Below are positions 1 through 64,000 of a stretch of DNA of 64,000 nt, one piece after another. Position numbers and translations under genes: made by a program. The notes beneath the pieces were generated by a model that did no database searches, was not told the DNA's origin, and was given only the letters and a program-made list of their open reading frames with translations. Source of the stretch: Candidatus Latescibacterota bacterium (GTDB lineage: Bacteria > Latescibacterota > UBA2968); assembly GCA_965204375.1 (NCBI GenBank), contig OZ241986.1, positions 5,184,001-5,248,000 of the forward strand, in the 5' to 3' direction. Positions within the stretch are counted from its first letter, which is position 1. Each line of letters begins with the position of its first letter.

Positions 1-3000
1 CCATCCTCGGCAAGCGTCACCGTAAACGACAACGACACACCTCCGAACTCGCCAGCAACAGGTGCCCCAATCATCATCGGCAAACCCGAGTTGGGCGAAA
101 CCCTAAAAGCAGATGTCTCCAACATCCGGGATGCCAATGGCCTCACCAATGTGTCATACGCCTATCAGTGGATCCGCGTAATCGGCAGCATGGAGACCGA
201 GATCTCCGGTGCCACTGGCTCGACGTACAAAGTGGTAATAGCCGATAGTGGTTACCGGCTAAAAGTTCGGGTAAACTTCAACGACGATTTGGGCTATCCC
301 GAAGAATTGGAAAGCGCGTTGACAGCGATGGTGGTCATACCGGGCGTGACGCCGGTCATAACAATCACAGCGGACCCCCCAGGTGTCACCGAAGGCGAGG
401 CTGCGACATTCACAATCACAGCAACCCCTGCACCTACAATCACACTCACCGTGAACGTGAACGTAACCGAAACCGCCAAAATGCTCAGCGGCACACCGCC
501 TTCAACAGTCACCATCAGCACCGGCCAAACCACCCTGACAGTAGCAACAGACGACGATAAAAAGGACGAACGCGCCAGTGTCGTAACCGCGCAAGTACGA
601 ACCGGAGCAGGCTATGTAGTAGGCACACCATCCTCATCCAGAGTACTTGTCCTGGATAACGACTTGCCACCCACGATAGACGCAACCCTGAGCAGCCTGA
701 CCATCAACCCCGGCGTTATGACTCCGACATTCGCCCCGGAGACATTGTCCTACACCTCCTTAGTGCCGAACGCGACCTCAATGGTAACAGCCACAGCAAC
801 ACCCAAAAACCCGGACGCAACCGTATCCATCAACGGCCAGAACACCACCACATTGGACGTGCCATTTACCGGCGACACGATGGACGTCACAGTAACGGTT
901 ACAGCCGTCGATAACATCACGCAATTGACCTACACCATCACAGTCAACCGTGCGCCATCAGGGCTCCCGCAGGTAACAATCACAGCGAATCCCAAAACCG
1001 TCACCGAAGGCACGAATGCGACATTTACGGTCACAGCAAACCAGCCATCGGTAACCGATCTGACCTTAAACGTGAACGTAACAGAGACCGCCAAAATGCT
1101 CAGCGGCACACCGCCCTCAACAGTCACCATCAGTGCCGGCTACACCACCGCCACACTGATAGTCGCAACGCATGACGACGATGTAGATGAACACGCCAGC
1201 GTGGTCAAAGCGCAAGTGCGAGCCGGAACAGGCTATACAATAGGCGACCCATCCCTGGCGAGCGTACTTGTGCTGGACGACGAAGTGGTGTTATCGACCG
1301 ACGCAACGCTGAACAACCTGACCATCAACCCCGGTACACTGAACCCGACATTCGATCCCGACACATACACTTACACCGCCACAGTGCCGCACGCGACCTC
1401 TACGGTAACAGTCACAGCAATACCCAATCACACAGACGCAACCGTATCTATCAACGGTCAGACCGCGACCACATTGAACGCGCCATTTACCGGCGACACG
1501 ATGGACATCGCGGTAACAGTAACAGCCGAAGACAACACGACCCAAGTGACCTACACCATCACAGTCAACCGCGGTGCCCCATCGATCGACGCAACGCTGG
1601 GCAGCTTGACAATCAACCCCGGCACACTGAACCCAGCATTCGATCCGGCGACATTGGACTACACCGTCTCAGTGGAGAACGGGATCTCGACCATAACGAT
1701 TACAACGACAGCCAATCACCCGGGTGCAACCGTATCCATCAACGGGCAGACCGCGACCACATTGGACGTATCACTTGTCGAAGGCACGAACATCATCACA
1801 GTAGTAGTCACAGCCGAAGACAACAGTACACAATTGACCTACACCATCACAGTCACACGCGAAGCACCGATCCCACAGGTGACAATCTCGGTAAATACCA
1901 CACCCATCACCGAAGGCACGGATGCGACATTTACAATCACGGCGACCCCTGCATCCACAACAGCAATAACCGTGAACGTGAGCGTTACCCAGACGGGTAG
2001 TGTCATCAGCGGCACGCCGCCCTCGACCATCACCATCAACGCCAATGAAACCTCCGCTACTCTTACAGTAGCAACAGATGACGATAACACAGATGAAGAA
2101 GCTGGTGTAATAACCGCGACACTACAAGCTGGAACAGACTACACAGTGGGCGACCCATCCTCGGCGAGCGTCACTGTAAACGACAACGACGCGGCTCCCA
2201 ACAATCCAGCCACGGGTGCCCCAACAATCACTGGTACACCCGAAGTGGGAGAAACACTCACAGCCGATGTCTCTAACATCCGGGATGCCGATGGCCTCGA
2301 AAATGTATCATACATCTATCAGTGGATCCGCGTAATGGGCGGTGTGGAGACTGAGATCCCCAATGCGACAGGTACGACATACGAAGTCGTCACAGCCGAT
2401 ATAGGCCACCAGCTAAAAGTTCGGGTGAACTTCAACGATGATTTGGGCAACACCGAAGAACTGGAAAGCGAATTGATAGCACTCGTCGTTGCACCAGTGG
2501 TCCCACAGATAACCATCTCGGCAAGCACCACAACCATCACTGAAGGCGGGAATGCAACCTTCACCATCACAGCAACTCCTGCACCAACAACCGCGCTGAC
2601 CGTAAATGTGAGTATAACCGAGACGGGTAGTGTCATCAGCGGCACACCGCCCTTGACCATCACCATCAACGCCAATGAAACCTCCATCACACTGACCGTA
2701 GCCACAGATGACGACAATGTAGATGAAGAAAATAGCGTCATAAGCGCAACACTACAGGCTGGAACAGGCTACACAGCAGGCACACCATCCTCGGCGAGCG
2801 TCAACGTCAACGACAACGACCTGCCCCCGAACTCGCCAGCCACAGGCGTCCCAACAATCACCGGCACACCGCAAGTAGGTCAAACACTAACCGCGGACGT
2901 CTCGAACATCCAGGATGCCAATGGCCTCACCAATGTATCGTACACCTATCAGTGGATCCGTCTGGTAGGCAGTGTGGAAACCGAAATCATCGGCGCCACG

Positions 3001-4599
3001 GGTGTGACATACGAAGTCACAATAACCGACACAGAGCGCCAGCTAAAAGTTCGGGTGAATTTCACCGACGATTTGGGCTATGCCGAAGAATTGGAAAGCG
3101 CGTGGACAGCAGTTATTACACCAGAGGAACCTCGCGTGGTAAAATTAGACGGATGGCTGGCGCGATTTGGGCGAACAGCATCGAATCATGTCGTCGAAAC
3201 AGTGCGCGAACGCGTTAGAGGGCATGTGGGCACCAACCATGTGGTGATCGGCGGGTACAACCTCCATGAGATGAATTATCGCGGACTATTTTTTAACCCG
3301 ACATTGATGCCGGGCGATTCCCCAATGAGATTTAGCATTGAAGCCGCACAGAGTGCGCACGACAAAGAGATATTGAAGCAAATAATATCGAGTACATCAT
3401 TTGCCCTGTCTGGCAAAATGGGACCGTACAGCGAACCTCGATGGGCCGTGTGGGGCCGGGGCGCAACAACGCGCTTTAGCGGCACCGACGACGATCAGAC
3501 AGTAGAAGGCGACGTAACATCGGTCATGCTGGGTATTGACTATGGAGATAATTGTTTCCAGGGCGGACTTGTCCTGTCCTACACCATGGGCGATGGCATA
3601 CTGGGCACCATCGCCAATACCCGCGACGAATGGTCAGTAGAGACAACGCTGACGGGTATTTACCCCTGGGCGCGCCTCGCATTGACAAACAAATCCTCCG
3701 TATGGGGAATGCTGGGCTATGGCGGAGGCAACCTGCCCTTATCGCTCGAAGGCATCGAGAAATTAGAGACAGACGCCAATATGGTAATGGGAGCAATTGG
3801 TACCCGCACCGATTTAATCGGATCGACCTATCATGACGGTTTTTCATTATCACTAACATCAGATGCCGTGCTATCGCGTGCGAATGCGGATGATCTGGCG
3901 GATTTGTTGGAAAACAAGGGCACCGCGAGCCGCGTACGCGTATTATTAGAGGGATCACACGTACTCTGGGTCTCTGGGGGATCACTGCAACCATTGGTTG
4001 AACTGGGCATGCGGTATGACGGCGGCGATGCAGATACCGGCATGGGAATAGAATTCGGAGCCGGGATGCGCTATGTACTGGCCTCAATGGGTCTGATGAT
4101 AGAGGGACGGGTACGCGGCCTGATCGCACACCAGGAAGGCAGTTATGAAGAATGGGGTGGATCGGGCACAATCCGCCTGTCTCCAAATCCATCAGGCGAG
4201 GGACTATCGCTTCGGGTATCGCCAACATGGGGCGAAGCATCTGGCAGCGCGCGTGCCCTGTGGTCGAGGCCCGACATGAGCGACATCGCATCTGGTCGCA
4301 ACTCGGAAGTCTTCTCATCTAATCGCGTATCCGCCGAAGTGGCATACGGGGTGCCGGTAGGCGATAAATTAGTTGCAACGCCATTTGTCGGACTACAAGA
4401 CAGGCACAAACGACTCGGCGTCGGCTTGCACAGAGGTTCGTTGTTCGGCCTTGCGGTCGAGGGCATGCAACACAACCAGGATCTTGCCCTGCGGGTTCGT
4501 GCGGGCATGCACACGCAACACATCATCCTCCGCCTTGAAGGCAGCCTCGATACATACGGTCACCACGCCTATTTCAGACTACACCGCGATATGAAGTGA
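1..4599 (+). CDS. Large surface adhesin/autotransporter with repeated cadherin-like beta-sandwich and Calx-beta-like modules and a C-terminal beta-barrel (5' end outside window)
   Basis: Frame is open from base 1. Thr-rich repeats (DATL..LTINPG.L.P.F.P; VTEG..ATFTITATPA; G.P.VG.TL.ADVSNI.DA.GL). C-terminal WLARFGRT...WGRGATTRF...ELGMRYDGGDADTG autotransporter-type region. Confidence 0.85.
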   Translation, partial: PSSASVTVNDNDTPPNSPATGAPIIIGKPELGETLKADVSNIRDANGLTNVSYAYQWIRVIGSMETEISGATGSTYKVVIADSGYRLKVRVNFNDDLGYPEELESALTAMVVIPGVTPVITITADPPGVTEGEAATFTITATPAPTITLTVNVNVTETAKMLSGTPPSTVTISTGQTTLTVATDDDKKDERASVVTAQVRTGAGYVVGTPSSSRVLVLDNDLPPTIDATLSSLTINPGVMTPTFAPETLSYTSLVPNATSMVTATATPKNPDATVSINGQNTTTLDVPFTGDTMDVTVTVTAVDNITQLTYTITVNRAPSGLPQVTITANPKTVTEGTNATFTVTANQPSVTDLTLNVNVTETAKMLSGTPPSTVTISAGYTTATLIVATHDDDVDEHASVVKAQVRAGTGYTIGDPSLASVLVLDDEVVLSTDATLNNLTINPGTLNPTFDPDTYTYTATVPHATSTVTVTAIPNHTDATVSINGQTATTLNAPFTGDTMDIAVTVTAEDNTTQVTYTITVNRGAPSIDATLGSLTINPGTLNPAFDPATLDYTVSVENGISTITITTTANHPGATVSINGQTATTLDVSLVEGTNIITVVVTAEDNSTQLTYTITVTREAPIPQVTISVNTTPITEGTDATFTITATPASTTAITVNVSVTQTGSVISGTPPSTITINANETSATLTVATDDDNTDEEAGVITATLQAGTDYTVGDPSSASVTVNDNDAAPNNPATGAPTITGTPEVGETLTADVSNIRDADGLENVSYIYQWIRVMGGVETEIPNATGTTYEVVTADIGHQLKVRVNFNDDLGNTEELESELIALVVAPVVPQITISASTTTITEGGNATFTITATPAPTTALTVNVSITETGSVISGTPPLTITINANETSITLTVATDDDNVDEENSVISATLQAGTGYTAGTPSSASVNVNDNDLPPNSPATGVPTITGTPQVGQTLTADVSNIQDANGLTNVSYTYQWIRLVGSVETEIIGATGVTYEVTITDTERQLKVRVNFTDDLGYAEELESAWTAVITPEEPRVVKLDGWLARFGRTASNHVVETVRERVRGHVGTNHVVIGGYNLHEMNYRGLFFNPTLMPGDSPMRFSIEAAQSAHDKEILKQIISSTSFALSGKMGPYSEPRWAVWGRGATTRFSGTDDDQTVEGDVTSVMLGIDYGDNCFQGGLVLSYTMGDGILGTIANTRDEWSVETTLTGIYPWARLALTNKSSVWGMLGYGGGNLPLSLEGIEKLETDANMVMGAIGTRTDLIGSTYHDGFSLSLTSDAVLSRANADDLADLLENKGTASRVRVLLEGSHVLWVSGGSLQPLVELGMRYDGGDADTGMGIEFGAGMRYVLASMGLMIEGRVRGLIAHQEGSYEEWGGSGTIRLSPNPSGEGLSLRVSPTWGEASGSARALWSRPDMSDIASGRNSEVFSSNRVSAEVAYGVPVGDKLVATPFVGLQDRHKRLGVGLHRGSLFGLAVEGMQHNQDLALRVRAGMHTQHIILRLEGSLDTYGHHAYFRLHRDMK

Positions 4600-4709
4600 G
4601 AAGTGAGAAGGTAGAAGTTAGAAGACCCCGCTCCACCACCCTAAAGCTGCTGCCTCATCCTACTTCCTCCTTCACACTTCCTCCTTCACACTTCACACTT
4701 CACACTTCC
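4593..4709. repeat. Heptamer-repeat intergenic element (GAAGTGA.../...CACACTT arms), copy 1
   Basis: Tandem 7-mers gaagtga on the left, a conserved core (gaccccgc...caccc.aaag..ctg), and tandem cacactt/cctcctt on the right. Related to the copies at 6981 and 21641. Confidence 0.75.
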
Positions 4710-4714
4710 TCAAC

Positions 4715-5707
4715 ATGACCCTCAAAACCCTGAACCACATCCTCTCCAAATTCCAAAACCTCGCCATCCTTGTCATCGGCGACTACTTCCTCGACCGCTA
4801 TCTCATCACGGACCCCGACCTCGTCGAAACATCCATCGAAACTGGCCTTGAAGCCCACCAAATAGTCGCCATTCGCAACCAGCCCGGCGCAGCCGGCACC
4901 ATCACCTCCAACCTCTGTGCTCTCGGCATTGGACACATCTATGCCCTGGGCATAATCGGTCGCGACGGTCAGGGCTATGACCTCAAACAGGGATTGCGCG
5001 CCACGGGTGTAGATATCACCCACCTCATCGAAACGTCCGACCGCTTTACCCCGACTTATACCAAACCCATGAACAAAAAAACAGGCGCTGAAATGGAACG
5101 CCTGGATATAAAAAATCGAACGCCACTACCCCTCGACCTCGAAAATCAACTCATCAAAACCCTGCACCATCTCTTCCCCAAAGTAGATGGCGTCATAGCC
5201 CTCGACCAGGTGCAAGAATCCAACTGCGGTGTACTCACAGATCGCGTCGTCGCCGAACTCGCAAAACTCGCCAAAACGCATCCCAACACCGTCTGCTTCG
5301 CCGACTCTCGCACCCGCATCACCAACTTCAAAAATGTCATCCTCAAATCCAACCGCGACGAAGCCATTCACGCAGAACGCGACCTCAACCAGTGTGCCCG
5401 CATCTTTTCCCAGCGCACCGGCAAACCCGTCTTCATCACCCTTGGACCCGACGGCATTCTCGTTGCCAACAACGAAAACCTCACGCATATTCCCGGTATA
5501 AAAATTCCGCCTCCCATCGACATTGTGGGCGCAGGCGACAGCGTCTCGGCATCTGTGGTCTCCGCCCTTTGTGCCGGCGCATCACTATCCGACGCCGCTC
5601 AAATAGGCGTATTGGCCTCATCCATCACCATACAACAAATTGGCACAACCGGCACAGCCTCACCCGAACAGATCGCAAAGCGATTTCGAGAAACCCAAAC
5701 GTCTTAA
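4715..5707 (+). CDS. PfkB-family carbohydrate kinase (HldE/RfaE kinase-like)
   Basis: VIGDYFLDRY, PGAAG and DIVGAGDSV signature. Confidence 0.88.
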   Translation: MTLKTLNHILSKFQNLAILVIGDYFLDRYLITDPDLVETSIETGLEAHQIVAIRNQPGAAGTITSNLCALGIGHIYALGIIGRDGQGYDLKQGLRATGVDITHLIETSDRFTPTYTKPMNKKTGAEMERLDIKNRTPLPLDLENQLIKTLHHLFPKVDGVIALDQVQESNCGVLTDRVVAELAKLAKTHPNTVCFADSRTRITNFKNVILKSNRDEAIHAERDLNQCARIFSQRTGKPVFITLGPDGILVANNENLTHIPGIKIPPPIDIVGAGDSVSASVVSALCAGASLSDAAQIGVLASSITIQQIGTTGTASPEQIAKRFRETQTS

Positions 5708-5718
5708 AAGGAATTCCC

Positions 5719-7002
5719 ATGTCTGACAAACCCAACTTCATTGTATTCATGAGTGACGATCACGGGCACCGCGACCTCTCTTGCATGGGCGCGACCGACT
5801 TCCAAACCCCCAACTTTGACCGCATAGCCTCTCGGGGTGCCAAACTCACCCGCTGGTATTCCAATGCCCCGATCTGCTCGGCCGGGCGCTGCGGCATACT
5901 CACCGGGCGCTATCCCATTGCCGCGGGCATTCCCGGCAACGTAGGCGTAACTGCCGATGGCCTATCGCCGGACCTGCCCACCATACCCAAAGCACTCAAA
6001 AAACTGGGCTATCAAACCTGCATGTCGGGCAAATGGCACCTGGGCAATCGCGAGCCCTTCTTGCCGCACAACCACGGCTTTGACCACTGGTTTGGCTTCA
6101 CCAACGGCTGCATCGACTACTACTCGCACATCTTCTACTGGGCACTATCTTCGAAAAACCAGGCGCGGCACGACCTCTGGGAAGACGGCAGAGAAGTGTA
6201 TCGCAACGGCACCTACTTCGTCGATCTCATGCGCGACAAAGCCATTGAATACATCCAAAAAGCCAAAAACGATGGACGACCGTTCTTCATGTATGTCCCC
6301 TTCAACACCCCGCACTATCCCCTGCACGCGCCAGAAGAATACATGGAACGCTTTGCCCACTTGCCCCGCTCGCGACAACTCATGACCGCCATGCTCACCG
6401 TCATGGACGACGCCATCGGCAAAATCCTCGACGAACTCGAGCGCTTAGACCTCTTTGACAACACCTGTATCTTTTTTCAACCCGATCACGGCCCCTCGCG
6501 CGAACCGCGCAACTGGACCGACGGCACAGACCTCCCCTATCCCGGCGGTGACACAGGTGGCCTGCGCGGACACAAAGGCACCCTCTGGGAAGGCGGTATC
6601 CGCGTCCCCACCCTCATGAGCTGGCCCGCGCGCGTACAGGGCGGAAAAACCATCGACGAAATCGGCATCGGCATGGACATTTTCCCCACCATCCTCACTG
6701 CCGCAGGAGGCGACCCCGAACAATACGAGCTCGACGGCACGGACATTCTCCCAATGATCGCCGACAACGCCCCCTCACCGCACGGCGACCTCTTCTGGAC
6801 ACAAGGACCCAGAGGCAACACCCGTGCAATACAACGCGACCGCTACAAACTCCTCCTCGACCAAAACGAAATACACCTCACCAACCTCAACACCGATCCC
6901 AACGAAACCACCAACATCGCGGGCGACGAACCCGACCTGACCAACGACCTCCTCACCCGCCTCAACGAATGGCATGCCTTGGAAGTGAGAAGTAAGAAGT
7001 GA
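5719..7002 (+). CDS. Sulfatase (arylsulfatase A-like)
   Basis: KPNFIVFMSDD, CSAGR..ILTGRY, GKWHLG, KGTLWEGGIRVP. Start moved to the ATG at 5719 behind AAGGA. Confidence 0.9.
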   Translation: MSDKPNFIVFMSDDHGHRDLSCMGATDFQTPNFDRIASRGAKLTRWYSNAPICSAGRCGILTGRYPIAAGIPGNVGVTADGLSPDLPTIPKALKKLGYQTCMSGKWHLGNREPFLPHNHGFDHWFGFTNGCIDYYSHIFYWALSSKNQARHDLWEDGREVYRNGTYFVDLMRDKAIEYIQKAKNDGRPFFMYVPFNTPHYPLHAPEEYMERFAHLPRSRQLMTAMLTVMDDAIGKILDELERLDLFDNTCIFFQPDHGPSREPRNWTDGTDLPYPGGDTGGLRGHKGTLWEGGIRVPTLMSWPARVQGGKTIDEIGIGMDIFPTILTAAGGDPEQYELDGTDILPMIADNAPSPHGDLFWTQGPRGNTRAIQRDRYKLLLDQNEIHLTNLNTDPNETTNIAGDEPDLTNDLLTRLNEWHALEVRSKK

Positions 7003-7074
7003 GAAGTAAGAAGACCCGCCCCAACCACCCAAAGGCTGGCACTTCACACTTCCTCCTTCACACTTCACACTTCT
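6981..7074. repeat. Heptamer-repeat element, copy 2, between convergent genes
   Basis: gaagtgagaagtaagaagtgagaagtaagaag-acccgccccaaccacccaaaggctgg-cacttcacacttcctccttcacacttcacactt. Confidence 0.75.
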
Positions 7075-7831
7075 ACCCTCTCCCACCCTTCACACTCCAA
7101 ACCGAACCCGTCGTATAAGTATTGCGCTCAGAACACAAAAACTCAATCACCTCGGCCACCTCCTCCGGATCCGAATACCGCCCCATCGGCTGACCCGGAG
7201 GACTGGCAACATACTCGGGCGAAAATCTCGGTACCACCATATCCGTCAACGCGCGCCCTGGTTCCACGCCATTGACAAACACACCCTGTTTGCAATACGC
7301 ATTGCCCAGCGCGCCGATAAATGAATACACAGCGCCCTTCGACACCGAATACGGCACCTGATTCGGACTGCCATTGCGCGCACCCGAAGTAATCGTCACA
7401 CAGCGCCCCCAACCCCCTGCGAGCATATAGGGAATTGCAGCCTGGTGAAAATGATAAACCCCGTACACATTGATACGCATCACTTTATCAAACTGCGCCA
7501 CGGGTTGCTCAAAAAACGGCTTCTCCCATCCCAAAATACCCGCACAACACACCAGAATATCCAGCCTTCCAAAACGCGCAACCGCTTGTGCCACACATGC
7601 CTGGACAGCGGACTCTTCTGTCACATCAGTCGCCACAAACATCGCCTCCTGTCCCAAAGCCTCAATCTTTTCAACCATCTCCGTCCCCTCTTTTGCCAGA
7701 ACATCGGCAATAACAATATCCCGTCCCTCCTCTGCAATCCGAACCGCCGTTGCTCCACCAATACCCCGCGCACCCCCCGTAACAAGCGCAACCCGCCGTT
7801 CCTTCTCTGCTGCAAAACGCAAATTCGACAT
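7073..7831 (-). CDS. Short-chain dehydrogenase/reductase
   Basis: TGGARGIG and YSVSK motifs. Start at 7831 behind GAGGAGGG. Confidence 0.9.
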   Translation of the reverse strand: MSNLRFAAEKERRVALVTGGARGIGGATAVRIAEEGRDIVIADVLAKEGTEMVEKIEALGQEAMFVATDVTEESAVQACVAQAVARFGRLDILVCCAGILGWEKPFFEQPVAQFDKVMRINVYGVYHFHQAAIPYMLAGGWGRCVTITSGARNGSPNQVPYSVSKGAVYSFIGALGNAYCKQGVFVNGVEPGRALTDMVVPRFSPEYVASPPGQPMGRYSDPEEVAEVIEFLCSERNTYTTGSVWSVKGGRG

Positions 7832-7926
7832 CTCACCCTCCTCATATTCTATTGCCCATTGTCGTCTCATCGCGTAATATAACTCAAGTAACGCTCAATT
7901 CCATACCTGAATACAAGGAGTCAAAT

Positions 7927-9054
7927 ATGAAAATCGACCAGGTCGAACACTTCCTGCTCGGCAACAGCTATGTCGTCCGCCTCACCACCGATACCGGCAT
8001 CTCCGGCATTGGCACCTCTGCCTGCTGGGGCTATCCCAAAGCGATTCAAGCCATCGCCAAAGTCTTCAAAGAATACCTTATCGGACAAAACCCCATGCGC
8101 ATTGAGCACCACTGGCAGCACCTCTACCGCATGGCACCCTTTCGCGGCACCGCGCTCTGCGGCGCAGTCAGCGCAATGGACATCGCCCTATACGACATCA
8201 AAGGCAAACACTTTCAGGTCCCGGTCTGGGAACTCCTCGGCGGCAACTGCCGCGACAAAATTCGCCTGCACCTGCTCGCGGGCGGCCCCACACCCGAACA
8301 AATGTATAAAAACGCAAAAGCCGCCGTTGCCGAAGGCTTCACCGCGATCAAATTTGATCCCATCACAGGCGGGTACCAGAACCAGGCGCAATCGCGCATC
8401 ATACAAAACGCCGTCGAAATTGTCGCCGCTGCCCGCGAAGCCGCAGGTCCCGATGTGGATCTCATCGTGGAAGTCCACCGCAAACTCACTCCAATGGTCG
8501 CCGTAGCTCTGGGCGAAGCCCTCATCCCCTATCACCTCTACTTCATGGAAGACCCCATCCAGATAGACACCATCACCACCCAGGCAGAAATCGCCAAACG
8601 CATCCCCGTACCCCTGGGCAATGGTGAACGCTTCACCTCAATATGGGAATTCCGCGAACTCCTCGAACACGGCGGTCCCCAGTACGTGCGTCCAGACATA
8701 GCGCTGGCAGGCGGCCTGACCCACTGCAAAAAAATTGCCGCCATCGCCGAATCCTATCACTGCGCGGTCGTCACCCACAACTTTCTCAGTCCCCTGGGCA
8801 CAGCCGCATCCCTTCACCTCGACGCCAGCATCCCCAACTTCATCACACAGGAATACTCCAAAAACGACGAAGCCGAACACAACGCCGTGTACAAATGCGC
8901 CCACAAACGCGAAGGCGGCTATATCCCTCTTCCCGAAGCCCCTGGCCTTGGCGTTGAACTCGACGACGCCAAAATACCCGATACGCCCTTTGCCCCCTTG
9001 ACCAAAGTCAGTACACCGAGACGAGAGGACGGATCAATCGCGTATGCGGTGTGA
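7927..9054 (+). CDS. Mandelate racemase/muconate lactonizing family enzyme (galactonate dehydratase-like)
   Basis: SAMDIALYDIKGK, GFTAIKFD, MEDP, GERF, EAPGLGVEL. AAGGAG RBS. Confidence 0.9.
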   Translation: MKIDQVEHFLLGNSYVVRLTTDTGISGIGTSACWGYPKAIQAIAKVFKEYLIGQNPMRIEHHWQHLYRMAPFRGTALCGAVSAMDIALYDIKGKHFQVPVWELLGGNCRDKIRLHLLAGGPTPEQMYKNAKAAVAEGFTAIKFDPITGGYQNQAQSRIIQNAVEIVAAAREAAGPDVDLIVEVHRKLTPMVAVALGEALIPYHLYFMEDPIQIDTITTQAEIAKRIPVPLGNGERFTSIWEFRELLEHGGPQYVRPDIALAGGLTHCKKIAAIAESYHCAVVTHNFLSPLGTAASLHLDASIPNFITQEYSKNDEAEHNAVYKCAHKREGGYIPLPEAPGLGVELDDAKIPDTPFAPLTKVSTPRREDGSIAYAV

Positions 9055-10222
9055 AACAAATTACAAAACCGCCATTCTCAATGCGGTATCAAACCCCGAA
9101 ACCTTTCTCAGGCTTACCCTGAGTCATCCGCGGCGCGGCATAATCTGGAACAAAATCGCTGTCCGCATGGTCCAGATCAAAAACGCGCCGCATCTCCAGA
9201 TCGCGCGATACAGCCGCACGCAAGACATCACGGAAAACATACCGCTAACCGACGCGAACACCGCGCTCGACGAACTCCTCGCCTTGCCCTTCGCACAAAT
9301 CCACGTACAAAATAGTCACGAAGACCTGCACATTCGCATCACCAAAAAAGGCCGCGCACTATGCAAACGCGCAAAACCCTCGCGTCCAGATGCCCAACCC
9401 GCACTATCGCACAACCGCGTCAAACACCACCCCCTGTCCGACAACCGTCCCGACGCCTTCCTGCAGGGTCTCGGCATCATGGACCATAACGGGCGCGTGC
9501 GCGCCTCCATGCGCGACAAATTCAAACAGATCAACGCCTTTCTCCACCACTTACAACCCGTCATACCAGCATCGAAACGCCCCCTCACCCTCATAGACTG
9601 CGGCTGCGGCAACGCGTATCTCACATTCGCAGCGTATCACTACCTGAACAACATCTATAACATCCCCGTGCGACTCATCGGCATTGACCACAACCCATCT
9701 CTCATCGCCAAATGTCGCAACCTCGCCAATGACCTCGGCTGGACAAACCTCGCCTTTCGCGAAACCAGCATCGCCGACTTCACGCCCCAAACACCGCCCG
9801 ACATCGTCTTTAGCCTGCACGCCTGCGACACAGCAACCGACGACGCCATTGCCCGCGCCGTACAGTGGAACAGCCCCGTCATCCTCGCAGCCCCCTGCTG
9901 CCAGCATGAACTGCGCCCACAACTCGACGCATCTGTCTTCGCACCCGTAATGGCGCACGGCATCCTCAAAGGGCGCACCGCTGACATCCTCACCGACGCC
10001 TGCCGCGCACAACTCCTGAGAATATTGGGCTATCGCACCGAACTCATAGAATTTATCGACTCCAAACACACGCCCAAAAATATCCTCATCCGCGCAAAAA
10101 AAACCTCCCAAACAAGTGATCCAACCCTCGTTCAGGAGTATTGCGCCATGCGCGACTTCTGGCACATCACCCCCAGCCTCGAACGCCTGCTCGCCCGCGA
10201 ACTCGCGCTTTTTTTATCCTGA
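9044..10222 (+). CDS. SAM-dependent methyltransferase (Methyltransf_32-like)
   Basis: KFKQINAFL, DCGCGNAYLTF, SLHACDTATD, APCCQHE, HTPKN. Confidence 0.88.
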   Translation: MRCETNYKTAILNAVSNPETFLRLTLSHPRRGIIWNKIAVRMVQIKNAPHLQIARYSRTQDITENIPLTDANTALDELLALPFAQIHVQNSHEDLHIRITKKGRALCKRAKPSRPDAQPALSHNRVKHHPLSDNRPDAFLQGLGIMDHNGRVRASMRDKFKQINAFLHHLQPVIPASKRPLTLIDCGCGNAYLTFAAYHYLNNIYNIPVRLIGIDHNPSLIAKCRNLANDLGWTNLAFRETSIADFTPQTPPDIVFSLHACDTATDDAIARAVQWNSPVILAAPCCQHELRPQLDASVFAPVMAHGILKGRTADILTDACRAQLLRILGYRTELIEFIDSKHTPKNILIRAKKTSQTSDPTLVQEYCAMRDFWHITPSLERLLARELALFLS

Positions 10223-10273
10223 CTCATCTTTCAAGTATAAAGGGCTTGTCGAACTGATACAGGAGAAGAAAAC

Positions 10274-10639
10274 ATGCAATCTATTTATGTAAAAGTCCCT
10301 GAAGATATTGTGCAGAATGTCGTGCAGCAGATGTACGATGATGGATATGTTTACGATAGTAAAAATGATTCTCAGTTTTTGAGTGACAGAGATCCTTTAA
10401 TTGTAAAAATGTTGGATGGAGAATATAGGGAAGTAACTGTTGCACATTTACAAGAGGTTTTGGATGGATTGATCGAAATTCAATTGGCTCAGTCATTTAG
10501 AGAGTATCAAGAACAAAATGTGACATTGCCCATGTGGATGTACAGGAGATTTTTTCGAAAGAACATGTTTGGAGTGGGTTGGGGGTTATTTATGATGGCG
10601 ATGGGTATTGCAATAGGTTATTTATTTTCTTTGGCGTAA
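10274..10639 (+). CDS. Hypothetical protein with C-terminal transmembrane helix (AT-rich)
   Basis: AGGAG RBS, 121 aa, hydrophobic C-terminus. Lower GC than its neighbours. Confidence 0.7.
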   Translation: MQSIYVKVPEDIVQNVVQQMYDDGYVYDSKNDSQFLSDRDPLIVKMLDGEYREVTVAHLQEVLDGLIEIQLAQSFREYQEQNVTLPMWMYRRFFRKNMFGVGWGLFMMAMGIAIGYLFSLA

Positions 10640-10664
10640 ACAGAGTAAAGAGGAGAGAGAATTC

Positions 10665-13004
10665 ATGTCTTACGAGATGCCACCCGAAGAACTCGCCGCG
10701 ATTGTTGACGCGCCTTTGACACCTTCGTTTAGCATTGACCCGACGAGGACTGTGCTGCTGTTGATGCACCGTCCGGGCGCACCGTCTATTGAAGAGGTGT
10801 CGCGGTCTGAGTTGCGCCTGGCGGGTTTGCGCCTGAATCCGGATGTGAACGGGCAAAGTCGCGTGGGGTTTTACAATGGGCTGACGCTCAAATGGATTGC
10901 CGATGGTCGCGAATTACCTGTGACGGGGTTGCCGAAGGATGCAAAAATTGGACGGGCTTATTGGGCGCCCGATGGGCGGTGGTTTGCTTTTTCGGTGACG
11001 GGTGATGATGGGATTGATCTGTGGGTCGGCAATGCGGAGACGGGCAGGGCGCGTTCGGTTGGCGATGTGAAGTTGAATCAGGTGTTTGGCGGAGCTATGG
11101 TCTGGTTGCCAGACAGTTCGGGGCTGTTGGTGCGCGCGGTGTGTGATGGTCGGGGCGATCCGCCTGAGATGCCCCGCGTGCCCAAAGGCCCGGTGATTCA
11201 GGAAAATGTGGGGGAGCGGGCAGCGCCATCGCGCACGTATCAGGATTTGTTGAAGAATGCATACGATGAGTTGTTATTTGAATATTATGCCACTTCGCAG
11301 GTTGCACTTGTGCGCCTGAATGGGGATGTGAGACCCTTAGGGTCTCCCGGGCTGATCTGTCGCGCTGATCCGTCGCCAGATGGCCGCTATGTGCTGGTGT
11401 TGACTTATCACCGACCGTTTTCGTATCTGGTGCCTTCGTATCGTTTTCCGACACAGGTGGCGATCTGGGATCTGGACGGGCGCGAGGTGCGCGAACTCGT
11501 CGATTTGCCATTGGCCGAGTCTATTCCGATTGCGTATGATGCCGTGACCGAAGGTGCGCGTTCGGTTGGGTGGCGGGCAGACGTGCCTGCGACTGTAACG
11601 TGGGTTGAGGCACAGGATGGCGGCGATCCCGAGGTGGATGTGGCGGTGCGCGATATCGTATATGCGCTCGACGCACCTTTTGAAGATGATGGGCGCGCGC
11701 TTATGTCGCTGGCGATGCGCTATGGTGGGTGTTCGTGGGGGATGGGTGATCTCGCGTTGGTTTCAGAACGCTGGTGGAAAACGCGGCGCGTGCGTACCTG
11801 GCGCATTCGCCCGGATGATCCAGGTTCTGAACCGCAGGTGTTGTTTGATCGGTCGTGGGAAGATCGCTATGGCGATCCCGGCGCGCCCATGTTTACGCGG
11901 TTGCCCAATGGTCGGTCTGTTTTGCTGACGGATGCGTCGCAACGCCATCTGTTTTTTGCAGGTGATGGTGCGTCGCCCAAAGGCGATCGCCCATTTTTGG
12001 ATCGCTATGATCTGGAGACGGGTAAGGCGGAACGTCTCATGCATTCCCAGGCGCCGTTTTACGAGCGGCCCACGATGATGATCAATGCCAATACGGTGTT
12101 GATGAGCCGGGAGAGTGTCGATGAGCCGACCAATTATTATGTGCGGGATTTGGAGCGCAACAATATGCGGCAACTCACGCATTTTGTTCATCCGATGCCG
12201 GAGTTGAAAGCGGTGGAGAAGTCGCTGATTCAGTATCAGCGCGAAGATGGGGTGCAGTTGAATGGGACGTTGTATTTGCCGCCTGGATATAAGAGAGACG
12301 ATGGTCCTTTGCCCGTGCTGATGTGGGCTTATCCCCGCGAATTTAAGAGTGCAGATGCCGCGGGTCAGGTGAAGGATTCTCCTTTTCGCTTTGTGCGTAT
12401 CAGTTCGCACGGCGCAATGCCTTTTTTGGCGCGGGGTTATGCTGTGCTGGATGGTCCGGCGATGCCGATTGTGGGCGAGGGAGACCGCGAGGCAAATGAT
12501 ACTTATGTCGAGCAGCTTGCCGATAGTGCAAGGGCCGCGGTTGATGAGCTGGTGCGTCTGGGCGTGGCGGATCCCAAGAAAGTGGCGGTGGGGGGACACT
12601 CCTACGGCGGGTTTATGACGGCGAATTTGCTGGCCCATACCGATTTGTTTTGCTGTGGTATTGCGCGCAGTGGCGCGTATAACCGCACGTTGACGCCTTT
12701 TGGTTTTCAGGCAGAAGAGCGCACGTTCTGGCAGGCAGCAGATGTTTATGGCGCGATGTCTCCTTTTTATCATGTGCCCAAAATTAGTGCGCCTTTGCTG
12801 CTCATTCACGGTGAGGTAGATAATAATTCGGGTACGTTTCCCATGCAGAGCGAGCGATTTTACAATGCGCTCAAGGGGCACGGCGCCATCTGTCGATTGG
12901 TGATGTTGCCGCACGAGAGCCACGGCTATCGGGCGCGTGAGTCGGTTATGCACGTTCTGTGGGAGATGTCAGAGTGGTTGGATAAGTACGCGAAAAGGGA
13001 ATAA
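10665..13004 (+). CDS. S9 prolyl oligopeptidase family peptidase (glutamyl endopeptidase-like)
   Basis: GGHSYGG nucleophile elbow, HGEVDNNSGT, ESHGY. Confidence 0.92.
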   Translation: MSYEMPPEELAAIVDAPLTPSFSIDPTRTVLLLMHRPGAPSIEEVSRSELRLAGLRLNPDVNGQSRVGFYNGLTLKWIADGRELPVTGLPKDAKIGRAYWAPDGRWFAFSVTGDDGIDLWVGNAETGRARSVGDVKLNQVFGGAMVWLPDSSGLLVRAVCDGRGDPPEMPRVPKGPVIQENVGERAAPSRTYQDLLKNAYDELLFEYYATSQVALVRLNGDVRPLGSPGLICRADPSPDGRYVLVLTYHRPFSYLVPSYRFPTQVAIWDLDGREVRELVDLPLAESIPIAYDAVTEGARSVGWRADVPATVTWVEAQDGGDPEVDVAVRDIVYALDAPFEDDGRALMSLAMRYGGCSWGMGDLALVSERWWKTRRVRTWRIRPDDPGSEPQVLFDRSWEDRYGDPGAPMFTRLPNGRSVLLTDASQRHLFFAGDGASPKGDRPFLDRYDLETGKAERLMHSQAPFYERPTMMINANTVLMSRESVDEPTNYYVRDLERNNMRQLTHFVHPMPELKAVEKSLIQYQREDGVQLNGTLYLPPGYKRDDGPLPVLMWAYPREFKSADAAGQVKDSPFRFVRISSHGAMPFLARGYAVLDGPAMPIVGEGDREANDTYVEQLADSARAAVDELVRLGVADPKKVAVGGHSYGGFMTANLLAHTDLFCCGIARSGAYNRTLTPFGFQAEERTFWQAADVYGAMSPFYHVPKISAPLLLIHGEVDNNSGTFPMQSERFYNALKGHGAICRLVMLPHESHGYRARESVMHVLWEMSEWLDKYAKRE

Positions 13005-13068
13005 AAATTCAAAAAAGAGAATTTTTATTCTTGACTCGAACGAGTTTTCACGTATTTTCATAAGTCCT

Positions 13069-13557
13069 ATGAGCGCGAAACAAGAACGCCAGCAAAAAAT
13101 TTTAGAGCTGATTGCACATCAGCCCATTGCTCGGCAAGAGGAACTCAGCACCGCGTTGATGGATGTTGGGATTTCGACTACGCAATCGACTCTGTCAAAA
13201 GATATTAAGGAGTTAGGCGTGGTTAAAGTGCCCGATGGCGAAGGTGGGTTTCGCTATCAGGTTCCCGGTGCGTTTATCGGGACAGATCGACTGGTTTTAC
13301 AGGGCGAAAATTTGCTTCGGCGCGAGTTGCAGGATTTTGTCGTCGGTGTGGATGGGGTTGACCTTATGCTGGTTGTAAAGACGATAACGGGTCACGCACA
13401 GGGGGTTTGTGAGTCCATTGATCAGATGTCATGGCCCGAGGTTGTGGGTACTCTTGCTGGTGAGAATACGATTTTTATTTTGTGTCGGTCTCCCGAAGCG
13501 CGGATGAATCTCGAGCGCGATATTCAGGGACAGATTGGGGATACAGGAAGGACCTGA
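13069..13557 (+). CDS. argR: Arginine repressor
   Basis: RQQKILELI, QEEL, TQSTLSKDIKEL, VVGTLAGENTIFI. Heads the arg cluster. Confidence 0.9.
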   Translation: MSAKQERQQKILELIAHQPIARQEELSTALMDVGISTTQSTLSKDIKELGVVKVPDGEGGFRYQVPGAFIGTDRLVLQGENLLRRELQDFVVGVDGVDLMLVVKTITGHAQGVCESIDQMSWPEVVGTLAGENTIFILCRSPEARMNLERDIQGQIGDTGRT

Positions 13558-13559
13558 CG

Positions 13560-14492
13560 GTGATTAAAATAGGCATTTACGGCGATACGGGGATGGTGGG
13601 GCAGGAGATCCAAAAGGTGTTGAAACACCACGATCGGGCAAGTATCGCGTTTCGACAAAATTCAAGGCGTCGGGATGGCAATTTGGCCGATTGCGATGTG
13701 GTGTTTTTGGCGACGAAGGATCCCGAGTCGATGAAGTTTGCGCCCGAGGCTCTGGCCGCAGGTGCGAAAGTGATCGATATGAGCGGTGCTTTTCGGTTGC
13801 CGAGAGAGGCGTTTGAAAGGGGTTATGGTCTGGTGCATACGGCGCCTGAGTTGCTCAAAGAAGCGGTTTATGGCCTACCCGCTTTGTTTGCCAAAGAGAT
13901 TGCTATGGCGCGTCTGGTGGGCAATCCGGGGTGTTATCCTACGAGTGTTATTTTGGCTTTGTATCCTCTCAAATCTCTCGTGCAGGGGGAAGCGACGATT
14001 GTGGCGACTTCGGGTAATTCGGGTGCGCGAGCCGAGGTGGAGGATGTGTCAAATGAGGTTGCGTATAGCTATGGCAAGCGACACAAACACGTGCCTGAAA
14101 TGGTTTTGTATTCGGGCTTTGAAGTGAATTTTACGCCTATTGTATTGCGGTCAGTATTTGCGGGTATTAATGCAAATATTCGAGTTGAACTGACTGATGA
14201 GTTGAAGGCGCTGGCAAATGAAGATGCCGCTACGCAGTTGCGCGAGGCGATTGCAAGTGCTTATGGCGCTGACGATCTGGTGCAGGTGGTTGAAGATTCC
14301 GACGCGCATTGGTGGGGTACGCGCGATGTGGTAGATACGCATAAACTGATTATCAAGTTGGGCGTTGATGATGGCTTTGCTTATATCAATGTCCTGGAAG
14401 ACAATTTGCAAAAAGGCGCGGCTACCCAGGCTGTGGAAAATATGAATTTGATGCAGGCTCTGCCGCGTCTTTATGGGATTACTACAGTGTGA
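13560..14492 (+). CDS. argC: N-acetyl-gamma-glutamyl-phosphate reductase
   Basis: GDTGMVG, VIDMSGAFRL, GNPGCYPTS, HKHVPE, DNLQKGAA.QAVENMN. GTG start. Confidence 0.9.
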   Translation: MIKIGIYGDTGMVGQEIQKVLKHHDRASIAFRQNSRRRDGNLADCDVVFLATKDPESMKFAPEALAAGAKVIDMSGAFRLPREAFERGYGLVHTAPELLKEAVYGLPALFAKEIAMARLVGNPGCYPTSVILALYPLKSLVQGEATIVATSGNSGARAEVEDVSNEVAYSYGKRHKHVPEMVLYSGFEVNFTPIVLRSVFAGINANIRVELTDELKALANEDAATQLREAIASAYGADDLVQVVEDSDAHWWGTRDVVDTHKLIIKLGVDDGFAYINVLEDNLQKGAATQAVENMNLMQALPRLYGITTV

Positions 14493-15394
14493 TGGAGAAG
14501 ACCTTGGATTACAAGATCATTGAAAAGGCTGCGATTTTAATTGAGGCATTTCCGTATATTCGCGAATTTCGCGACAAAATGATTGTGGTGAAATACGGCG
14601 GTAGCACACAGCCCGAAGAGGGTGGTTCCCCTACTATAATGGCCGATCTGGTGTTTATGGAGACCGTGGGTATGCGTCCCGTGGTTGTACACGGAGGCGG
14701 TAAGGATATTAGCAGGCGTCTGGAGGAGTCGGGTATTGAATCGCAATGGGTCAATGGCTTGCGGGTGACGGATAAGGCGTCGATGCAGGTGGTGGAAGAT
14801 ACGTTGTTTGGCGAGGTGAACCGGCGCATTGTCGATGGTCTGGAGATACTCGATGGACGCGCGCGCAGTATGTCGGCAAAAGACGCTGGCGTGATGTATG
14901 TGACAAAGCATTTTGCGACGGTAGAGGAGGAAGATGGGGAGACCAAGAGGGTCGATATCGGCTATGTTGGCGATGTCGCCCGAATTGATCCCGAACCCAT
15001 CCGTCTGGCTTGTGAAGAGGGCATGATTCCCGTTATTTCGCCTATTGGATTGGGACCAGAGGGCGAGAGTTATAATGTGAATGCCGATACCGCGGCTGGG
15101 GAGATTGCGCGGGCACTGCAAGCGGAGAAGCTGGTGTTTTTGACGGATGTGAATGGTATCCGACGGTTTCCAGATGATCCAGATTCGCAGATTTCAACAT
15201 TGCATGTCAATGATGTGGAGACCCTGATTGAGAGAGGTATTGCCAGCGGGGGGATGATTCCCAAGTTGCGCGCCTGTGAACGTTCTGTGAAGGGCGGTGT
15301 TCACAAGACGCATATTATTGATGGCAGTGTTCCGCACGCGCTTTTGCTGGAGATTTTTACCCGCGAGGGTATTGGTACGCAGATAGTTCAGTAG
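14489..15394 (+). CDS. argB: Acetylglutamate kinase
   Basis: VVKYGGS, VVVHGGG, GLRVTD, NVNADTAA, GGMIPKL. Confidence 0.95.
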   Translation: MMEKTLDYKIIEKAAILIEAFPYIREFRDKMIVVKYGGSTQPEEGGSPTIMADLVFMETVGMRPVVVHGGGKDISRRLEESGIESQWVNGLRVTDKASMQVVEDTLFGEVNRRIVDGLEILDGRARSMSAKDAGVMYVTKHFATVEEEDGETKRVDIGYVGDVARIDPEPIRLACEEGMIPVISPIGLGPEGESYNVNADTAAGEIARALQAEKLVFLTDVNGIRRFPDDPDSQISTLHVNDVETLIERGIASGGMIPKLRACERSVKGGVHKTHIIDGSVPHALLLEIFTREGIGTQIVQ

Positions 15395-15416
15395 CCTTAA
15401 ACCATAAGGATTTAGC

Positions 15417-16616
15417 ATGACGACTCGAGAAATTATTGACTTAGAACAGAAGTACATTTTGCAGACCTATGGACGGCCCGAGTTTGTGCTGGAAAAGGGC
15501 GATGGGGTCCATATTGTGGATACGGATGGGAAGCATTATCTCGATTTTGTAAGTGGCCTGTCTGTCAATGCCCTGGGATATAATAATTCGGTGATTCAAG
15601 AGGCTGCCAACGCGCAGTTGGACAAGTTGATCCATGTTTCAAATTTGTACCACACGATTCCGGCGCCTCAGCTGGCGCAGTTGCTGTGCGAGCATTCGTT
15701 TGCCGATCGCGTGTTTTTTTGCAATAGCGGAACAGAGTCTATTGAGGCTGCGCTGAAGTTTGCGCGCAAGTGGGGGTATAAGAATTTTGAAGATGCGCCG
15801 AAGAATAAAATTATTGCGATGAATAATTCTTTTCACGGGCGAACGTATGGGGGGATTTCTGCAACGGGTCAACCCAGATATCATCAGGGTTTTGGGCCAA
15901 TGCTGCCGGGCATTGAGTTTGCCGATTTGAACGATTTAGAGTCGGTGGAGAAGATAGCAGATGGCCAGACGGTGGCTGTGTTGTTGGAGCCGCTACAGGC
16001 AGAAGGGGGTATTCATTCGGCAGATCCGGCATTTTTGGAGGGCGTGCGCGCCCTGTGCGATGAGATGAAGATGTTGTTGATTTTCGATGAGATTCAGTGC
16101 GGTTTGGGGCGGGCTGGTTCGCTGTTTTGCTATGAGCAGTACGGCGTGACGCCAGATATTATGACGCTTGCCAAGCCCCTGGCTGGCGGGTTGCCGATTG
16201 GGGCGACGCTTGTGACGCAGGATGTGGCCGATGCAGTGGAGCCGGGGGATCACGCCGCGACATTTGGCGCGCATCCCGTGTCGTGTGCAGTGGCGATTGA
16301 GGTGTTTAGAACGCTGTCTGATCCCGCATTTATTGCGGGTATAGAAGAGAAGAGTGCGTATTTGTTTGGGAAGCTGAGTGCACTGAAAGACAAACACGCC
16401 GAGAAGGTGACGGAAATTCGCGGCAGCGGGTTGATCGCGGGCGCGGTGTTGAAGGAGATACCAGCGGCGGATGCGATGAATGCGATTCGAGAGAATAACG
16501 ATATTCTATTATGTGTCGCAGGGCCAGATGTGGTTCGCTTTTTGCCGCCGCTGGTGATTGAAAAGGAACATATTGACGAGGCGGTGAATGCGCTGGATGA
16601 GTTTTTGACGGATTAA
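15417..16616 (+). CDS. argD: Acetylornithine aminotransferase
   Basis: FCNSGTE, SFHGRT, DEIQCG.GR, TLAKPLAGG. Confidence 0.93.
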   Translation: MTTREIIDLEQKYILQTYGRPEFVLEKGDGVHIVDTDGKHYLDFVSGLSVNALGYNNSVIQEAANAQLDKLIHVSNLYHTIPAPQLAQLLCEHSFADRVFFCNSGTESIEAALKFARKWGYKNFEDAPKNKIIAMNNSFHGRTYGGISATGQPRYHQGFGPMLPGIEFADLNDLESVEKIADGQTVAVLLEPLQAEGGIHSADPAFLEGVRALCDEMKMLLIFDEIQCGLGRAGSLFCYEQYGVTPDIMTLAKPLAGGLPIGATLVTQDVADAVEPGDHAATFGAHPVSCAVAIEVFRTLSDPAFIAGIEEKSAYLFGKLSALKDKHAEKVTEIRGSGLIAGAVLKEIPAADAMNAIRENNDILLCVAGPDVVRFLPPLVIEKEHIDEAVNALDEFLTD

Positions 16617-17863
16617 CATTGAACGGTTTTTTCGATCACTTCCCCATCGCCGAGATGGATAACGGCTTTCCATTCCCGGTCATCGTTCCGAACATCTATG
16701 CCACCTTGCCGCCAGTTGGTCTGAAAGTGCAGGGAAAAGGGTTCGTCATACGCGGTATCGTACAATTTGCCATTTCGATAAAAATCGACATAGCTGATTG
16801 TTTCGGGGTATAAGCTGGCGAGTCGAAGCCAGCGCTGGCCCCGGTATTCCCAATCGGATTCCAGGCCCTGGAGGTAGTACTGGTCGTCAATCGCATCTGT
16901 GGCGATTCCTATGCCTTCTGCCATCCGGTGTGCAAAGAAGGTGTCTTCTCCGGTGGTGATTCCCCAATCAGTGGGTGGCTCTTGTTTGGTCATGTTGTTG
17001 TAATATCCCCACGAGGTTTGCGTTTTATAGGCGACCTGGAGTTGTCCTATGGCCTGGGAATCTTCGTTGCAAACGATGGGGCGGTTCAGGTTCCAGTTTC
17101 GCACTTCCTGGATCATGTTGTGATATCGCTGCCGCGTGCAGCCGTTTCCGTGTATGAGGATGACGTCGCTGGCTTCGGCGACTTCCCGGTTGCGATATCC
17201 ACCCCCGCCACTGCACCCACAGGGTAGGCCACCCGATTCTTTTCTCGCGAGATCCAATAGTGTTATCATTCCTTCGGGTTCTTGAATGATGGGGTGATTT
17301 GCAAATGCTCCAATATTCATCTCGTTTGCGATTTCGATGATGACGTTGGGATATTCTTTTACAAAACGCGAGGCGGTTATTACGGCGTTGCGGATGGATT
17401 TTGCATCTTCTATCCAGCGGGTTTGCGAGCCATAAAAGAAGCTGACGATGACGATCATTCCAACTGCATCTGCTCCCCGGATCAGTTTGTCCATCCGCTC
17501 GGCGTAGTCGGCGTCGAGGTTCAGGCCGTCTTCGCCAAAGGGATTGTTCTGGATGGTGTGATTTGGGGTTGTGAAACACGGACCTCCGCCCTGGAATCCG
17601 GTTGTGAATGCGCGCAGTCCATAGCGATACCATTCGGGCAGTGCGGCTATGAGACGCTCGGTGTTGGCCATGGGCTCCCATTCGCTGTGGCCCCACCGCG
17701 CAAAGCGTTCGGGTTCCATCGCGTCGTCAAAAATGCCCTGGATAAATCGGGCATTCATGAGCAGTCCATGGGCGTCGGGTCTCGTTCCATCGATTTCTGA
17801 ATACGTCACCTTCTCGTTTATTAGAAATTTTTCGCCTTCTATGGTCAGGTGTGTTTTTGCCAT
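16613..17863 (-). CDS. Hypothetical protein, possible glycoside-hydrolase-like TIM barrel
   Basis: 416-aa ORF with RBS. IIEIANE and IVCNED resemble GH-A clan glutamates. Confidence 0.65.
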   Translation of the reverse strand: MAKTHLTIEGEKFLINEKVTYSEIDGTRPDAHGLLMNARFIQGIFDDAMEPERFARWGHSEWEPMANTERLIAALPEWYRYGLRAFTTGFQGGGPCFTTPNHTIQNNPFGEDGLNLDADYAERMDKLIRGADAVGMIVIVSFFYGSQTRWIEDAKSIRNAVITASRFVKEYPNVIIEIANEMNIGAFANHPIIQEPEGMITLLDLARKESGGLPCGCSGGGGYRNREVAEASDVILIHGNGCTRQRYHNMIQEVRNWNLNRPIVCNEDSQAIGQLQVAYKTQTSWGYYNNMTKQEPPTDWGITTGEDTFFAHRMAEGIGIATDAIDDQYYLQGLESDWEYRGQRWLRLASLYPETISYVDFYRNGKLYDTAYDEPFSLHFQTNWRQGGIDVRNDDREWKAVIHLGDGEVIEKTVQC

Positions 17864-17872
17864 GTTTTCTCC

Positions 17873-19303
17873 TTAACGGTCATAGAGGTATTCGGTGTAG
17901 TCCCATTCGTAATCCCGAGAACTGCCCATTATGCTTTCCGCGTAGTATTTTTTCTGGATTTCGTCGTGTTTTTGGGTGAGTCGATGCAGGTTTTCGGGGT
18001 GTCTCAAGGCGTCGTTGGTTTCTTTTTGCCAGGTTTCAAGGCGATTTTTTAATGCCTGCAATACGTCGTGATATGCCGGATTATGAGATAGGTTATCAAA
18101 TTCCCATGGGTCGTTTTGCAGGTCGTAAAGTTCGTATTCGGGTGGTTGTTCATAGCGTTCGTAAGCTGCCCGAATGCGCTTATCTGCGCTGGCAATTTCT
18201 TCTTGTGTCGCGCCGGATGTCCACTTTTGGTTCCTGTCCGAATATCCCAGTGCGCTCGGGCTTGGGCGGTCCTGGAGGAGATTGGCGATGAGTTTGTATC
18301 GACCATCTCGCACGCAGCGCTGTGGGAAATACGTGACGACGCCACCACTTCCCCATTCGGCGTATAGATGGGTTCGCCAGTCAATTTTTTGTCCTTTTAA
18401 TAGGGGGGCAAAGGATGCGCCTGCCACACCTGTGGGACACGCTATTCCCAGGATATCTGTCACGGTTGGCAAAATGTCGATTTGCGATACCAGTTCATCG
18501 CGTGTGTGGCCTTTAAGGCCAATACCGGGGCATCGCACGATTAGCGGTATGCGCAATCCGCCCTCGTAGATCGATGTTTTTCCCCGGGAAAACTGGGCGC
18601 CGTGATCGGTTGTAAAGATCACGAGTGTATTTTCGGTTTTTCCCAGTGCTCTCAGTTGTTCTAAGACCAGTCCTATGCCGGTGTCCAATCTGGACATGCA
18701 GTTGTAGTAGTCTGCGGTTTCCTCCCTGAGACGGGGAGTGTCAATGCCGACAAATGGGAGTGTCTCGACGTCTTTGCCCTCCTGTGGTTGTTCTGGTACG
18801 CCGAATTGTTGGCGGTGGAATGGCAGGTGCGCGTCGGGAAAGCTGATTTGTAAAAAGAACGGTTCGTCGGATGGTTTCATAAATTCGCCCGCTACTTCGG
18901 CCATTTTGCGTACGTCGCGGTTGGCAAAGCTGATAAATTCTTTCGGATTCCACCGCAGGTCGTAGGGAAAGACGTCTTCGGGATTGATGTGCAATTTGCC
19001 GATTAGTCCGGTTCTGTATCCTTCGTTTTTTAACAGGCGAGGCATGTTGGGAAATGCATCGTACAATGCGTATTTGTGGGTTGCCAATCCGAACTGACCA
19101 TTCTGGTGTGGATATAATCCGGTCAGGATACTCGCCCGGCCGGGGCTGCATACGGCCTGCGTCGCATACATGTTTTCAAATCGCACGCCTTCAGAGGCGA
19201 GTTTGTCTATGTGCGGCGTTTGTGCATAAGGGTCGCCATAACAACCGATATGTTGTCCGTTGTCTTCTGAGATTATGAGCAGGATGTTGTACCTGGATGA
19301 CAT
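17873..19303 (-). CDS. Sulfatase (N-sulfoglucosamine sulfohydrolase-like)
   Basis: CSPGRASILTG, GKLH, DHG, YEGGLRIP. Confidence 0.9.
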   Translation of the reverse strand: MSSRYNILLIISEDNGQHIGCYGDPYAQTPHIDKLASEGVRFENMYATQAVCSPGRASILTGLYPHQNGQFGLATHKYALYDAFPNMPRLLKNEGYRTGLIGKLHINPEDVFPYDLRWNPKEFISFANRDVRKMAEVAGEFMKPSDEPFFLQISFPDAHLPFHRQQFGVPEQPQEGKDVETLPFVGIDTPRLREETADYYNCMSRLDTGIGLVLEQLRALGKTENTLVIFTTDHGAQFSRGKTSIYEGGLRIPLIVRCPGIGLKGHTRDELVSQIDILPTVTDILGIACPTGVAGASFAPLLKGQKIDWRTHLYAEWGSGGVVTYFPQRCVRDGRYKLIANLLQDRPSPSALGYSDRNQKWTSGATQEEIASADKRIRAAYERYEQPPEYELYDLQNDPWEFDNLSHNPAYHDVLQALKNRLETWQKETNDALRHPENLHRLTQKHDEIQKKYYAESIMGSSRDYEWDYTEYLYDR

Positions 19304-19432
19304 TTTGAACTCCTTCCTGTTTGACATGGCTATTGTGATATTCTATCTTTGAAAACAAGCGGTTAGCTGATGGCTGATTTCCAGCGATCAACTCAACCAG
19401 TCCCCAGCCCCTTTTTTTGAGGAATAACCGAT

Positions 19433-21148
19433 ATGATCAAGGGTCTTGCCCCACAATTCGCCTTTTTATTGGGAAAGCGCACAACTCGGCGAAATCTCGG
19501 AACACTGTTCAAATTATTGCTGGCCGTTTCTGTGATTGTTACAATTTTTAGCGTTCTTTTTCATCTGATTATGCTCAGTGAGGGCCAGGAGTTTAGCTGG
19601 TTTACGGGTTTTTATTGGACGCTTACGGTTATGTCAACATTGGGATTTGGCGATATTACCTTTCATGGAGATCTGGGGCGTTTATTCTCTATGGTCGTTT
19701 TGCTGACCGGTATGGTTTTTTTGCTTATTGTTTTGCCGTTTACTTTTATTCAGTTTTTTTATGCGCCGTGGATTCAAGCCCAATCCGAAGCCCGCGCGCC
19801 GCATCAGTTGCCCCGCAGTACGCGAGATCATGTTCTTTTGACCAATTATGACCCCATTGCACACGCGCTTATCAACAAGCTGGATCGCTACCAACATTCC
19901 TACTATCTCATCACGCCAGATTTGGCGCATGCACAACAACTTTACGATCAGGGTATCAATGTTGTGGTCGGGGATTTGGACAATCCGGAAACGTACAAAA
20001 AAATGCAGATTGAACAAGCGGCTCTTGTTGCGGCAACAGATACCGATCCGATTAATACCCATATTGCATTTACTGTGCGCGATCTCAATCCCACTGTGCC
20101 GATTATCGCCAAGGTGGATGATCCCGATTCCGTGGATATTCTCGAATTAGCGGGATGCGACCATGTGCTTCAACTCGAAAAAATGCTGGGCGCATCTCTT
20201 GCGCGACGCACCCAGAGCGGGGAGACCGCAGCGCATGTGATTGGTCAGTACGACGATTTGTTCATTGCCGAGACTACGGCGGCCCATACGCCCCTTGTGG
20301 GCAAAACGCTCGAGGAGATTGGTCTGCGTAGAGAACTGGGCTTGACGGCGGTCGGTGTTTGGGAGCGCGGTATTTTTCAGCCGGCGTTGCCCGATACCCG
20401 TATTGGTCCCCATACTGTGCTGGTTATGACGGGGACACAGAGTCAATTGGACAGGTTTAACGAGTTGTTCTGTATTTACAAAGTTTCAAATGCTCCCGTT
20501 GTCATCATCGGTGGTGGTGGTGTTGGCATGGAGGCTGCGCGCACGCTTGTGGAACAGGGCATCGACTATCGGATTGTGGAAAAAGATGTGATCCAGGCTC
20601 GGAGACTCGATAATTGCATTGTGGGAAATGCCGCGGATTTTGAGGTTTTGAAAAGAGCCGAGATTATGAATGCGTTGACGGTTATTATTACGACGCACGA
20701 TGATGATATCAATGTTTATCTCACGGTTTATTGCCGACGATTGAATCCGGAAATTCAGATTATCAGCCGCGTTACGCAAGAGAGAAATATCGCAACACTG
20801 CACCGCGCGGGCGCGGATTTTGTTATGTCTTATGCGTCGATGGGCGCAGATGCAATTTTCAATTTCTTAAAACGCAGTGATACCCTGATGGTGGCAGAGA
20901 GCCTCAGCGTGTTTAGCGAGGATATCAGCGTGTTTAGAATGAAAATGCCCTCTTCTCTTGTTGGAAAGACGATTGCAAATTCAGCTATTCGCAGGAATAC
21001 GGGATGTACGGTTATCGCACTTAACGATAACCACGAAATGCAGCTCAACCCCGATCCGAATAAACCGCTACCAAAAGCAGCGGAGATTCTCCTTATTGGC
21101 AGTTCGGAAGGGGAAAAGCGATTTTTGGATCGGTATGTCCATACCTGA
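19433..21148 (+). CDS. Potassium channel protein with TrkA-N/TrkA-C domains
   Basis: TMSTLGFGD-type pore motif (VMSTLGFGDI), two RCK pairs, GGGGVG. Confidence 0.9.
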   Translation: MIKGLAPQFAFLLGKRTTRRNLGTLFKLLLAVSVIVTIFSVLFHLIMLSEGQEFSWFTGFYWTLTVMSTLGFGDITFHGDLGRLFSMVVLLTGMVFLLIVLPFTFIQFFYAPWIQAQSEARAPHQLPRSTRDHVLLTNYDPIAHALINKLDRYQHSYYLITPDLAHAQQLYDQGINVVVGDLDNPETYKKMQIEQAALVAATDTDPINTHIAFTVRDLNPTVPIIAKVDDPDSVDILELAGCDHVLQLEKMLGASLARRTQSGETAAHVIGQYDDLFIAETTAAHTPLVGKTLEEIGLRRELGLTAVGVWERGIFQPALPDTRIGPHTVLVMTGTQSQLDRFNELFCIYKVSNAPVVIIGGGGVGMEAARTLVEQGIDYRIVEKDVIQARRLDNCIVGNAADFEVLKRAEIMNALTVIITTHDDDINVYLTVYCRRLNPEIQIISRVTQERNIATLHRAGADFVMSYASMGADAIFNFLKRSDTLMVAESLSVFSEDISVFRMKMPSSLVGKTIANSAIRRNTGCTVIALNDNHEMQLNPDPNKPLPKAAEILLIGSSEGEKRFLDRYVHT

Positions 21149-21150
21149 GC

Positions 21151-21630
21151 TTATTCCTCCGCGATACTTCGATATTTCCCTCCATAATAGAGCAACGGAT
21201 TTCCCTCTCCCAATTCTCCCGCCAGTATTTCTCCTACAAACATGTCGTGGTCGCCTGCTGGCAAGATGTTCACTATCTTGCAGTCGAGATATCCCAGTGT
21301 TCCCTCTATGATCGGTGCACCTGTTTTGCTTTCGCGCAATGTCAGGTCGGAAAAGTCCTTTGGTCCCGGCATGGCAAATCGGTTGGACAGATGTTCTTGC
21401 TCCCGGGTGAGGATGTTGATTGCATAACACTGTCCGTCAGATAAGGCGCTGTGCATGGTCGCCGATTTATCGACCGATACCACGACGAGTGGTGGGTCCA
21501 GCGATAATGACATGACGGCGTTGGCTGTCATGCCGGTTATGTCGCCGTTTTTGTATCGCGTGGTGACGACGGTGACACCCGTTGCAAACCGCCCCATTAT
21601 ATCTCGTTGCAGCCGTGAATCAAATGCCAT
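21151..21630 (-). CDS. Flavin reductase family protein
   Basis: FATGVTVVT, SLSLDPPLV, GDH, PLLY. Confidence 0.92.
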   Translation of the reverse strand: MAFDSRLQRDIMGRFATGVTVVTTRYKNGDITGMTANAVMSLSLDPPLVVVSVDKSATMHSALSDGQCYAINILTREQEHLSNRFAMPGPKDFSDLTLRESKTGAPIIEGTLGYLDCKIVNILPAGDHDMFVGEILAGELGEGNPLLYYGGKYRSIAEE

Positions 21631-21640
21631 AGATCCTCCT

Positions 21641-21748
21641 GTGAAGTGTGAAGTGTGAAGTAGGAAGTGTGAAGTGTGAAATGGGATGAAGCACCAGCCT
21701 TTGGGCGGTTGGGCGGGGCCTTCTTACTTCTCACTTCTTACTTCTCCT
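21641..21748. repeat. Heptamer-repeat element, copy 3 (inverted orientation)
   Basis: Reverse complement of copies 1 and 2: gtgaagtgtgaagt...ccagcctttgggcggttgggcggg...cttcttacttctcacttcttacttc. Confidence 0.75.
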
Positions 21749-23046
21749 AACCACTCCGTCGCCGGGGAATCTACCGATGCGTGATGCGCGGCGAGGTCGG
21801 CGGTCATGGTTGCGATCATTTCCCGGTGTTCGGGGGCGTCAAACAGGTTGTTCACCTGGTCGGGATCGTTTTGGCGATCAAAGAGGATGGCGTCGTGGTC
21901 CTTTACATAGGCGAGTTCGTAATTGGGGGTGAATACGCCGGCTCTGTTCGGGTCGTGGTGGATATAACAGATGTCGTCCCATTCGGTTTTTTCGCCGCGC
22001 AAGAGTGCAGATGCATCTCGTCCGTGTTCGCGGCCACAGGGTTCATATCCCATGAGGGTCAGGATGGTGGGCATGAAATCGACGGAGCCGATCAGGTGAT
22101 CTATTCGCGTGTTAGCCGGGATTTTATCGGGCCAGCGGATTAACATGGGGACGCGATACGCTGTTTCATAGAGTTGATTTTTGCCCATCAATCCGTGTTC
22201 GCCGAGGTATTCGCCGTGGTCGGATGTGAAGACCACAATTGTGTTGTCCAGGATGCCTTTTTCGCGGAGTGCATCGAGCATTTTGCCCACGCAGTCGTCT
22301 ATGACTTTGACCATGCCGCAGTATTGGGCCATGTGTTTGCGCAGGATTTCATCTTCTGGAGCCTGTCTGTTGGCTACCCAACTTGGTTTATTTTCTTCGT
22401 TGCGCGTGTCGGGCAATGGCATATCTGCGGGGTTGTACATAGTGTCGTAGGGTGGGCGTACGGTAAATGGCGGATGGGGGTCGGGGATGCTGAGCATGAA
22501 ACAAAATGGGTTTTCTCGATCTCGCGTCAAAAATTCGTTGGTTTTTTCGGTTAGCCAGTCCGTTGGATAGGTTTTTTCGTCGCCCATGGTCCTGTAATTA
22601 AACACCGTGGGCTGCACATCGCCCATTTCGACGTCTTCGATTTTTTTCCAGTGTCCGCGATTGAACATGTATTGGGCGTCGTCAAAACCCATTGTGCGTT
22701 CGGGGTGTACCCAGCCGGGGCGCGGAGGTCCGTCCAGATGCCATTTGCCCGCGTAGCCAGTGTCGTATCCGCGATCTTTTAGTGCTTGTGCAAATGTGAT
22801 TTCATCGCGGTTGAGGGGGATGTTGTTGCGATACGCGCCGTGTACATGTTCGTAGCGCCCGGTGAGGAATACGCCTCGGGATGGGGTGCATACGGCGACG
22901 TTGACCATGAAGTTTGTCAAGATCGCGCCTTCGTTTGCAAGGGCGTCGATGTGGGGCGTTTCGACGAGTGTTCCGCCATACGCGCTCAATGTCCAGCAGC
23001 TTTGTTCGTCGGTGTGTATGACGAGGAGATTTGGAGAATCTGCCAT
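21724..23046 (-). CDS. Sulfatase
   Basis: PNLLVIHTDE, CTPSR, GKWHL, SDHGE. Confidence 0.9.
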   Translation of the reverse strand: MADSPNLLVIHTDEQSCWTLSAYGGTLVETPHIDALANEGAILTNFMVNVAVCTPSRGVFLTGRYEHVHGAYRNNIPLNRDEITFAQALKDRGYDTGYAGKWHLDGPPRPGWVHPERTMGFDDAQYMFNRGHWKKIEDVEMGDVQPTVFNYRTMGDEKTYPTDWLTEKTNEFLTRDRENPFCFMLSIPDPHPPFTVRPPYDTMYNPADMPLPDTRNEENKPSWVANRQAPEDEILRKHMAQYCGMVKVIDDCVGKMLDALREKGILDNTIVVFTSDHGEYLGEHGLMGKNQLYETAYRVPMLIRWPDKIPANTRIDHLIGSVDFMPTILTLMGYEPCGREHGRDASALLRGEKTEWDDICYIHHDPNRAGVFTPNYELAYVKDHDAILFDRQNDPDQVNNLFDAPEHREMIATMTADLAAHHASVDSPATEWLGEVRSEK

Positions 23047-23056
23047 TTATTTCTCC

Positions 23057-24430
23057 TTAGTGTTGGGTTAACCATGGATCGCCAGTTTTTGCTAACCAGT
23101 TGTCCATTTCTTCGTTCAGTTCTGCTTCAAGGTCGGGATGATCGCCAGCGATGTTTTGGAGTTGATAGGGGTCTGCGATGTTGTCGTGGAGGATTGTTTC
23201 TTCGTCTTCGCCTGTTCGCGTGACGACATAGGTGTGTCGGTGTGTGCGCACGCCGCGCGATCCGCCAGCGGGGTTGTCGGGCATTACGTTGAGGTAGAGT
23301 GCAGAGGTGGGGCGCGTGCCTTCTTTGCCCATGAGGATATCGGAGTAATCCGTTCCCTGGACACTGTCGGGGACCTGTCCCACGCCCATGAGGTTGAGCA
23401 ATGTGGGCATTAAGTCGGGTGTGCCGATTAACAGGTTATCTGTGCCGGGTGTGATTTTTCCGGGCCAGCGAATGATAAATGGCACGGTGAAGGATTCTTC
23501 GTAGTGTACGGTTTTGCCGATGCGGCCGTGGCTGCCCATCATTTCACCGTGGTCAGAGGTGAAGACGACGATGGTGTTTTCTTCCAGGCCCTCTGTTTTC
23601 AGACAGTCCAGTATGCGTCCAAAGTTTTCATCGACGCCGGTTACCATGGCGAAGTAGTGTTTTACATTTTCGCGGGCGCTGTCGCCGCGTGCATCTGTGG
23701 GTACGTTGGGGCGCGTCAAGAGGTCTTCATGGGTGGCATCGCCGTATTGGGCGACGTATTTTTCTGGTACTTGTTTGAATGGCATGTGCGGTGGGTTGTG
23801 GGATATGACGAGTGAGAATGGTTTTTCGGGATCTCTGTATTTGCCACCTTCGTTGCGGATGTAGTTTATTGCGATGTCGGTTTCGTGTTTGGGAGACCAT
23901 TCCCGCGGGTCGATGCGTTTGTCTATGGGGTCGTTGCCGGTCCAATAATGGGGGTTGAAGTGCCAGTCGCAACAGCCGTAGGAATACCAGAAGTCATAGC
24001 CGTGTCTGCGCGGTCCCGGCGGGGTGTATGAATCCCAGATGACGCCATTTCCTCTCGGTCCTTCTGTGTATTGATACTGTTCATTGGGCGGGTCGAGGTG
24101 CAGTTTGCCCAGGTACGCCTGATTGTAGCCAGCGTCGTGCAAGACGTCTGAGAAGCACCGTGCGTTTTCCCGGAGGTAGTTTTCGTATTGTACTGTGGTG
24201 GAGTTGACGTTGCTGAGTACGCCGTTGGCGTGGGGATATTGTCCGGTGAAGAGCATTGCCCGATATGGGCTGCATACGGGTCTGGTGCTTACGGCGTCGG
24301 TTAATACCAGGCTTTCAGATGCAAATCGGTCGATGTTGGGCGTTATTACGGGGTCTTCGTTCATGAATCCCATGGCTTGTTTGCGATATTCATCGGGGAA
24401 TACAAATACGAGGTTGGGATGTTCAGGCAT
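23057..24430 (-). CDS. Sulfatase
   Basis: PNLVFVFPDE, CSPYRAMLFTG, GKLHL, SDHGE. Start behind GGAG. Confidence 0.9.
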   Translation of the reverse strand: MPEHPNLVFVFPDEYRKQAMGFMNEDPVITPNIDRFASESLVLTDAVSTRPVCSPYRAMLFTGQYPHANGVLSNVNSTTVQYENYLRENARCFSDVLHDAGYNQAYLGKLHLDPPNEQYQYTEGPRGNGVIWDSYTPPGPRRHGYDFWYSYGCCDWHFNPHYWTGNDPIDKRIDPREWSPKHETDIAINYIRNEGGKYRDPEKPFSLVISHNPPHMPFKQVPEKYVAQYGDATHEDLLTRPNVPTDARGDSARENVKHYFAMVTGVDENFGRILDCLKTEGLEENTIVVFTSDHGEMMGSHGRIGKTVHYEESFTVPFIIRWPGKITPGTDNLLIGTPDLMPTLLNLMGVGQVPDSVQGTDYSDILMGKEGTRPTSALYLNVMPDNPAGGSRGVRTHRHTYVVTRTGEDEETILHDNIADPYQLQNIAGDHPDLEAELNEEMDNWLAKTGDPWLTQH

Positions 24431-24526
24431 CTTTGTCTCCATTTTATATATGCGGGAATAACACTGCCATAAATTGCGCCAATAGTCGCTGATGTCAAGG
24501 ATAACCATTGGTGCAGGTTGTCCATT

Positions 24527-24597
24527 GTAGGGGCGGGTTTTAAACCCGTCCGTCAGTGGTCAGTTATCCATTGTAGGGGCGAGGCATGCCTCGCCCG
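24527..24597. repeat. Two GTAG-type REP-like palindromes
   Basis: gtaggggcgggttttaaacccgtccg and gtaggggcgaggcatgcctcgccc, each preceded by ccatt. Confidence 0.7.
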
Positions 24598-24687
24598 TCA
24601 TTCCTGCATGGTGGAAAGCCGCCACGCGCAAGCACAACGCCAGTAATCCAGTGGTTTTTGTTTTTTAATTCCCAATTTTTAATTGCT

Positions 24688-25806
24688 TCATTTCACCCGA
24701 TCATAAATCGCCTCTAATTTTTTACCCTGTTTTTCCAGATTGTGCTGCTTTTCGACGTGAGTGCGGCCAGCGCGGCCAAATTGTTCGGGGGAGCTGAGGA
24801 GGGTGTCCAATCCCGATGCGAGGCCCGCGACATCTCGTTCGGGATATAATAGGCCACAGGTTTTGTCGATGACGACTTCGGGGATGTCGGCGTGTAGGGA
24901 CGATACGATGGGGACGCCCATTGCCATTGCTTCGATCAGGGCGACGGGGGCGCCGCCTTCGGTGTCGCCATCTGATGCTGTGATGCTGGGATATAAGAGG
25001 ATTGTTGCGCGTTTTAGTTCTTCCAGTGCGAGAGGATGGGGGAGCAAGCCGAGCATTTTGACGCAGTTTTCAAGGTGTAGTTTCCGTATTTCGGCTTGTA
25101 GTTGTGGGCGCAAAGGTCCGTCGCCGATCATCCGCAGTTGAACATCCGGGTATTTTTCCGCTATTTTTGAAAATGCCCGGATTGCGTATTTCAAGCCTTT
25201 TTTTTCTCGAAATACGCTGTATGTCAATACGACGGGTTGTTTGGGTGTGGGGTCTGTTCTGAGGGGAATTTTTTCGAGATCTACGCCCAGATGTTGTACG
25301 ATTACCCGGTTGGCAGGACATCCCAGTGCGATGAGTTGTTCTCCCATGAAGGGTCCTTCGACCAGGAAGAGATCGCCTTCGGCAAAGAGCCGTTTGTAGC
25401 GTTTTTGCCATTTTTTTTGACGGGGTAGTGCCGATACATCCAGGCCGTAAAAGGTGGTGATCAGGGGGATACCTGTGCGCTGTTTTGCGGAGAGACACCG
25501 GTATCCTTCTTGCCCAAAGTGCGCGTGGATGAGGGCGGCGTTGTGTTCTCGGAGCCAGTTTTCATAGCTGGCGTACGTGCCGCGCATTTTGCGAATGAGG
25601 CGCAGGATTGTTCTGCGAATGGGCGAGATATCTTCGGCGGATAGAACGGGTTCTATGGGGAATCGATCCAGGTTCTGGCGCGTTTGTGTGAGGACGATGG
25701 GCCGATACCGTTTCAGTGCGCGAATTTGATCGTATATCCAGGTGGCTGTTGCTGGTAAATAGGGGTTGGCACTGTGCGCGACGACAGGTTCCAGGCGGTT
25801 TCTCAT
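24688..25806 (-). CDS. Glycosyltransferase family 4 (WcaL-like)
   Basis: IHAHFG, EKKGL.YAI, DGDTEGGAPVALIEAMAMG. Confidence 0.9.
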   Translation of the reverse strand: MRNRLEPVVAHSANPYLPATATWIYDQIRALKRYRPIVLTQTRQNLDRFPIEPVLSAEDISPIRRTILRLIRKMRGTYASYENWLREHNAALIHAHFGQEGYRCLSAKQRTGIPLITTFYGLDVSALPRQKKWQKRYKRLFAEGDLFLVEGPFMGEQLIALGCPANRVIVQHLGVDLEKIPLRTDPTPKQPVVLTYSVFREKKGLKYAIRAFSKIAEKYPDVQLRMIGDGPLRPQLQAEIRKLHLENCVKMLGLLPHPLALEELKRATILLYPSITASDGDTEGGAPVALIEAMAMGVPIVSSLHADIPEVVIDKTCGLLYPERDVAGLASGLDTLLSSPEQFGRAGRTHVEKQHNLEKQGKKLEAIYDRVK

Positions 25807-25937
25807 AAAAAAATCCCGTTGATACGCTCCATTCTATCGAAATTACCCCTGAAGAGTGTATCTCTCCAGGGGTTTTAAAATTCTGCAATATGTGGAGTAC
25901 ATCAGTCGCTATCCTCAGTTATATATTCCTGTTCTCA

Positions 25938-26150
25938 TCAGGGCAATGCTTCAACGCGTTCCACTTCCTCTGTCAAAATTTGATTCACCACTTGACCCAA
26001 ATCTTTGCCTCTTTTTTTTGCGACCTGTTCAAGCCGGTGCTGGAGTTTCGCATTGAGGTAAATTGGCAGCCGGATTTCAGCGCCCTTGCGGTAAAATTTT
26101 CCTCTTTCAGCCCCGGAGAAATCGTATTCTGGTTTCATTGGGTTAGTCAC
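25938..26150 (-). CDS. Small BrnA/CopG-like antitoxin (apparently orphan)
   Basis: MKPEYDFSGAERGKFY motif, then an RHH-like segment. AGGA RBS. Confidence 0.7.
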   Translation of the reverse strand: MTNPMKPEYDFSGAERGKFYRKGAEIRLPIYLNAKLQHRLEQVAKKRGKDLGQVVNQILTEEVERVEALP

Positions 26151-26382
26151 TTATTGTCCTATCAATTTTCACCTATAATTCACTAAAAAAATGAAATACC
26201 TGACACTTTACTGCTGTGCCTTATAATAGCAAATGAGTGATATAAACACAATGCGAAAAATCAGATCTCAGAGTTTTTTGAAGGCATCGACAACCAATTA
26301 TCTTGCTTAAGGCGTTCTTCAGTGGGTTTATCATTTGCCATCAATTTGCCCAGCCTCAACAGAAGGTGTACGCACCATCTGC

Positions 26383-26664
26383 TCACACAATCACATAGTC
26401 CTCGCGTTTTGGCACGGGGTGTTCGCGTTCGGAAATGCCTTCTATCCGCTTTTCGCATGCAGCACATAGATGATAATAACAGATGCGATCATCTTCCGGG
26501 TCAATCAGTTCCGACATTTTGGACCGCAACGCGAGAAATCGACTTTCATTTAAGTTACACTCAAAAACGCTTTTCTGCCGCCGCGATCCATAATTTTCCA
26601 TGAGTTTCATTACCCGCCGCAATCGGCGTTTGTCGGCAATATCGTAGGCTACTACTACAAGCAT
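26383..26664 (-). CDS. cas2: CRISPR-associated endonuclease Cas2
   Basis: VVAYDIAD, RRQKSVFEC, DRICYY.LC..C. Confidence 0.95.
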   Translation of the reverse strand: MLVVVAYDIADKRRLRRVMKLMENYGSRRQKSVFECNLNESRFLALRSKMSELIDPEDDRICYYHLCAACEKRIEGISEREHPVPKREDYVIV

Positions 26665-26682
26665 CGCGCTGGTCTCCAAAAA

Positions 26683-27684
26683 TTATCGAATTAAGAATGG
26701 CAGGTATGCCGTGTCTTCGCCGCGCAATAGGCGGATGAGACGACGGGCCTGGAACTCAAAGCATTGGCGATATGACACTTTTTGTACCTGTCCACCGGGT
26801 TGCAGATATTGGACTTCAACAGCGACGCGATCTTGATAGGCACGAATTAACTGCGTCCGTCCATCGCCACATAAGAACACACCCCCGTCGCGCTGTTCAA
26901 AGTCTTCCTTTTTTATTTGTCCGTGATTCAGCAAGTCCAGTACCATTGCATCTACAATCACTGGGCGAAATTCTTCCATCATGTCCAGCGCGAGCGAGGG
27001 GCGGCCGTAATCTACGAGATGCAGATAACCGATATAGGGGTCCAAGCCCACGCGCAAGACAGCCGATTCCAGGTCCGAAGATAGGAGCGTATAGCCAAAG
27101 CTCAACATGGCGTTGACTGCATCTTTGGGTGGGCGGCGCGTGCGTTTGACAAAGGGAAATGCAGTGGGTAAAAATTGACCGAGCGCACCGAAATAGGTCG
27201 CGGTTGCAGCACCTTCGATTCCGCGCAGGGCATCGGCATTGTCAGCGCGGTCTATCTGTTTTAAGAGTGCGCGCAGTCGCCGTGCGGTGTGGGCGATGTC
27301 TCGATTTCGGCGTCGGGCAAGGCGCATGATCAGGGTGCGCATGTTGCGGATTTTGCCCGATACAAATCCCCGTGCGGCACCCAGTCGAAACGCTTCGTCT
27401 TCGTAGCGACGGTATTGCATTTGCCGCAGAATCACATTGCGGCCCTGCGGTCCGACCAGTCGCCCGCGATAACTGCCCGTGGTGCTGAGGAGTACGAGGT
27501 CAATGCCCTGCATTAGCGCGGTGTGCATGGCCGCAGGTGTTATTCCGATGTTGCCAAATAAGACCATCTGGTGCAGATCATACGCGGGTGATGTGTGGAG
27601 TTTTTTTTTGCCTTTCCACACGGTTAATCGCTCGCCTTCACGGCGTACCTGTGCGCCGGTTTCTGTGACATAGAGTACGGACAC
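26683..27684 (-). CDS. cas1: CRISPR-associated endonuclease Cas1 (stand-alone, no RT fusion)
   Basis: LRGIEGAA...YF, RRPPKDAVNAMLSFGYTLL, GYLH, SLALDMMEEFR. Confidence 0.96.
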   Translation of the reverse strand: MSVLYVTETGAQVRREGERLTVWKGKKKLHTSPAYDLHQMVLFGNIGITPAAMHTALMQGIDLVLLSTTGSYRGRLVGPQGRNVILRQMQYRRYEDEAFRLGAARGFVSGKIRNMRTLIMRLARRRNRDIAHTARRLRALLKQIDRADNADALRGIEGAATATYFGALGQFLPTAFPFVKRTRRPPKDAVNAMLSFGYTLLSSDLESAVLRVGLDPYIGYLHLVDYGRPSLALDMMEEFRPVIVDAMVLDLLNHGQIKKEDFEQRDGGVFLCGDGRTQLIRAYQDRVAVEVQYLQPGGQVQKVSYRQCFEFQARRLIRLLRGEDTAYLPFLIR

Positions 27685-27685
27685 T

Positions 27686-29611
27686 TCACACCACCTCAAC
27701 GCCTATTTGCAACCGTCCCGCGTCATCCGCTGTTACAACCCAAACGCCTGTGGTGATTTTGCCTTTGCGGTCGCGCAATAAGTCGCGCATTTCATCTTCT
27801 GCACGCGATAGGTCGGCCATGACCTGTGCGGCTTGCTGGCGCAGTGCGACGTAACGATCTATAGCTTCGCGGTTTTGCGGTTGATCCACACGTCCCATGC
27901 CGGCTGTAAATGCCGGGTCGATATGTAGCAGAGGAGAGGGGTACCCGCCTTCGGGCAAGTCAAATTCGCAGTTGCAGGGGACGGTTTCGACGAGGTCGGG
28001 CAGGTGTTTGCGGATTTTTGGACAGCCAATGGGATTCGGATGCAGGCGTTCGATCTGATAATCGGTTACTTCGGCTTTGTAATCTGCACACGCGCCGATT
28101 ACTGCGTGTAAAAAAGCGCGTCCCTGGTCGTCGAGATGTCCGAATACGCATTTTAAGACGTGGCGTTCGATGTGTACCAGATGGGCGGTTGTATAGGCTT
28201 TTTCTGTGAGTGCGCGAATGACGGCGCATCCCTTCATGATGGGTTGATATTCTGGAAAGGCTTTTTCTAAATCGACTTTTTGCAGGGGTGTGTGGGGTTT
28301 CCCTCCGCCCAGGCGAGAAACTGCATGGTCAAATGCCTGTGTGTCTATGGGTTTGATGTCGCGCAAGACGCGGTCCTGGTCTGCGAGTGCGTGTCCTTCT
28401 GTGTCGATAAATAGCGCACGTCGTCCTGTTTTGCGGTGGATGCCCAGGGGGAGTTTGATCAAATTGCCGAGTTCATCTTCTCCAACGGTGTCTTGTTTGG
28501 GAAACCATTCCCACTGCAATTCCTCTGATGGCGGTCCAAATCGCTTTGCAAATGCGCGACCATAAGCACGCAGGTCACATGCGGGGATGGGTTTTTCAAA
28601 GAAGAGCCATATATGCGCCCCTTTGTTTCCGCTGTCTTCGATGTGGACGGGGAGGTTGAGGGATGCAAAGCCAGCGCATACCCGTCGGATGTCTTTGCAT
28701 ACTTGTTCGCGCAACGCATCCATTAAGGTGTTGTTTTGCAGTGCTTTGTTGAGGGTCTCTTTTTTTATGTCGATGTCCAGGGCTAAAAATTGCGCTTTGT
28801 CCAGGTCGAATATCGGATATACCCCCACAGTCGTGTCTCCGCGGAGGTGGGATTGGATCACGCCCTCTGTGAGGGGTTCGCGCACGGGGACATAGCCGGT
28901 TTTTCCGTCTTCATCAATCCATTGCCGAGCGTACACGTCTTTGCGCGCGGTGAATAGCCGCAAGATGTGTGCGGCAGTATCAGGTTGGTTTTTGATTTCT
29001 GCATCTGGCAAGGTCTGGGATGTTTGCAACTGCGCGCCGACGAGTTGTTTGCCCGCAAGTGCGCCTGCATGGTCCGGGTCGTGCTCAAGTACTCGTCCGT
29101 AGAGTTCTTGCGCGAGGCCCATCATGCCATCTTCTTCGTATAGATGCGCGAGTTCAAAGAGTCCTTCTATGTGATCTGCATGATGCTGAATGAGGGTTTG
29201 CAAGCGCGATTGCGCGAGGCCCGTTTCATTGCGGTCTGCGTGTAACATTGCCAGTCCAAATAGGGATTTGGCATCGTCAGGGCACTGAGATAGGTGCGCC
29301 TGATAGATTTCAACGGCTGACTGGATGTCGTTCAGTTCTTCTGCGAGTACACCCCATTCACCAAACGCATCATCTACTGGTAGATCGCGCCACCGATTGA
29401 GCAATGTCTGTGCTCTGTCCTGTTCGCCCCGGATGAGGGCTATGCGGACCATCAATTGATGTGCGCGATTGCATGCCGGATCGCGCGCACAGGCTTCCGA
29501 AGCCAATGCCTCCACGCCATCCACGTTGTTTTGTTCTAAAAGTACCTGTGCTTTTTCACAGAGGGTATCCACGAGAGATGTGGGGGACGATTCTATTGCA
29601 GGAGTTGTCAT
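27686..29611 (-). CDS. CRISPR-associated primase-polymerase (CAPP): TPR repeats + AEP domain + Cys-rich PriL-like C-terminus
   Basis: N-terminal TPRs. AEP motifs LDID, SGNKGAHIW, GNLIKLPLG. C-terminal GCAVI...C..Y...PIGCPKI...CNC. Directly upstream of cas1. Confidence 0.88.
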   Translation of the reverse strand: MTTPAIESSPTSLVDTLCEKAQVLLEQNNVDGVEALASEACARDPACNRAHQLMVRIALIRGEQDRAQTLLNRWRDLPVDDAFGEWGVLAEELNDIQSAVEIYQAHLSQCPDDAKSLFGLAMLHADRNETGLAQSRLQTLIQHHADHIEGLFELAHLYEEDGMMGLAQELYGRVLEHDPDHAGALAGKQLVGAQLQTSQTLPDAEIKNQPDTAAHILRLFTARKDVYARQWIDEDGKTGYVPVREPLTEGVIQSHLRGDTTVGVYPIFDLDKAQFLALDIDIKKETLNKALQNNTLMDALREQVCKDIRRVCAGFASLNLPVHIEDSGNKGAHIWLFFEKPIPACDLRAYGRAFAKRFGPPSEELQWEWFPKQDTVGEDELGNLIKLPLGIHRKTGRRALFIDTEGHALADQDRVLRDIKPIDTQAFDHAVSRLGGGKPHTPLQKVDLEKAFPEYQPIMKGCAVIRALTEKAYTTAHLVHIERHVLKCVFGHLDDQGRAFLHAVIGACADYKAEVTDYQIERLHPNPIGCPKIRKHLPDLVETVPCNCEFDLPEGGYPSPLLHIDPAFTAGMGRVDQPQNREAIDRYVALRQQAAQVMADLSRAEDEMRDLLRDRKGKITTGVWVVTADDAGRLQIGVEVV

Positions 29612-29713
29612 GGGGAGATTCCTTTCTGTTTGGGGAAAAATAATGCAATCACACTGGGGTTTGTCTGTGGATTGCGTTTACACATTTTTTAGCAGTTTTA
29701 ATTTTTTCTTCAA

Positions 29714-29742
29714 AAATTAGTGCTCAAATGTTCACTTGTCAA
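29714..29742 (-). promoter_or_regulatory. Putative sigma70 promoter for CAPP-cas1-cas2
   Basis: TTGACA-17 nt-TAATTT on the minus strand. Confidence 0.55.
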
Positions 29743-29750
29743 GATAAAAA

Positions 29751-29774
29751 AGTAAACGGGTAGTCCCTCCTGAT
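29751..29774 (-). repeat. Partial degenerate CRISPR repeat (5' 24 nt)
   Basis: ATCAGGAGGGACTACCCGTTTACT versus array ATCAGGA(A/G)GGATTACCCGCTTACT. Confidence 0.75.
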
Positions 29775-29780
29775 TGTTTC

Positions 29781-29948
29781 TTAGCCTCCAATGAACGCTT
29801 TAGCGATTGACCACAATACCACAATAGCCATGATATGCGGTATGTGTATAATCAGCGCAAAAATTACGGCGAACACGAATATACACAACACCACTATATC
29901 TACCAATAAACGGACAATGAGATCTGCTGTGTTATTGGGCTCTTTCAT
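29781..29948 (-). CDS. Unannotated 55-aa hydrophobic (about 2 TM) small protein between two degenerate CRISPR repeats
   Basis: Hand translation: MKEPNNTADLIVRLLVDIVVLCIFVFAVIFALIIHIPHIMAIVVLWSIAKAFIGG*. The ATG directly follows the repeat end ATTGAAAC, with GAGG 9 nt upstream. Confidence 0.6.
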   Translation of the reverse strand: MKEPNNTADLIVRLLVDIVVLCIFVFAVIFALIIHIPHIMAIVVLWSIAKAFIGG

Positions 29949-29985
29949 GTTTCAATGCCTCAGTAGTCGGGTAATCCTTTCTGAC
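29949..29985 (-). repeat. Isolated degenerate full-length CRISPR repeat
   Basis: GTCAGAAAGGATTACCCGACTACTGAGGCATTGAAAC, 33/37 identical to the leader-distal repeat variant. Confidence 0.9.
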
Positions 29986-30001
29986 GAACGCCCTATTTAT
30001 C

Positions 30002-30017
30002 TGCAAGAAGCGTGCCA
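30002..30017 (-). promoter_or_regulatory. sigma54 (-24/-12) promoter P1
   Basis: TGGCACG-CTTC-TTGCA, exact consensus. Confidence 0.85.
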
Positions 30018-30124
30018 AAAAATAAAAAATCCTCAAAAAAATGAGGATTTTCTTTTTTTATTCTTTTTTCGCGGTTTTTTTTGTAAAAAAATCCCAAACA
30101 GGCATTCACCAGAGGGGAACAGAC

Positions 30125-30158
30125 GTGCAGAAATGCTCACATTTGTGCAAAAATGCAC
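30125..30158. promoter_or_regulatory. Paired palindromic enhancer-like sites for P1
   Basis: GTGCAGAAATGCTC and GTGCAAAAATGCAC. Confidence 0.7.
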
Positions 30159-30169
30159 GCCTATGCACA

Positions 30170-33100
30170 GTTTCAATACCCCAGTAGTCGGGTAATCCTT
30201 CCTGATTATCATCGACTCATACATCGCAGAGACCGCACCTTCAGGGTTTCAATACCCCAGTAGTCGGGTAATCCTTCCTGATAAACCAAAGCAGGATAAA
30301 AATGACGCCTGAAGATTTTAGTTTCAATACCCCAGTAGTCGGGTAATCCTTCCTGATGTGAGAAATTCCCTGTCAGAATTATTGATAGTTGTAAACCTAA
30401 TCGTTTCAATACCCCAGTAGTCGGGTAATCCTTCCTGATGACGACGGTTCAATGGAAGTCGATTCACCTTGCATGTTTTACAGTTTCAATACCCCAGTAG
30501 TCGGGTAATCCTTCCTGATGAATGGTCATATCAGTCATCGTAATACTTCCAATTTAGAAGTGTTTCAATACCCCAGTAGTCGGGTAATCCTTCCTGATTC
30601 AATTCACCAGAGACTTTAGGCTTATTTTACAAGATTCGTTCGTTTCAATACCCCAGTAGTCGGGTAATCCTTCCTGATCGTTGCAGAATTTGAGTTGGAA
30701 GTAGTGAAGGACATGTATGTTTCAATACCCCAGTAGTCGGGTAATCCTTCCTGATAGTTTTAGACCACGATTGGAAAGACCATCGCGTAAGACCAGTTTC
30801 AATACCCCAGTAGTCGGGTAATCCTTCCTGATCGGCACGAATTTGAGTGTCGTTGATTTGGGAAAGGAATTGTTTCAATACCCCAGTAGTCGGGTAATCC
30901 TTCCTGATCTTATGCTGCGATTAGGGCAATTCACGCTGGCCTTGATGATATGTTTCAATACCCCAGTAGTCGGGTAATCCTTCCTGATCAGATGCAAAAG
31001 CTCGCAGCAGCATACGCATTTGATCCGTTTCAATACCCCAGTAGTCGGGTAATCCTTCCTGATCACCAATTACAAAGGAGGTGTAAAATGGCAGTGATGA
31101 GGTTGGGTTTCAATACCCCAGTAGTCGGGTAATCCTTCCTGATCTGCCGAAACCATTGTTGGCTTGGGTTGCACGACGTTGCTGACGTTTCAATACCCCA
31201 GTAGTCGGGTAATCCTTCCTGATGAGGTTGCTATTCGTGTTGGGCAGCGGGTCAATGAGGAAATGTTTCAATACCCCAGTAGTCGGGTAATCCTTCCTGA
31301 TTGATCATTCAGGACTTACGATCAATACCACAGGATTTTTGTTTCAATACCCCAGTAGTCGGGTAATCCTTCCTGATGCAGGACGCAAAAGAAATTGAGT
31401 ACGCGTATCCCATATAGTTTCAATACCCCAGTAGTCGGGTAATCCTTCCTGATTGGCATGTGGTCTCCTTGTGCGGGAAATTTTGAGCAATCTGGTTTCA
31501 ATACCCCAGTAGTCGGGTAATCCTTCCTGATTTTGCAGTTCCGCATCTGCATTTTCCAACTCACATCAAGTTTCAATACCCCAGTAGTCGGGTAATCCTT
31601 CCTGATCAATTACCAATGAAAAGTAAATCAAAAGTAACATATGATAAGTTTCAATACCCCAGTAGTCGGGTAATCCTTCCTGATAATTGAAACTGTCATC
31701 CCGGCCGTGAAGAAGCGTAAGTAGTTTCAATACCCCAGTAGTCGGGTAATCCTTCCTGATTTGACCTTCCCGCCGAAGTGATTGACCTGTTTCGCGTTAT
31801 TGAAACGTTTCAATACCCCAGTAGTCGGGTAATCCTTCCTGATGACTCTCAGATGGCAACTATAGATCGGCTGTATGCTGGTTTCAATACCCCAGTAGTC
31901 GGGTAATCCTTCCTGATCTCAATCCGAATCGGACAGCTACTCGCACGCGCGAAAAAGATGTTTCAATACCCCAGTAGTCGGGTAATCCTTCCTGATATAC
32001 CTCCAGAACAACCGTGAGAATATCCTGCCGAAGTCCGCGTTTCAATACCCCAGTAGTCGGGTAATCCTTCCTGATATGGGAAGGTATTCACCTGATGATA
32101 TTGCGCGGGCAAGTTTCAATACCCCAGTAGTCGGGTAATCCTTCCTGATAAAATGAGCACAGCGTGCTGCTGACCATTCCGTTCACGTTTCAATACCCCA
32201 GTAGTCGGGTAATCCTTCCTGATATTGGCGTGAGGGCCGATGATCGCTGGGCGCCAAGCAGGTTTCAATACCCCAGTAGTCGGGTAATCCTTCCTGATAT
32301 TGCCGGTGGTGTAGCAGCTGGTGTTGGGGGTCTCGGGTTTCAATACCCCAGTAGTCGGGTAATCCTTCCTGATGAGGACAACTCGCCGGTTAATTGGGAC
32401 AAGGCAGATTGTTTCAATACCCCAGTAGTCGGGTAATCCTTCCTGATGGGGAAGGGGCAGACCAAGAACTTAACTGGTGGGAAGTTTCAATACCCCAGTA
32501 AGCGGGTAATCCCTCCTGATTTCGATGTTTTCCACACGTCGCTATGAGCATCATATCACCACGTTTCAATACCCCAGTAAGCGGGTAATCCTTCCTGATT
32601 ATTTTGATATGCAGATGTCACACGTCTATCTGTCTGAAGTTTCAATACCCCAGTAAGCGGGTAATCCCTCCTGATCAGGCATGCGCGCTGGCAAGGCATT
32701 GCTGGACGTGAAAGGTTTCAATACCCCAGTAAGCGGGTAATCCCTCCTGATTTATGGGTGCATTAGCGCAGAGTTTGATTGGGTAGATGATGTTTCAATA
32801 CCCCAGTAAGCGGGTAATCCCTCCTGATATGTAAAATCTTTCGGCGTAAGCGTTCGCGTAGAGGAGTTTCAATACCCCAGTAAGCGGGTAATCCCTCCTG
32901 ATTAGGAACGGAATCAAATTCAGCATAGGGCGCAGAACAATGACGTTTCAATACCCCAGTAAGCGGGTAATCCTTCCTGATAAGACAGCAAAACAAAGTA
33001 CGCTTGGGCCTTCTGCTATTAGTTTCAATACCCCAGTAAGCGGGTAATCCTTCCTGATCCGAACGGCTAAATTTAGCTTTCTATTTCTTCGTTTCGGTTT

Positions 33101-35961
33101 CAATACCCCAGTAAGCGGGTAATCCTTCCTGATGAGATATTAAGGCGTGCCGGACACGCTTGGCTTCCCATTTGTTTCAATACCCCAGTAAGCGGGTAAT
33201 CCTTCCTGATTTCTGGGCGTCAAACGACCTAACTTACTCATCCGACTATGTTTCAATACCCCAGTAAGCGGGTAATCCTTCCTGATCCGCATTATATACG
33301 GACAATCAAGAGACTGTTCTCAAGTTTCAATACCCCAGTAAGCGGGTAATCCTTCCTGATGAAATCCCAACTTGGTAACGCTTGCGCGTCTCGAAAATCT
33401 GTTTCAATACCCCAGTAAGCGGGTAATCCTTCCTGATTACGTGACGCCAACTTCGGAATACACCCCAGCGAATGGAGGTTTCAATACCCCAGTAAGCGGG
33501 TAATCCTTCCTGATGATCGTATCAAGCAGGCACTCGAAGATGGGTGGCATCAGAGTTTCAATACCCCAGTAAGCGGGTAATCCTTCCTGATGGTCGAGGT
33601 AAAGATAGAGGCGTTTGACCACAAGACAAAGTTTCAATACCCCAGTAAGCGGGTAATCCTTCCTGATTATTTCGCACAAATGCAAGTGGAAGTAGTTGTG
33701 TCACAAGTTTCAATACCCCAGTAAGCGGGTAATCCTTCCTGATTGAAGCTGAAATTTCGGCGACTGCTAACATCTTTGACATGTTTCAATACCCCAGTAA
33801 GCGGGTAATCCTTCCTGATAATTTGATCAGGCACTTGCACAGTTGCGACTCATCGAAAGGTTTCAATACCCCAGTAAGCGGGTAATCCTTCCTGATGGGA
33901 CAATCTCAAATTGCCGGACGGTGAGCAGATGAAAATGTTTCAATACCCCAGTAAGCGGGTAATCCTTCCTGATCTGCTCCCCGAACCGATGGAACAGAGC
34001 GACGAAATCACCGAGTTTCAATACCCCAGTAAGCGGGTAATCCTTCCTGATAAAGAGGGGCAAAAAACGGTTGACCTCTTACGCTCTTACGTTTCAATAC
34101 CCCAGTAAGCGGGTAATCCTTCCTGATGCGACTAACATCTTTGACATCTCCGACATTGCTTGGGAAGTTTCAATACCCCAGTAAGCGGGTAATCCTTCCT
34201 GATCGGAACTGAAGATGATGACGAGTGCGCGGTCCTGGGATAAAGTTTCAATACCCCAGTAAGCGGGTAATCCTTCCTGATAAATAGACGCGAAAGTAAC
34301 CAAAGTTTTTGACGGCAAAATGTTTCAATACCCCAGTAAGCGGGTAATCCTTCCTGATAGGGCAAGGTGGAGTCATCGTAAATATGCTTCAAGTTTCAAT
34401 ACCCCAGTAAGCGGGTAATCCTTCCTGATTTAACCATCCCCTTTTAAAAGCATGTGTAAGTGGATCAAGTTTCAATACCCCAGTAAGCGGGTAATCCTTC
34501 CTGATGAGCGATGAGAAGAAAGCTCGACTGCAAAACGTGATTGAGTTTCAATACCCCAGTAAGCGGGTAATCCTTCCTGATGAAGTGAGGGTGTATATAG
34601 GCGGTGCTTGGATGGGTTTCAATACCCCAGTAAGCGGGTAATCCTTCCTGATTCCTTATAGAGGATGGCTACGATAATCAGATGGGTTACAAGTTTCAAT
34701 ACCCCAGTAAGCGGGTAATCCTTCCTGATGAGGAGCGCATTAGCGATTTGGAGGTTGCGCTTAATGAGTATATTAAAGTTTCAATACCCCAGTAAGCGGG
34801 TAATCCTTCCTGATGAACATGGCTATTGAGTTTGGACCTGACGTTGAGTTGGTGTTTCAATACCCCAGTAAGCGGGTAATCCTTCCTGATGATTGGGCGC
34901 GTGCAGTGGTTGCGTGTGCTGATGAAGATAGTTTCAATACCCCAGTAAGCGGGTAATCCTTCCTGATTTCTCCGTTTGTGGTGGTTCTGTGACTGTCTTT
35001 TTCCAAGTTTCAATACCCCAGTAAGCGGGTAATCCTTCCTGATTATGTGTGCAAAACTTTGTCGAGTCTGGTCTTGAACGAGTTTCAATACCCCAGTAAG
35101 CGGGTAATCCTTCCTGATTTGCACACTTCAGTCTGGAAAAACTTTCAACGTGAACAGTTTCAATACCCCAGTAAGCGGGTAATCCTTCCTGATGACGATA
35201 TGGTGGAACAAGTACTGGCGGCGGCGCACAGCATGTTTCAATACCCCAGTAAGCGGGTAATCCTTCCTGATTGGATGAGTGGAAGCAGAGTTGCTTGGCT
35301 TGCGAAGAGTTTCAATACCCCAGTAAGCGGGTAATCCTTCCTGATTTGGCGGAGTGTGTTACGGCCACAACAAACCGTAGTGTATAGGTTTCAATACCCC
35401 AGTAAGCGGGTAATCCTTCCTGATGAGCAGGCTGAGTGGATGAGTGGTTTGGGTGGTGAACGTGGAGTTTCAATACCCCAGTAAGCGGGTAATCCTTCCT
35501 GATGTGAGCGCGGCGGGATTGAGTTGGACAGAACGCGGCGCAATGGTTTCAATACCCCAGTAAGCGGGTAATCCTTCCTGATTATCAGGAGTAGTTGGTA
35601 TAGCGATTGAATCCCTATTGGTTTCAATACCCCAGTAAGCGGGTAATCCTTCCTGATGGACGGGTATTTTGTGGCGACACTCCACCGGACTACTACAGTT
35701 TCAATACCCCAGTAAGCGGGTAATCCTTCCTGATAACGCGGTTGAATGGTCTCGCACGTCTCGCGGAGGCCAGTTTCAATACCCCAGTAAGCGGGTAATC
35801 CTTCCTGATTCACTGACGGTATCGCGAGGGACAAATCAGTTGGTAGATTTGTTTCAATACCCCAGTAAGCGGGTAATCCTTCCTGATATCATTGACCCGT
35901 TTGGGGAAGAGGAAGTTTTTATTTGTTTCAATACCCCAGTAAGCGGGTAATCCTTCCTGAT
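30170..35961 (-). CRISPR. CRISPR array, 76 repeats of 37 nt (ATCAGGAAGGATTACCCG[CT/AC]TACTGGGGTATTGAAAC) and 75 spacers of about 34-48 nt
   Basis: Repeats counted by hand. The 3' ATTGAAAC end defines minus-strand orientation, with the leader on the right. Confidence 0.98.
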
Positions 35962-36260
35962 ACCATCTGCGTTATTTCCTCTCTCGCAGACGGTTACAAG
36001 GCGGTTTGCGACTCAGGCCATTTTGACATACAAAATCCTCCAAAAAATGAAAATCTGCGTTCAAGTTTATGCTCATAATACACACTCCTGCAAAAGGTTA
36101 GAAATTTGCGACCCACCAGAACATGAGGAAATGCCTCTAATCCCTACGCGCGTTATTCACTACACGCTCAAACTGCCAAAGTGACATTGACAGACACATC
36201 TGGGTCGCATCCAATGGCTTTAAATAGTCTGCAATCTGTCAAATAATATGTTCACTCTGA
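35962..36260 (-). promoter_or_regulatory. CRISPR leader
   Basis: Non-coding region adjacent to the 5'-most repeat, with repeated TGCGA/TCGCA motifs (tgcgaccc...gggtcgca inverted pair). Confidence 0.75.
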
Positions 36261-36265
36261 TCCGA

Positions 36266-37390
36266 TTATACCTCCTCTATCCAGTCGTTGAGATCGGCCA
36301 CAATGCCGGGTAATACATCCTGATCATCTGTTGTTGTATGCACCTTAAATTTCACGCAATAGGTTCCGTTGGAGTATATGCCCTGGACTTCCCCACCCGA
36401 TGGTCGAAACCGAGTTGATTCAGGCAGGTCCGGGTTCCAATACGTTGAGTGGCAAAAGCGGACATAAGGCACCTCATCTATGAGCTTTTGCAGGAACCGC
36501 AAAATGGGAGTACGCGCTTGTCCATATCCATGGTGACCCAAATTGGGAATCTGCTTCTCATTTTCTGTTGCTGGCCGCGGAAGACTTTGGGCTTTTATCT
36601 GCTGAAAACGGGTTCGGAAGGTCTCGTGAAAAATCTGGCCCGTCGCGGAGAGTTCCAGATAGTTCTCGCCATCGATTTCCTCGCGGTTGACCAGTGGCTC
36701 AAAGCGTTCATCCCAATCTTCGCGATACTGTTCCCACGGAACAATATCGCCTTTGCCAAGTACCATAAACATGCCGCTGGCTCGCTGCCAGATCGAAAAA
36801 TCGAGTGCCACTGGCATAGGTGGAAACGGAATAATGGCATCAAAGCGTTCATGCTTGTAATACACGGGAATGTCGAGTGCCTGGCCCATCAAAACGGCAA
36901 TGGCGATCTGGGCTTTATAGCCACCTGTCGCGTTAATTGCGCAAAAGGCTGCTCCAGTTTCACGCACTCGTTCACCAAAAATTTTTGCCAGATTGCGTAA
37001 GCCATGCGTGCGAAAAGCTCGAGGGTCATCATCGCGCAAACCTTCTACGCAATGGGTTGTTACTTGCCAACCATCCGATTGGAAGTAGAATTGTAAAATT
37101 TCCGCAATCGCCTGTCCATCATCCGTATCAGAATGGAGCAGATGGAGGTGGACTTGTTCAATAAACTCCTCTTTGAGAAGGTCCGTTACTGAGTTGATTT
37201 CTGCGCCGCAGAGCCTATCCATTGGCTTTAGTTCGTGCAACAATTCCGCTACTTTCTGCCAGTCTTTTAGGACATACGCCTGGGCCAAAGCAGCGAGGAT
37301 GGGGTCGGGGTCCGCATCCTTGAGCCTGGACAGATTGGGATAGAACAAACTCGTCCCAATGGTGCAGAGGAGTGTATGAGGTTTTGGCAT
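36266..37390 (-). CDS. CARF protein, APE2256/SSO1393 family, with C-terminal putative effector domain
   Basis: LLCTIGTSL, AEINS, LLHSDT.DG, INATGGYKAQ, VYYKHERF. About 100-aa C-terminal domain beginning GHH. Confidence 0.82.
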   Translation of the reverse strand: MPKPHTLLCTIGTSLFYPNLSRLKDADPDPILAALAQAYVLKDWQKVAELLHELKPMDRLCGAEINSVTDLLKEEFIEQVHLHLLHSDTDDGQAIAEILQFYFQSDGWQVTTHCVEGLRDDDPRAFRTHGLRNLAKIFGERVRETGAAFCAINATGGYKAQIAIAVLMGQALDIPVYYKHERFDAIIPFPPMPVALDFSIWQRASGMFMVLGKGDIVPWEQYREDWDERFEPLVNREEIDGENYLELSATGQIFHETFRTRFQQIKAQSLPRPATENEKQIPNLGHHGYGQARTPILRFLQKLIDEVPYVRFCHSTYWNPDLPESTRFRPSGGEVQGIYSNGTYCVKFKVHTTTDDQDVLPGIVADLNDWIEEV

Positions 37391-37478
37391 AAGGTACTCT
37401 CTAATCAAGGTATGACACGGGTCACTCTGCCCGTGTTGTCCACGCGTTGCACTTTCACCTTAACCGGATTCCAGTGAG

Positions 37479-39050
37479 TTATATTGGAATGACAGGCACA
37501 CGGAACACCTCAAACTTCGATTTATCGTAGGCGTCCAGAAATAGGCGTTTGGCTTTGTTCTGCCTGGTCATCCCCTGTAATACAGTAAGCGTTATCTCTG
37601 CTTCAATCTCTTTTTCCAGATCGATATCCGTGATTAGGGTATGATAAACCGCATCGATATTTGCCCGTTGTGCTGCAAAAAGTGTCAATACAGCCATCCC
37701 TTTGCGCCCACCAGATAAGGATAGATAGATACTTTTATCTGGGGCATCTCCCTGTGCATTCTCAATGACAGAGATCAGTTTTTTGAGATAGATCTCACAA
37801 TCGTCATCAGACGTGACATCTTTAATATCCGTAATGGAAATAGGTTCAAAGTCTATCCGTTTTCGCCTAAACGCCTCCTTCAGCAGGTTCACTCCGTTGC
37901 GAATCTCGGCATTGTTGGGATAAACGACGATGACTTTTTTGAGGTTGGCCTTTTCTCGTTCAGAAAGTAAAGAGAAGGTTTGCGTCACAACCATGGGCGA
38001 TTTTCCAAGTGGAGCAATTAGGATGCTATTGTTTTCGAGTTCATTCACCTGTACACATTTGGGGTGGTTTTTTGACCAAAGTTCCCTTTTTCCATTAGCA
38101 ATGTCTTGATAAGTGGTATTCTTCAACGCGATTTCACAGACTACAACTTCGCCATTGGTTCGATAATAGAATGGGCGTTCAGCGGTCTTTCCCATTTTGA
38201 ATGGCGTGCAATCTGTTTTTGCATTGGCCAATGATTTACCGCGACTTTCTAGCCGTTGCGGATACCGCATAGCTCTAAAACAGTTCCTCAATCGTTTTTG
38301 GGTATCACCACCACGTATTTTTTTTAGCTGCTGATGGGCTGCTTCGGAAAGATAAACATCGAGAAGTTGGATTTTCTCTTTTTGATTGGTTTCTTCTTGC
38401 TGAAAAATCTCGCGATAAAACGCATCTAGCTCACCCTCAATTTCAATGGGGGTCGGTGCATTCGGGTCAGATTGTGTCTCACTGAAGTATTTTCGAAGGA
38501 CAGTGCTATTTGATAAGCGTGGATAGGGAATCTCTACAAGGATCAGGTCATCGTCAGGCGGACTCAATTTTGCCTTTTGTTTCGCTTCCTCAAATTCAAA
38601 TAATTCCTCAATAGAATGGAAATTTCGCTTATTGGGATTATCTTCATGTTTATCCAGAATATGGTACAATCCACAAACGCATTCGAAGAACTGACACGTC
38701 ACGGCCATTAGTGAGGACATGTTCTTGCGTCCACCAGCAAGGGAAAGATAGACTTGATCTTCCTCATATTCGTGGGATTCGATTAAACCCGACAAAATCT
38801 GAAGAAATTTCATTGATGTTTCGCGGCTATTTGTGTCGGAAAACGGTAGGATACATTGATTGACATCGCATTGCTCTTCAAGATGTTCTTTGACCATTTC
38901 ATAGCCCAAGTCAATTAGTTTTTCGCTTTGCGGATGGATGACGTGTAGTAGATCAACCGGTATCCCCTTCTTCGTTTGCAATGCTTTCACCATTGAGGTG
39001 ACGACAATCGGAGATTCACCAAGCGTTGCAATCAGAACATTCTTCGCCAT
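37479..39050 (-). CDS. Double-CARF protein (NE0113/Csx14-like) with central RelE-like domain
   Basis: Two CARF copies (LIATLGESP..SLAGGRK; LIAPLGKSP..SLSGGRK) flank VYLSEAAHQQLKKI...ERPFYY...VVVCEI. Confidence 0.78.
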   Translation of the reverse strand: MAKNVLIATLGESPIVVTSMVKALQTKKGIPVDLLHVIHPQSEKLIDLGYEMVKEHLEEQCDVNQCILPFSDTNSRETSMKFLQILSGLIESHEYEEDQVYLSLAGGRKNMSSLMAVTCQFFECVCGLYHILDKHEDNPNKRNFHSIEELFEFEEAKQKAKLSPPDDDLILVEIPYPRLSNSTVLRKYFSETQSDPNAPTPIEIEGELDAFYREIFQQEETNQKEKIQLLDVYLSEAAHQQLKKIRGGDTQKRLRNCFRAMRYPQRLESRGKSLANAKTDCTPFKMGKTAERPFYYRTNGEVVVCEIALKNTTYQDIANGKRELWSKNHPKCVQVNELENNSILIAPLGKSPMVVTQTFSLLSEREKANLKKVIVVYPNNAEIRNGVNLLKEAFRRKRIDFEPISITDIKDVTSDDDCEIYLKKLISVIENAQGDAPDKSIYLSLSGGRKGMAVLTLFAAQRANIDAVYHTLITDIDLEKEIEAEITLTVLQGMTRQNKAKRLFLDAYDKSKFEVFRVPVIPI

Positions 39051-39108
39051 AGTTAAAACTTCCTTTGGAATTTACGATGTGCGGCTAATCAATGTTTTAG
39101 GATTTTTG

Positions 39109-40077
39109 TCAAACTCTGCTTGACCTGGGATAATGATATTCCGTGTTATCATTTGGATCCCATCGCCAGATGCGACGGAGCGCGTTAAGTGTTTTTGAGG
39201 CTGTGTTATTTCTAAACGATTGAGTCTGCTGTAATAGATAGGCTTCTAAACGCCTTCCTTCCACATGCTCTACCTCCTGATTGACTGTGTAACGACTGGC
39301 GTAGTCAATCAGCGTGAGTTTTGTGATTTCAAAGTGGACGCTACCCAGTCCCGCAGGTTTAGCGTAACCGAGTTTATGGCGCATATCCGGTTCGAGAACA
39401 AGTGCGTAGAGGAGCGTCTGCAATTCGACAGCTTCAAGATTTATAAACTGTGCTGAGAATGCGAATTGACTCTCCTTATTAATCGGCTTGATGTGTTGAT
39501 TAACTCGACTTTTTTGGTTTGTAGTCTGTATTCCAAGCGGTTGATGAAAGTAGAACTTTCGTCCTGCAATATGTCGCCTTTTGGGATCAAAGTAGAGTGC
39601 CCCCTGACCTGGTTTGGGGGCCATGAGCGCGATGGTATAAACTGCCCCATGCTCGTGTATCTTGACTTCAACGGCATCATTGAATGAGACCTTACCGAGT
39701 ATTGATCCTTGAATTGTTCCGAACATTCGACAACCGATGCACAACTTATCGGTGTTACATTTGTGGAAATCGCTTGGCAATTTATTGTTATATTTCTTAT
39801 CAAACAGCAGAAAACAGCCGTTGCCAATCGTTTCCACTAAGTTGCGGAAAAGCCCTTTGAGCGAACTTCCGGGGATAATGTGCTGCTTCTGTTCGTTCTG
39901 GATAAAAGGCTCTGCGCCCTGGTTCTTTTTCGGTGAGTGAAAAATGAAAACGGGTGTCTCTGCTGTAATTGTTCCTTCAATTTTTCCGGATACGCCACTG
40001 AATCTATCATGTGGCAAAGGGCGATCACGTTCAGGGGTGCTGTTCCAGTCAATCGGTACAAAATCATAAGGATTCAT
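39109..40077 (-). CDS. cas7: Type III-D RAMP, Cas7 group (terminal subunit)
   Basis: NPYDFV, IPGSSLKG, GRKFYFH, KLGYAKPAGLGS. Confidence 0.88.
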   Translation of the reverse strand: MNPYDFVPIDWNSTPERDRPLPHDRFSGVSGKIEGTITAETPVFIFHSPKKNQGAEPFIQNEQKQHIIPGSSLKGLFRNLVETIGNGCFLLFDKKYNNKLPSDFHKCNTDKLCIGCRMFGTIQGSILGKVSFNDAVEVKIHEHGAVYTIALMAPKPGQGALYFDPKRRHIAGRKFYFHQPLGIQTTNQKSRVNQHIKPINKESQFAFSAQFINLEAVELQTLLYALVLEPDMRHKLGYAKPAGLGSVHFEITKLTLIDYASRYTVNQEVEHVEGRRLEAYLLQQTQSFRNNTASKTLNALRRIWRWDPNDNTEYHYPRSSRV

Positions 40078-40628
40078 GAGACTTCCTCCAGATGTCGAAA
40101 GCGGTAAAATTCCAGCGCACCGGTTTCTAAATTCAGATAATGTCGCGCAGATAATTTTATGCGGGATTTGTTATTTTCACTTGAGACAGGATAATGCAGC
40201 AACCGCGGGATTTGTAATTCGAGAAATAAGTTTGTTGTCTCTGGCTGACCAATCAATTCAAGGGTATCTTCTGTCATCTTTTCACCCCAAAGATAGTAGC
40301 TATCATCCTGATGTTCAAAATCGGACAATGCCCTGGTAGCAAGCATTGGCAACTCTTTCGGTTCACCGATGTAAATGACCGTAAAAGTGCTGTCCTGCTT
40401 TTCCCATCGCAACTCAAAATCGTCGTGAAAGATGCGTCCCTGTTCCCATGCCTCAAAGTTTTCACTTGCGTCGTATTGCCGCAGACAGATTCCTTTTTCT
40501 CGCTCATCGTCAGACAAGAAAGTGCTCGGTACACGTTCAAGCATCATCAGTGACTTTGGGGGGCAGTCCAACGCTTGGACGATCGGAAGCAGATTTTCAG
40601 TTGTTCCCCAACAGATATTTTCTATCAT
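40074..40628 (-). CDS. csx19: Csx19-like type III-D subunit
   Basis: GRIF...ELRW, YYLWGE and C-terminal FYRF. Canonical position before the last cas7. Confidence 0.7.
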   Translation of the reverse strand: MIENICWGTTENLLPIVQALDCPPKSLMMLERVPSTFLSDDEREKGICLRQYDASENFEAWEQGRIFHDDFELRWEKQDSTFTVIYIGEPKELPMLATRALSDFEHQDDSYYLWGEKMTEDTLELIGQPETTNLFLELQIPRLLHYPVSSENNKSRIKLSARHYLNLETGALEFYRFRHLEEVS

Positions 40629-40630
40629 TT

Positions 40631-41665
40631 TCAGTCTCCGATACGTTGAAATTGCAGGTGTTCAAACTGCATCTTTTGAGGGATGCTCCACAACTTAATC
40701 TTATCAACAAATGATTGAACAGAGGCTTGTTTGAGGACATTGAGGCTATCATCCGAGAAAGTAGTGGTTTTGCGGATACCGTGTGTCTCCTCATTGGGTG
40801 GTGGTTGAATAGTCAATTGGTCATTCGTATCCGTACCATAAGAATTATCGCCCAGGAATTTTCCCAATCCCCACACATTCTCTGTGGGTTTTCCATTCAC
40901 TGCGCCGATGTAATTGACTGACACCTCAGAAATTTCACCCTTGACGTTTCCAAGTCCGCGTGACCTCCCAGAACCAATACGGATCAAGCCATCCTCCAAA
41001 TCTTGCACAATGAGCATTAGCATTCCGAGTTGCCATACCTCAAAGTTTCGCATGTAAATACCTGTTTCAAACGCGACACCGGACGAAACGACTTCCAAAT
41101 CGAATTTGGCTTGACCTGCTGCGCCACCAGTAAACCGATCAATGCCAACTCCATCGCGTTGCTCGGTTTTTTCTTGACTGTCTTCAGCAAGGTAGGCATC
41201 TGAGATGGCGACACGTCCAATGAACGAAGTAGAACCAAATAAGCGACATGCCGGACAAGAATCGCGATAGACATCTTTATTTAACAAATCTTCTTTTTTA
41301 CGCTGCCATTGGGCGTTGTTAATCCTCCATTGATCTCTTTGGCGCACCTCAAATTTATCGCCACACGAAACTTCAGTGTAATCGAGACAGACAAGCTGAT
41401 TTTGTTTTTTCTTTGGCTGTGTCTTGACAAATGGATTGCAAACGACACCATCTTTAAGTGTACGGATCACTTTTTCAATATGACTTCGAAAGACACCCTT
41501 CAGCGAACTCCCCGGTAGATAGACCTCTGTTTTACCATTGCGGTAAGTTCGGACAGGTGTCATATCTGGACCCGAAACAGTGCCATGTCCCGATTTGACA
41601 AGCACAGGGCCTTCAGTGTGAATTGTGAGATTGAAACGGCATTCATTAACAAGTCGCTTGAGCAT
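40631..41665 (-). CDS. cas7: Type III RAMP Csm3/Cas7 (Csx7-like)
   Basis: YLPGSSLKGVFRS, CRLFGS, RDGVGIDRFTG, IGSGRSRGLG. Confidence 0.9.
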   Translation of the reverse strand: MLKRLVNECRFNLTIHTEGPVLVKSGHGTVSGPDMTPVRTYRNGKTEVYLPGSSLKGVFRSHIEKVIRTLKDGVVCNPFVKTQPKKKQNQLVCLDYTEVSCGDKFEVRQRDQWRINNAQWQRKKEDLLNKDVYRDSCPACRLFGSTSFIGRVAISDAYLAEDSQEKTEQRDGVGIDRFTGGAAGQAKFDLEVVSSGVAFETGIYMRNFEVWQLGMLMLIVQDLEDGLIRIGSGRSRGLGNVKGEISEVSVNYIGAVNGKPTENVWGLGKFLGDNSYGTDTNDQLTIQPPPNEETHGIRKTTTFSDDSLNVLKQASVQSFVDKIKLWSIPQKMQFEHLQFQRIGD

Positions 41666-41676
41666 TTTCTCCTCCT

Positions 41677-42480
41677 TCACGCACTTTGTGAAAGTAGTGC
41701 TCCAATATGATTTTCTAGAAAACTATCCATATTATTAATTTTTTTCATTTTATCTTCGAGTGTTTTGCCGATCAGGTACTGGCGCAACCGATCATCTCTT
41801 GTCCCATCATCTGTTAAGTCCAATTCATAGCCGGCAAGATCAATGACCTGGCAGTTACCCAGTCCCCGTGAGCGCATGCCGCCGATTCCACCCATGCCGC
41901 TCGCAAACTCATTCAATCCCACGCAAGCCAAACACAGGTCGGTATCACTCGGACCCTCCAGGACGATTTCCATTTTGAATGTCGAACCAACAGAGACGAC
42001 TTCATAATCGTACTTCAACCCATCGACAGCTCGCTCACTATCTCGGTCAATCGCCACGCCATCGCGCACTTGTGTGGCTTCTGCCCATTCGTCAACGTAC
42101 AGGTCGGTAAAGAAAATTTTAGAAGCAGAAAACGGTGAGCCAAAGAGTTTGCATGTATCACATAGTTCTTCGTTAAGAATTTCTGCGAGTTTAGCTTCAC
42201 TCCAGTTACCAATCCTCCGACGGTTGTTGAAGTTTTCTTGATTGGCAGTTGGACAATCGCCTTCAGACAAAGAACAAGTGGTTCGATTTGGAATCACGCC
42301 AACCAATTTTTCAATAGTACTCCGAAACACACCTTTGAAACTGGAACCGGGTATAAAAGGCTCTCCTTCAGGTGTGAGAACAACAGGACTATCGGTGCCG
42401 CGTAGATTGATATTTCCACCGCCAATATGCATGGCGGATTTCAATTTCAATTTTCCAGTAAACACGTATTTCCTGCTCAT
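41677..42480 (-). CDS. cas7: Type III RAMP Csm3/Cas7 (Csx7-like)
   Basis: HIGGG, IPGSSFKG, CKLFGS, RDGVAIDR, GGMRSRGLG. Confidence 0.9.
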   Translation of the reverse strand: MSRKYVFTGKLKLKSAMHIGGGNINLRGTDSPVVLTPEGEPFIPGSSFKGVFRSTIEKLVGVIPNRTTCSLSEGDCPTANQENFNNRRRIGNWSEAKLAEILNEELCDTCKLFGSPFSASKIFFTDLYVDEWAEATQVRDGVAIDRDSERAVDGLKYDYEVVSVGSTFKMEIVLEGPSDTDLCLACVGLNEFASGMGGIGGMRSRGLGNCQVIDLAGYELDLTDDGTRDDRLRQYLIGKTLEDKMKKINNMDSFLENHIGALLSQSA

Positions 42481-42481
42481 T

Positions 42482-42910
42482 TCACGCATTTGATAGACTC
42501 CTTTGGTAGTTGTATTCAGCGATTAAATGTTGGATAAATTCCTTCGCCAAAAGATAGGCATACCGATCAATTTCTGCACTCACTTGCCGCTTTTGAGCAC
42601 GTCCCATTTCTTTGGGTTTTACGACAAGTTGAGTCTCCTCAACCTGTTTGGGCAGTCCGTTGAGGTAATCTTTCAGGTTTTGGTAAAATTTCTTCAATTC
42701 ATCGGGGGTTGTATTCCTATTGAGTCGATTATCAATGTAGCGGAAAATTTCACCCTGATCGCTTGCGCCGACAGCGTTCCAAAGACCGCTCAATTGGGAA
42801 TTTGAGATTTTTGAGTGGGCATGCTTTGCGACAAGATCAACGGCATCACAATAGAGTTTCCCATCACTCAACAGACGGATCTGTTGCGCCTGTCCAATTG
42901 TCACTGCCAT
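42482..42910 (-). CDS. Small alpha-helical subunit (Cas11-like) 2
   Basis: About 140 aa, helical, SQLSGL motif, inside the effector operon. Confidence 0.6.
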   Translation of the reverse strand: MAVTIGQAQQIRLLSDGKLYCDAVDLVAKHAHSKISNSQLSGLWNAVGASDQGEIFRYIDNRLNRNTTPDELKKFYQNLKDYLNGLPKQVEETQLVVKPKEMGRAQKRQVSAEIDRYAYLLAKEFIQHLIAEYNYQRSLSNA

Positions 42911-42911
42911 C

Positions 42912-43340
42912 TCATTTACCTCCAACTGTCACTTGATATTCGTAATGCACGACCAATTGACTCACAAATGCACGGATGAGGCTCAGATAGATGCGCTGTC
43001 CTTCAGATGTGTTTTCCTCGACACTTTCGAGTTTTCCACAAATCTCTCGTCGTCGGACGCGAAGACTTTGTTCAATATAGTCCTTCAAGCGCTCGCCAAA
43101 GTTATTCTTTCTCCAAGTTTGGTGCCTGTCATCCTTTGCAACCTGTTTCTTGATGTAATCAAGTACATCCGTTACCTTGAGCGTGGAATTTGCAATATTT
43201 TCGAGGTTTGTCATCTGGCTTCGGTGACGAGATTCAAATGCCTGTGAAGCGGCGTCTCCAAGTTCCTTTGCCCGATTATAAAAATCATCGCGATCAGTGA
43301 CCTGAGCAATTTCTTTAAGGATTTTCATTTGTTGGTTCAT
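42912..43340 (-). CDS. Small alpha-helical subunit (Cas11-like) 1
   Basis: SQMTNLENIA...YIKKQ...W...FG, inside the effector operon. Confidence 0.65.
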   Translation of the reverse strand: MNQQMKILKEIAQVTDRDDFYNRAKELGDAASQAFESRHRSQMTNLENIANSTLKVTDVLDYIKKQVAKDDRHQTWRKNNFGERLKDYIEQSLRVRRREICGKLESVEENTSEGQRIYLSLIRAFVSQLVVHYEYQVTVGGK

Positions 43341-44584
43341 AATTCGTTGACCTCCCTATGAAAGGCATCGGCAATCATAACTTGCCCAAAACCTTCTGAC
43401 CGGCGTTTGCCTATGCCCTTCTGTTCAATGTCGTAGAGTTTCTGATAAAAACGTTCATCAGGTGTTCCGTTATATCCAAACAGAAAAACAGAACCCATTG
43501 AAATCGCCCACTCTGCCGCTTTAGGCAATCCCAAAAGGGCGTTCCAGCCGATTACACGACGTTGGCCTGCGTTTTGGTAAATCAATGCTATATCCTCTAA
43601 ATCCCACATATCACGCAAGTAAGTCTGATCAAGAGCCATTTGATAACGCAACTGATGATCGAGAAGAATCGCATCAGATTGAAGCGTGATCGGAAAGTAG
43701 AATTCATGCGGCAAATCAACATCATATCTTTGCGCTTCAGTGTGAAACTTCTCACTAAATGCTCCAGCCCGCTTTTTTAAAGACTCCATAGCATCAGTCC
43801 TGAAAGCTTGGATTTGTGGAACGCCAAGTTTTCCCAATCCTCGCGTCAAGTTATTTCCTACTCTGAGTATCCCTTTATCCCCGACATCCTCTGCAAAATC
43901 GTAAAAATCATCATGTAGCGATTCATCAGCAAAGGATATAGTTCCCCAGAACGATTGTCCTTCATTAAGGACTTCACGATTATAGAGGATACCTTCTTGC
44001 ACGGTTCCTGTTTCTCGACTGATTCCCGTTCGGGTCAATAAACGAGTCTTTACTTCTGATTGACCAATTTCCGCAACATCCTCCCCACGACGGTAGAAGC
44101 CAGAAAACGTATCAAGCAACTCGCCACATCTTCCATGATTATCAGAGTAGGTGCAATTCTTATGTGGTTCGAGGATTTCAACCTTTATCTGCCCACTCAA
44201 TGCAAACAATCCCCAATAGATGAGGCTATCCATGACTCCGTGACGCTCTTTATCGCGTTCATTCGCCTTAAAACGGAAACCGCTGAATCGTTTACAAGAG
44301 CGAGCGGTCTTCGGTATCGGTTTTATTGGTTGCTCATTGTCTTGCAGATCAGTGTCTGAAAAATCATTAAAGTTTGCCGGATAGAGATTGCCAAAATGGA
44401 TCTCTCCAGAGAGGAAAAACTTTGCAAATTCATCTTTATCATCACGAGCTTTGCGATGCGCCGCCGCAAACGCCCCTAACAATGCGGTACCGGGAATGTA
44501 TTTGAGTGTATTAAAGCTTGCCGTTGAACGAGACACACGAAAGTTCAGCGGAGATTCCGATGAAACGATCAGTCTTGCTTTCAT
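43337..44584 (-). CDS. csx10: Csx10 (Cas5-group RAMP)
   Basis: YIPGTALLGA, VGNNLTRGLG, GSVFLF, GIGKRRSEGFG. Confidence 0.88.
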   Translation of the reverse strand: MKARLIVSSESPLNFRVSRSTASFNTLKYIPGTALLGAFAAAHRKARDDKDEFAKFFLSGEIHFGNLYPANFNDFSDTDLQDNEQPIKPIPKTARSCKRFSGFRFKANERDKERHGVMDSLIYWGLFALSGQIKVEILEPHKNCTYSDNHGRCGELLDTFSGFYRRGEDVAEIGQSEVKTRLLTRTGISRETGTVQEGILYNREVLNEGQSFWGTISFADESLHDDFYDFAEDVGDKGILRVGNNLTRGLGKLGVPQIQAFRTDAMESLKKRAGAFSEKFHTEAQRYDVDLPHEFYFPITLQSDAILLDHQLRYQMALDQTYLRDMWDLEDIALIYQNAGQRRVIGWNALLGLPKAAEWAISMGSVFLFGYNGTPDERFYQKLYDIEQKGIGKRRSEGFGQVMIADAFHREVNEL

Positions 44585-45315
44585 TCCGCATCCTCCTGTG
44601 CCATTTCATAGTATTCCAATTCACCCAGACTTTCCAATAACTTTGCAACTTCAATTGTTTTATCATTGATTGTCATTTTTTGTATTTTGCAATCATATTT
44701 GCCCATTCCCGTTGATTTGTTTGCGCCGATTCGGTCATTGGTACAAATGCCTGCAACCAATAACAGCAGCGAATAGCTCCATTCATTTTCGTCGATATGC
44801 AATCCTTCGAGATAGCCGTAAATTCGCCCTTCAAAGCAGAGTGTCTTGATGCCAAATTCGCTTTGGAATAGGGCTTGTTCACGCACAGTACCCAGAACTC
44901 GAGATATACTCGTTTGTGAGCGCTCCTCTGTCTGGAGGTGGATGTATCTCTTTGACTTTTGAGAATTATCAAAGAGATCTTGATCTTCTTTAGTCATTGT
45001 TGCATTGTCGAAATAGAGTTCGCCCGGTTTGTAGCGAGAGCCGAAGATTCTATCAACAATGTCGATAGTATTGCAGAAATCCGAAACCGCTTCTTGCTCA
45101 TCATGTGGACTGACAGCCCGGAGGCCAACCAGACGAGCGATCTGTTCACACCTCTCGCGCAATACACCTTTCAGCGTTGAGCCAGGAATATAGAGATGAT
45201 CGTGCGCATCTCTACTGACACTGCGGTCTAATAAATTTCGACGCAATCCAGTCCCAAAGTGGAAGGGCGTTTCAAACTGGATATAGTAATCAATGCTAAT
45301 AAAGTCTCGTCGCAT
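44581..45315 (-). CDS. cas7: Type III RAMP Csm3/Cas7
   Basis: FHFGTG, IPGSTLKGVLR, IFGS, IGANKSTGMG. Confidence 0.9.
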   Translation of the reverse strand: MRRDFISIDYYIQFETPFHFGTGLRRNLLDRSVSRDAHDHLYIPGSTLKGVLRERCEQIARLVGLRAVSPHDEQEAVSDFCNTIDIVDRIFGSRYKPGELYFDNATMTKEDQDLFDNSQKSKRYIHLQTEERSQTSISRVLGTVREQALFQSEFGIKTLCFEGRIYGYLEGLHIDENEWSYSLLLLVAGICTNDRIGANKSTGMGKYDCKIQKMTINDKTIEVAKLLESLGELEYYEMAQEDAE

Positions 45316-45332
45316 AAAAATTTACCTCACTC

Positions 45333-46868
45333 TTATTCGATAAAATCGTAAAGTTCAATGAGGTCCAAAAATGGGGTATAATAATCGTCACCCTCCTTGA
45401 ACCAAGGAAAACTGGGAATTTGCTGATTGGTAGTGAAATAGGTGGGAAAGTCCATAAATTTCTTCTTTCCTTTTTCTTCCTGGATGTGTCTCAGGAACGC
45501 CAAGCCTTCTAAAAGCGATAGATTTCGACTTTGAAAAATCGCATCTTGAAGTCCTTTTAGTTTTCCGCGTGGGAAATTTTCTCCTTTCAAGTAGCGAATA
45601 TTCTCAACGATATATCGCAGATCTGTCAAGCTATAGGGACGCAGTGTTCGATAGAGACTTTGGTCTTCATTGCTAAGCGTCTCGCTGTAGTAGGCGTCAA
45701 AATCGAGACTATTGGAATTACTCTCTACGATAAAGTTGATCAGACCTTCCTTTGCCTCCTCTTGTCCGCGTCTTTTGCGTTTCGTAGCTTCCATTTTCGC
45801 AAATTTCAACGCCTGTTCAGCCAACGTCAGTAAACTCGAAAATGGAAATGTTGTATGTGCGATAGCCACGCCAACTGATAATTTTAAAGGTCTGCCCAGG
45901 TCTGTGCTGGTGAGTTCGCTGAATTTTTCGGCGATTTGTATGGAAACTTCAATAGCTTTGTGTGCCGTTGTGACCATCACCAAATCATCGCCCCCAAGTA
46001 TCAGAATGTCGAATGGAAAATACTTTTCCTTGTCAGACGGTAGATATTCACAAATCGCCTCTCGCACCGCCTGATAGATAGCATCATCAACCATCTGAGA
46101 AAACTGTTTGACTTCGTCCAAATTGCTCAACTGATCCAGTTCCCTGCCCATACTATCCCCATCTGCATAGATGAGTCCCATGTAGTTCGTGGGCTTAGAC
46201 ATTTCGCCCAAATTATTAAAATCTTCGGGGCGGGTTTTACCTGCTATCTGATAACCTGCCCCTTTTAAGTCATATAGCAAGCGAGGCCAGAGTTTGTATT
46301 CCACATCTTCTTTGCTGTTCCCACTGATAAAGTCTTCAATATCTGCTCTAATTTCGTTATTCTTATCTCGTTTATTTTTGCAACTTCCGCAAAGCAATTC
46401 AAATTCAGGCTCTGTAACGCTTTGGTTTGCGTACTGTTCACCACAAGAATCGCAAGTTCTCAAAAATGGATGCGTCACAAGCGGTTGATTCAAGGTCTTT
46501 CCATCCTTTTTTAGACGGAGTCGATAGCCAAGTGTTCGAAGGTAAGGTTTAATATCATCTTGATTTGTGAAGTTATCAGGTAGGTCTGTTACAGCACTTG
46601 TGATAGACCCTGTGCGTGTCTTCAAATGATATTCCTGTTCTACGGCCTGAATCAGTGCCTCTGCGGAAGTTTCAGGTACAGTAAACATCCCAGAGCCACC
46701 ATTTGCGTAAATTTTCTTTGCATTGAAGTTCTGGCTCTTTTCGACCATATCCCGACGGTTCAATTCATCCAGAATCGCGCTTGCTCCTCGAATTTCTTTG
46801 AGCTTGTTAGTTGCGAAAATATATTCTTTGATACGGTCTGTATCAAACGAGACTAACTTTTGTCCCAT
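45333..46868 (-). CDS. cas10: Cas10, HD-less, with intact cyclase palm
   Basis: DTDRIKEYIF...IRGAS, C..C/C..C Zn motif, ADGDSMG, LGGDDL. No N-terminal HD domain. Confidence 0.93.
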   Translation of the reverse strand: MGQKLVSFDTDRIKEYIFATNKLKEIRGASAILDELNRRDMVEKSQNFNAKKIYANGGSGMFTVPETSAEALIQAVEQEYHLKTRTGSITSAVTDLPDNFTNQDDIKPYLRTLGYRLRLKKDGKTLNQPLVTHPFLRTCDSCGEQYANQSVTEPEFELLCGSCKNKRDKNNEIRADIEDFISGNSKEDVEYKLWPRLLYDLKGAGYQIAGKTRPEDFNNLGEMSKPTNYMGLIYADGDSMGRELDQLSNLDEVKQFSQMVDDAIYQAVREAICEYLPSDKEKYFPFDILILGGDDLVMVTTAHKAIEVSIQIAEKFSELTSTDLGRPLKLSVGVAIAHTTFPFSSLLTLAEQALKFAKMEATKRKRRGQEEAKEGLINFIVESNSNSLDFDAYYSETLSNEDQSLYRTLRPYSLTDLRYIVENIRYLKGENFPRGKLKGLQDAIFQSRNLSLLEGLAFLRHIQEEKGKKKFMDFPTYFTTNQQIPSFPWFKEGDDYYTPFLDLIELYDFIE

Positions 46869-46964
46869 AAAAATTCTCCTTTCAAATTGAACCGTATTGT
46901 CCCCATGTATAGATTTCTTTTTTTTATGTCGTTCTTATGACCGCAGAATATTACTCCATCCTCA

Positions 46965-47893
46965 GAAGCTGTTTTAAAACCCTGGCGTTTAAGCAAGTCT
47001 GTTAATTAAGAGATAAATCATACCGATGTGAATAAAGGCTTCACTGTTGTCCGTTAAGCGTTCATAATCCTTTGACAGTCGGCGGAAATTGAATAACCAA
47101 GCAAAGGTGCGTTCAATGACCCAACGGCGTTTGACTATTTGAAAGCCTTCCCCTTTTGGGGTAACGACCTCAAGATCAATCTTATGTGTTTGTTTTCTAT
47201 CAGCGACCCATTCCTTGAGGTCTTCGCCGCGATATCCGCCATCAACCCACAGCTTGCGTAAGCGTGTCACGCCTGTTTCAAAATACTGATTGAGCACCTT
47301 TTTGAGGCCATCACGATCTTGGAGATTAGCCGGTGAGACATAGGTGCTGATGACCAGTCCGAGGGTATCGACAAGCAGATGGCGTTTTCGTCCATTGATC
47401 TTCTTTCCCGCATCGTAACCCTTTGAGTCTGCTTGTGTTGCTGTCTTAACACTTTGGCTGTCAATACAGCCTGCTGATGCGTCAGGCTTGCGCCCTTGCC
47501 GTTTGCGCTCCCTACGTGAGAGTGCTTGTTGCACCTGCTGAAAGATGTCTTGCTCGCGCCATTTGTTGAAATAGCCATACACGGTTTGCCAACAGCCAAA
47601 GGTATGAGGCAGCATGCGCCATTGGCAGCCCGTCTTCGTCAGATACAGGATGCCATCAAACACGCGTCGCAAATTGGCAGGTGGACGTCCGGGACCTCCT
47701 TTTTGCCATTTGCGTTTGGGCAACAAGGGGATCAGCAGTTGCCATTGCGCTTGGGTGACATTTGTCGGATATTGTCTTGGCGTATTCATCGCATGTCCTT
47801 TCTTTTTAAGGTTTTTGGATACCCTAAATTTGGACTGATGAATACGCTTTTTCAACTCTTTTTTTTATTTCTCCATAATTTTAAAACAGCTTC
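46965..47893 (-). mobile_element. IS5 family (IS1031-like) insertion sequence
   Basis: 15-bp perfect terminal inverted repeats GAAGCTGTTTTAAAA and a 3-bp TCA direct repeat on both sides. Confidence 0.92.
46989..47789 (-). CDS. IS5 family transposase
   Basis: TGCQWRMLP, IDSQSVK, GRKRHLLVDTLG, VDGGY, RWVIERTFAWL. Confidence 0.95.
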   Translation of the reverse strand: MNTPRQYPTNVTQAQWQLLIPLLPKRKWQKGGPGRPPANLRRVFDGILYLTKTGCQWRMLPHTFGCWQTVYGYFNKWREQDIFQQVQQALSRRERKRQGRKPDASAGCIDSQSVKTATQADSKGYDAGKKINGRKRHLLVDTLGLVISTYVSPANLQDRDGLKKVLNQYFETGVTRLRKLWVDGGYRGEDLKEWVADRKQTHKIDLEVVTPKGEGFQIVKRRWVIERTFAWLFNFRRLSKDYERLTDNSEAFIHIGMIYLLINRLA

Positions 47894-47946
47894 TCATGAA
47901 AATAGAGCACCAGAGTAAGCGGTCTATCTCTTTCTCCCTTCACACG

Positions 47947-48297
47947 TCAATCTCCAAACCACTCGGCTACTTTTTCTTTTGCATGGGCTTTAATCTCCGG
48001 CGTTACATGAGCCGCTACGGTTGCGAGAGCTGCGACCAGCACACCCAGATCATCGCCGTAGCCGACGGCGGGGGTCACGTCGGGAATCGCGTCAACTGGG
48101 AAGATGAAGTATCCCAGTGCCCCTTTGATGACTGTTTTGGCCCAGAGTGGCGTATCAGGAGCCTGCGCGGTGTAGTAGAGTGATAGGGCATTCTCTACGA
48201 CTTTCCGTCCCGCAGGGCTGGCGAAGTTGAGCAGTTTTTTCCAGAAGCTGTCCTGAGAGTAATATTTCCCATACCCCTGCTTGTTTCGATTGTTCAT
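47947..48297 (-). CDS. YkvA/DUF1232 family small membrane protein
   Basis: ALGYFIFPVDAIPD.TP.VGYGDD. GGAGG RBS. Confidence 0.88.
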   Translation of the reverse strand: MNNRNKQGYGKYYSQDSFWKKLLNFASPAGRKVVENALSLYYTAQAPDTPLWAKTVIKGALGYFIFPVDAIPDVTPAVGYGDDLGVLVAALATVAAHVTPEIKAHAKEKVAEWFGD

Positions 48298-48360
48298 GTC
48301 TTTCCTCCATTCGGTTTTACTGCGGATTTAAAAAACTTTTTTGCGCTCACCTCTTATTTA

Positions 48361-48376
48361 TGCAATCCGCGTGCCA
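48361..48376 (-). promoter_or_regulatory. sigma54 promoter P2 (upstream of ykvA and the cas10 operon)
   Basis: TGGCACG-CGGA-TTGCA. Confidence 0.85.
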
Positions 48377-48474
48377 AAATGGAAGAAAATTTAAATTTAT
48401 TTTTTAATTTATATAAAAACAATATGTTATAAGAATCTTTTTATTTTTCAAACATGACGCTAATCTGTTCAAGC

Positions 48475-48509
48475 GTGCAATTCTGCACGTTTGCCGTGCA
48501 ATTTTGCAC
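48475..48509. promoter_or_regulatory. Paired palindromic enhancer-like sites for P2
   Basis: GTGCAATTCTGCAC and GTGCAATTTTGCAC. Confidence 0.72.
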
Positions 48510-48535
48510 TTATTCGACTATATGCTGCTCTTCTT

Positions 48536-49492
48536 TCACACTTCATCCTTCACACTTCTTCCTTTTATAGCGTATTGTCCCATCCCAAAGCTGGTCCACT
48601 TGCCCACATGCATTGGTACGCCCAGTGCCAGTAGTGGGTGGAATTGTGTCATGTCGCCTTCAAAGACGACATTTCCTGTGAAACCGCTCACGTTCATGCG
48701 TCGGTTCTTGCGGTTTGAATATCGCTCCCATGTGCGCCAGGTCAAGTTGTGGGATGTGGTTTGAACATTCTCTGCCGTTGAGATATAATCGGCATAATCC
48801 AAATCTGGCGGTCCATCTGCGTGAAATGCGGCCAATGCTGAATACCGCCGCAACAGTCCGCGTATGAGCACGGGGAAATCCAATCCGCGCTGCAATATCC
48901 GGTCTGCTTTGAGTTGTGTGGGGGTTACAAATGAGAGGCGAATCCGGGATCCGATTTTGTTGTGCATTAAATCGCTCGCTGCCAGATGTGGCACATCTTG
49001 TAACATCTCGCTCGTCCCGTCGTACACCGTCTGCCATGTTCCATCCGGGTGCAGAGCTTCGCCTGAAATGAGATCGCATTTGCCGCGTCCGCGTCCAATA
49101 CCTGTGTCTCCCATTCGCTGGAAGGTGTAGATGAAATAGGGCATGTAATTCAGTGCTCGGCCAATGAGGGTCAGACCAATCGCAAACTCGTCGTCCGGTG
49201 CGTAATCGGTTTTGGTTTCCAATGGCGGTTCGATCAAATAGGGATGGGGTGCCTCGCTGTACCCGCGAAAAATGCCTTGTGCATTCTCCACTGGCGTGTC
49301 AAATATGTATGGATACACGCATTGCGTCCGAACGAGACATCGCTCGCACTCGCCGTGTTGCACAATACAAACCGCACGCTTAAATGACACGCCAAAAGCC
49401 CCGCGAAATGTGGAGCCTTTATAGGGTGGCAGGCGCAGATTATCTCGTGCTTTGAAGTGCAGGCGCATATATGCGAATTCGAGTGTAAACAT
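48536..49492 (-). CDS. cas6: CRISPR processing endoribonuclease Cas6
   Basis: GSTFRGAFG, CxxC..C, PHPY, C-terminal G-loop HVGKWTSFGMG. Confidence 0.93.
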   Translation of the reverse strand: MFTLEFAYMRLHFKARDNLRLPPYKGSTFRGAFGVSFKRAVCIVQHGECERCLVRTQCVYPYIFDTPVENAQGIFRGYSEAPHPYLIEPPLETKTDYAPDDEFAIGLTLIGRALNYMPYFIYTFQRMGDTGIGRGRGKCDLISGEALHPDGTWQTVYDGTSEMLQDVPHLAASDLMHNKIGSRIRLSFVTPTQLKADRILQRGLDFPVLIRGLLRRYSALAAFHADGPPDLDYADYISTAENVQTTSHNLTWRTWERYSNRKNRRMNVSGFTGNVVFEGDMTQFHPLLALGVPMHVGKWTSFGMGQYAIKGRSVKDEV

Positions 49493-49793
49493 CCATATCT
49501 CCTTTGTATGATGGAACTATAAAACTCTAAGCCATCACGCACAGCGCGCTATTCCGTCAACCGCTGTCCTCCTTGTTTGCATTCAACTTTGAAGGCCACT
49601 ACATATCGTCTATCCACCTGAGCAATTTGCGCTGTGCCAGCCCCTCGGCGTTTGAGAGCGGCATTTTTTGCCTACTTTTTTTTGCTGGAGAAAAAAAGTA
49701 GGTCGCCGAAGGCATAAAAAGAAAAATCTTAAAAAAAGCTTAATACGTCGTTGTACCACAACACAAGAATTATGTGCACTCCTCAATTGTATA

Positions 49794-49809
49794 TGCAATC
49801 TGCGTGCCA
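49794..49809 (-). promoter_or_regulatory. sigma54 promoter P3 (upstream of cas6)
   Basis: TGGCACG-CAGA-TTGCA. Confidence 0.85.
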
Positions 49810-49908
49810 AACACAAAAAAATCTCCGATTTTTCCTCAGAGATCAAAAAAACAACGGGTTGTATGATATTTTTTTGAAACAGGAAATGGACAACAGTTAT
49901 GTTTAGCC

Positions 49909-50011
49909 GTGCAAATATACACACGTTTGTTATAAGAAAAAATTAAAAATAACTGCTATACCAACATATCGGGCCAATGTGCATTTTTGCACACCAGATG
50001 CAATTCTGCAC
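49909..50011. promoter_or_regulatory. Palindromic enhancer-like sites for P3
   Basis: GTGCAAATATACAC (49909), GTGCATTTTTGCAC (49979), ATGCAATTCTGCAC (49998). Confidence 0.7.
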
Positions 50012-50059
50012 GCCTTTCAATTCATATATTTGGGATTTTCGGTCCCTTTTCTCTGCAAA

Positions 50060-51736
50060 TCAAGTCAAGCCATATTCTTTGGCTCTTCTACTCAGCGTTG
50101 ACCGATCCATACGTAGCATCTTCGCGGCGTGTGCAATAACTCCCTGCGTTTGCTCCAGCGCGTCTTGAATGATCTTTTTCTCAAATTGCGCTACCTGCTC
50201 GTCGAACGAACCCTGAAAAATATCCGTATCCTCTTGATCAAATAACACATCGGGCGTAATCCATTGATCTTCTGGTGTCACAATAGCTGCCCGTTCAATA
50301 GCATTCTTTAACCCTCGGATATTGCGGGGCCAATCATAAGCCTGCAACGCACGCATAGCGTCCTCTGTAAAACCCGCAAATTCCTTTCCTTCATTCTCAG
50401 AAAAACTTTTCAAAAAGTGATGGGCAAGCAATGGAATATCTTCTCGTCTTTCCTTGAGTGGTGGCAACTCAATTTTTAAAGAAAAACGGCTTAGCAGATC
50501 GCCTCGAAACGCGCTTTCCTCTGTATTCAGGTTTTCATTGGTCGCGGCAATAAGGCGCACATTCACCGATATATCTGTCTCGCTGCCCATCCGTCGTATC
50601 ACACCGTCTTCCATGACTCGTAACAACATGCCCTGCACATCGGGTCGAAGCGAATTGATTTCATCGAGAAAGAGCGTGCCATTATTTGCTTGTTCAAACA
50701 AACCCTGACGCTGCTTGTTTGCGTTCGTAAATGCTCCCTTTTCATGACCAAACAATTGACTTTCCGCCAGATCTCCTAATCTCGCACAGTTTTCTGGGCG
50801 ATATTTTCCTGTTCGATCACTCGCTTTGTGCAGTGCAGAAGCAACCAGTTCTTTGCCAGATCCGGTGGAGCCTGTGATCAATACTGAATGACTATAAGGC
50901 GCATATAGTTTAATGTCCTTCTTAACATCCTGAATGCTGTCACTCTGACCAATAATTTCTGGAAACGCATCTTCTGCGCCCGATGCAATCCGCTCTATAT
51001 ACTGTTCTTGCATCTGCTTTGCGTAATCATTGACTGCCTGCTGTGTCAATCTCAGGGTGTCTTCAGTATATTGCCCGGGGGCTACAAATTGCACCACATC
51101 GCGCAATCGACAAAATGGCACGTCAGCCAATTCGATGCTCACAGTATCGCTCATGACTTTCTGGCCCCTGACGATTAGAGATTCCTCCTGTCCTGTACTG
51201 CGATTAAATACCATAATCGGTTCAGGCTTCTCTGGTGGATAATAATAGGACGCATCGCTTCGTTCAATCTCGGGCACGGAAACCAGAACGTGATAAAGCC
51301 GGTCTTGTGGCCGACCAAAAAAGTGAATGGCTGCCCCCAGTATAAAGCCCATAGATTTTCTTCCACCGGCAAGCGAGCAGTGCAATGCCACTTGATCATC
51401 CTGCGTCAGTGTCTCTATCAATTCAAAAATGCCGTCTCGCGCAATGCGATTCTCGTCAGAGGTGCGGATATCGTCTAAAAAGTTGCCCTTGGCGTCTTCG
51501 AATACGTGTATCTGATCGGTGTCGAAAACAGGCTTGGGATCGATATTGTAATCCGACAGCATCTTTTCAAAGCGGCCCTCGTCTAATAGGCGTTTCTGGC
51601 AGATTTCTTTGCCTACGGTTGTCGTTATCACAAATACTTCATTGATGGGCACCTTGCGCTGGACACGCAATGCCCAGAAGGTTTCTGTCATAACTTGTGG
51701 TGTGTTGCCGACTACAGCGACCAATTTGTGTTGCAT
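50060..51736 (-). CDS. CARF (NE0113/Csm6-like)-sigma54 AAA+ activator-Fis HTH fusion
   Basis: CARF: VVGNTPQVMTET, SLAGGRKSM, LYHVLVS. AAA+: GSTGSGKE, LFGHEKGAFTNA, LFLDEI, WPRNIRGL. HTH: AAKMLRMDRSTL. GAGG RBS before MQHK (alternative ATG at 51757). Confidence 0.92.
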   Translation of the reverse strand: MQHKLVAVVGNTPQVMTETFWALRVQRKVPINEVFVITTTVGKEICQKRLLDEGRFEKMLSDYNIDPKPVFDTDQIHVFEDAKGNFLDDIRTSDENRIARDGIFELIETLTQDDQVALHCSLAGGRKSMGFILGAAIHFFGRPQDRLYHVLVSVPEIERSDASYYYPPEKPEPIMVFNRSTGQEESLIVRGQKVMSDTVSIELADVPFCRLRDVVQFVAPGQYTEDTLRLTQQAVNDYAKQMQEQYIERIASGAEDAFPEIIGQSDSIQDVKKDIKLYAPYSHSVLITGSTGSGKELVASALHKASDRTGKYRPENCARLGDLAESQLFGHEKGAFTNANKQRQGLFEQANNGTLFLDEINSLRPDVQGMLLRVMEDGVIRRMGSETDISVNVRLIAATNENLNTEESAFRGDLLSRFSLKIELPPLKERREDIPLLAHHFLKSFSENEGKEFAGFTEDAMRALQAYDWPRNIRGLKNAIERAAIVTPEDQWITPDVLFDQEDTDIFQGSFDEQVAQFEKKIIQDALEQTQGVIAHAAKMLRMDRSTLSRRAKEYGLT

Positions 51737-51772
51737 ATCGTTATCCTCTTGAGACATCTCATTGACTTGTAT

Positions 51773-51801
51773 AGTATAACACAGTAATTTTGAAATATCA
51801 A
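51773..51801 (-). promoter_or_regulatory. Putative sigma70 promoter of the CARF-activator gene
   Basis: TTGATA-17 nt-TATACT with TG extension. Overlaps a divergent TTGACT-17-TAATTT. Confidence 0.55.
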
Positions 51802-51839
51802 TCTATGACTGTTTGAAATACGTACCAGTGGAGAGGACA

Positions 51840-52025
51840 ATGGAAACGACGCTTGATTTGTCAGGATTGCCCAAAAATCTCGTTGCGGTTTGGAAAGCGC
51901 GGGGTGAGCATAGCGATGGACTACAGCCCATTATCAAGCGGAAGGTGGCGCCGTCGGAATTTATATTGAAGGATTCGGATGTTGTTGGCGGTGAAGTGAC
52001 TCGAGCAATGGCGTATGATGAATAA
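51840..52025 (+). CDS. Small hypothetical protein, possibly antitoxin-like
   Basis: GGAGAGG RBS, 61 aa. C-terminal GGEVTRAMAYDE resembles VapB-like tails. Confidence 0.45.
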   Translation: METTLDLSGLPKNLVAVWKARGEHSDGLQPIIKRKVAPSEFILKDSDVVGGEVTRAMAYDE

Positions 52026-52145
52026 TTCCTGAATTCTCAAAGAACAAGAGTCGCTGTTTTATATAATCTGCAGATGGGGCTAATCGGGTTTGCACTCTAT
52101 TTGACAGGTCATCGATGGGATCCTTCTTACCTGAGGATGATACGA

Positions 52146-54704
52146 TCAACGACCCTTCGGCGCCGGAAACATCTCATAGACTTGTTGTATAAGCCTATCT
52201 TTCAGGTCTTGGACCTGAACCGCATTCTGATAAACAAGAAATGCGCACACCAACTCCCGCCTCCGATCAATTCGAAAATGCGCCCCCCACGCGCCGCCGT
52301 GAAAAACGAGATCGGCCAAGCCGGACTCTGAAACGTCGCCCCGGAACCATCCCAATCCGTAGGTCCTCCGAGGTCTGTCAGGTGACTGTAGTCGCCGCAT
52401 CTCGCTTATGGATGCCCTGGAAAGGATTCGCTTTCCGTCAAACACGCCGTCGTTCAGGTGCATCTGACCGAACACCGCCAGCTCGTCCAACGTGGTAAAC
52501 AGCGATCCCCCCGACAGGATGAAGCGGAAATCCTCGATCTCCGCCATGGAACGTTGTCTCTGTAGTTTCCCTTTTTGTCTCAGATACCCCGTGGGCACCG
52601 TCTTTCGCGCTTCGATAGAGGGCAAAAAGGTCGTGTTATTCAGACCCAGGGGGCGAAACAAAGCATCCTGCGCAATCTCCTCGAGCGACTGGCCAAGAGC
52701 GACTTCAGCGACACGACCCAACACGCAATATCCAGTGCCGGAATAGATCCATTTCGTTCCCGGCTCATAGACGAGATCGTACTCTGCAATGCCATTGACC
52801 GCTTCGGCCAGCGGGCGTTCGAAGTTGCGGATGAGATCCATCTTCTCGGGCGTGATTCCCTGGTTCCCCCAAAAGCCTGCGGTGTGCGAGAGCAGGTGGC
52901 GAATCGTCATCGGTCGTGCTGGCGTCTGATTGCCCTCAACCTTTTTCCCTTTGAACTCCGACAGGTATTTCTCCACCGGATCGTCCAGGTTCACCTTCCC
53001 CTGTTCAACCAGGGCCATTACCACGCTTGCCATAAAGGGTTTGGAGACAGATGCGATCGGAAGCAATTCGTCCGTAGTGAATGGTCGCTTCGCTTCGATA
53101 TCGGCATATCCGAACGCCTCTCGAAAGACGATTTCTCCTTTGTGGGCGACAAGAAAGGAGCCCCCCGCAATCTGGTCCTGCTGCACAGCCTGACGCATAA
53201 TTTCGGCCAGCGATGCGATCTGATTTTGCGTCACGCCATGCGACTGTAGATCCGTCTGAATAAACCGATCGAATAGATTCGCCGTCATACGCTGCACGCG
53301 CGCGTCAGGGCCTTGCGGCCGGGCGAATCTATTTGCGGGCAAAACGTGGCCTGGAGGCGATGACACACCTTGCACATACCAGATGGATGCCGCATTGAAT
53401 ACAACGTTGTCCTTAGGCCCATTGTAGATCGTCGCTACATGGGATGAATCAGGCCTATTTTTCCCGTCAACCGCATTGCTTGTGGCCAGGATTTCATGAC
53501 CGGGCAAATCGCGGGCAGGATAACCGTTCCATTCCCAGCCCACCAGGCCATTGATGGCGTCGCCTTCTTTCATATCGGTGCCTTCATACAGCCAGTGATC
53601 GGGCCTGGTGCAGATAAAGTTACCGCCGCCGATGCCCGCGTGGCGTCCACCCATGAGCAGCGCCCCGTCCGGCCCCATTGGATACTTGAGTTTTCGTTCC
53701 GGATACCGCTTGGCGTAGGCATCGCCGACGAAGTAGCCTTCGCGTCGCATAATACGGTGAGGCTGTCCTTCAGCGGAGGGCAGCAAAGGCACCACACCCA
53801 ACACCGTGTTACCACTCAGGAATGCAAGGTTCACACCGGCGTCGCGGGCCACACCGGCACTGTCGAACATCTCCCGCGTCCAATACTCGTCATGGCCCAC
53901 GGAAATGAAACCTTTCGCGCGTTGCAATCCCGTCCCGTCCGTATGCGTATCTACGTTCGATATGTACGACACATCGTAACCCTGCTGCTCCATCCAATAG
54001 GACAGGGGATATTCCCAAAGAAGAAATTCGCCCGAACCCACAGAATTAGGTCTATCGACAAGATGATTCTGGCAGAAATTGGCGTACGGACGATCAAAAC
54101 TCACCCACCCGGTTTCGTTCGGATCGGTGCTCCACTTCTTTCTTCCATTGGGATTGTAAACTTCCTTGTCGTTATGGTAGAGAGACCACCTGTCATCGGG
54201 CCAACTGTTGTAGGCTTGCCAGGTCATGTCGCTACACTGGAAAAGCAGGTCACAGGGCCGGTCGTCACGCACGATGAAGATGATGTAGCTTTGCAGGCCC
54301 TCCTTCTTGGCGGTGAGTTTGCCGAGATAGACACCGCTCAACCAATCGCTGGGAATCTCAAATTCAACCGACGGTTCCCATTTGCATTCACGCAAGCGGT
54401 TTTCACCGATAGGCGGATCGGGTTGGATCTTGCCCTGAATGGATTCAAATTTCATCATGGAGCGCCCGCCGTCACCACCATAATAACCCACGCGGAAAAT
54501 TTCCAACTCGAACTCCGACACTGGATTCGTGCTCACCATGATCTTGAGCGTATCGCCAGCACTCACACTCGTCTCAGAGCAGTAACCCTCGATCCCGGGA
54601 GAACGCCACCATGTATCTGGGTCGATGTAAGTCTTAGCAAGTAACCAGTCGCGCGTTCCGGGTTTTTCGTTTTCTTGCCGGATCAGGCTATTCGATTCGT
54701 TCAT
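52146..54704 (-). CDS. N,N-dimethylformamidase beta-subunit-like (DUF6605-type) domain fused to a serine hydrolase/beta-lactamase domain
   Basis: IEGYCS, SGVYLGKL, TWQAYN.W, VSFDRPY, VGHDEYWT. C-terminal IASVSK, LLSHTAG, YSGTGY, HGG. Confidence 0.85.
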   Translation of the reverse strand: MNESNSLIRQENEKPGTRDWLLAKTYIDPDTWWRSPGIEGYCSETSVSAGDTLKIMVSTNPVSEFELEIFRVGYYGGDGGRSMMKFESIQGKIQPDPPIGENRLRECKWEPSVEFEIPSDWLSGVYLGKLTAKKEGLQSYIIFIVRDDRPCDLLFQCSDMTWQAYNSWPDDRWSLYHNDKEVYNPNGRKKWSTDPNETGWVSFDRPYANFCQNHLVDRPNSVGSGEFLLWEYPLSYWMEQQGYDVSYISNVDTHTDGTGLQRAKGFISVGHDEYWTREMFDSAGVARDAGVNLAFLSGNTVLGVVPLLPSAEGQPHRIMRREGYFVGDAYAKRYPERKLKYPMGPDGALLMGGRHAGIGGGNFICTRPDHWLYEGTDMKEGDAINGLVGWEWNGYPARDLPGHEILATSNAVDGKNRPDSSHVATIYNGPKDNVVFNAASIWYVQGVSSPPGHVLPANRFARPQGPDARVQRMTANLFDRFIQTDLQSHGVTQNQIASLAEIMRQAVQQDQIAGGSFLVAHKGEIVFREAFGYADIEAKRPFTTDELLPIASVSKPFMASVVMALVEQGKVNLDDPVEKYLSEFKGKKVEGNQTPARPMTIRHLLSHTAGFWGNQGITPEKMDLIRNFERPLAEAVNGIAEYDLVYEPGTKWIYSGTGYCVLGRVAEVALGQSLEEIAQDALFRPLGLNNTTFLPSIEARKTVPTGYLRQKGKLQRQRSMAEIEDFRFILSGGSLFTTLDELAVFGQMHLNDGVFDGKRILSRASISEMRRLQSPDRPRRTYGLGWFRGDVSESGLADLVFHGGAWGAHFRIDRRRELVCAFLVYQNAVQVQDLKDRLIQQVYEMFPAPKGR

Positions 54705-54769
54705 GCTGTTTTCTCCGTGCATCACTTTATTTGTCTGCGCCGTTCTACTTTTATACGATCAACGATCAT

Positions 54770-56008
54770 TTACTCAAGATGATCGCCAATGCCGTTCTTG
54801 TTTTTATCTGTAACGCCGGAGAGGGGATGCTCCACCACCGCTTTCCAGACGATTTCGCGGAAAATTTCGTCAAGGTCGGCGCTTAGGAAACTCGGATTCC
54901 TATTGAACTTGATAGGCGCTGAAATGAGTTCGGGGGATTTGCCGTAGAGCGTGGCGTAGAAGACATAGCCCTCCAGGCGGTCGAAGCCGGGCCCCAAGTG
55001 GCCGCGTTGGTCTGCCCAGATAGAACTTTCTTTTCCGCCAATGACCTTATACAGGCCTTCTACGCCGGGAAGCTCTCCTCGAATGAAGCGTTTGGCCGCC
55101 TCCGTCATGGCGGCGCGCGTCGGCAAGATGTAGACTTCATCGGTTGATTCGCGCAGCGTTTTCACGAAGTCCGCAAAGCCAGTGTTCACAGGGGCGTTGA
55201 GCTGATCGAAGACCGCATCGGTGAAGAACGCTTCAGACTCCGGGTTTCCTTTCCGACTGAAGACTCTCTGGACCTGAGATAGCGTGGGCCAGCCGTCGAT
55301 GAGAAAAAACTTCATGCCGGGATTGTATTGTTCGCAGAAATCGATCCAGCATGTGTAAAATTCTGGACGATCACCGACGTAGGGTCCCCAGATCATCGCC
55401 TCCCATTCCGCGTTGGAAATAGCAGACAGCAGTTTGGGCAGGGGCTTGCCGTCGAATTGGAAGATGCCATTTTCCTGCTCCCATTTGTAGCGAACGCTGC
55501 CCCTTTCCCCGCCGCCGTTATGCAGGCAAAAGGGCTGCTCGAACCCGGCGGCACGGGTGATGGCGGGTAAGGTTCTGTAGCCGGGCGCAGTGAAGCTGTG
55601 GCCCGTGCCCACGATGCGCATGATGCCGTCGGCAGGCTTGGGAAAGGAAAGGGCGTCGCTCGCATCCACATAACTTCGACCCGCAGGGCCGCGCTTATAA
55701 ATTGCCATAATCTCATCAGGCGTCTTAAAGCTTACCGCGTGTGGCGGGAATTCATCCTTCTCCCAGCCGGGATGAAATCTCCCCTTCCATTGCGCTGCTG
55801 CGGCCTCAGCTTGCTCCTTGTGCGCGCGGGCGGCCTTGATCTCCTCTGCGGTCAGCTTGCCATCGCCATCCGCATCCGCGCCAGGATGTTGCCTGAGGAA
55901 TCGAGACAGTTCTTCTTCGGAGAACTGTTGCGCTTGCGCATTCGAGAAGGGTGCGGCCGCCACCAGGGCGAGGATCACTAAGAGTAGGATTGGGCGTTGT
56001 TTGTTCAT
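54770..56008 (-). CDS. Secreted protein with EF-hand-like motif and SGNH-like domain
   Basis: Signal peptide, DADGDGKLTAEE, GHSF, DQRGH. Confidence 0.65.
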   Translation of the reverse strand: MNKQRPILLLVILALVAAAPFSNAQAQQFSEEELSRFLRQHPGADADGDGKLTAEEIKAARAHKEQAEAAAAQWKGRFHPGWEKDEFPPHAVSFKTPDEIMAIYKRGPAGRSYVDASDALSFPKPADGIMRIVGTGHSFTAPGYRTLPAITRAAGFEQPFCLHNGGGERGSVRYKWEQENGIFQFDGKPLPKLLSAISNAEWEAMIWGPYVGDRPEFYTCWIDFCEQYNPGMKFFLIDGWPTLSQVQRVFSRKGNPESEAFFTDAVFDQLNAPVNTGFADFVKTLRESTDEVYILPTRAAMTEAAKRFIRGELPGVEGLYKVIGGKESSIWADQRGHLGPGFDRLEGYVFYATLYGKSPELISAPIKFNRNPSFLSADLDEIFREIVWKAVVEHPLSGVTDKNKNGIGDHLE

Positions 56009-56202
56009 GGTTCCTCCTTATTAACTGATATTTCCCACATACAACCGCTCGCGCCTATCGCGAACAGGTTTCAATTATATTATCGACGTTTCCCTGCGTG
56101 CGAACCATCAAGGTGCCTTTCCATGTCCCGGAGAATCACCATCTTGGCGTTCGGTATGGCCTCCTGGGTATCCCACTGGGCCTTGAGCACCACATCTCCT
56201 TT

Positions 56203-57795
56203 TTATTCAAATGATGGAGATTCCTTGACGAACCAATCAAACACATTTTTTGTCATACGTTGAACGCGCGGGTCCGGACCTTTCGGCTTGGCATGCCTAT
56301 GTGCGGGCAATATGTGGCCGGGAGGCGCCGACAAACCTTGCGCCCACCAGATCGTCCCGGCGTTGAAGACGACATTATTCTTTGGCCCATCGTAGATCGT
56401 AGCGGCATGAGGACTGTACCTGCGATTCTTCGGTAGCATCGGTCCCTCGGCCAGAACTTCAAAGTTAGGCAGTTCGAGAGCAGGCGATCCATGCCATTCC
56501 CAGCCCACCAGGCCTTTGATCGTGTCGCCTTCTTTCATGCCCGTGCCTTCATACAGCCAGTGATCGGCATTGGCGCAGGTCCAATCGCCTCCGCCAACCC
56601 CGGCGGTGCGTCCCCCCATGAGTAGCCTCGCGTCCGGTCCCGCTGGATACTTGGCGGGGGTGCCGCGTCGCTTGTTCAACATCTTGCTGAGTTCCTCGCC
56701 AAGGAACTTATCTTCGCGTCGCATGATCCGGTGGAGCTGCCCTTCGGCAGAGGGCAGCAAAGGCACCACACCCCAAACCGAATTACCACTCAGGAACGCA
56801 AGGTTGACACCGGCGTCCCGAGCCTCGATGACGTTGTCGTACATCTCTCGGGTCCAATACTCGTCATGGCCCACGGAGATAAAGCCTTTCGCGCGTTGTA
56901 GTCTCGGACCGTGCCTGTGCGTATCCACATTTGAGATATACGACACATCGTACCCCTGCTGCTCTATCCAGTAGGACAGCGGAAATTCCCAAAGAAGAAA
57001 TTCGCCCGTGCCCACGGACTTGGGATTCATGACAAGATGATCCTGGCAGAACTGCGCGTAGGGACGGTCAAAACTCACCCACCCGGTATCGTTCGCGTTG
57101 GTGCTCCACTTTTTTCTTTTCTTGTATCCCGTGTAGCCATTTTTGTCGTTGTGGTAAAGAGACCACTCGTTGGTAGGCCAACTGTTGTAGGCTTGCCAGG
57201 TCATGTCGCTGCACTGGAAGAGCAAATCGCAGGGGCGATCATCGCGCACAATAAAGATGACGTAGCTTTGTACGCCGCCCTCCTTGGCAGTGAGTTTGCC
57301 GAGATAGACACCACTCAGCCAATCGTCGGGAATCTCAAATTCTACGGAAGGTTCCCAGGTGCATTCGCGCAGACGGTTCTCGCCTATCGACGGATCGGCT
57401 TGGGTTTTACCCGGCAGCGAATCGAAACGCTTCATGGACCGCCCGCCGGTGCCGCCGTAGTAACCCGTGCGGAAGATTTCCAGACTGAACTCCGAAACCG
57501 GATTCGTGCTCACCATGACCTTGATCATGTCGCCAGCGCTCACGCTCGTCTCGGAGCAGTAGCCCTCGATTCGCGGGCTACGCCACAACGCCACCGGCTC
57601 GTTGGCAGTGATGTCGGTCTTAGTGAGCAACCAGTCCCGCGTTCCACGCTCGGCGTTTTCGAGTTCTATCATATTTTCCCCTACTGGCGTTTGGCCAAAG
57701 GCCTCAGGAATGCCAAGCGCGCCTGATGCCAGCCCAAGGCTTACTGCAGCGGCGCCTTTGAGTGCATCACGGCGATTCATGCTGGATTCGTTCAT
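56203..57795 (-). CDS. Tat-exported DMF-amidase-beta-like (DUF6605-type) protein
   Basis: MNRRDALKG Tat signal and the same motifs as its paralogs. Confidence 0.85.
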   Translation of the reverse strand: MNESSMNRRDALKGAAAVSLGLASGALGIPEAFGQTPVGENMIELENAERGTRDWLLTKTDITANEPVALWRSPRIEGYCSETSVSAGDMIKVMVSTNPVSEFSLEIFRTGYYGGTGGRSMKRFDSLPGKTQADPSIGENRLRECTWEPSVEFEIPDDWLSGVYLGKLTAKEGGVQSYVIFIVRDDRPCDLLFQCSDMTWQAYNSWPTNEWSLYHNDKNGYTGYKKRKKWSTNANDTGWVSFDRPYAQFCQDHLVMNPKSVGTGEFLLWEFPLSYWIEQQGYDVSYISNVDTHRHGPRLQRAKGFISVGHDEYWTREMYDNVIEARDAGVNLAFLSGNSVWGVVPLLPSAEGQLHRIMRREDKFLGEELSKMLNKRRGTPAKYPAGPDARLLMGGRTAGVGGGDWTCANADHWLYEGTGMKEGDTIKGLVGWEWHGSPALELPNFEVLAEGPMLPKNRRYSPHAATIYDGPKNNVVFNAGTIWWAQGLSAPPGHILPAHRHAKPKGPDPRVQRMTKNVFDWFVKESPSFE

Positions 57796-57859
57796 GCTGT
57801 TTTCTTTGTTCATTCTGGCGCTCCTCTGGATATTGGACACAGATAGCCTTGTTTCTACC

Positions 57860-58020
57860 ATGGGAACCCTTCGGTCGGCGTCGCCGTGGAAGATCCAAAT
57901 GGGGATGTGCTTGATCTTTGGGGCTTCTTCAGGCGCCCATGCTGAGGCGATGGGAATGGCCGCTGCAAAGGTGTTCGGGCGGGAGACAATGGCGCCGAAG
58001 GTTCCGAGGCCGCCCATAGA
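57860..58020 (-). pseudogene. Internal fragment of an alpha/beta-hydrolase (esterase/peptidase)
   Basis: SMGGLGTF...FAAAIPIA...PIWIFHGDAD..VP, with no own start or C-terminus. Confidence 0.65.
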
Positions 58021-58030
58021 TTCGATGGAC

Positions 58031-59476
58031 CTATCGGTTGCGTCCAGATAGTTCGCCAGGTGGCTCATGATGAACAGGAATCCCTTTTTGCATCTCTTTT
58101 TTTACATCTGCATATTCAGGACTATCCGCGAGGTTATGCCATTCCCACTTATCTTTCTCGTGATCATACAACTCTTCACTTCCGTCAGCATATACGATAT
58201 ACCTGTATCGTTCGGATCGAACGCCATAATTCTTGTACCCAAAAGTGGTTAAGGAAGTCTTATCCCATGGAGCCTCAGGGTTTTTCATCAAGACTGAGAG
58301 ATCGTTTCCTTCCAGTTGTTTTTCAGGTGGTTTGCAGCCGGTCAGGGAGGCAAGTGTAGGATAAATATCCAGCAAATTCACGGGCTTGGCGCAGGTCGAA
58401 CCAGGCTTTGTCACACCAGGTGCCACCCATACCAAATTCACCCTCGTGGCCCTTTCCCAGAGAGAGTATTTTGCCCAACGCTCTTTTTCGCCCAGCTGAA
58501 AACCATGGTCGCTCCACAACACGATAATCGTATTGTCGGCGTACTTTGATTTCTCGAGCGCCCCTACAATCTGGCCGATCAGGTCATCCGTCATGGCAGT
58601 GGACGCCAGATAAGCCTGAATCGCAGGCTTCCACTGACCGGCAGCCCTAATCTTCTTAAGCCACGCAATATGCTGCTGCTTTGCACTCGCCTCGGGCACA
58701 TCTTCCAAATCATCCTCTTTGTAACCCTCCGGAAGCTCTATTTCATCCAGAGGGAACCAATCAAAATACTTTTGGAGCGCATAATTGGGCAGATGCGGTT
58801 GGAAGATGCCGGCGCCTAAAAAGAAGGGTTCTTTCAGCTCTCCCCCGAGCAGTGTCTCTGCCGCCCATTTCGCGGTTTTCCCATCATTGATATCCTCCAG
58901 TTTAACGTCTGGGGCGTAAGGGCCCCAGTCGGCATATCTTGCTATATTCTTCATCCCGTTCATGGGCCTCGGGCTGGAGAATCTGTCTATCCAAGGGAAC
59001 AGGTCCTGCGTTTTGCTCGGGTAATAGTCATCAAAGCCCCGCCCTTGTACTTCCTGTTTGAAATGAGCGCCGTGAAACAACTTTCCGGAGCCGCAGACAT
59101 AGTATCCATTTTGTTGAAAAAACTCGGGCAATAGAACCGAGTTGTTCAGTATCGGATTGCGTGTAAGCGAGCTTCGGTTGACATAATTACCCGATGTCGA
59201 AGGACGGATCCCGGTCATAATGGCAGCTCTTGAAGGACCGCAGGCGGGAGCTGTACAATGCGCATTTGTGAACACCACCCCACGAGAAGCCAGCTTGTCT
59301 ATATGAGGCGTTCGGGCCTGAGGATTGCCTTTCAACATGCCAGTCCAGTCATTTAAATCATCAATAGCGATAAACAATATATTGGGCTTCTCGTCCTGCT
59401 GGTTTAAGTCCTGCCCTTCAATCTTTCCTACCATGCACAAGAGGCAAACCGCCAGAGACAGTATCATTATTTTCAT
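58031..59476 (-). CDS. Secreted sulfatase (iduronate/choline sulfatase-like)
   Basis: Signal peptide, PNILFIAIDDL, CGPSRAAIMTG, GKLFH, SDHG. Confidence 0.9.
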   Translation of the reverse strand: MKIMILSLAVCLLCMVGKIEGQDLNQQDEKPNILFIAIDDLNDWTGMLKGNPQARTPHIDKLASRGVVFTNAHCTAPACGPSRAAIMTGIRPSTSGNYVNRSSLTRNPILNNSVLLPEFFQQNGYYVCGSGKLFHGAHFKQEVQGRGFDDYYPSKTQDLFPWIDRFSSPRPMNGMKNIARYADWGPYAPDVKLEDINDGKTAKWAAETLLGGELKEPFFLGAGIFQPHLPNYALQKYFDWFPLDEIELPEGYKEDDLEDVPEASAKQQHIAWLKKIRAAGQWKPAIQAYLASTAMTDDLIGQIVGALEKSKYADNTIIVLWSDHGFQLGEKERWAKYSLWERATRVNLVWVAPGVTKPGSTCAKPVNLLDIYPTLASLTGCKPPEKQLEGNDLSVLMKNPEAPWDKTSLTTFGYKNYGVRSERYRYIVYADGSEELYDHEKDKWEWHNLADSPEYADVKKEMQKGIPVHHEPPGELSGRNR

Positions 59477-59496
59477 TCTAGATTTCCCCTTTATTT

Positions 59497-61083
59497 TCAC
59501 CCAATAAAGCGTTGAAACAGATTGTGAGTAATTTGCTGGACGCGCTCGTCTGGGCCTTGTTGCGTTACCCCATGCCTTGATGGGTTGACGTGCCCCGGTG
59601 GGCTGGACAAACCATTGGCCCACCAGATGGTGGCGCAGTTGAACACGATGTTGCCTTTTGGCCCGTCGTAAACGGTTGCGGTATAATGGCCCGGATTTTT
59701 GCCGTTGATCAGTGTTTCGCCTTCAGCAACGACTTGCATTCCGGGCAGGTCCATCGCGGGAGCACCGTGCCACTCCCAGCCAACGAGACCTTTGACCGAA
59801 TCTCCCTTTTCCATCCCGGTCCCTTCAAAAAGCCAGTGTTCTGGCATGGCGCATGTCCAATCGCCGCTTCCTCTACCGGGGGGAGTCCACCGTGCCCCCA
59901 TTAATTGTGCGCCATCGGGACCCATGTTGGGTTGAAAACCTTTCTGATTGTGCGTTCTTTGTTCGACCCTGCTGTGGTATTCGGATGGAAAGAACCAGCC
60001 TTCTCTGCGCGTGGCGCGGTTGGGCGTACCGTTTGCGGAAGGCAGCAGCGGTACTACACAGAGAACTGAATTGGCGCTTAGAAACGCCAGGTTCACGCCT
60101 TCGTCACGGGCTTTGAGCACATTGTCGTACATGTCCAAAGTCCAGTACTCGTCGTGCCCCACCGAAATGAACCCTTTGGTGCGCAGCAAACCCGCGGGGT
60201 CGGCGTGCGTGTCGATATTGGAGATATAGGAAACATCGTACCCGTGTTGCTCCAGCCAAAAGGACAATGGGAATTCCCAGGGCAGGAATTCGCCGGAGCC
60301 ACCGGAGGTCTTGTGCTTGTTGACGGGGTGGGTAAACAAGCCGTAGGGCCGATCGAAGCTCACTGTCCCGCTGGGCACACCGGTGCTGGAATACCCTTCA
60401 TGTTTTGTGTAAATAGAGAAATCGGCTGGCCAGCGGTTGTAGGCAGACCAGGTCAGGTCACTGCATTGAAACAGCAGATCGCAGGGGCGATCATCGCGGA
60501 CGATGAAGATGACGTAGCTCTGAATTCCGGTGGTCTCTTCCGTCAGTTTCCCCAGGTAGACGCCGCTCAGCCAATCTTCGGGAATCTCGAATTCCACAGA
60601 GGGCTTCCAACTGCATTCGCGCAGGTAGTTTTCATCGATGGGCGGGTCCGGCTGCTGGGTGCCTTCGAGCGCATCATAAGTACGAACAAGCCGCCCCCCA
60701 TCCCCGTTGTAGTAACCGGTCCGAAAGATCTCCAACTTGAACGCGGATGCTGGAGCCGTGCTCACCATAATCTGCAACTTCTCGCCAGCTCGAATGCTGT
60801 TCGCCGAGCAATACCCTTCAATCCACGGGCAGCGCCCGTTGGTCAAGATGGGATTGATCTTCCCCGGGAGCTGGCGTGTCTTGGTGAGCATCCAGTCCCG
60901 CGTTCCACGCTCGGCGTTTTCGAGTTGGATGCGATTGCGTCGTTTTGATTTCGATACGTTTGAATTTCCGTAGAGTTGTGGCGCGCCGAAGGTTCCGGCT
61001 GCGAGACCGAGACTTGTGGCGGCGACGCCTTTGATAAAATCGCGGCGATGCAGACCGCCCCCGGGTGTGTGTGATTCGGTCAT
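59497..61083 (-). CDS. Tat-exported DMF-amidase-beta-like (DUF6605-type) protein
   Basis: HRRDFIKG Tat motif, VGHDEYWT, AAGGAG RBS. Confidence 0.85.
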   Translation of the reverse strand: MTESHTPGGGLHRRDFIKGVAATSLGLAAGTFGAPQLYGNSNVSKSKRRNRIQLENAERGTRDWMLTKTRQLPGKINPILTNGRCPWIEGYCSANSIRAGEKLQIMVSTAPASAFKLEIFRTGYYNGDGGRLVRTYDALEGTQQPDPPIDENYLRECSWKPSVEFEIPEDWLSGVYLGKLTEETTGIQSYVIFIVRDDRPCDLLFQCSDLTWSAYNRWPADFSIYTKHEGYSSTGVPSGTVSFDRPYGLFTHPVNKHKTSGGSGEFLPWEFPLSFWLEQHGYDVSYISNIDTHADPAGLLRTKGFISVGHDEYWTLDMYDNVLKARDEGVNLAFLSANSVLCVVPLLPSANGTPNRATRREGWFFPSEYHSRVEQRTHNQKGFQPNMGPDGAQLMGARWTPPGRGSGDWTCAMPEHWLFEGTGMEKGDSVKGLVGWEWHGAPAMDLPGMQVVAEGETLINGKNPGHYTATVYDGPKGNIVFNCATIWWANGLSSPPGHVNPSRHGVTQQGPDERVQQITHNLFQRFIG

Positions 61084-61110
61084 ATTGTCTCCTTTTCCCA
61101 TTGTTGGACC

Positions 61111-62733
61111 TTACTCTACAAACCGATTAAACACATTCTCCATCATGCGTTGCACGCGCGGATCCGGGCCTTGCGGCTCGGCAACCCGCGCGGGTAGTAC
61201 GTGGCCTAGAGGCGATGCCAAGCCTTGTGCCCACCAGATCGTCCCGGCGTTGAACACAAAGTTGTTCTTGGGCCCGTCGTAGATCGTCGCGACATGGGGC
61301 GGTTTGACTTTTCCCTGGTTATTTTTTGTGGCGCCTTTCGCCAGGATTTCCATCCCGGGCTGATCGTAAGGGGGAGAACCGTGCCATTCCCATCCCACCA
61401 GGCCTTTGATTGCGTCGCCTTCTTTCAGGTCTGTGCCTTGATATAGCCAGTGATCGGGCTTGACGCAGACCCAGTCTCCGCCGCCGCCGATACCGGCCGT
61501 ACGTCCACCCATAAGCAGCGCCCCGTCCGGCCCTGGCGGAGACTTGAAGCCTGTTCGCTTGTGATACATCCCGCCAAGTTCCTGGCCAAGGAACACGCCT
61601 TCCCGCCGCATGATCCGGTGGGACTGCCCCTCGGCAGAGGGCAACAAAGATACAACGCCCCAGATGGCGTTCCCGCTCAGGAAGGTGAGGTTGACACCGG
61701 CGTCCCGAGCCTCGATGACGTTGTCATACATTTCCCGGGTCCAATACTCGTCGTGCCCTACCGAGATAAAGCCTTTGGCGCGCTGCAGTCCAGATCCATC
61801 CGCGTGCGTATCCACATTTGAGATATACGACACATCGTAGCCCTGCTGCTCTATCCAATAGGACAGCGGAAATTCCCAAAGAAGAAATTCGCCCGAACCC
61901 TGGGACTTGGGATTCTTGACCAGATGATCCATGCAGAACTGCGCGTAGGGACGGTCAAAACTCACCCATCCGGTATCCGGACCGGTACTCCACTTTTTCC
62001 TTTTCTTATATCCCGTGTAGCCATTCTCGTCGTTGTGGTAAAGAGACCACTCGTTAGTAGGCCAACTGTTGTAGGCTTGCCAGGTCATGTCGCTGCACTG
62101 GAAGAGCAAATCGCAGGGGCGATCATCGCGGACGATGAAGATGACGTAGCTTTGCAGACCTTCCTTGGCAGTGAGTTTGCCCAGATAGACGCCGCTCAGC
62201 CAATCGTTGGGGATCTCCAATTCTACCGATGGTTCCCACTTGCATTCTCGCAAGCGGTTCTCGCCGATTGGTGGATCCGGTTGGGTTTTACCCGGCAGCG
62301 AATCAAATCGTTTCATGAACCGCCCGCCGGTGCCGCCGTAGTAACCCGTGCGGAAGATTTCCAGACTGAACTCCGACACTGGATTCGTGCTCACCATGAT
62401 CTTGATCGTGTCGCCGGCACGCACACTCATCGCGGAGCAGTAGCCCTCGATTCGCGGGGAACGCCACAACTCCACCGGTTCGATGTCGTTGATGTCGGTC
62501 TTAGTGAGCAACCAGTCGCGCGTTCCACGCCTGGCGTTTTCGAGTTGGATACGCTTGCGTCGTTTTGATTTCGATACGTTTGAATTTCCGTAGAGCTGTG
62601 GCGTGCCGAAGGTTCCGGCTGCGAGCCCGAGACTTGCGGCTGCGACGCCTTTGATTAAATCACGGCGATTCAGGCCATTTTGACACGTAAAACGCTTCCA
62701 GAAATGAAAAACTGCTTTCAAATCTTTGCTCAT
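61111..62733 (-). CDS. Tat-motif DMF-amidase-beta-like protein whose first about 22 codons derive from a CRISPR-leader copy
   Basis: NRRDLIKG. The 5' end matches leader 36008-36104. Confidence 0.8.
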   Translation of the reverse strand: MSKDLKAVFHFWKRFTCQNGLNRRDLIKGVAAASLGLAAGTFGTPQLYGNSNVSKSKRRKRIQLENARRGTRDWLLTKTDINDIEPVELWRSPRIEGYCSAMSVRAGDTIKIMVSTNPVSEFSLEIFRTGYYGGTGGRFMKRFDSLPGKTQPDPPIGENRLRECKWEPSVELEIPNDWLSGVYLGKLTAKEGLQSYVIFIVRDDRPCDLLFQCSDMTWQAYNSWPTNEWSLYHNDENGYTGYKKRKKWSTGPDTGWVSFDRPYAQFCMDHLVKNPKSQGSGEFLLWEFPLSYWIEQQGYDVSYISNVDTHADGSGLQRAKGFISVGHDEYWTREMYDNVIEARDAGVNLTFLSGNAIWGVVSLLPSAEGQSHRIMRREGVFLGQELGGMYHKRTGFKSPPGPDGALLMGGRTAGIGGGGDWVCVKPDHWLYQGTDLKEGDAIKGLVGWEWHGSPPYDQPGMEILAKGATKNNQGKVKPPHVATIYDGPKNNFVFNAGTIWWAQGLASPLGHVLPARVAEPQGPDPRVQRMMENVFNRFVE

Positions 62734-62761
62734 AATACACACTCCTGCAAAAGATTAGAAA
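62665..62761 (-). repeat. Diverged 97-bp copy of a CRISPR leader segment (36008-36104)
   Basis: Shares tcaggccattttgaca and gctcataatacacactcctgcaaaag.ttagaaa, colinear. Confidence 0.85.
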
Positions 62762-62767
62762 ATGGAA

Positions 62768-62941
62768 CAATGCCCAGAAGGTTTCTGTCATAACTTGCGG
62801 TATGTTGCCAACTACAGCGAACAATTTATGTTGCATATCATTATCCTTTTGAGACATTGTGTTGACTTTTGTAGTATAACACCGTACTCTTAAAATTTCA
62901 ATCTCTGACTGTTTGCAATACGTATCAGTAGGGAGGACAAT
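62768..62941 (-). pseudogene. Truncated second copy of the CARF-activator 5' end plus upstream promoter region (matches 51668-51841)
   Basis: MSQKDNDMQHKLFAVVGNIPQVMTETFWAL versus MSQEDNDMQHKLVAVVGNTPQVMTETFWAL. Confidence 0.88.
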
Positions 62942-63024
62942 ATATTCTGGTCTATGCTCAACAACAGAAATCCGCTCGGCACGAAGTTGCCTTGATCCGG
63001 CTGTCTTCTCTCAGGAGATATTAG

Positions 63025-64000
63025 ATGCAGGTTAATCAAGCCAAATACCTGCGGAGCGTTGGCGAGGAGCATCGCAAGAGATACGGGCAGTTCTTCACTC
63101 GCCCTGAAGTGGCTGAGTTTATGGTGCGGTGGGTCTTGAAATCAGGGCAGAGGACGCTCTTTGACCCCGGCTTTGGTCTGGGTGCTTTTTTCGATCCCGT
63201 TGCCGACGATCCAGGCATTGTGTTCGCCGGAAGTGAGAAAGATCCCAAAATTCTCGGCTTTTGGACAGGCGGGGCAAGGGGACGGAAAGTGGAGATTGAG
63301 CCTGAAGACTATCTGCTCTCCTGGGGGAAATCACACGCCAATATCGTCTGTAATCCGCCTTACATGCGCTTTCAGAAGTTTATTGGCAGGGATTCCGTGT
63401 TCAAGGGGTTTGTCGATAATCTGGGTTTGCGATTGTCGGGATACACGAATACGGCATCCGCATTCTTGCTGAAGTCGCTCTCCGAACTGAATGGGGAGGG
63501 ACGACTTGCGTATATTATGCCTCTTGAGTTTCTCAATACTGGATATGGAATCATTGTTAAGAAACGTCTTATCGAGAGCGGTCATCTTGTCTCTATTATC
63601 AATCTTAAATGTGAGAAGGACATATTCCCCGATGCAATAACCTCAGTGGGAATAATTCTGTATGATGCCTGTCGGCAATATTCCCACGTTGATTTCCATA
63701 TCGCCGATTCCATTTCTTCATTGGAAAACATCCTTGAAAATCAGCCAATTACCAGGATCGCATTGGACCGACTCAATCCAGAGTCGAAGTGGTTGTCATA
63801 CTTCCAGAAAAATACATTCGATATCAATCATGGAATGACGGTGCCGCTGAACTATTATGGTCATTTCAGCAGAGGCATTGCCACCGGAGCCAACGAGTTT
63901 TTTGTTTTGAAACCGTCTCGCGCCAAAACGCTGGGAATCAATGGCCCGGAGATTGTTCCCTGCATTACGAAAAGCTCTCAAATTCGGCAACCGGTGTTTG
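63025..64000 (+). CDS. N6-adenine DNA methyltransferase (restriction-modification), runs off window end
   Basis: Hand translation: MQVNQAKY...YGQFFT, DPGFGLGAF (motif I), CNPPY (motif IV), YIMPLEFLN. CAGGAG RBS. Confidence 0.88.
   Translation, partial: MQVNQAKYLRSVGEEHRKRYGQFFTRPEVAEFMVRWVLKSGQRTLFDPGFGLGAFFDPVADDPGIVFAGSEKDPKILGFWTGGARGRKVEIEPEDYLLSWGKSHANIVCNPPYMRFQKFIGRDSVFKGFVDNLGLRLSGYTNTASAFLLKSLSELNGEGRLAYIMPLEFLNTGYGIIVKKRLIESGHLVSIINLKCEKDIFPDAITSVGIILYDACRQYSHVDFHIADSISSLENILENQPITRIALDRLNPESKWLSYFQKNTFDINHGMTVPLNYYGHFSRGIATGANEFFVLKPSRAKTLGINGPEIVPCITKSSQIRQPVF

Follow-up and report, generated by a model that had tools for sequence, protein, structure and literature searches.

Results

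Organization of the locus

The window, i.e. the whole stretch of 64,000 nucleotides that was analysed, carries on its minus strand a type III-D CRISPR-cas locus, which is listed below in gene order, read from the activator to cas2. The site of interest is the trailer end of the type III-D array, directly upstream of the operon formed by a primase-polymerase (AEP-TOTE) gene, cas1 and cas2.

50060..51757, minus strand: activator gene with CARF (Cas_NE0113), sigma-54 interaction AAA+ and HTH_8 domains, from domain matches
49795..49809, minus strand: P3, putative sigma-54 promoter with enhancer boxes, from a motif scan, 5' of cas6
49492..48536, minus strand: cas6
48362..48376, minus strand: P2, putative sigma-54 promoter with enhancer boxes, 5' of the DUF1232 gene, the IS transposase gene and the cas10 operon
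48297..47947, minus strand: gene of a DUF1232 membrane protein of 116 aa, the first gene behind P2
46989..47855, minus strand: IS4/IS5-family DDE transposase gene, between the DUF1232 gene and cas10
35996..30170, minus-strand transcription: main CRISPR array of the type III-D locus, with about 77 repeats, each 37 nt long and ending ATTGAAAC
30170..30206, minus strand: last full repeat of the main array, ATCAGGAAGGATTACCCGACTACTGGGGTATTGAAAC, with a 5-bp hairpin (-7.3 kcal/mol)
30125..30158: pair of enhancer-like palindromes, GTGCA-N4-TGCAC, located 110-155 nt 5' of P1
30024..30053: terminator-like hairpin, bidirectional, its stem of 12 pairs having a T-run at either side
30017..30002, minus strand: P1, putative sigma-54 -24/-12 promoter, TGGCACgcttcTTGCA, exact match
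29949..29985, minus strand: first repeat of the trailer mini-array, degenerate (33/37 against the array consensus)
29781..29948, minus strand: open reading frame (ORF) of 55 codons plus stop, MKEPNNTADLIVRLLVDIVVLCIFVFAVIFALIIHIPHIMAIVVLWSIAKAFIGG
29751..29774, minus strand: terminal partial repeat, ATCAGGAGGGACTACCCGTTTACT, 20/24 matches, counted by hand
29714..29742, minus strand: TTGACA-N17-TAATTT, possible sigma-70 promoter of the adaptation operon, read by eye
27686..29611, minus strand: TPR and AEP-TOTE primase-polymerase gene, from domain matches
27699..26683, minus strand: cas1, after the primase-polymerase gene
26679..26383, minus strand: cas2, likewise after the primase-polymerase gene

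The Cas10-like gene has a GGDD motif at residue 292 and is followed by RAMP genes, the genes of two CARF proteins and the leader. The main array (30170-35996) contains two repeat variants, leader-proximal ...CCCGCTTACT... and trailer-proximal ...CCCGACTACT...; the switch between them lies near 32480, and some repeats right after it differ at one more position.

The trailer repeats

The first-pass annotation had described a small ORF set between two degenerate repeats, and the geometry is as it stated. The isolated repeat (29985..29949) has the residue of the array consensus at 33 of its 37 positions, the ATG at 29948 abuts ATTGAAAC without any gap and opens 55 codons that end with TAA at 29783..29781, and behind this stop come GAAACA and the partial repeat (29774..29751). 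A Shine-Dalgarno-like GAGG motif is present 9 nt 5' of the ATG, and an in-frame TGA stands two codons 5' of it. Together, the ORF and GAAACA make an insert of 174 nt (29948..29775).

The proposal that the repeat hairpin is weakened agrees with the predicted folds: the substitutions G26A and T29C strike the 3' arm of the 5-bp stem, and this stem is present in the fold of the consensus repeat (-7.3 kcal/mol) but not in that of the variant, which is a different one at -3.5 kcal/mol. To the same two substitutions the first-pass annotation had ascribed the Shine-Dalgarno motif. In the alignment of five genomes G26A, which creates GAGG, is specific to this genome, whereas T29C is common to G013, a relative devoid of the ORF; moreover the consensus GGGG at this position is already purine-rich.

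As in mini-arrays, repeat-like units are found here outside the array, the distal one being degenerate (20/24), and they have apparent orthologues in the relatives G013, G016, G018 and G020. G018 and G016 each have a degenerate terminal repeat that seems to be the orthologue of the terminal partial repeat. There is also a weak repeat-like stretch inside the ORF (19/37), a score that 406 of 5000 shuffles reach, its gapped score being reached by 54 of 1000. A reading of the ORF as decayed repeat-spacer units was rejected, since this internal stretch is not significant.

A set of three putative sigma-54 promoters sharing enhancer boxes

The sigma-54 promoter that had been placed before the isolated repeat is found as an exact TGGCACgcttcTTGCA (TGGCAC-N5-TTGC) at 30017..30002. 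Assuming the canonical spacing, its transcript would start about 6 nt 5' of the repeat, in agreement with the first-pass annotation. The window contains three exact TGGCAC-N5-TTGC sites—P1, P2 and P3—all of them on the sense strand. With one mismatch allowed the 8 sites of the window are not above chance: the expectation is 5.2, and the same count is attained in 16 of 100 shuffles. For the box GTGCA-N4-TGCAC, the window has 8 occurrences where 2.3 are expected, a number that none of 100 shuffles attains, and 7 of these 8 boxes lie upstream of P1, P2 or P3, at a distance of roughly 100-200 nt. At the scale of the 6.34-Mb genome, 59 exact sigma-54 motifs are found, and a box stands 40-260 nt upstream in only three of them, namely P1, P2 and P3.

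At P1 are thus gathered the -24 GG/-12 GC spacing and the upstream boxes, in a genome that holds an AAA+ activator gene and rpoN (193.7 bits). P1 looks like a credible sigma-54 promoter, member of a three-promoter set with common enhancer boxes. These boxes are the presumed binding sites of the CARF-sigma-54 activator, and we infer from the motif distribution that this protein would drive P1, P2 and P3.

A full-length match to the activator is found near the array in all five relatives tested, with 51-86% identity. Its sigma-54 contact loop reads GAFTNA, the canonical loop being GAFTGA. Its ligand and its DNA specificity are putative and deduced from the domain names; because of what is generally known of CARF domains, the ligand is presumably cyclic oligoadenylate, made by Cas10. 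The DUF1232 gene, first behind P2, has a counterpart in four of five relatives (83-87% identity, same locus) and was not found in G013, a 91% complete genome; its product is a candidate conserved membrane component of the system. In G015, a DUF1232 paralogue of 49% identity is seen just 5' of the trailer mini-array. The Cas10-like gene matches in only two of the five relatives, at 30-31% identity, so that the interference module has been exchanged. The IS located between P2/DUF1232 and cas10 may have uncoupled the effector operon from P2 in this strain.

The P1 module (30018-30169) is flanked by a repeat on both sides and occupies therefore the position of a spacer. Its terminator-like hairpin would end the main pre-crRNA transcript just 5' of P1. 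A 34-nt stretch of the module, including the hairpin, is 79% identical to a part of the main-array leader (36028-36061), and this identity hints that P1 might derive from a duplicated leader.

A conserved module and a variable slot in the relatives

A query of 471 nt over the whole region retrieved four genomes of the same genus, G020, G016, G013 and G018. The enhancer boxes, the terminator, P1 and the first repeat match in these four at 85-89%; beyond the terminal repeat the sequence, TTGACA-N17-TAATTT included, matches at 90-97%. Among the matches listed for this query none falls on the ORF part; 178 weaker matches lie further down. Over the five genomes the P1 module and the first repeat have a mean column identity of 89%: the -24/-12 elements are invariant, the boxes largely so, and the hairpin nearly, with a single substitution, in G013.

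The ORF is absent from all four same-genus genomes that have the P1-plus-repeat module; lack of conservation in relatives was part of what the first-pass annotation had set as refuting its reading. Ahead of the conserved TTGACA stretch, G016 and G013 show one degenerate repeat and nothing more. G018 has there a spacer of 38 nt and a degenerate repeat, and G020 an unrelated segment of about 104 nt and a degenerate repeat (L012, about 1714-1816). The same segment of about 104 nt is found between two repeats, without P1, in G015 (L016, about 1386-1490). Its core gives 41-48 matches in each of G000 (the genome of the window, included in the search), G015, G016, G018 and G020; the query was offset, and the multi-copy matches fall within the segment. 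This segment is an interspersed repeat element with predicted hairpins. The slot contents thus vary in length from 0 to 174 nt and share nothing between genomes.

Of 168 genomes searched in the phylum, six have a sigma-54 motif followed, after 8-30 nt, by a repeat core. Five of them are G000, G013, G016, G018 and G020; what was found in the sixth, G050, does not appear repeat-like.

Two further observations were made in G015. A 42-codon ORF with a hydrophobic stretch is located between the DUF1232 paralogue and the trailer mini-array (L016, about 1020-1150), and the TCTTGACAAG junction is duplicated on both sides of the repeat-element-repeat unit.

The 55-codon ORF and its peptide

At 40%, the GC content of the insert is below that of the window (50%) and of the neighbouring genes (53-55%), which suggests a foreign origin. 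The encoded peptide is very hydrophobic, as had been noticed: its GRAVY is 1.67 and its 19-residue windows go up to a Kyte-Doolittle mean of 3.3. AlphaFold2, run without alignment, models one helix over residues 4-54 (mean pLDDT 90.6); hydrophobic peptides commonly give a model of this kind, which carries little information.

Dinucleotide shuffles (n=5000) of 173 nt of the insert were used as chance tests. Of these, 10 of 5000 produced a closed ORF of 55 codons or more in one or another of the six frames, 189 of 5000 kept frame 1 open over 55 codons, and a GRAVY of at least 1.665 was never obtained (0/5000; mean 0.41, sd 0.33). As both the closed frame and the hydrophobicity are this rare in shuffles, the ORF is not an artefact of base composition, and with such statistics it looks like a real small membrane-protein gene.

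The ORF had been called hidden. It does lie between the repeats, but it was not unpredicted, since the protein collection already contains this very 55-aa sequence from this contig and some gene caller has thus predicted the peptide.

No relationship of the peptide emerged. It matches only itself in its own genome, and it returned the query alone both from a protein search over 5.8 billion clusters and from an exhaustive phmmer search over 1.84 billion representatives. The best non-self E-value among 60 relatives is 0.054, so that no conservation of the ORF was found there. Pfam gave a sub-threshold Chordopox_L2 only (19.1 bits for a cut-off of 27), the atlas search yielded no usable match, and metagenome contigs and viral contigs contained no match to the peptide. 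In genome_contigs, a transporter-like ORF of 1079 aa (L019) agrees with the peptide within a transmembrane segment, at 16 of 20 residues and 36 of 50 nt, the differences falling mostly on third codon positions. As this match grew from an 8-residue seed, among 366 candidates, it was rejected as probably due to chance.

The possibility, raised in the first-pass annotation, of a phage gene captured as an aberrantly long spacer met no support: no phage or plasmid DNA matches the succession repeat, ORF, repeat, and none of the viral contigs contains the repeat. At the nucleotide level, the best match of the insert in its own genome scores 34.2 bits, and shuffles reached 40.1, so that neither a source nor a target stands above the shuffle level. 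Within the locus the insert has matches of 10-11 nt only, and no guide-target pair. Rfam, applied to four loci, gave only sub-threshold matches. Over all these searches the ORF is an orphan, unique to this genome.

Possible transcription from P1 into the adaptation operon

A terminator scan from P1 to the primase gene detected no terminator-like site. In the RNA library X1, a contig of 431 nt covers 29423-29811, that is from the 3' end of the ORF into the primase gene. No X1 contig lies over 29816-29945 or beyond 29998, and these gaps in cover prove nothing. X1 contigs give neither starts nor strand nor level, and DNA carry-over is possible, so that we take the 431-nt contig as a weak hint of read-through from P1 into the primase gene. 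It does show that the insert is present, in part, in a second data set. X1 comes from another study than the libraries X2-X4, which are near-identical, DNA-like runs that may themselves be the source, and bring no independent support. The stretch TTGACA-N17-TAATTT was not among the sites of the consensus scan for sigma-70 promoters, because of its weak -10.

Discussion

The sequence details given in the first-pass annotation all hold, and its interpretation finds partial support. The signal-controlled promoter is the conserved and the more interesting part of this site, and the peptide is less so. Taken together, the comparisons favour, with a probability of about 0.55, a P1 module that fires into a decayed mini-array before the adaptation operon, the slot of this mini-array holding a foreign small gene that landed there. 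Cyclic oligoadenylate made by Cas10 would turn on the CARF-sigma-54 activator, which would switch on P1 along with the promoters of cas6 and of DUF1232/cas10. P1 would then fire into the decayed one-unit mini-array, and its transcript would run on into the primase-polymerase, cas1 and cas2 genes, adding a signal-dependent expression to the constitutive expression of the adaptation operon. The slot between the first and the terminal repeat would be variable, and the unique, low-GC insert of 174 nt that it holds here, made of one complete ORF, would most likely be a foreign small membrane-protein gene. Being the first cistron of the P1 transcript, the ORF would be co-induced with the adaptation genes. 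A possible role for its product is that of a toxin or abortive-infection factor at the membrane. That the peptide works as an inducible membrane protein has roughly even odds; the toxic or abortive role may exist and is the less likely of the two. How a complete gene came to sit exactly between the repeats is a point for which this reading offers no explanation.

The rival readings differ mainly in what they make of the ORF and of the repeat that precedes it. The ORF could be a non-functional passenger, the relic of a foreign or decayed DNA in a slot that collects junk, neither translated nor selected. Its orphan status in every search, its GC content (40% for 53-55% in the neighbouring genes), and the fate of the same slot elsewhere—taken by an interspersed element in G020 and G015, left empty in G013 and G016—all go in this direction, as does, weakly, the repeat-like stretch of 19/37 within the ORF. 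A relic would nevertheless not be expected to fill the slot with a complete frame from ATG to stop, preceded by a GAGG at a workable distance, when shuffles so seldom give an ORF of that length and never such a hydrophobicity; we consider the passenger unlikely, while leaving it an appreciable weight. A more elaborate view, put forward in the first-pass annotation, is that the repeat was co-opted to start the translation of an inducible membrane toxin, or else that Cas6 cleavage 8 nt 5' of the ATG removes the Shine-Dalgarno motif and acts as a safety or addiction switch. The geometry is as described, the G26A change creating GAGG is specific to this genome, cas6 belongs to the same sigma-54 promoter set and the peptide is strongly hydrophobic. 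But P1 firing into the repeat predates the ORF and is kept without it in four of four relatives, which argues that repeat and promoter were not shaped for the ORF; T29C is present in the ORF-less G013, the consensus GGGG was purine-rich already, and the ORF exists in one genome only. As for the switch, it finds no comparative support, and the loss of the hairpin in the predicted fold of the variant repeat makes an efficient Cas6 cleavage doubtful. We hold both versions of this view for quite improbable. The same low credit is given to the more inclusive scheme in which the activator, bound to cyclic oligoadenylate, would turn on cas6, the effector operon, the adaptation genes, the DUF1232 protein and a 55-aa abortive-infection peptide whose translation Cas6 would tune.

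Two other readings bring in a regulatory RNA. One takes the pair of repeats for a regulatory mini-array, from which a crRNA-like RNA would be made by Cas6 together with the type III complex; it would bear the AUUGAAAC 5' tag, beginning at 29956, and have the first 30-40 nt after the repeat as guide, and the ORF would be incidental. According to the available part of Shmakov et al. 2023 (PMC10120712), 10-14% of type III systems have, near the array, mini-arrays or standalone repeat units whose distal repeat is degenerate, and the slot of G018 does contain a spacer of normal length (38 nt). Against this stand the two relatives with one repeat and no spacer, the slot contents unshared between genomes, and the insert itself, which has no genome match above the shuffles (34.2 for 40.1 bits) and matches the locus over 10-11 nt only; this makes a guide function very unlikely. 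In a cassette of the type I toxin-antitoxin kind, an antisense RNA would start inside the ORF on the plus strand and end at the bidirectional terminator. The ingredients can be pointed out: a promoter-like TAGCCA-16-TATAAT on the plus strand at 29825-29852, a plus-strand terminator at 30026-30051, about 190 nt downstream of it, and a hydrophobic peptide whose 55 aa fit a toxin of less than 60 aa. Yet the promoter scan gives 4 sites for 1.7 expected, which may be chance in AT-rich DNA, and the terminator is kept in genomes that lack the ORF, so that we give hardly any credence to such a cassette.

Several known systems resemble this site in part. With the mini-arrays, as presented in the accessible text of PMC10120712, it shares one or two repeat-like sequences beside the array, the distal one degenerate, and their conservation in related loci; the same text describes mini-array regions as hotspots of cargo shuffling. 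In the functional mini-arrays presented there, the spacer has a normal length and is partly complementary to a promoter, and the effectors are DNA-binding ones of type I, II or V. By contrast the slot studied here ranges from 0 to 174 nt, the promoter is a sigma-54 promoter of its own, the system is a type III system targeting RNA, and in this genome a whole ORF is contained. A mini-array spacer would have a normal length and partial complementarity to a promoter or a gene of the locus, whereas the present slot has 174 nt and matches of 10-11 nt in the locus.

CreTA is the second term of comparison. In the available portions of PMC8501985 and PMC9458426, the crRNA-like CreA guides Cascade to repress the promoter of a toxin that is usually a small RNA; a variant with a protein toxin, also under effector-guided promoter repression, appears in the accessible part of bioRxiv 10.1101/2024.01.05.574328. 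From what these sources present, the likeness lies in degenerate repeats beside a CRISPR-cas locus, a small toxic product (here a candidate) and a proposed link to Cas proteins. The difference is that the candidate toxin lies between the repeats, that no guide-target pair was found and that the effector is of type III. In the portions of the literature available to us, no precedent was found for the control of a toxin mRNA by Cas6 cleavage. Type III effectors target RNA.

Type I toxin-antitoxin peptides and the type III membrane effectors controlled by cyclic oligoadenylate are a further term of comparison. Like them, the peptide would be a small hydrophobic helix that belongs to a defence locus and could, once induced, harm the membrane; unlike them, it has no homology to a family and no CARF or SAVED domain, and its control would be transcriptional and not allosteric.

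For the activator, the closest known system is RtcR, which the available parts of PMC4012209, PMC9650030 and PMC7790460 characterise as a CARF-domain sigma-54 activator of the RNA-repair operon rtcBA. As far as these parts go, both proteins combine a CARF sensor with an NtrC-like AAA+ sigma-54 domain and an HTH, and have a sigma-54 promoter—putative here—as target. Unlike RtcR, the present protein has a CARF domain matching the CRISPR-associated Cas_NE0113, its gene lies within a type III-D locus, and its presumed targets are the promoters of cas6, of the effector operon and of the array trailer. In our literature search we met with no description of a type III locus under the control of a CARF-sigma-54 activator.

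Mini-arrays and solitary repeats beside arrays were already known; what is seen here is a promoter, P1, that stands with its boxes in the position of a spacer and fires into the terminal repeats. The 55-aa ORF matters less: it indicates that the slot can capture cargo, in one genome, and allows no general claim. The locus-wide circuit of sigma-54 promoters and CARF activator is a more promising lead than the ORF. Should the activator sense cyclic oligoadenylate, then crRNA processing, effector synthesis and spacer acquisition would all come under feedback from interference; such a feedback, which we did not find described in the literature, would constitute a transcriptional arm of type III signalling.

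Follow-up and report, generated by a model that had tools for sequence, protein, structure and literature searches.

Most known outputs of cyclic oligoadenylate (cOA) signalling in type III CRISPR systems are allosterically activated enzymes and pores. To our knowledge, transcriptional outputs comprise the archaeal regulator Csa3 and the CalpL/T/S protease-sigma cascade. Csa3, a CARF transcription factor encoded within archaeal type I-A or type III CRISPR loci, is described in passages of three reports as binding cA4 and regulating cas genes (PMC8699464, PMC8844856, PMC9704534), and titles in the reference list of the last suggest that its control extends to both adaptation and interference genes. 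In the CalpL-CalpT-CalpS system, a cA4-activated SAVED-Lon protease frees an ECF sigma factor, as outlined in part of PMC11229360. A further relative is RtcR, presented in an excerpt of PMC9650030 as the CARF enhancer-binding protein of the rtcBA RNA-repair operon. In the portion of Makarova 2014 (PMC4012209) consulted, the RtcR-like family is counted among the CARF families that do not usually neighbour cas genes, and NE0113 proteins devoid of an enzymatic effector domain are predicted to be transcription regulators.

Here, a 64,000-nucleotide stretch of a Candidatus Latescibacterota genome (the window) was found to carry a CRISPR locus with a gene fusing a CARF domain to a sigma-54 activator. 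The reading that we favour, with a probability of roughly 0.6, is that this enhancer-binding protein is dedicated to the CRISPR locus and would activate three sigma-54 promoters (P1 to P3) through upstream dyads in a cOA-gated manner. The gene and its upstream region are as follows:

51773..51801, minus strand: sigma70-like promoter (TTGATA-17-TATACT) upstream of the activator gene, read from the sequence
50060..51757, minus strand: CARF(Cas_NE0113)-sigma54 AAA+-Fis HTH enhancer-binding protein, 565 aa

The gene lies between a DMFA-like/beta-lactamase gene and cas6. Its coordinates were originally given as 50060-51736, which holds if translation starts at the second in-frame Met (51736; 558 aa), whereas the open frame extends to 51757. 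Pfam places Cas_NE0113 (PF09623) at residues 19-222 (4.2e-34, 118.6 bits for a cut-off of 23), Sigma54_activat (PF00158) at 268-426 (1.6e-51), followed by an AAA lid and a C-terminal HTH_8 at 522-562 (4.1e-13). The NCBIfam model TIGR02584 (174.4 bits, cut-off 80.65) agrees with these matches, and the triple fusion of NE0113-type CARF, enhancer-binding AAA+ and Fis HTH is confirmed. The protein contains a Walker A (GSTGSGKE), a Walker B (FLDEI) and, at the position of the sigma-54-contact loop, the non-canonical GAFTNA instead of the consensus GAFTGA, with the F/Y-T core retained. In four relatives with the same type of AAA+ domain the loop reads NAFTNA, NAFTGA, GAFTGA or GAFTDA, a second allele type has GAYTGQ, GTYTGQ or GAYSGQ, and more distant fusion members have GAFTGA. 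As read from the sequence, this aberrant loop may count against the activation that we propose. The genome encodes rpoN, as was to be checked (DNA-binding domain 193.7 bits, 501-aa open frame at C1:1692415).

The activator resembles RtcR in combining a CARF-superfamily sensor, an NtrC-type AAA+ and a C-terminal HTH with an adjacent sigma-54 promoter, as far as the excerpts of PMC4012209 and PMC9650030 go. It was nevertheless rejected as an RtcR: the equivalog model NF038308 reached 249.4 bits, below its cut-off of 650, and covered residues 229-536 only, the CARF family is different, and the neighbours are cas genes instead of an adjacent rtcB/rtcA. The comparison of Cas_NE0113 with RtcR, by profile and by structure, was thus settled in favour of the former, with the RtcR model confined to the AAA+ part. 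Csa3, a CARF-winged HTH protein without ATPase, was likewise rejected since an AAA+ domain and a Fis-type HTH_8 are present instead; its model TIGR01884 was not among the best 25 of 36 families matching the activator. Csa3 contacts DNA directly via its winged HTH and relies on the ordinary transcription machinery, whereas the protein described here would act as an ATP-driven AAA+ ring on sigma-54 holoenzyme from distant enhancers, a bacterial all-or-none mechanism. Stand-alone members of Cas_NE0113/TIGR02584 share the same CARF family and invariant motifs, but the usual ones (P0126-P0136) are 360-420 aa long with another C-terminal part. The CalpL/T/S system also converts type III cOA into a transcriptional response via an alternative sigma factor, as far as the available part of PMC11229360 describes it; it differs in its sensor (SAVED, not CARF), its mechanism (anti-sigma proteolysis, not an enhancer-binding ATPase) and its sigma factor (ECF, of the sigma70 family, not sigma-54). 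No published description of a CARF(NE0113)-sigma54 activator family was found in the literature that the search covered.

Downstream of the activator gene, the regulatory elements of the window are arranged in three sets:

49909..50011: UAS3, dyads 49998-50011 and 49979-49992 (19 bp apart) and 49909-49922, from the motif scan
49820..49861, minus strand: IHF-like box 49849-49861 with terminator-like hairpin 49820-49844, immediately before P3
49794..49809, minus strand: P3, sigma-54 promoter (-24/-12) facing cas6, exact motif
48475..48509: UAS2, a pair of exact dyads spaced by 21 bp, from the motif scan
48361..48429, minus strand: IHF-like box 48417-48429 and P2 sigma-54 promoter 48361-48376
30125..30158: UAS1, two dyads spaced by 20 bp, beginning 12 nt past the last intact repeat
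30002..30053, minus strand: terminator-like hairpin 30024-30053 and P1 sigma-54 promoter 30002-30017

Exactly as in the original prediction, TGGCACG-N4-TTGCA occurs three times in the window (30002, 48361, 49794), always on the minus, cas-coding strand; it was found in none of 100 shuffles of the window. The dyad GTGCA-N4-TGCAC occurs four times in exact form (30145, 48475, 48496, 49979; 0.07 expected) and eight times when one mismatch is allowed (2.33 expected). Seven of these eight stand upstream of the three promoters (30125, 30145, 48475, 48496, 49909, 49979, 49998), at a distance of about 110-200 bp, and the sole dyad elsewhere in the window is at 4499. The palindrome pair announced for each promoter exists at P1, P2 and P3, but not always in exact form: P1 and P3 each combine an exact dyad with a one-mismatch copy, and a third dyad is present at P3. 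The IHF-like boxes AAACAA-N4-TTR stand where they were expected (48417, 49849), in a motif that is loose (five in the window, 1.5 expected). Across the 6.34 Mb genome, 59 TGGCAC-N5-TTGC sites were detected, and a dyad with at most one mismatch within 350 bp upstream accompanies P1-P3 only (none of the other 56 sites). Dyad pairs 19-21 bp apart are also confined, genome-wide, to the upstream regions of P1-P3. The motif scan of the window detected neither a sigma-54 site nor a dyad upstream of the activator gene itself. Because of the NE0113 CARF, the presence of rpoN, this genome-unique association of dyads and promoters, and its conservation and recurrence (see below), the wiring of activator to promoters is well founded; that the activator protein itself binds the dyads, and how far each transcript extends, we infer.

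The genes facing these promoters, together with the CRISPR array, were annotated as follows:

48536..49492, minus strand: cas6, 318 aa (Pfam CRISPR_Cas6, 2.8e-19)
47947..48297, minus strand: DUF1232/YkvA-family small membrane protein, first gene after P2 (Pfam, 2.2e-12)
46989..47855, minus strand: IS4/5-family transposase gene between the DUF1232 gene and cas10 (Pfam DDE_Tnp_1, DUF4096)
39109..46868, minus strand: predicted type III-D interference genes, comprising the next four lines
45333-46868, minus strand: HD-less Cas10, 511 aa, GGDD (Pfam Cas10 palm2, 1.6e-21)
44581-45315, 41677-42489, 40631-41680 and 39109-40077, minus strand: RAMP genes
43337-44584, minus strand: Csx10-like (TIGR02674, 4.6e-49, 167.6 bits, just below the cut-off of 177.3)
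40074-40628, minus strand: Csx19 (TIGR03984, 51.2 bits, cut-off 35)
37479-39050, minus strand: CARF protein, 523 aa, with a C-terminal Csx14/Crn1-like domain
36266-37408, minus strand: CARF protein, Cas_APE2256, 380 aa
30170..36265, minus strand: CRISPR array (about 76 repeats, 37 nt each) with its leader (about 35961-36265)
29751..29985, minus strand: two degenerate repeats (29949-29985, 29751-29777) around a variable insert
26383..29742, minus strand: adaptation module, including a sigma70-like promoter (29714-29742) and the next three lines
27686-29611, minus strand: TPR and AEP-TOTE primase-like protein
26683-27699, minus strand: cas1
26383-26679, minus strand: cas2

Based on Cas10 and the signature genes Csx10 and Csx19, the system can be assigned, by sequence, to type III-D. 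The interference block also includes a TIGR03986 RAMP match (195.4 bits, cut-off 161.35) and two small ORFs. As anticipated, Cas10 keeps its GGDD motif and has no HD domain by Pfam, the protein beginning directly at the palm region. The array is transcribed on the minus strand, with a repeat ending in ATTGAAAC. P2 had been predicted to drive ykvA together with the interference operon; the DUF1232 gene is indeed the first after P2, but in this genome the operon is split by the IS element, and P2 reaches cas10 only via read-through of the IS. Genomes G015 and G016 have no IS between the position of the DUF1232 gene and cas10. The transposase gene showed raised depth in DNA run X2. A small membrane protein following P1, also proposed as a regulon member, has to be abandoned: this 55-aa ORF (29781-29948) is the content of the insert between the degenerate repeats, a stretch that differs in 4/4 genomes compared, and it is, judging from these sequences, not a conserved part of the system. 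Within the genus, cas6 is 88-92% identical, and the adaptation module is 88-94% identical in relatives.

In the circuit that we propose, the activator would be made from its own sigma70-type promoter, and its Fis-type HTH would recognize the tandem GTGCA-N4-TGCAC dyads that precede each of P1, P2 and P3 by about 110-200 bp. The DNA between dyads and promoter would loop across the A/T-rich, IHF-like bend, allowing the AAA+ ring, upon ATP hydrolysis, to open the sigma-54 holoenzyme at the three -24/-12 promoters. P3 would drive cas6, P2 the DUF1232 membrane protein and then the type III-D interference and CARF genes, and P1 the primase-like, cas1 and cas2 adaptation genes. Since each is placed directly behind a terminator or a gene end, P1-P3 would be insulated from read-through. 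The CARF domain would serve as the input, binding cOA made by the HD-less GGDD Cas10 upon finding target RNA, and this binding would release the AAA+ ring or promote its assembly. Target recognition would then result in more crRNA processing, interference capacity and spacer uptake.

If true, a CARF-gated sigma-54 activator would represent a third, mechanistically distinct transcriptional route, and CRISPR processing, interference and adaptation would be inducible by infection itself. Sigma-54 promoters usually serve genes under tight off/on control and are essentially silent without their activator, a property suited to costly or toxic genes. One protein, one 14-bp dyad and one promoter type make up this compact system; its parts are defined to the base, and the circuit could be rebuilt in any rpoN+ laboratory host. 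This makes the control of type III expression, the feed from interference to adaptation and the role of NE0113-family CARF domains testable, with a cOA-responsive genetic switch as a possible use.

The nature of the signal was approached through the CARF domain, whose AF2 model (pLDDT 88, pTM 0.86) gave 44 Foldseek matches at E<=0.001. Among the matches listed, all were CARF proteins except one sugar epimerase at rank 37, and the nearest folds were the Crn1 ring nucleases Sis0455 and Sso2081 and the CARF domains of Cad1, Can2, Card1, Csm6 and Cam1. Across 27 sequences, two pocket motifs show little or no variation: G-x-T-P-Q after strand 1 and L-A-G-G-R-K after strand 4. According to this model, the domain resembles cA4/cA6-binding CARF domains and not that of RtcR; family and fold designate cOA from Cas10 as its most likely ligand. 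That cOA activates rather than represses the activator is our presumption, and a domain of this family might degrade cOA and not merely sense it, since NCBIfam names TIGR02584 a ring nuclease. In addition, strict positive feedback meets a difficulty at the start: in G016, the run of genes from cas6 to the RAMPs, with cas6-to-cas10 gaps of about 20-75 bp, is placed behind P3 alone, so that an absolute need of the activator for cOA would leave no Cas10 to make it. This difficulty would be dissolved if the protein drove P1-P3 ligand-free for housekeeping expression, with cOA or ring-nuclease action switching it off or tuning it as negative feedback or a timer, as the ring nuclease label and the two ring nucleases among the nearest folds could suggest. 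Alternatively, the CARF domain may respond to a signal that is not cOA from Cas10, for example RNA ends or a partner protein, in line with proposals for RtcR, whose CARF is reported, in the parts of PMC9650030 and PMC7790460 covered, to be controlled by RtcAB proteins and tRNA fragments. Taken jointly, these alternatives are considered unlikely: against them stand the usual off/on use of sigma-54 promoters, the NE0113 type of the domain, the restriction of the RtcR match to the AAA+ part, the cA4/cA6-binding nearest folds and a cyclase-type Cas10 encoded in the same locus in all three lineages (Latescibacterota, L042 and L073).

Consistent with activation of P1-P3 by the CARF protein, a sigma-54 site (TGGCAC-N5-TTGC) follows the activator gene in 12/12 assessable Latescibacterota loci. 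In the test proposed for homologous loci, -24/-12 boxes and palindrome co-occur in most promoters collected: of 23, from the Latescibacterota loci and two distant loci (L042 and L073), 19 are accompanied by one or more dyads with no more than one mismatch and 20 by a phased pair. Dyad positions are nearly fixed (about -112/-133 or -183/-202). UAS3 positions -202, -183 and -113 are kept in G015, G020, G016 and G012, UAS2 positions -133 and -112 in G015, G020, G018 and G008, and UAS1 in G020, G016 and G018; the IHF-like box/hairpin block upstream of P3 is kept in aligned relatives. A canonical dyad (at most one mismatch) is absent from P3 of G008 and G013 and from L073, P2 is absent from G016, and P1 from G015. 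The DUF1232 gene is the first after the promoter in 9/11 assessable Latescibacterota loci. These loci are kin, and independent lineages number two only (L042, L073). Their close relationship, the deviant loop and the flux visible in the IS and other insertions could indicate motifs without regulatory function, kept by recent kinship or as relics beside a decayed activator. This is highly improbable: the -24/-12 elements and dyads are fixed while the intervening sequence and neighbour genes have diverged or been swapped, with Cas10 identity between loci as low as 22-27%, an intact activator ORF is present in 12/12 assessable Latescibacterota loci, and the architecture recurs independently in L042 and L073, where both activator domains were matched.

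These two loci came from a metagenome scan, in which 2 of the best 80 NE0113 loci had the sigma-54 AAA+ fusion. In each, the single sigma-54 site of the locus stands just after the activator gene. L042 (GC 0.70) carries a pair of GTGCA-N4-TGCAC dyads (-205 and -184, 21 bp apart), one exact and the other with a single mismatch, followed downstream of the promoter by a DUF4258-like gene, cas6 and cas10. A different palindrome of the form 5-N4-5 is present in L073, where the promoter points toward type I-B genes next to a type III-A module, an arrangement reminiscent of the type III-to-type I cross-talk of Csa3. A DUF4258-like gene comes first behind the promoter in two lineages outside Latescibacterota. 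Altogether, the activator gene adjoins a sigma-54 site in 14/14 assessable loci (GC 0.37, 0.51 and 0.70). This linkage, like the return of the same dyad beside the fusion gene in L042, makes it very unlikely that P1-P3 are genuine but that their dyads are bound by another enhancer-binding protein, for instance a stress or nutrient regulator, the CARF protein having other or no DNA targets. Candidates for such a role are present, with 19 strong Sigma54_activat matches in the genome (18 proteins besides the activator), and the half-site TGCAC presumably resembles NtrC-type sites. Covariation between HTH and dyad is also weak, since alleles with different HTH sequences have much the same dyad core. 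Yet a global regulator would here be left without further targets, the dyad pairs being found nowhere else in the genome.

Under cOA-gated activation by the CARF protein, type III signalling may, as a tentative generalization, include a dedicated enhancer-dependent arm in which cOA acts through an NE0113-CARF sigma-54 activator on an otherwise silent regulon, adaptation genes included. If so, the regulon would unite crRNA processing, interference and spacer acquisition into an infection-triggered adaptation and, in one lineage, would take in an entire type I-B system. The small proteins encoded first (DUF1232, DUF4258-like) could then be transcriptionally induced effectors, unlike the known allosterically activated enzymes. 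The CARF-sigma54 fusion family, limited in size yet recurrent, comprises at least 13 clusters at 50% identity, one N-terminally cut sequence counted.

The regulatory module of the type III CRISPR locus is real, conserved and precisely mapped. The window belongs to a single-contig genome of 6.34 Mb, in which the minus strand carries every gene of the locus, and the interference gene set is of type III-D.

Features of the CRISPR locus in the window, in order of transcription
50060-51757, minus, CARF-AAA+-HTH activator gene, first in transcription order
48536-49492, minus, cas6, behind promoter P3
47947-48297, minus, DUF1232/YkvA gene, behind promoter P2
46989-47855, minus, IS4/5 transposase gene, after the DUF1232 gene and before cas10
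45333-46868, minus, HD-less Cas10, then five RAMP genes, Csx10-like and Csx19
after the interference genes, minus, 523-aa protein with a Csx14/Crn1-like CARF domain
after the 523-aa CARF protein and before the leader, minus, 380-aa Cas_APE2256 CARF protein
30170-35960 (array), minus, leader, then array of about 76 repeats
after the array, minus, promoter P1, then two degenerate repeats
after the degenerate repeats, minus, TPR + AEP-TOTE primase-like gene, cas1 and cas2, last in transcription order

Several details of this layout differ among relatives, whose genomes are designated below by G numbers and whose fetched loci by L numbers. The IS4/5 transposase gene (46989-47855) has the same strand as the DUF1232 gene and cas10 on either side; depth in the DNA run is several-fold higher over it, and the IS element is therefore multi-copy. 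It is absent from this place in G015 and G016, while G018 has another short insertion there. The array (30170-35960) contains two repeat variants that differ mid-repeat, with a switch near 32480: one variant makes up the block on the leader side and also occurs in the terminal degenerate repeat, and the other occupies the block next to P1. The TPR + AEP-TOTE (archaeo-eukaryotic primase) gene at 27686-29611 runs into the start of cas1, and the two are conserved together; its product is presumably similar to CRISPR-associated primase-polymerases, which have been reported from adaptation modules of type III systems. Between P3 and the start of cas6 lie about 300 nt in the window (49493-49793) and G012, about 200 nt in G020, G008 and G013, and just 60 nt or so in G015, G016 and G018. 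The additional DNA holds a long A/T hairpin with no match in Rfam, and a search of the whole window returned zero Rfam matches at gathering score.

The three TGGCACG-N4-TTGCA sites proposed as sigma-54 promoters, P1 (30002), P2 (48361) and P3 (49794), are exact and all on the minus strand, and chance would not produce them, as the pattern occurred 0 times in 100 shuffles. Terminator-like hairpins stand directly upstream of P3 (49820-49844) and P1 (30024-30053). The original prediction had placed a pair of GTGCA-N4-TGCAC palindromes (hereafter dyads) upstream of each promoter. These are exact at four places, and three further ones carry one mismatch; all seven lie 110-200 bp upstream of P1-P3, and the window has one more one-mismatch match elsewhere. 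The IHF-like boxes are present where they had been placed, as matches to a motif that is loose.

Genome-wide searches set these elements apart. The strict promoter pattern has 16 exact copies in the genome and the relaxed form TGGCAC-N5-TTGC has 59, of which only three, all in the CRISPR locus, are preceded within 350 bp by a dyad with at most one mismatch (0 of the 56 others). The genome holds 139 such dyads, including four pairs within 45 bp. Three of these pairs are spaced by 19-21 bp and are exactly those of the regions upstream of P1-P3, and the dyads of the fourth overlap, at a distance of 8 bp. The rpoN gene is present, and 19 strong sigma-54 AAA+ matches were detected, the CARF activator being the most divergent of them. 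With 59 sites and 19 AAA+ matches against three dyad-bearing sites, sigma-54 is used widely by this organism, whereas the GTGCA-N4-TGCAC motif is used as an enhancer at the CRISPR locus only. The genome also contains five cas1 genes, including those at C1:177697, 3941423, 5280998 and 6335069 (C1 being its single contig), and a second, weak Cas10-palm match at C1:3934652, near one of them; several CRISPR loci could therefore cross-talk. No sigma-54 site with dyads occurs in the genome near these listed cas1 genes or the weak Cas10 match.

The domain reading of the activator also held: Walker A and B motifs, the GAFTNA loop and a Fis-type HTH are all present, and the Cas10 of the window keeps GGDD and lacks the HD domain. 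The N-terminal domain of the activator scores above the curated thresholds of both the Pfam model Cas_NE0113 and the NCBIfam model TIGR02584, not that of RtcR, whose equivalog model aligns to the AAA+ part alone and scores far under its cut-off. The protein has the sequence features of a bEBP, apart from the sigma-54-contact loop (non-canonical GAFTNA), and those of NE0113 CARF proteins, and it belongs to neither RtcR nor Csa3. Sequence searches of the CARF domain against PDB chains were only marginal (Sis0455, E 0.96 with a single sequence and 0.0026 with a profile), so that a fold comparison was needed. An AlphaFold model of residues 1-240, built from a 27-sequence alignment (pLDDT 88), had as best structural neighbours the cA4 ring nucleases Sis0455 and Sso2081, together with the cA4/cA6-binding CARF domains of Cad1, Can2, Card1, Csm6 and Cam1. 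Makarova 2014 (PMC4012209) put two motifs around the ligand pocket predicted for CARF domains; in the family alignment these read G-x-T-P-Q, following strand 1, and L-A-G-G-R-K, following strand 4, and vary little or not at all. A biochemical link of the activator to cOA is plausible. The activator gene has its own sigma70-like promoter, and its upstream region contains neither dyads nor a sigma-54 site.

Relatives were sought by scanning genome contigs with two patterns drawn from residues 1-25, at the N-terminal end of the CARF domain, a choice that confined the scan to Latescibacterota. Some match to the CARF part occurs in 22 of the 168 genomes of the phylum, a count that takes in the window's own genome, unfused NE0113 proteins and 30-codon remnants. 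Of the 20 further genomes in the genus, 7 encode a full-length activator homologue, and such homologues are also present in another family of the class, in three of its genera. The named relatives' loci are labelled Candidatus Latescibacterota (14/15) or uncultured Latescibacteria (1/15). A same-strand TGGCAC-N5-TTGC site follows the activator gene in all 12 loci where this gene is complete and the DNA beyond it can be read; two further loci, which end at a contig edge, are outside this count.

Two gene orders were recognized. The order activator-[P3]-cas6-[P2]-DUF1232-interference is found in the window, G015, G020, G018 and G008, with variants in G016 (without P2), G013 (cas6 after P3, no DUF1232 gene found) and G012 (contig ending right after cas6). 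The order cas6-activator-[P]-DUF1232-interference occurs in G141, G101 and G146; in its variant G133 no DUF1232 gene was found, and the visible part of G122 comprises cas6 and the beginning of the activator gene alone. P1, between the array end and primase-cas1, is present in four of the five loci for which the region was fetched (window, G020, G016 and G018, not G015). The expected co-occurrence of dyads and promoters holds for most but not all of the 23 promoters compared, 21 from Latescibacterota loci and one each from the distant metagenomic lineages L042 and L073: at least one dyad with at most one mismatch precedes 19/23, and a phased pair precedes 20/23. Dyad positions hardly vary in this set, being -112/-133 or -113, -183 and -202, and the exceptions have variant dyads, at P3 of G008 and G013 (GTGCA-N4-TGCCT, AGGCA-N4-TGCCT) and in G146 (CTGCA-type).

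Within the genus, a conserved frame composed of the activator, cas6, DUF1232, csx1-like, primase and cas1 genes is 83-94% identical, whereas the interference genes between have been exchanged, with Cas10 just 22-27% identical between loci; the promoters have therefore been retained through module swaps. A locus-specific enhancer/promoter set and a dedicated adjoining CARF-bEBP are kept across lineages and cas-module exchanges. The swapped module lies between the DUF1232 gene and the csx1-like gene (L015-L024 and L030-L037 versus window 36266-48297), as cassettes exchanged inside a fixed regulatory frame, and one of its versions includes a cold-shock-domain-fused RAMP protein. The activator alleles themselves are mosaic (window, L027-L039): an N-terminal stretch of about 100 residues is almost the same in all loci, the C-terminal half of CARF together with AAA+ comes in two types and the HTH in at least five, and these are recombined in different combinations.

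A metagenome scan with the CARF alignment reached further and yielded the best 80 NE0113 loci, among which the sigma-54 AAA+ fusion occurs in two, L042 and L073. In L042 (GC 0.70, CARF 45% identical), the sole sigma-54 site in 20.7 kb is located 280 bp past the activator gene. Two GTGCA-N4-TGCAC dyads, one exact and the other with one mismatch, stand ahead of this site at -205 and -184, a spacing of 21 bp. The dyad count alone is not significant (3 versus 1.67 expected), the match lying in place and phasing. Downstream are a DUF4258-like gene, cas6, an HD-bearing Cas10 and RAMP genes. In L073 (GC 0.37, CARF 39% identical), the sole sigma-54 site lies 90 bp past the activator gene and is preceded by a different 5-N4-5 palindrome. 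A type III-A module (cas6, cas10, csm2, RAMP genes and a Cas_APE2256 CARF protein) stands before the activator gene, and the promoter is directed at a small ORF and a DUF4258-like gene, followed by type I-B genes (cas8b-like, cas7, cas5, cas3, cas4, cas1). The first sizeable gene behind the promoter is in both lineages the DUF4258-like gene, of about 111 aa (L042:12074-12412; L073:12104-12439); the two products are homologous (E 6e-13) and both under the Pfam cut-off, and the small ORF ahead of it in L073 is hydrophobic (46 aa).

A representative search of 1.84 billion proteins, with a fusion defined as an alignment from query residue 10 or earlier to residue 497 or later, gave among the best 150 hits 12 that span the CARF N-terminus into or through the AAA+ domain and three more that are fragments or N-terminally cut. 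Cas_NE0113 and Sigma54_activat were both present in the 10/10 hits tested, and several fusion proteins have the canonical GAFTGA loop. Such diverse hits with both domains indicate that the fusion is a small but diverse family.

In the most likely mechanism, the activator HTH would bind the dyads, the AAA+ ring would open the sigma-54 holoenzyme at P1-P3, and the CARF domain would bind cOA made by the GGDD Cas10, which would activate the protein. The predicted targets are cas6, the operon that begins with DUF1232 and carries the interference and CARF genes, and the adaptation module. Dyad binding and opening of the holoenzyme at P1-P3 are very probable, and the whole chain, from dyad binding through activation by cOA, is given a probability of about 0.6. 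Doubts come from the non-canonical contact loop, the weak covariation of HTH types and dyads, and the IS located in the P2 operon of the window's genome. Start-up is a further concern, as all interference genes of G016 hang on one sigma-54 promoter. Basal activity of the activator could meet this problem, as could the second, weak Cas10-like gene elsewhere in the genome. So could the same wiring run on inverse logic, in which the ligand-free activator would drive P1-P3.

Among known systems, RtcR is the closest by architecture and stand-alone NE0113 proteins, which Makarova 2014 (PMC4012209, in the part covered) predicted to be regulators, share the sensor family of the activator. Functionally, archaeal Csa3 is the closest: its control of cas genes, as described in the parts covered of PMC8699464, PMC8844856 and PMC9704534, resembles the present proposal, but the mechanism here is enhancer-dependent. 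The CalpL/T/S cascade represents another bacterial route from cOA to transcription, and a 2024 survey of type III effectors explicitly left transcriptional regulators for future study (both from the part covered of PMC11229360). No NE0113-CARF sigma-54 activator or its regulon in CRISPR loci was found in the literature searched, including the portions covered of PMC4012209, PMC9704534, PMC12669027, PMC11229360 and PMC13462974; the 2020 classification of CARF proteins by Makarova et al. (PMC7498327) and supplements, outside this search, may list the architecture. Searches combining DUF1232 and CRISPR returned one preprint, which was unrelated.

One element of the original prediction, a small membrane protein induced from P1, did not survive comparison. 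The stretch between the degenerate repeats (window 29751-29985; L018:2440-2800; L016 about 12200-12390) differs in the window, G020, G016 and G018, and the small ORF, whose sole Pfam match is below cut-off, was rejected as a conserved part, whether toxin or membrane protein. It is taken up by a 168-nt ORF in the window, by a single 39-nt spacer in G018, and in G020 and G015 by a common hairpin-rich element of roughly 150 nt, and it is empty in G016. As the predicted P1 start is about 10-15 nt before a repeat, the P1 transcript should be cut by Cas6. P1 was also considered as a second CRISPR leader and set aside: a repeat follows within about 15 nt, and the P1 region is only weakly like the main leader.

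Sequencing runs were also searched. The RNA library X1 contained 0.15 of the sampled words, and its contigs, being 88-98% alike, come from relatives. They map only to cas6, the leader, the activator gene and a portion of the IS region, and were set aside as support because contigs cannot show transcription starts and DNA was possibly in the library. In the DNA run X2, a 15.5-kb "joint" (36104 to 51668) is explained by a paralogous scar at 62.7 kb and is not a deletion variant. There, 11 kb from the activator gene, its first 30 codons recur (62768-62857, minus), joined to the 5' end of a DMFA-like gene and the region upstream of it, and this same DMFA 5' sequence forms the CRISPR array "leader" (36010-36130). 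Remnants of 30 activator codons are also found in G010, G005, G002 and G012, the full-length gene being absent from the first three. The scar looks like the loss or gain of a whole CRISPR island by recombination among DMFA paralogues.

Follow-up and report, generated by a model that had tools for sequence, protein, structure and literature searches.

A CARF-RelE-CARF gene closes a type III-D operon

The window, that is, the 64,000-nucleotide stretch of contig OZ241986.1 analyzed in this work, contains a type III-D effector operon on the minus strand (39109..46868), and the same gene order is found in related loci. Pfam and NCBIfam scans identified genes for Cas10 (45333-46868), a RAMP protein (44581-45315), Csx10 (43337-44584), two small subunits (42482-43340), two Csx7 proteins (40631-42489), Csx19 (40074-40628), and a TIGR03986 RAMP protein (39109-40077), all on the minus strand. 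Cas10 matched the Palm2 model, and its GGDD motif was read in the translation. A repeat search revealed a CRISPR array at 29947..35902, in which a 37-nt repeat recurs about 70 times at a spacing of 73 to 83 nt.

The operon lies upstream of a gene for a 523-amino acid (aa) protein, which occupies 37479..39050 on the minus strand, starts with ATG, and ends with a stop codon at 37479-37481 (open reading frame list and translation); the plus strand of this interval is dense in stops. The protein consists of an N-terminal CARF domain (aa 1-185, 38496..39050), a helical and variable linker 1 (aa 186-228, 38367..38495), a RelE/Cami1-type domain of about 92 aa (aa 229-320, 38091..38366), linker 2 (aa 321-342, 38025..38090), and a C-terminal CARF domain (aa 343-523, 37482..38024), all encoded on the minus strand. 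The initial annotation had placed an open reading frame at exactly these coordinates and described two CARF copies around a domain of about 90 aa. All of the motifs it quoted, both the CARF pairs LG.SP and SL.GGRK and three strings of the middle domain, are present in the translation, and each half of the protein gave an end-to-end match to a CARF profile, confirming these observations.

This gene is consistently linked to type III effector genes, and the Cas10 of the window has the features of a competent cyclase (GGDD motif and Palm2 match). Of 26 related loci, 25 have it at the end of a conserved type III-D operon, and the TIGR03986 RAMP gene lies directly upstream in 25 of the 26 full-length loci, the 26th being a locus without upstream DNA. 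In the window, the flanking genes code for this RAMP protein and for a CARF7-DUF2103 protein, and neither is an antitoxin gene that would complete a two-gene module. The RelE-type domain is presumably controlled by the fused CARFs, in place of an antitoxin. The CARF7-DUF2103 gene (36266-37408, 380 aa) was suspected to encode a Cami1 homolog, since its CARF part matches the Cami1 structure 8phb. This candidate was rejected: hhalign of the middle-domain profile detected nothing in it, and the PADLOC model CARF7--CARF_DUF2103 matched it over its full length (E 1.6e-121). None of the 31 other loci with tblastn matches contains this neighbor.

Two Crn1/Csx14-like CARF domains in a single chain

The N-terminal CARF carries LGESP at aa 10-14 (motif I, with S13) and SLAGGRK at aa 103-109 (motif II, with R108 and K109), and the C-terminal CARF carries LGKSP at aa 348-352 (motif I, with S351) and SLSGGRK at aa 444-450 (motif II, with R449 and K450). 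When the halves were scanned separately, aa 1-195 matched NCBIfam TIGR03642 (Csx14) with an E value of 9.4e-17 over profile positions 1-123 of 124, and aa 341-523 did so with an E value of 6e-18 over positions 1-122 of 124. The Crn1 model NF040581 matched both CARFs as well (E 1.8e-7 for the N-terminal and 1.5e-10 for the C-terminal copy). Furthermore, Pfam PF09623 (Cas_NE0113) recognized two stretches in the 523-aa protein; the PADLOC models assigned to the two CARFs were CARF5 and CARF3, with CARF5--CARF matching the N-terminal copy at E 1.3e-43. The Pfam scan of the protein gave no match to PF09651 (CARF7/APE2256), whereas this domain was found in Cami1 of Allochromatium vinosum (AvCami1) and in 8/8 sampled relatives of about 360 to 410 aa. 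As judged from these profile matches, the CARFs are of the NE0113/Csx14/Crn1-like type and not of the CARF7/APE2256 type of Cami1.

The two copies are not identical. The N- and C-terminal halves share 29% identity (BLASTP E 3e-12), and the two CARFs form separate clades. In the N-terminal CARF, R108 and K109 are each found in 117/117 homologs, and position 13 is Ser in 76 and His in 37 of the 117. In the C-terminal CARF, Ser or Thr occupies position 351 in 116/117, R449 is present in 117/117, and K450 in 116/117. Alignment to Sso2081 showed that the columns of the Crn1 motif I Ser/Thr and of the GGRK Lys are retained in the CARFs. Structural comparison with VIA-align yielded Z scores of 13-15 for the N-terminal CARF (model residues 1..177) against the CARFs of Can2, Card1, and Csm6. 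The C-terminal CARF matched the Cad1 CARF (Z 19.2, rmsd 2.1 over 153 aa) and Crn1 Sso2081 (Z 18.5, rmsd 2.7 over 163 aa).

The AlphaFold2 (AF2) model of the full-length protein has a mean pLDDT of 89.0 and a pTM of 0.86. Its lowest-confidence part is linker 1, with pLDDT blocks of 57-79 and values below 50 at residues 221-225; mean pairwise identity in the homolog alignment is 26.7% for this linker and 23.7% for linker 2. VIA-align superposed both CARFs jointly on Can1 (6sce_A; Z 17.6, 249 residues, rmsd 3.3 Å, model residues 3..521) and on Csm6-2 (9w3w_A; Z 16.1, 290 residues, rmsd 4.4 Å). We therefore interpret the arrangement as an intramolecular pseudo-dimer, as had been proposed in the initial annotation, with both CARFs of the chain predicted to build one pseudo-symmetric ligand pocket. 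Superposition of the N-terminal CARF together with the RelE-type domain on Cami1 was loose (rmsd 9.4 Å over 243 residues), and therefore the CARF-RelE coupling geometry of the model is unlike that of Cami1.

The middle domain is of the RelE/Cami1 type

The segment between the CARFs contains SEAAHQQLKKI (aa 235-245), ERPFYY (aa 291-296), and VVVCEI (aa 302-307). Its elements are strand beta1 (231-235), three helices, beta strands at 282-284, 294-298, and 301-306, and a helix at 313-318. Single-sequence scans of this segment with Pfam and NCBIfam models gave no meaningful match, and the domain was seen by profiles and PADLOC models alone. Thus, the PADLOC model CARF7--CARF_RelE matched the single sequence at aa 212-320 (E 2.3e-9), and hhalign aligned the middle-domain profile with the C-terminal domain of the Cami1 family at 99.4% probability (E 3.6e-21). 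The profile search against the PDB returned YoeB (E 7e-4, covering residues 3-87 of 88), the only match at the sequence level other than Cami1.

The isolated domain was modeled by AF2 with a pLDDT of 89.7 and a pTM of 0.81. Foldseek ranked Cami1 8phb_A best (E 4.4e-4), followed by the RelE family; the domain model superposed on 8phj_X with an rmsd of 2.8 Å over 90 columns and on Thermus thermophilus RelE with an rmsd of 2.3 Å (TMt 0.77). In the wide VIA-align comparison, Cami1 was at the top (Z 10.8), followed by toxins at Z 10.1-6.6; 16 chains reached Z >= 8, and ranks 1-23 were all Cami1 or RelE/ParE/YoeB/HigB/YafQ-type toxins according to their entry titles. PrpT, ParE1, and RelE are tied at Z 10.0-10.1, such that an RNase-type RelE and a gyrase-poison ParE are not separable by the fold alone. 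The initial annotation had suggested a RelE-like middle domain, with failure to adopt a RelE/BECR fold named as the finding that would speak against it. Profile-profile alignment, Foldseek, VIA-align, and the confident AF2 model agree on the Cami1/RelE type, and the domain model has the RelE/ParE fold, predicted as beta-alpha-alpha followed by an antiparallel sheet.

The residues listed for this domain in the protein of the window are K272, K285, T289, E291, R292, K310, and Y314. R292 is found in 117/117 homologs, Y314 in 115/117, and K285 in 106/117. Position 310 is variable (63 His, 28 Glu, 25 Lys, and 1 Ala), and position 272 is His in 92, Lys in 15, Ser in 5, Arg in 4, and Thr in 1; the protein of the window carries Lys at both, where most relatives have His. 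These active-site-type columns align with R325, Y346, H343, and H306 of AvCami1; in YoeB, the counterparts of R292 and position 310 are the Arg of the HEHR motif and the C-terminal His, respectively. We take the Arg, His/Lys, and Tyr columns to be the RelE/YoeB catalytic positions. Candidate RNase-type residues (Arg plus His/Lys/Tyr) are thus found at RelE/YoeB positions. Mean conservation is lower in the middle domain than in the CARFs (35% versus 50%).

The CARF-RelE-CARF family is widespread

More than 120 full-length homologs with the same layout were found, at identities down to 37%, and the order N-terminal CARF, middle domain, C-terminal CARF occurs in 68 of 150 representatives obtained by clustering at 50%, which is far beyond chance. 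The gene is a fixed last gene of type III-D operons in Poribacteria, Latescibacterota, Chloroflexota, and Desulfobacterota. A tblastn search of a plasmid collection with the 523-aa protein gave no match. In 11 of 20 loci, the CARF-RelE-CARF protein was the only CARF/SAVED protein found, with no further one among 133 flanking open reading frames. A separate Csx15 ring nuclease adjoins the gene in L010, where it is the sole addition, and in L024; co-resident effectors of other loci are of the Can2-like, Csx1, and CARF8-TM types. Three matches of about 350 aa that look like an N-terminal CARF plus RelE (P0126, P0127, and P0134) are apparently frameshifted or truncated two-CARF genes and were not counted as a separate architecture. 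TIR-fused versions of the module also exist, which suggests that the module may be reused as a general signal-to-toxin adaptor.

In a RelE-domain tree built by a quick method without 22 "other" rows (fragments and other N termini), one branch separated the two-CARF from the Cami1-type architectures (78 versus 39 rows, SH-aLRT 93, branch not starred). This separation is seen only in the tree without those rows; with them included, the tree was unresolved and required 8 changes for the two-CARF label.

Comparison with known CARF proteins

Cami1 is the closest known relative of the toxin part. PDB entries 8phb and 8phj are titled "apo Cami1" and "cA4-bound Cami1 in complex with 70S ribosome," and 8phb corresponds to the pALVIN01 protein of A. 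vinosum, with which it aligns over 381/381 residues (859 bits). Cami1 and the protein of the window are both fusions of a CARF sensor to a toxin domain encoded beside type III CRISPR effector genes; their RelE-type domains are homologous, with Cami1 the best match by profile and by structure, and have the motifs T-x-[E/D]-R and [H/K]...Y in common. Cami1, however, is described in PMC11229360 as a dimer with a single N-terminal APE2256/CARF7-type CARF and a C-terminal RelE domain, whereas here two NE0113/Csx14-type CARFs enclose one internal RelE domain per chain, and the CARF pair of the model is formed within that chain. The statement in the initial annotation that Cami1 is a dimeric CARF-RelE protein and Can1 a monomer agrees with that source.

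SyCsm6 (Sll7062) of Synechocystis also joins CARF to RelE, and the motifs of its CARF are Crn1-like. According to the description in PMC9676260, on which our comparison is based, it is likewise encoded by the last open reading frame of an effector operon (CRISPR2, type III-D) and cleaves cyclic oligoadenylate (cOA) as a ring nuclease, but it has a single CARF7 domain, a mass of about 43.5 kDa, and the elution behavior of an apparent dimer.

In layout, Can1 (PDB 6sce) is similar in being a monomer with two CARFs that build one cA4 site, and both model CARFs superpose on it; it differs in having a nuclease-like domain and a PD-(D/E)xK DNA nuclease but no RelE (entry title and the account in PMC11229360), and sequence identity is 12%. 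Csm6-2 of Actinomyces procaprae (PDB 9w3u/9w3w) is a single-chain tandem-CARF type III-D effector, reported in PMC13187428 to dimerize intramolecularly and to have an asymmetric pocket. In contrast to the one RelE domain per two CARFs found here, it carries a HEPN domain for each of its two CARFs, assembles into a tetramer, and has cA5 as its preferred messenger. The nearest CARF type by sequence and structure is that of Crn1/Csx14 (Sso2081 and Sis0455), with the Ser and GGRK Lys columns retained, although those enzymes are stand-alone homodimers of about 180 aa without an effector domain, versus 523 aa with a RelE insert.

No description of the CARF-RelE-CARF architecture was found in the searchable literature, in which the exact phrase "CARF-RelE-CARF" has 0 occurrences among the rows listed; PMC11980606 mentions CARF in its reference list only, and Makarova et al. 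2020 and Mogila et al. 2023, which lie outside that coverage, could list it. Effector censuses appear to miss these proteins, because the ring-nuclease census applied a 250-aa length cut-off (PMC12409355), which would exclude a 523-aa protein, and the Cami1 entries of the 2024 census were all APE2256-type among the rows listed.

Discussion

Taken together, the sequence and the model place a RelE-fold domain homologous to that of Cami1 between two non-identical Crn1/Csx14-type CARFs, which pack in the model like CARF dimers. The protein is probably a single-chain, Cami1-like ancillary effector of type III-D systems, a cOA-activated RNase that would block translation and would carry a built-in ring nuclease. 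The functional part of this reading (sensing of cOA, cleavage that depends on the ribosome, and ring-nuclease action) is inferred from homology to Cami1 and SyCsm6 and from the conserved residues. On the fold and the pseudo-dimer, the interpretation offered in the initial annotation is supported.

We propose that recognition of target RNA would lead the GGDD-containing Cas10 to make cOA, most likely cA4, because the co-resident Can2-like, Csx1, and CARF8-TM families are listed as cA4-activated in PMC11229360. The messenger would bind the pocket of the CARF pseudo-dimer, and the resulting movement could be transmitted via the linkers by which the RelE domain is held on either side. The single RelE domain may then be freed or re-oriented and, like Cami1 and RelE, would cut the message at the A site of the ribosome, thereby arresting translation. 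The CARF pocket, with its Crn1 Ser/Thr and Lys, might slowly cleave the messenger and switch the enzyme off. Such self-limitation is suggested because GGRK is invariant in both CARFs, Ser/Thr351 is conserved in 116/117 homologs, and both SyCsm6 (PMC9676260) and Cami1 (in the case of cA4, as stated in the preprint 10.64898/2026.10.26.761840) degrade cOA.

Several observations stand against the Cami1-like reading, namely, the variability of position 310 (His, Glu, or Lys), the Lys residues at 272 and 310 of the window's protein, the weaker conservation of the middle domain, its being missed by single-sequence Pfam and NCBIfam models, the tie between RelE and ParE in fold comparison, and the loose superposition on Cami1; in addition, SyCsm6 behaved in the in vitro assays described in PMC9676260 as a ring nuclease without RNase activity. 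The same observations on position 310, on conservation, and on SyCsm6 would fit a protein that is mainly a single-chain Crn1/Csx14-like ring nuclease clearing cOA, its RelE-fold insert being an inert scaffold or lid, and so would the affinity of the CARFs to TIGR03642, NF040581, and Sso2081, their retained Ser/Thr and Lys columns, and the presence in the window of another candidate effector, CARF7-DUF2103. Nevertheless, that neighbor is missing at all of the other tblastn-matched loci, 11 of the 20 loci hold no other CARF/SAVED protein to regulate, L010 and L024 already have an adjoining Csx15 ring nuclease, and R292 and Y314 are nearly invariant, with the Cami1/YoeB catalytic columns filled by His, Lys, or Glu; we therefore regard an inert insert as unlikely.

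It is quite unlikely that the protein is a cOA-controlled toxin acting in a manner unlike Cami1, by ribosome-independent RNA cleavage or on a ParE-like non-nuclease target. The structural tie of ParE-type toxins with RelE, the divergent CARF-to-RelE geometry, and the single RelE domain per sensor, versus two in the Cami1 dimer, would be compatible with it, but profile comparison puts the RelE domain of Cami1 nearest, the title of 8phj places Cami1 on the 70S ribosome, the sole other PDB match at the sequence level is the ribosome-dependent RNase YoeB, and the RNase catalytic columns retain Arg, His/Lys, and Tyr. A cOA-binding regulator or sponge without enzymatic output is very improbable: effector-less CARF proteins such as Csa3 are known, and NE0113-type CARFs were formerly predicted as regulators (PMC4012209), yet Pfam, NCBIfam, and PADLOC scans detected no DNA-binding domain, and the fold of the middle domain is that of a toxin, in which residues of catalytic type are conserved.

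Within the reading as a Cami1-like effector, the diverged CARFs could form an obligately asymmetric pocket, tuned to an odd-numbered or otherwise asymmetric messenger such as cA5 or cA3, for which Csm6-2 sets a precedent, or cleaving the ring at one site. We consider this rather doubtful; it is raised because the CARFs are 29% identical and fall into separate clades and because 37/117 N-terminal CARFs have His in place of the motif I Ser. Ring cleavage restricted to one site could constitute a built-in timer, unlike in the symmetric Cami1.

The CARF-RelE-CARF proteins thus represent a widespread fused variant, with a toxin domain closest to the known Cami1 RelE and a single-chain architecture that is apparently uncharacterized. 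Cami1, whose RelE toxin was captured on the ribosome, set the precedent that CRISPR signaling can stop translation, and in the present family a Cami1-type toxin domain is placed on another sensor, two fused Crn1-like CARFs. As a predicted monomer, the protein would be a natural one-chain, cOA-switched translation inhibitor that may be easier to study and engineer than a homodimer, and it offers a test case for the choice and destruction of messengers by asymmetric tandem CARFs. If our interpretation is true, anchoring one RelE domain on both sides would be a new allosteric way of activating a ribosome-dependent toxin.

Final gene of a type III-D effector operon

The CARF-RelE-CARF protein is encoded by a 523-amino-acid ORF on the minus strand (37479-39050). 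The initial annotation had its coordinates exactly right in plus-strand numbering, but the strand is minus: the plus strand has no open frame across this interval and carries many stops. The translated minus strand contains all motifs it had listed, LGESP (aa 10-14) and SLAGGRK (aa 103-109) in the N-terminal half, LGKSP (aa 348-352) and SLSGGRK (aa 444-450) in the C-terminal half, and SEAAHQQLKKI (aa 235-245), ERPFYY (aa 291-296) and VVVCEI (aa 302-307) in the middle, and the observation was confirmed as real. Pfam and NCBIfam scans placed the gene last in a minus-strand type III-D effector operon consisting of Cas10 (45333-46868; Palm2 match, GGDD read in translation), a RAMP gene (44581-45315), Csx10 (43337-44584), two small subunits (42482-43340), two Csx7 genes (40631-42489), Csx19 (40074-40628) and a TIGR03986 RAMP gene (39109-40077). 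Consensus scans of the gaps between the RAMP, CARF-RelE-CARF and CARF7 genes yielded no minus-strand promoter-like or terminator-like site, which is weak evidence. The genome is a single 6.34-Mb contig, and the middle domain is present in it once.

Directly downstream lies a CARF7-DUF2103 gene (36266-37408, minus strand; 380 aa), which matches the PADLOC model CARF7--CARF_DUF2103 over its full length (E 1.6e-121). The CARF of its product resembles that of Cami1, the known CARF7-RelE effector (PDB 8phb, E 2.3e-15), and its C-terminal domain is not RelE-like. No counterpart was found in the 31 other loci with tblastn matches, and the protein is a candidate for a second uncharacterised sensor of cyclic oligoadenylate (cOA) at this locus. 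Beyond it, a CRISPR array (29947-35902) holds about 70 copies of a 37-nt repeat; the repeat variant changes near 32.48 kb from ...CCAGTAGTCGGG... to ...CCAGTAAGCGGG..., which points to two arrays or to older and younger parts of one.

Cas1 (26683-27699) overlaps the gene of a 641-aa TPR and primase-polymerase protein, the pair spanning 26683-29611 on the minus strand; the latter matches NF040561, 'CRISPR-associated primase-polymerase type A1' (E 7e-99), as well as the AEP-TOTE domain. In the related loci L004, L006, L007 and L021, a reverse transcriptase is found near Cas1 instead of the primase-polymerase. Between Cas10 and the Cas6 and CARF-sigma54 genes, a 288-aa ORF (46989-47855, minus strand) has a translation that, by eye, looks like an IS-type transposase. 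The CARF-sigma54 protein (50060-51757, minus strand; 565 aa), whose gene adjoins Cas6 (48536-49492), carries an NE0113-type CARF, a sigma-54 AAA+ activator and a Fis-type HTH according to Pfam and NCBIfam, matches PADLOC RtcR_PspF2--CARF_AAA_HTH (E 1.7e-86), and may link cOA signalling to sigma-54 transcription. Farther on, four paralogous ORFs arranged in tandem and about 530-860 aa long (52146-54725, 56203-58068, 59497-61101 and 61111-62742; minus strand, 52146-62742) share long near-identical blocks, e.g. ...IFIVRDDRPCDLLFQCSD.TW.AYN..., with sulfatase-like genes interleaved.

The middle domain is of the RelE type

No single-sequence Pfam or NCBIfam model recognised the middle domain, and four independent lines show that it is RelE-type and closest to that of Cami1. 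In a search of PDB sequences, a profile built from 26 middle domains matched residues 3-87 of the 88 of YoeB (E 7e-4), with the invariant Arg of the family aligned on the Arg of the YoeB HEHR motif; the full-length profile touched YoeB and RelE weakly. Against 1.84 billion representatives, the middle-domain profile retrieved 170 proteins at E <= 1e-3, and the 150 matches listed were sorted by architecture with our own HMMs. The N-CARF, middle, C-CARF order was found in 68, a CARF7/APE2256 CARF followed by a C-terminal middle domain in 42, and an apparently truncated two-CARF form in 14, while 23 had the middle domain alone or with other N termini, one was CARF7-CARF7-middle and two were spurious. 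When 20 CARF7-class proteins were aligned together with the CARF7-DUF2103 neighbour, the alignment matched almost all of PDB 8phb (E 7e-61). 8phb is an A. vinosum pALVIN01 protein whose gene adjoins a cmr operon; its PDB entry is titled 'Crystal structure of apo Cami1', and that of 8phj 'cA4-bound Cami1 in complex with 70S ribosome'. Compared by hhalign with this CARF7-class alignment, the middle-domain profile gave 99.4% probability (E 3.6e-21, 90 columns), and the protein's sequence alone matched the RelE part of PADLOC CARF7--CARF_RelE (aa 212-320, E 2.3e-9).

The RelE fold proposed initially was borne out by an AF2 model of the isolated domain (pLDDT 89.7, pTM 0.81; order beta-alpha-alpha-alpha-beta-beta-beta-alpha). 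Four Cami1 chains headed the Foldseek search (E 4.4e-4 to 3.5e-3; rmsd 2.8 A for 8phj_X), and the remaining matches listed were all RelE, YafQ, YoeB, HigB or ParE-type toxins. VIA-align, which is independent of Foldseek and covered 48,161 representatives, again placed Cami1 first (Z 10.8), followed by 22 toxins of the superfamily (Z 10.1-6.6) and the first unrelated chain at Z 5.9; since RelE-type and ParE-type toxins tie in Z, the fold alone is no proof of RNase chemistry.

Among 117 full-length homologs, R292 is conserved in 117, Y314 in 115, K285 in 106 and T289 in 99, while position 272 is variable (92 His, 15 Lys, 5 Ser, 4 Arg, 1 Thr), as is position 310 (63 His, 28 Glu, 25 Lys, 1 Ala). 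In AvCami1, the counterparts of R292, Y314, T289, 310 and 272 are R325, Y346, T322, H343 and H306, respectively. The subclade of the protein has Lys at both 272 and 310, a pair present in 13 of the 117. Since E. coli RelE uses Lys and Arg, not His, these residues would be compatible with activity of the predicted RNase. Mean pairwise identity is 35% in the middle domain, 50% in each CARF and 24-27% in the linkers.

Two CARF domains and a predicted pseudo-dimer

In separate scans, aa 1-195 (E 9.4e-17) and aa 341-523 (E 6e-18) both matched TIGR03642 (Csx14) over its whole length, in agreement with the two CARF copies claimed initially, and both also matched Crn1 NF040581. On the whole protein, Pfam found two PF09623 (NE0113) stretches and no PF09651 match, and the PADLOC models CARF5--CARF and CARF3--CARF matched two stretches apiece. 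The halves share 29% identity (E 3e-12). In a tree built from 30 halves of each kind and one outgroup, the N-halves grouped together (support 95/95), as did the C-halves (82/75), with parallel internal branching, a pattern consistent with a single ancient duplication or fusion after which the two halves diverged together.

GGRK is invariant in both copies (K450 in 116 of 117 homologs), and at motif I, 116 of 117 C-CARFs have Ser or Thr, while of the N-CARFs 76 have Ser and 37 His. In the HMM alignment, the motif I Ser/Thr and GGRK Lys columns correspond to Ser11 and Lys106 of the Crn1 protein Sso2081, which we take to be its catalytic residues. Crn1-type catalytic residues are given in general terms in the accessible text of PMC8284326, and that of PMC12409355 merges Csx14 into Crn1 and sets a 250-aa cut-off in its ring-nuclease census.

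The full-length model (mean pLDDT 89.0, pTM 0.86) is weak only in linker 1. Both CARFs superposed jointly on Can1 (6sce_A; Z 17.6, 249 residues, rmsd 3.3 A, model residues 3..521) and on Csm6-2 (9w3w_A; Z 16.1, 290 residues, rmsd 4.4 A), likewise single-chain tandem-CARF proteins. The model thus predicts an intramolecular CARF pseudo-dimer, as first suggested, in which both ends of the RelE domain are tethered. N-CARF plus RelE fitted Cami1 only loosely (rmsd 9.4 A over 243 residues), and the modelled CARF-RelE coupling geometry would differ from that of Cami1.

Distribution and probable function

A genome scan returned 32 loci, with a match over nearly the whole query in 26, two of which have frame breaks (L019 and L021). 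Record titles give the hosts as Poribacteria, Latescibacterota, Chloroflexota (Ktedonobacteria, Caldilineaceae and Anaerolineae), Desulfobacterota and one Thermoanaerobacteraceae MAG. Immediately upstream, 25 of the 26 loci have the TIGR03986 RAMP gene, the other (L016) being without upstream DNA, and the full Cas10-to-RAMP operon is kept wherever locus DNA reaches.

We compared with PADLOC 133 flanking ORFs of at least 120 aa from 20 loci, with flanks of 10 kb or less and several loci short. No other CARF or SAVED protein was found in these flanks at 11 of the 20 loci, and Csx15 was the sole addition at L010. Elsewhere the homologs are accompanied by Can2-like proteins (L004, L005), Csx1 (L015; fragments in L007 and L008), CARF8-TM (L020), SAVED-TIR (L021), or CARF3, Csx15 and a SAVED fragment (L024). 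Since the CARF-RelE-CARF protein is often the sole sensor and sometimes stands beside a separate ring nuclease, a role as an effector is more probable than one as a ring nuclease alone. The available text of PMC9676260 describes SyCsm6, a CARF7-RelE protein encoded by the last ORF of a Synechocystis III-D operon, as having ring-nuclease but no RNase activity in vitro; that of PMC11229360 describes Cami1 as a dimeric A-site mRNA nuclease activated by cA4.

In a quick-method RelE-domain tree (78 two-CARF and 39 CARF7 proteins, 134 columns, ambiguous rows removed), a single branch (SH-aLRT 93) divided the two classes, a separation lost when 22 rows of the 'other' class were added. Candidates for a single-CARF form with an NE0113-type CARF look truncated or frameshifted, and none was convincing.

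Among metagenomic relatives, a ThsB-like TIR is fused N-terminally in P0145, P0217, P0246 and P0251 and C-terminally in P0185, a second effector in one chain; Pfam finds one NE0113 stretch in P0246 and two in the others, which have the N-CARF, middle domain, C-CARF order. P0202, P0211, P0233 and P0247 (about 514-534 aa) carry the RelE-like domain C-terminally and have no Pfam match. P0202 and P0211 show a weak match to PADLOC HEC-07 in their N-terminal part, and the four may couple a non-CARF sensor to a Cami1-type toxin domain.

We found no description of the CARF-RelE-CARF arrangement in the searchable literature, outside of which lie Makarova et al. 2020 and Mogila et al. 2023, and the phrase itself did not occur among the literature matches listed. 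In the PMC11229360 supplement, the 'cami1' sheet opens with 23 rows of exclusively APE2256-type proteins (216-462 aa), and the 341,270 characters retrieved contain 'NE0113' 6 times and none of Ktedonobacter, Poribacteria or Desulfatirhabdium. The accessible text of PMC4012209 lists 'Fusion of two CARF domains' generically, and that of PMC13187428 reports that the tandem-CARF chain of Csm6-2 forms an asymmetric pocket preferring cA5. The toxin domain, the sensor fold and the single-chain logic are known parts in an arrangement that we could not find described or characterised.

Taken together, the interpretation of the initial annotation is supported for architecture, fold and context, and we consider it likely that the protein is a single-chain, translation-dependent RNase of the Cami1 kind that is activated by cOA and limits its own activity.
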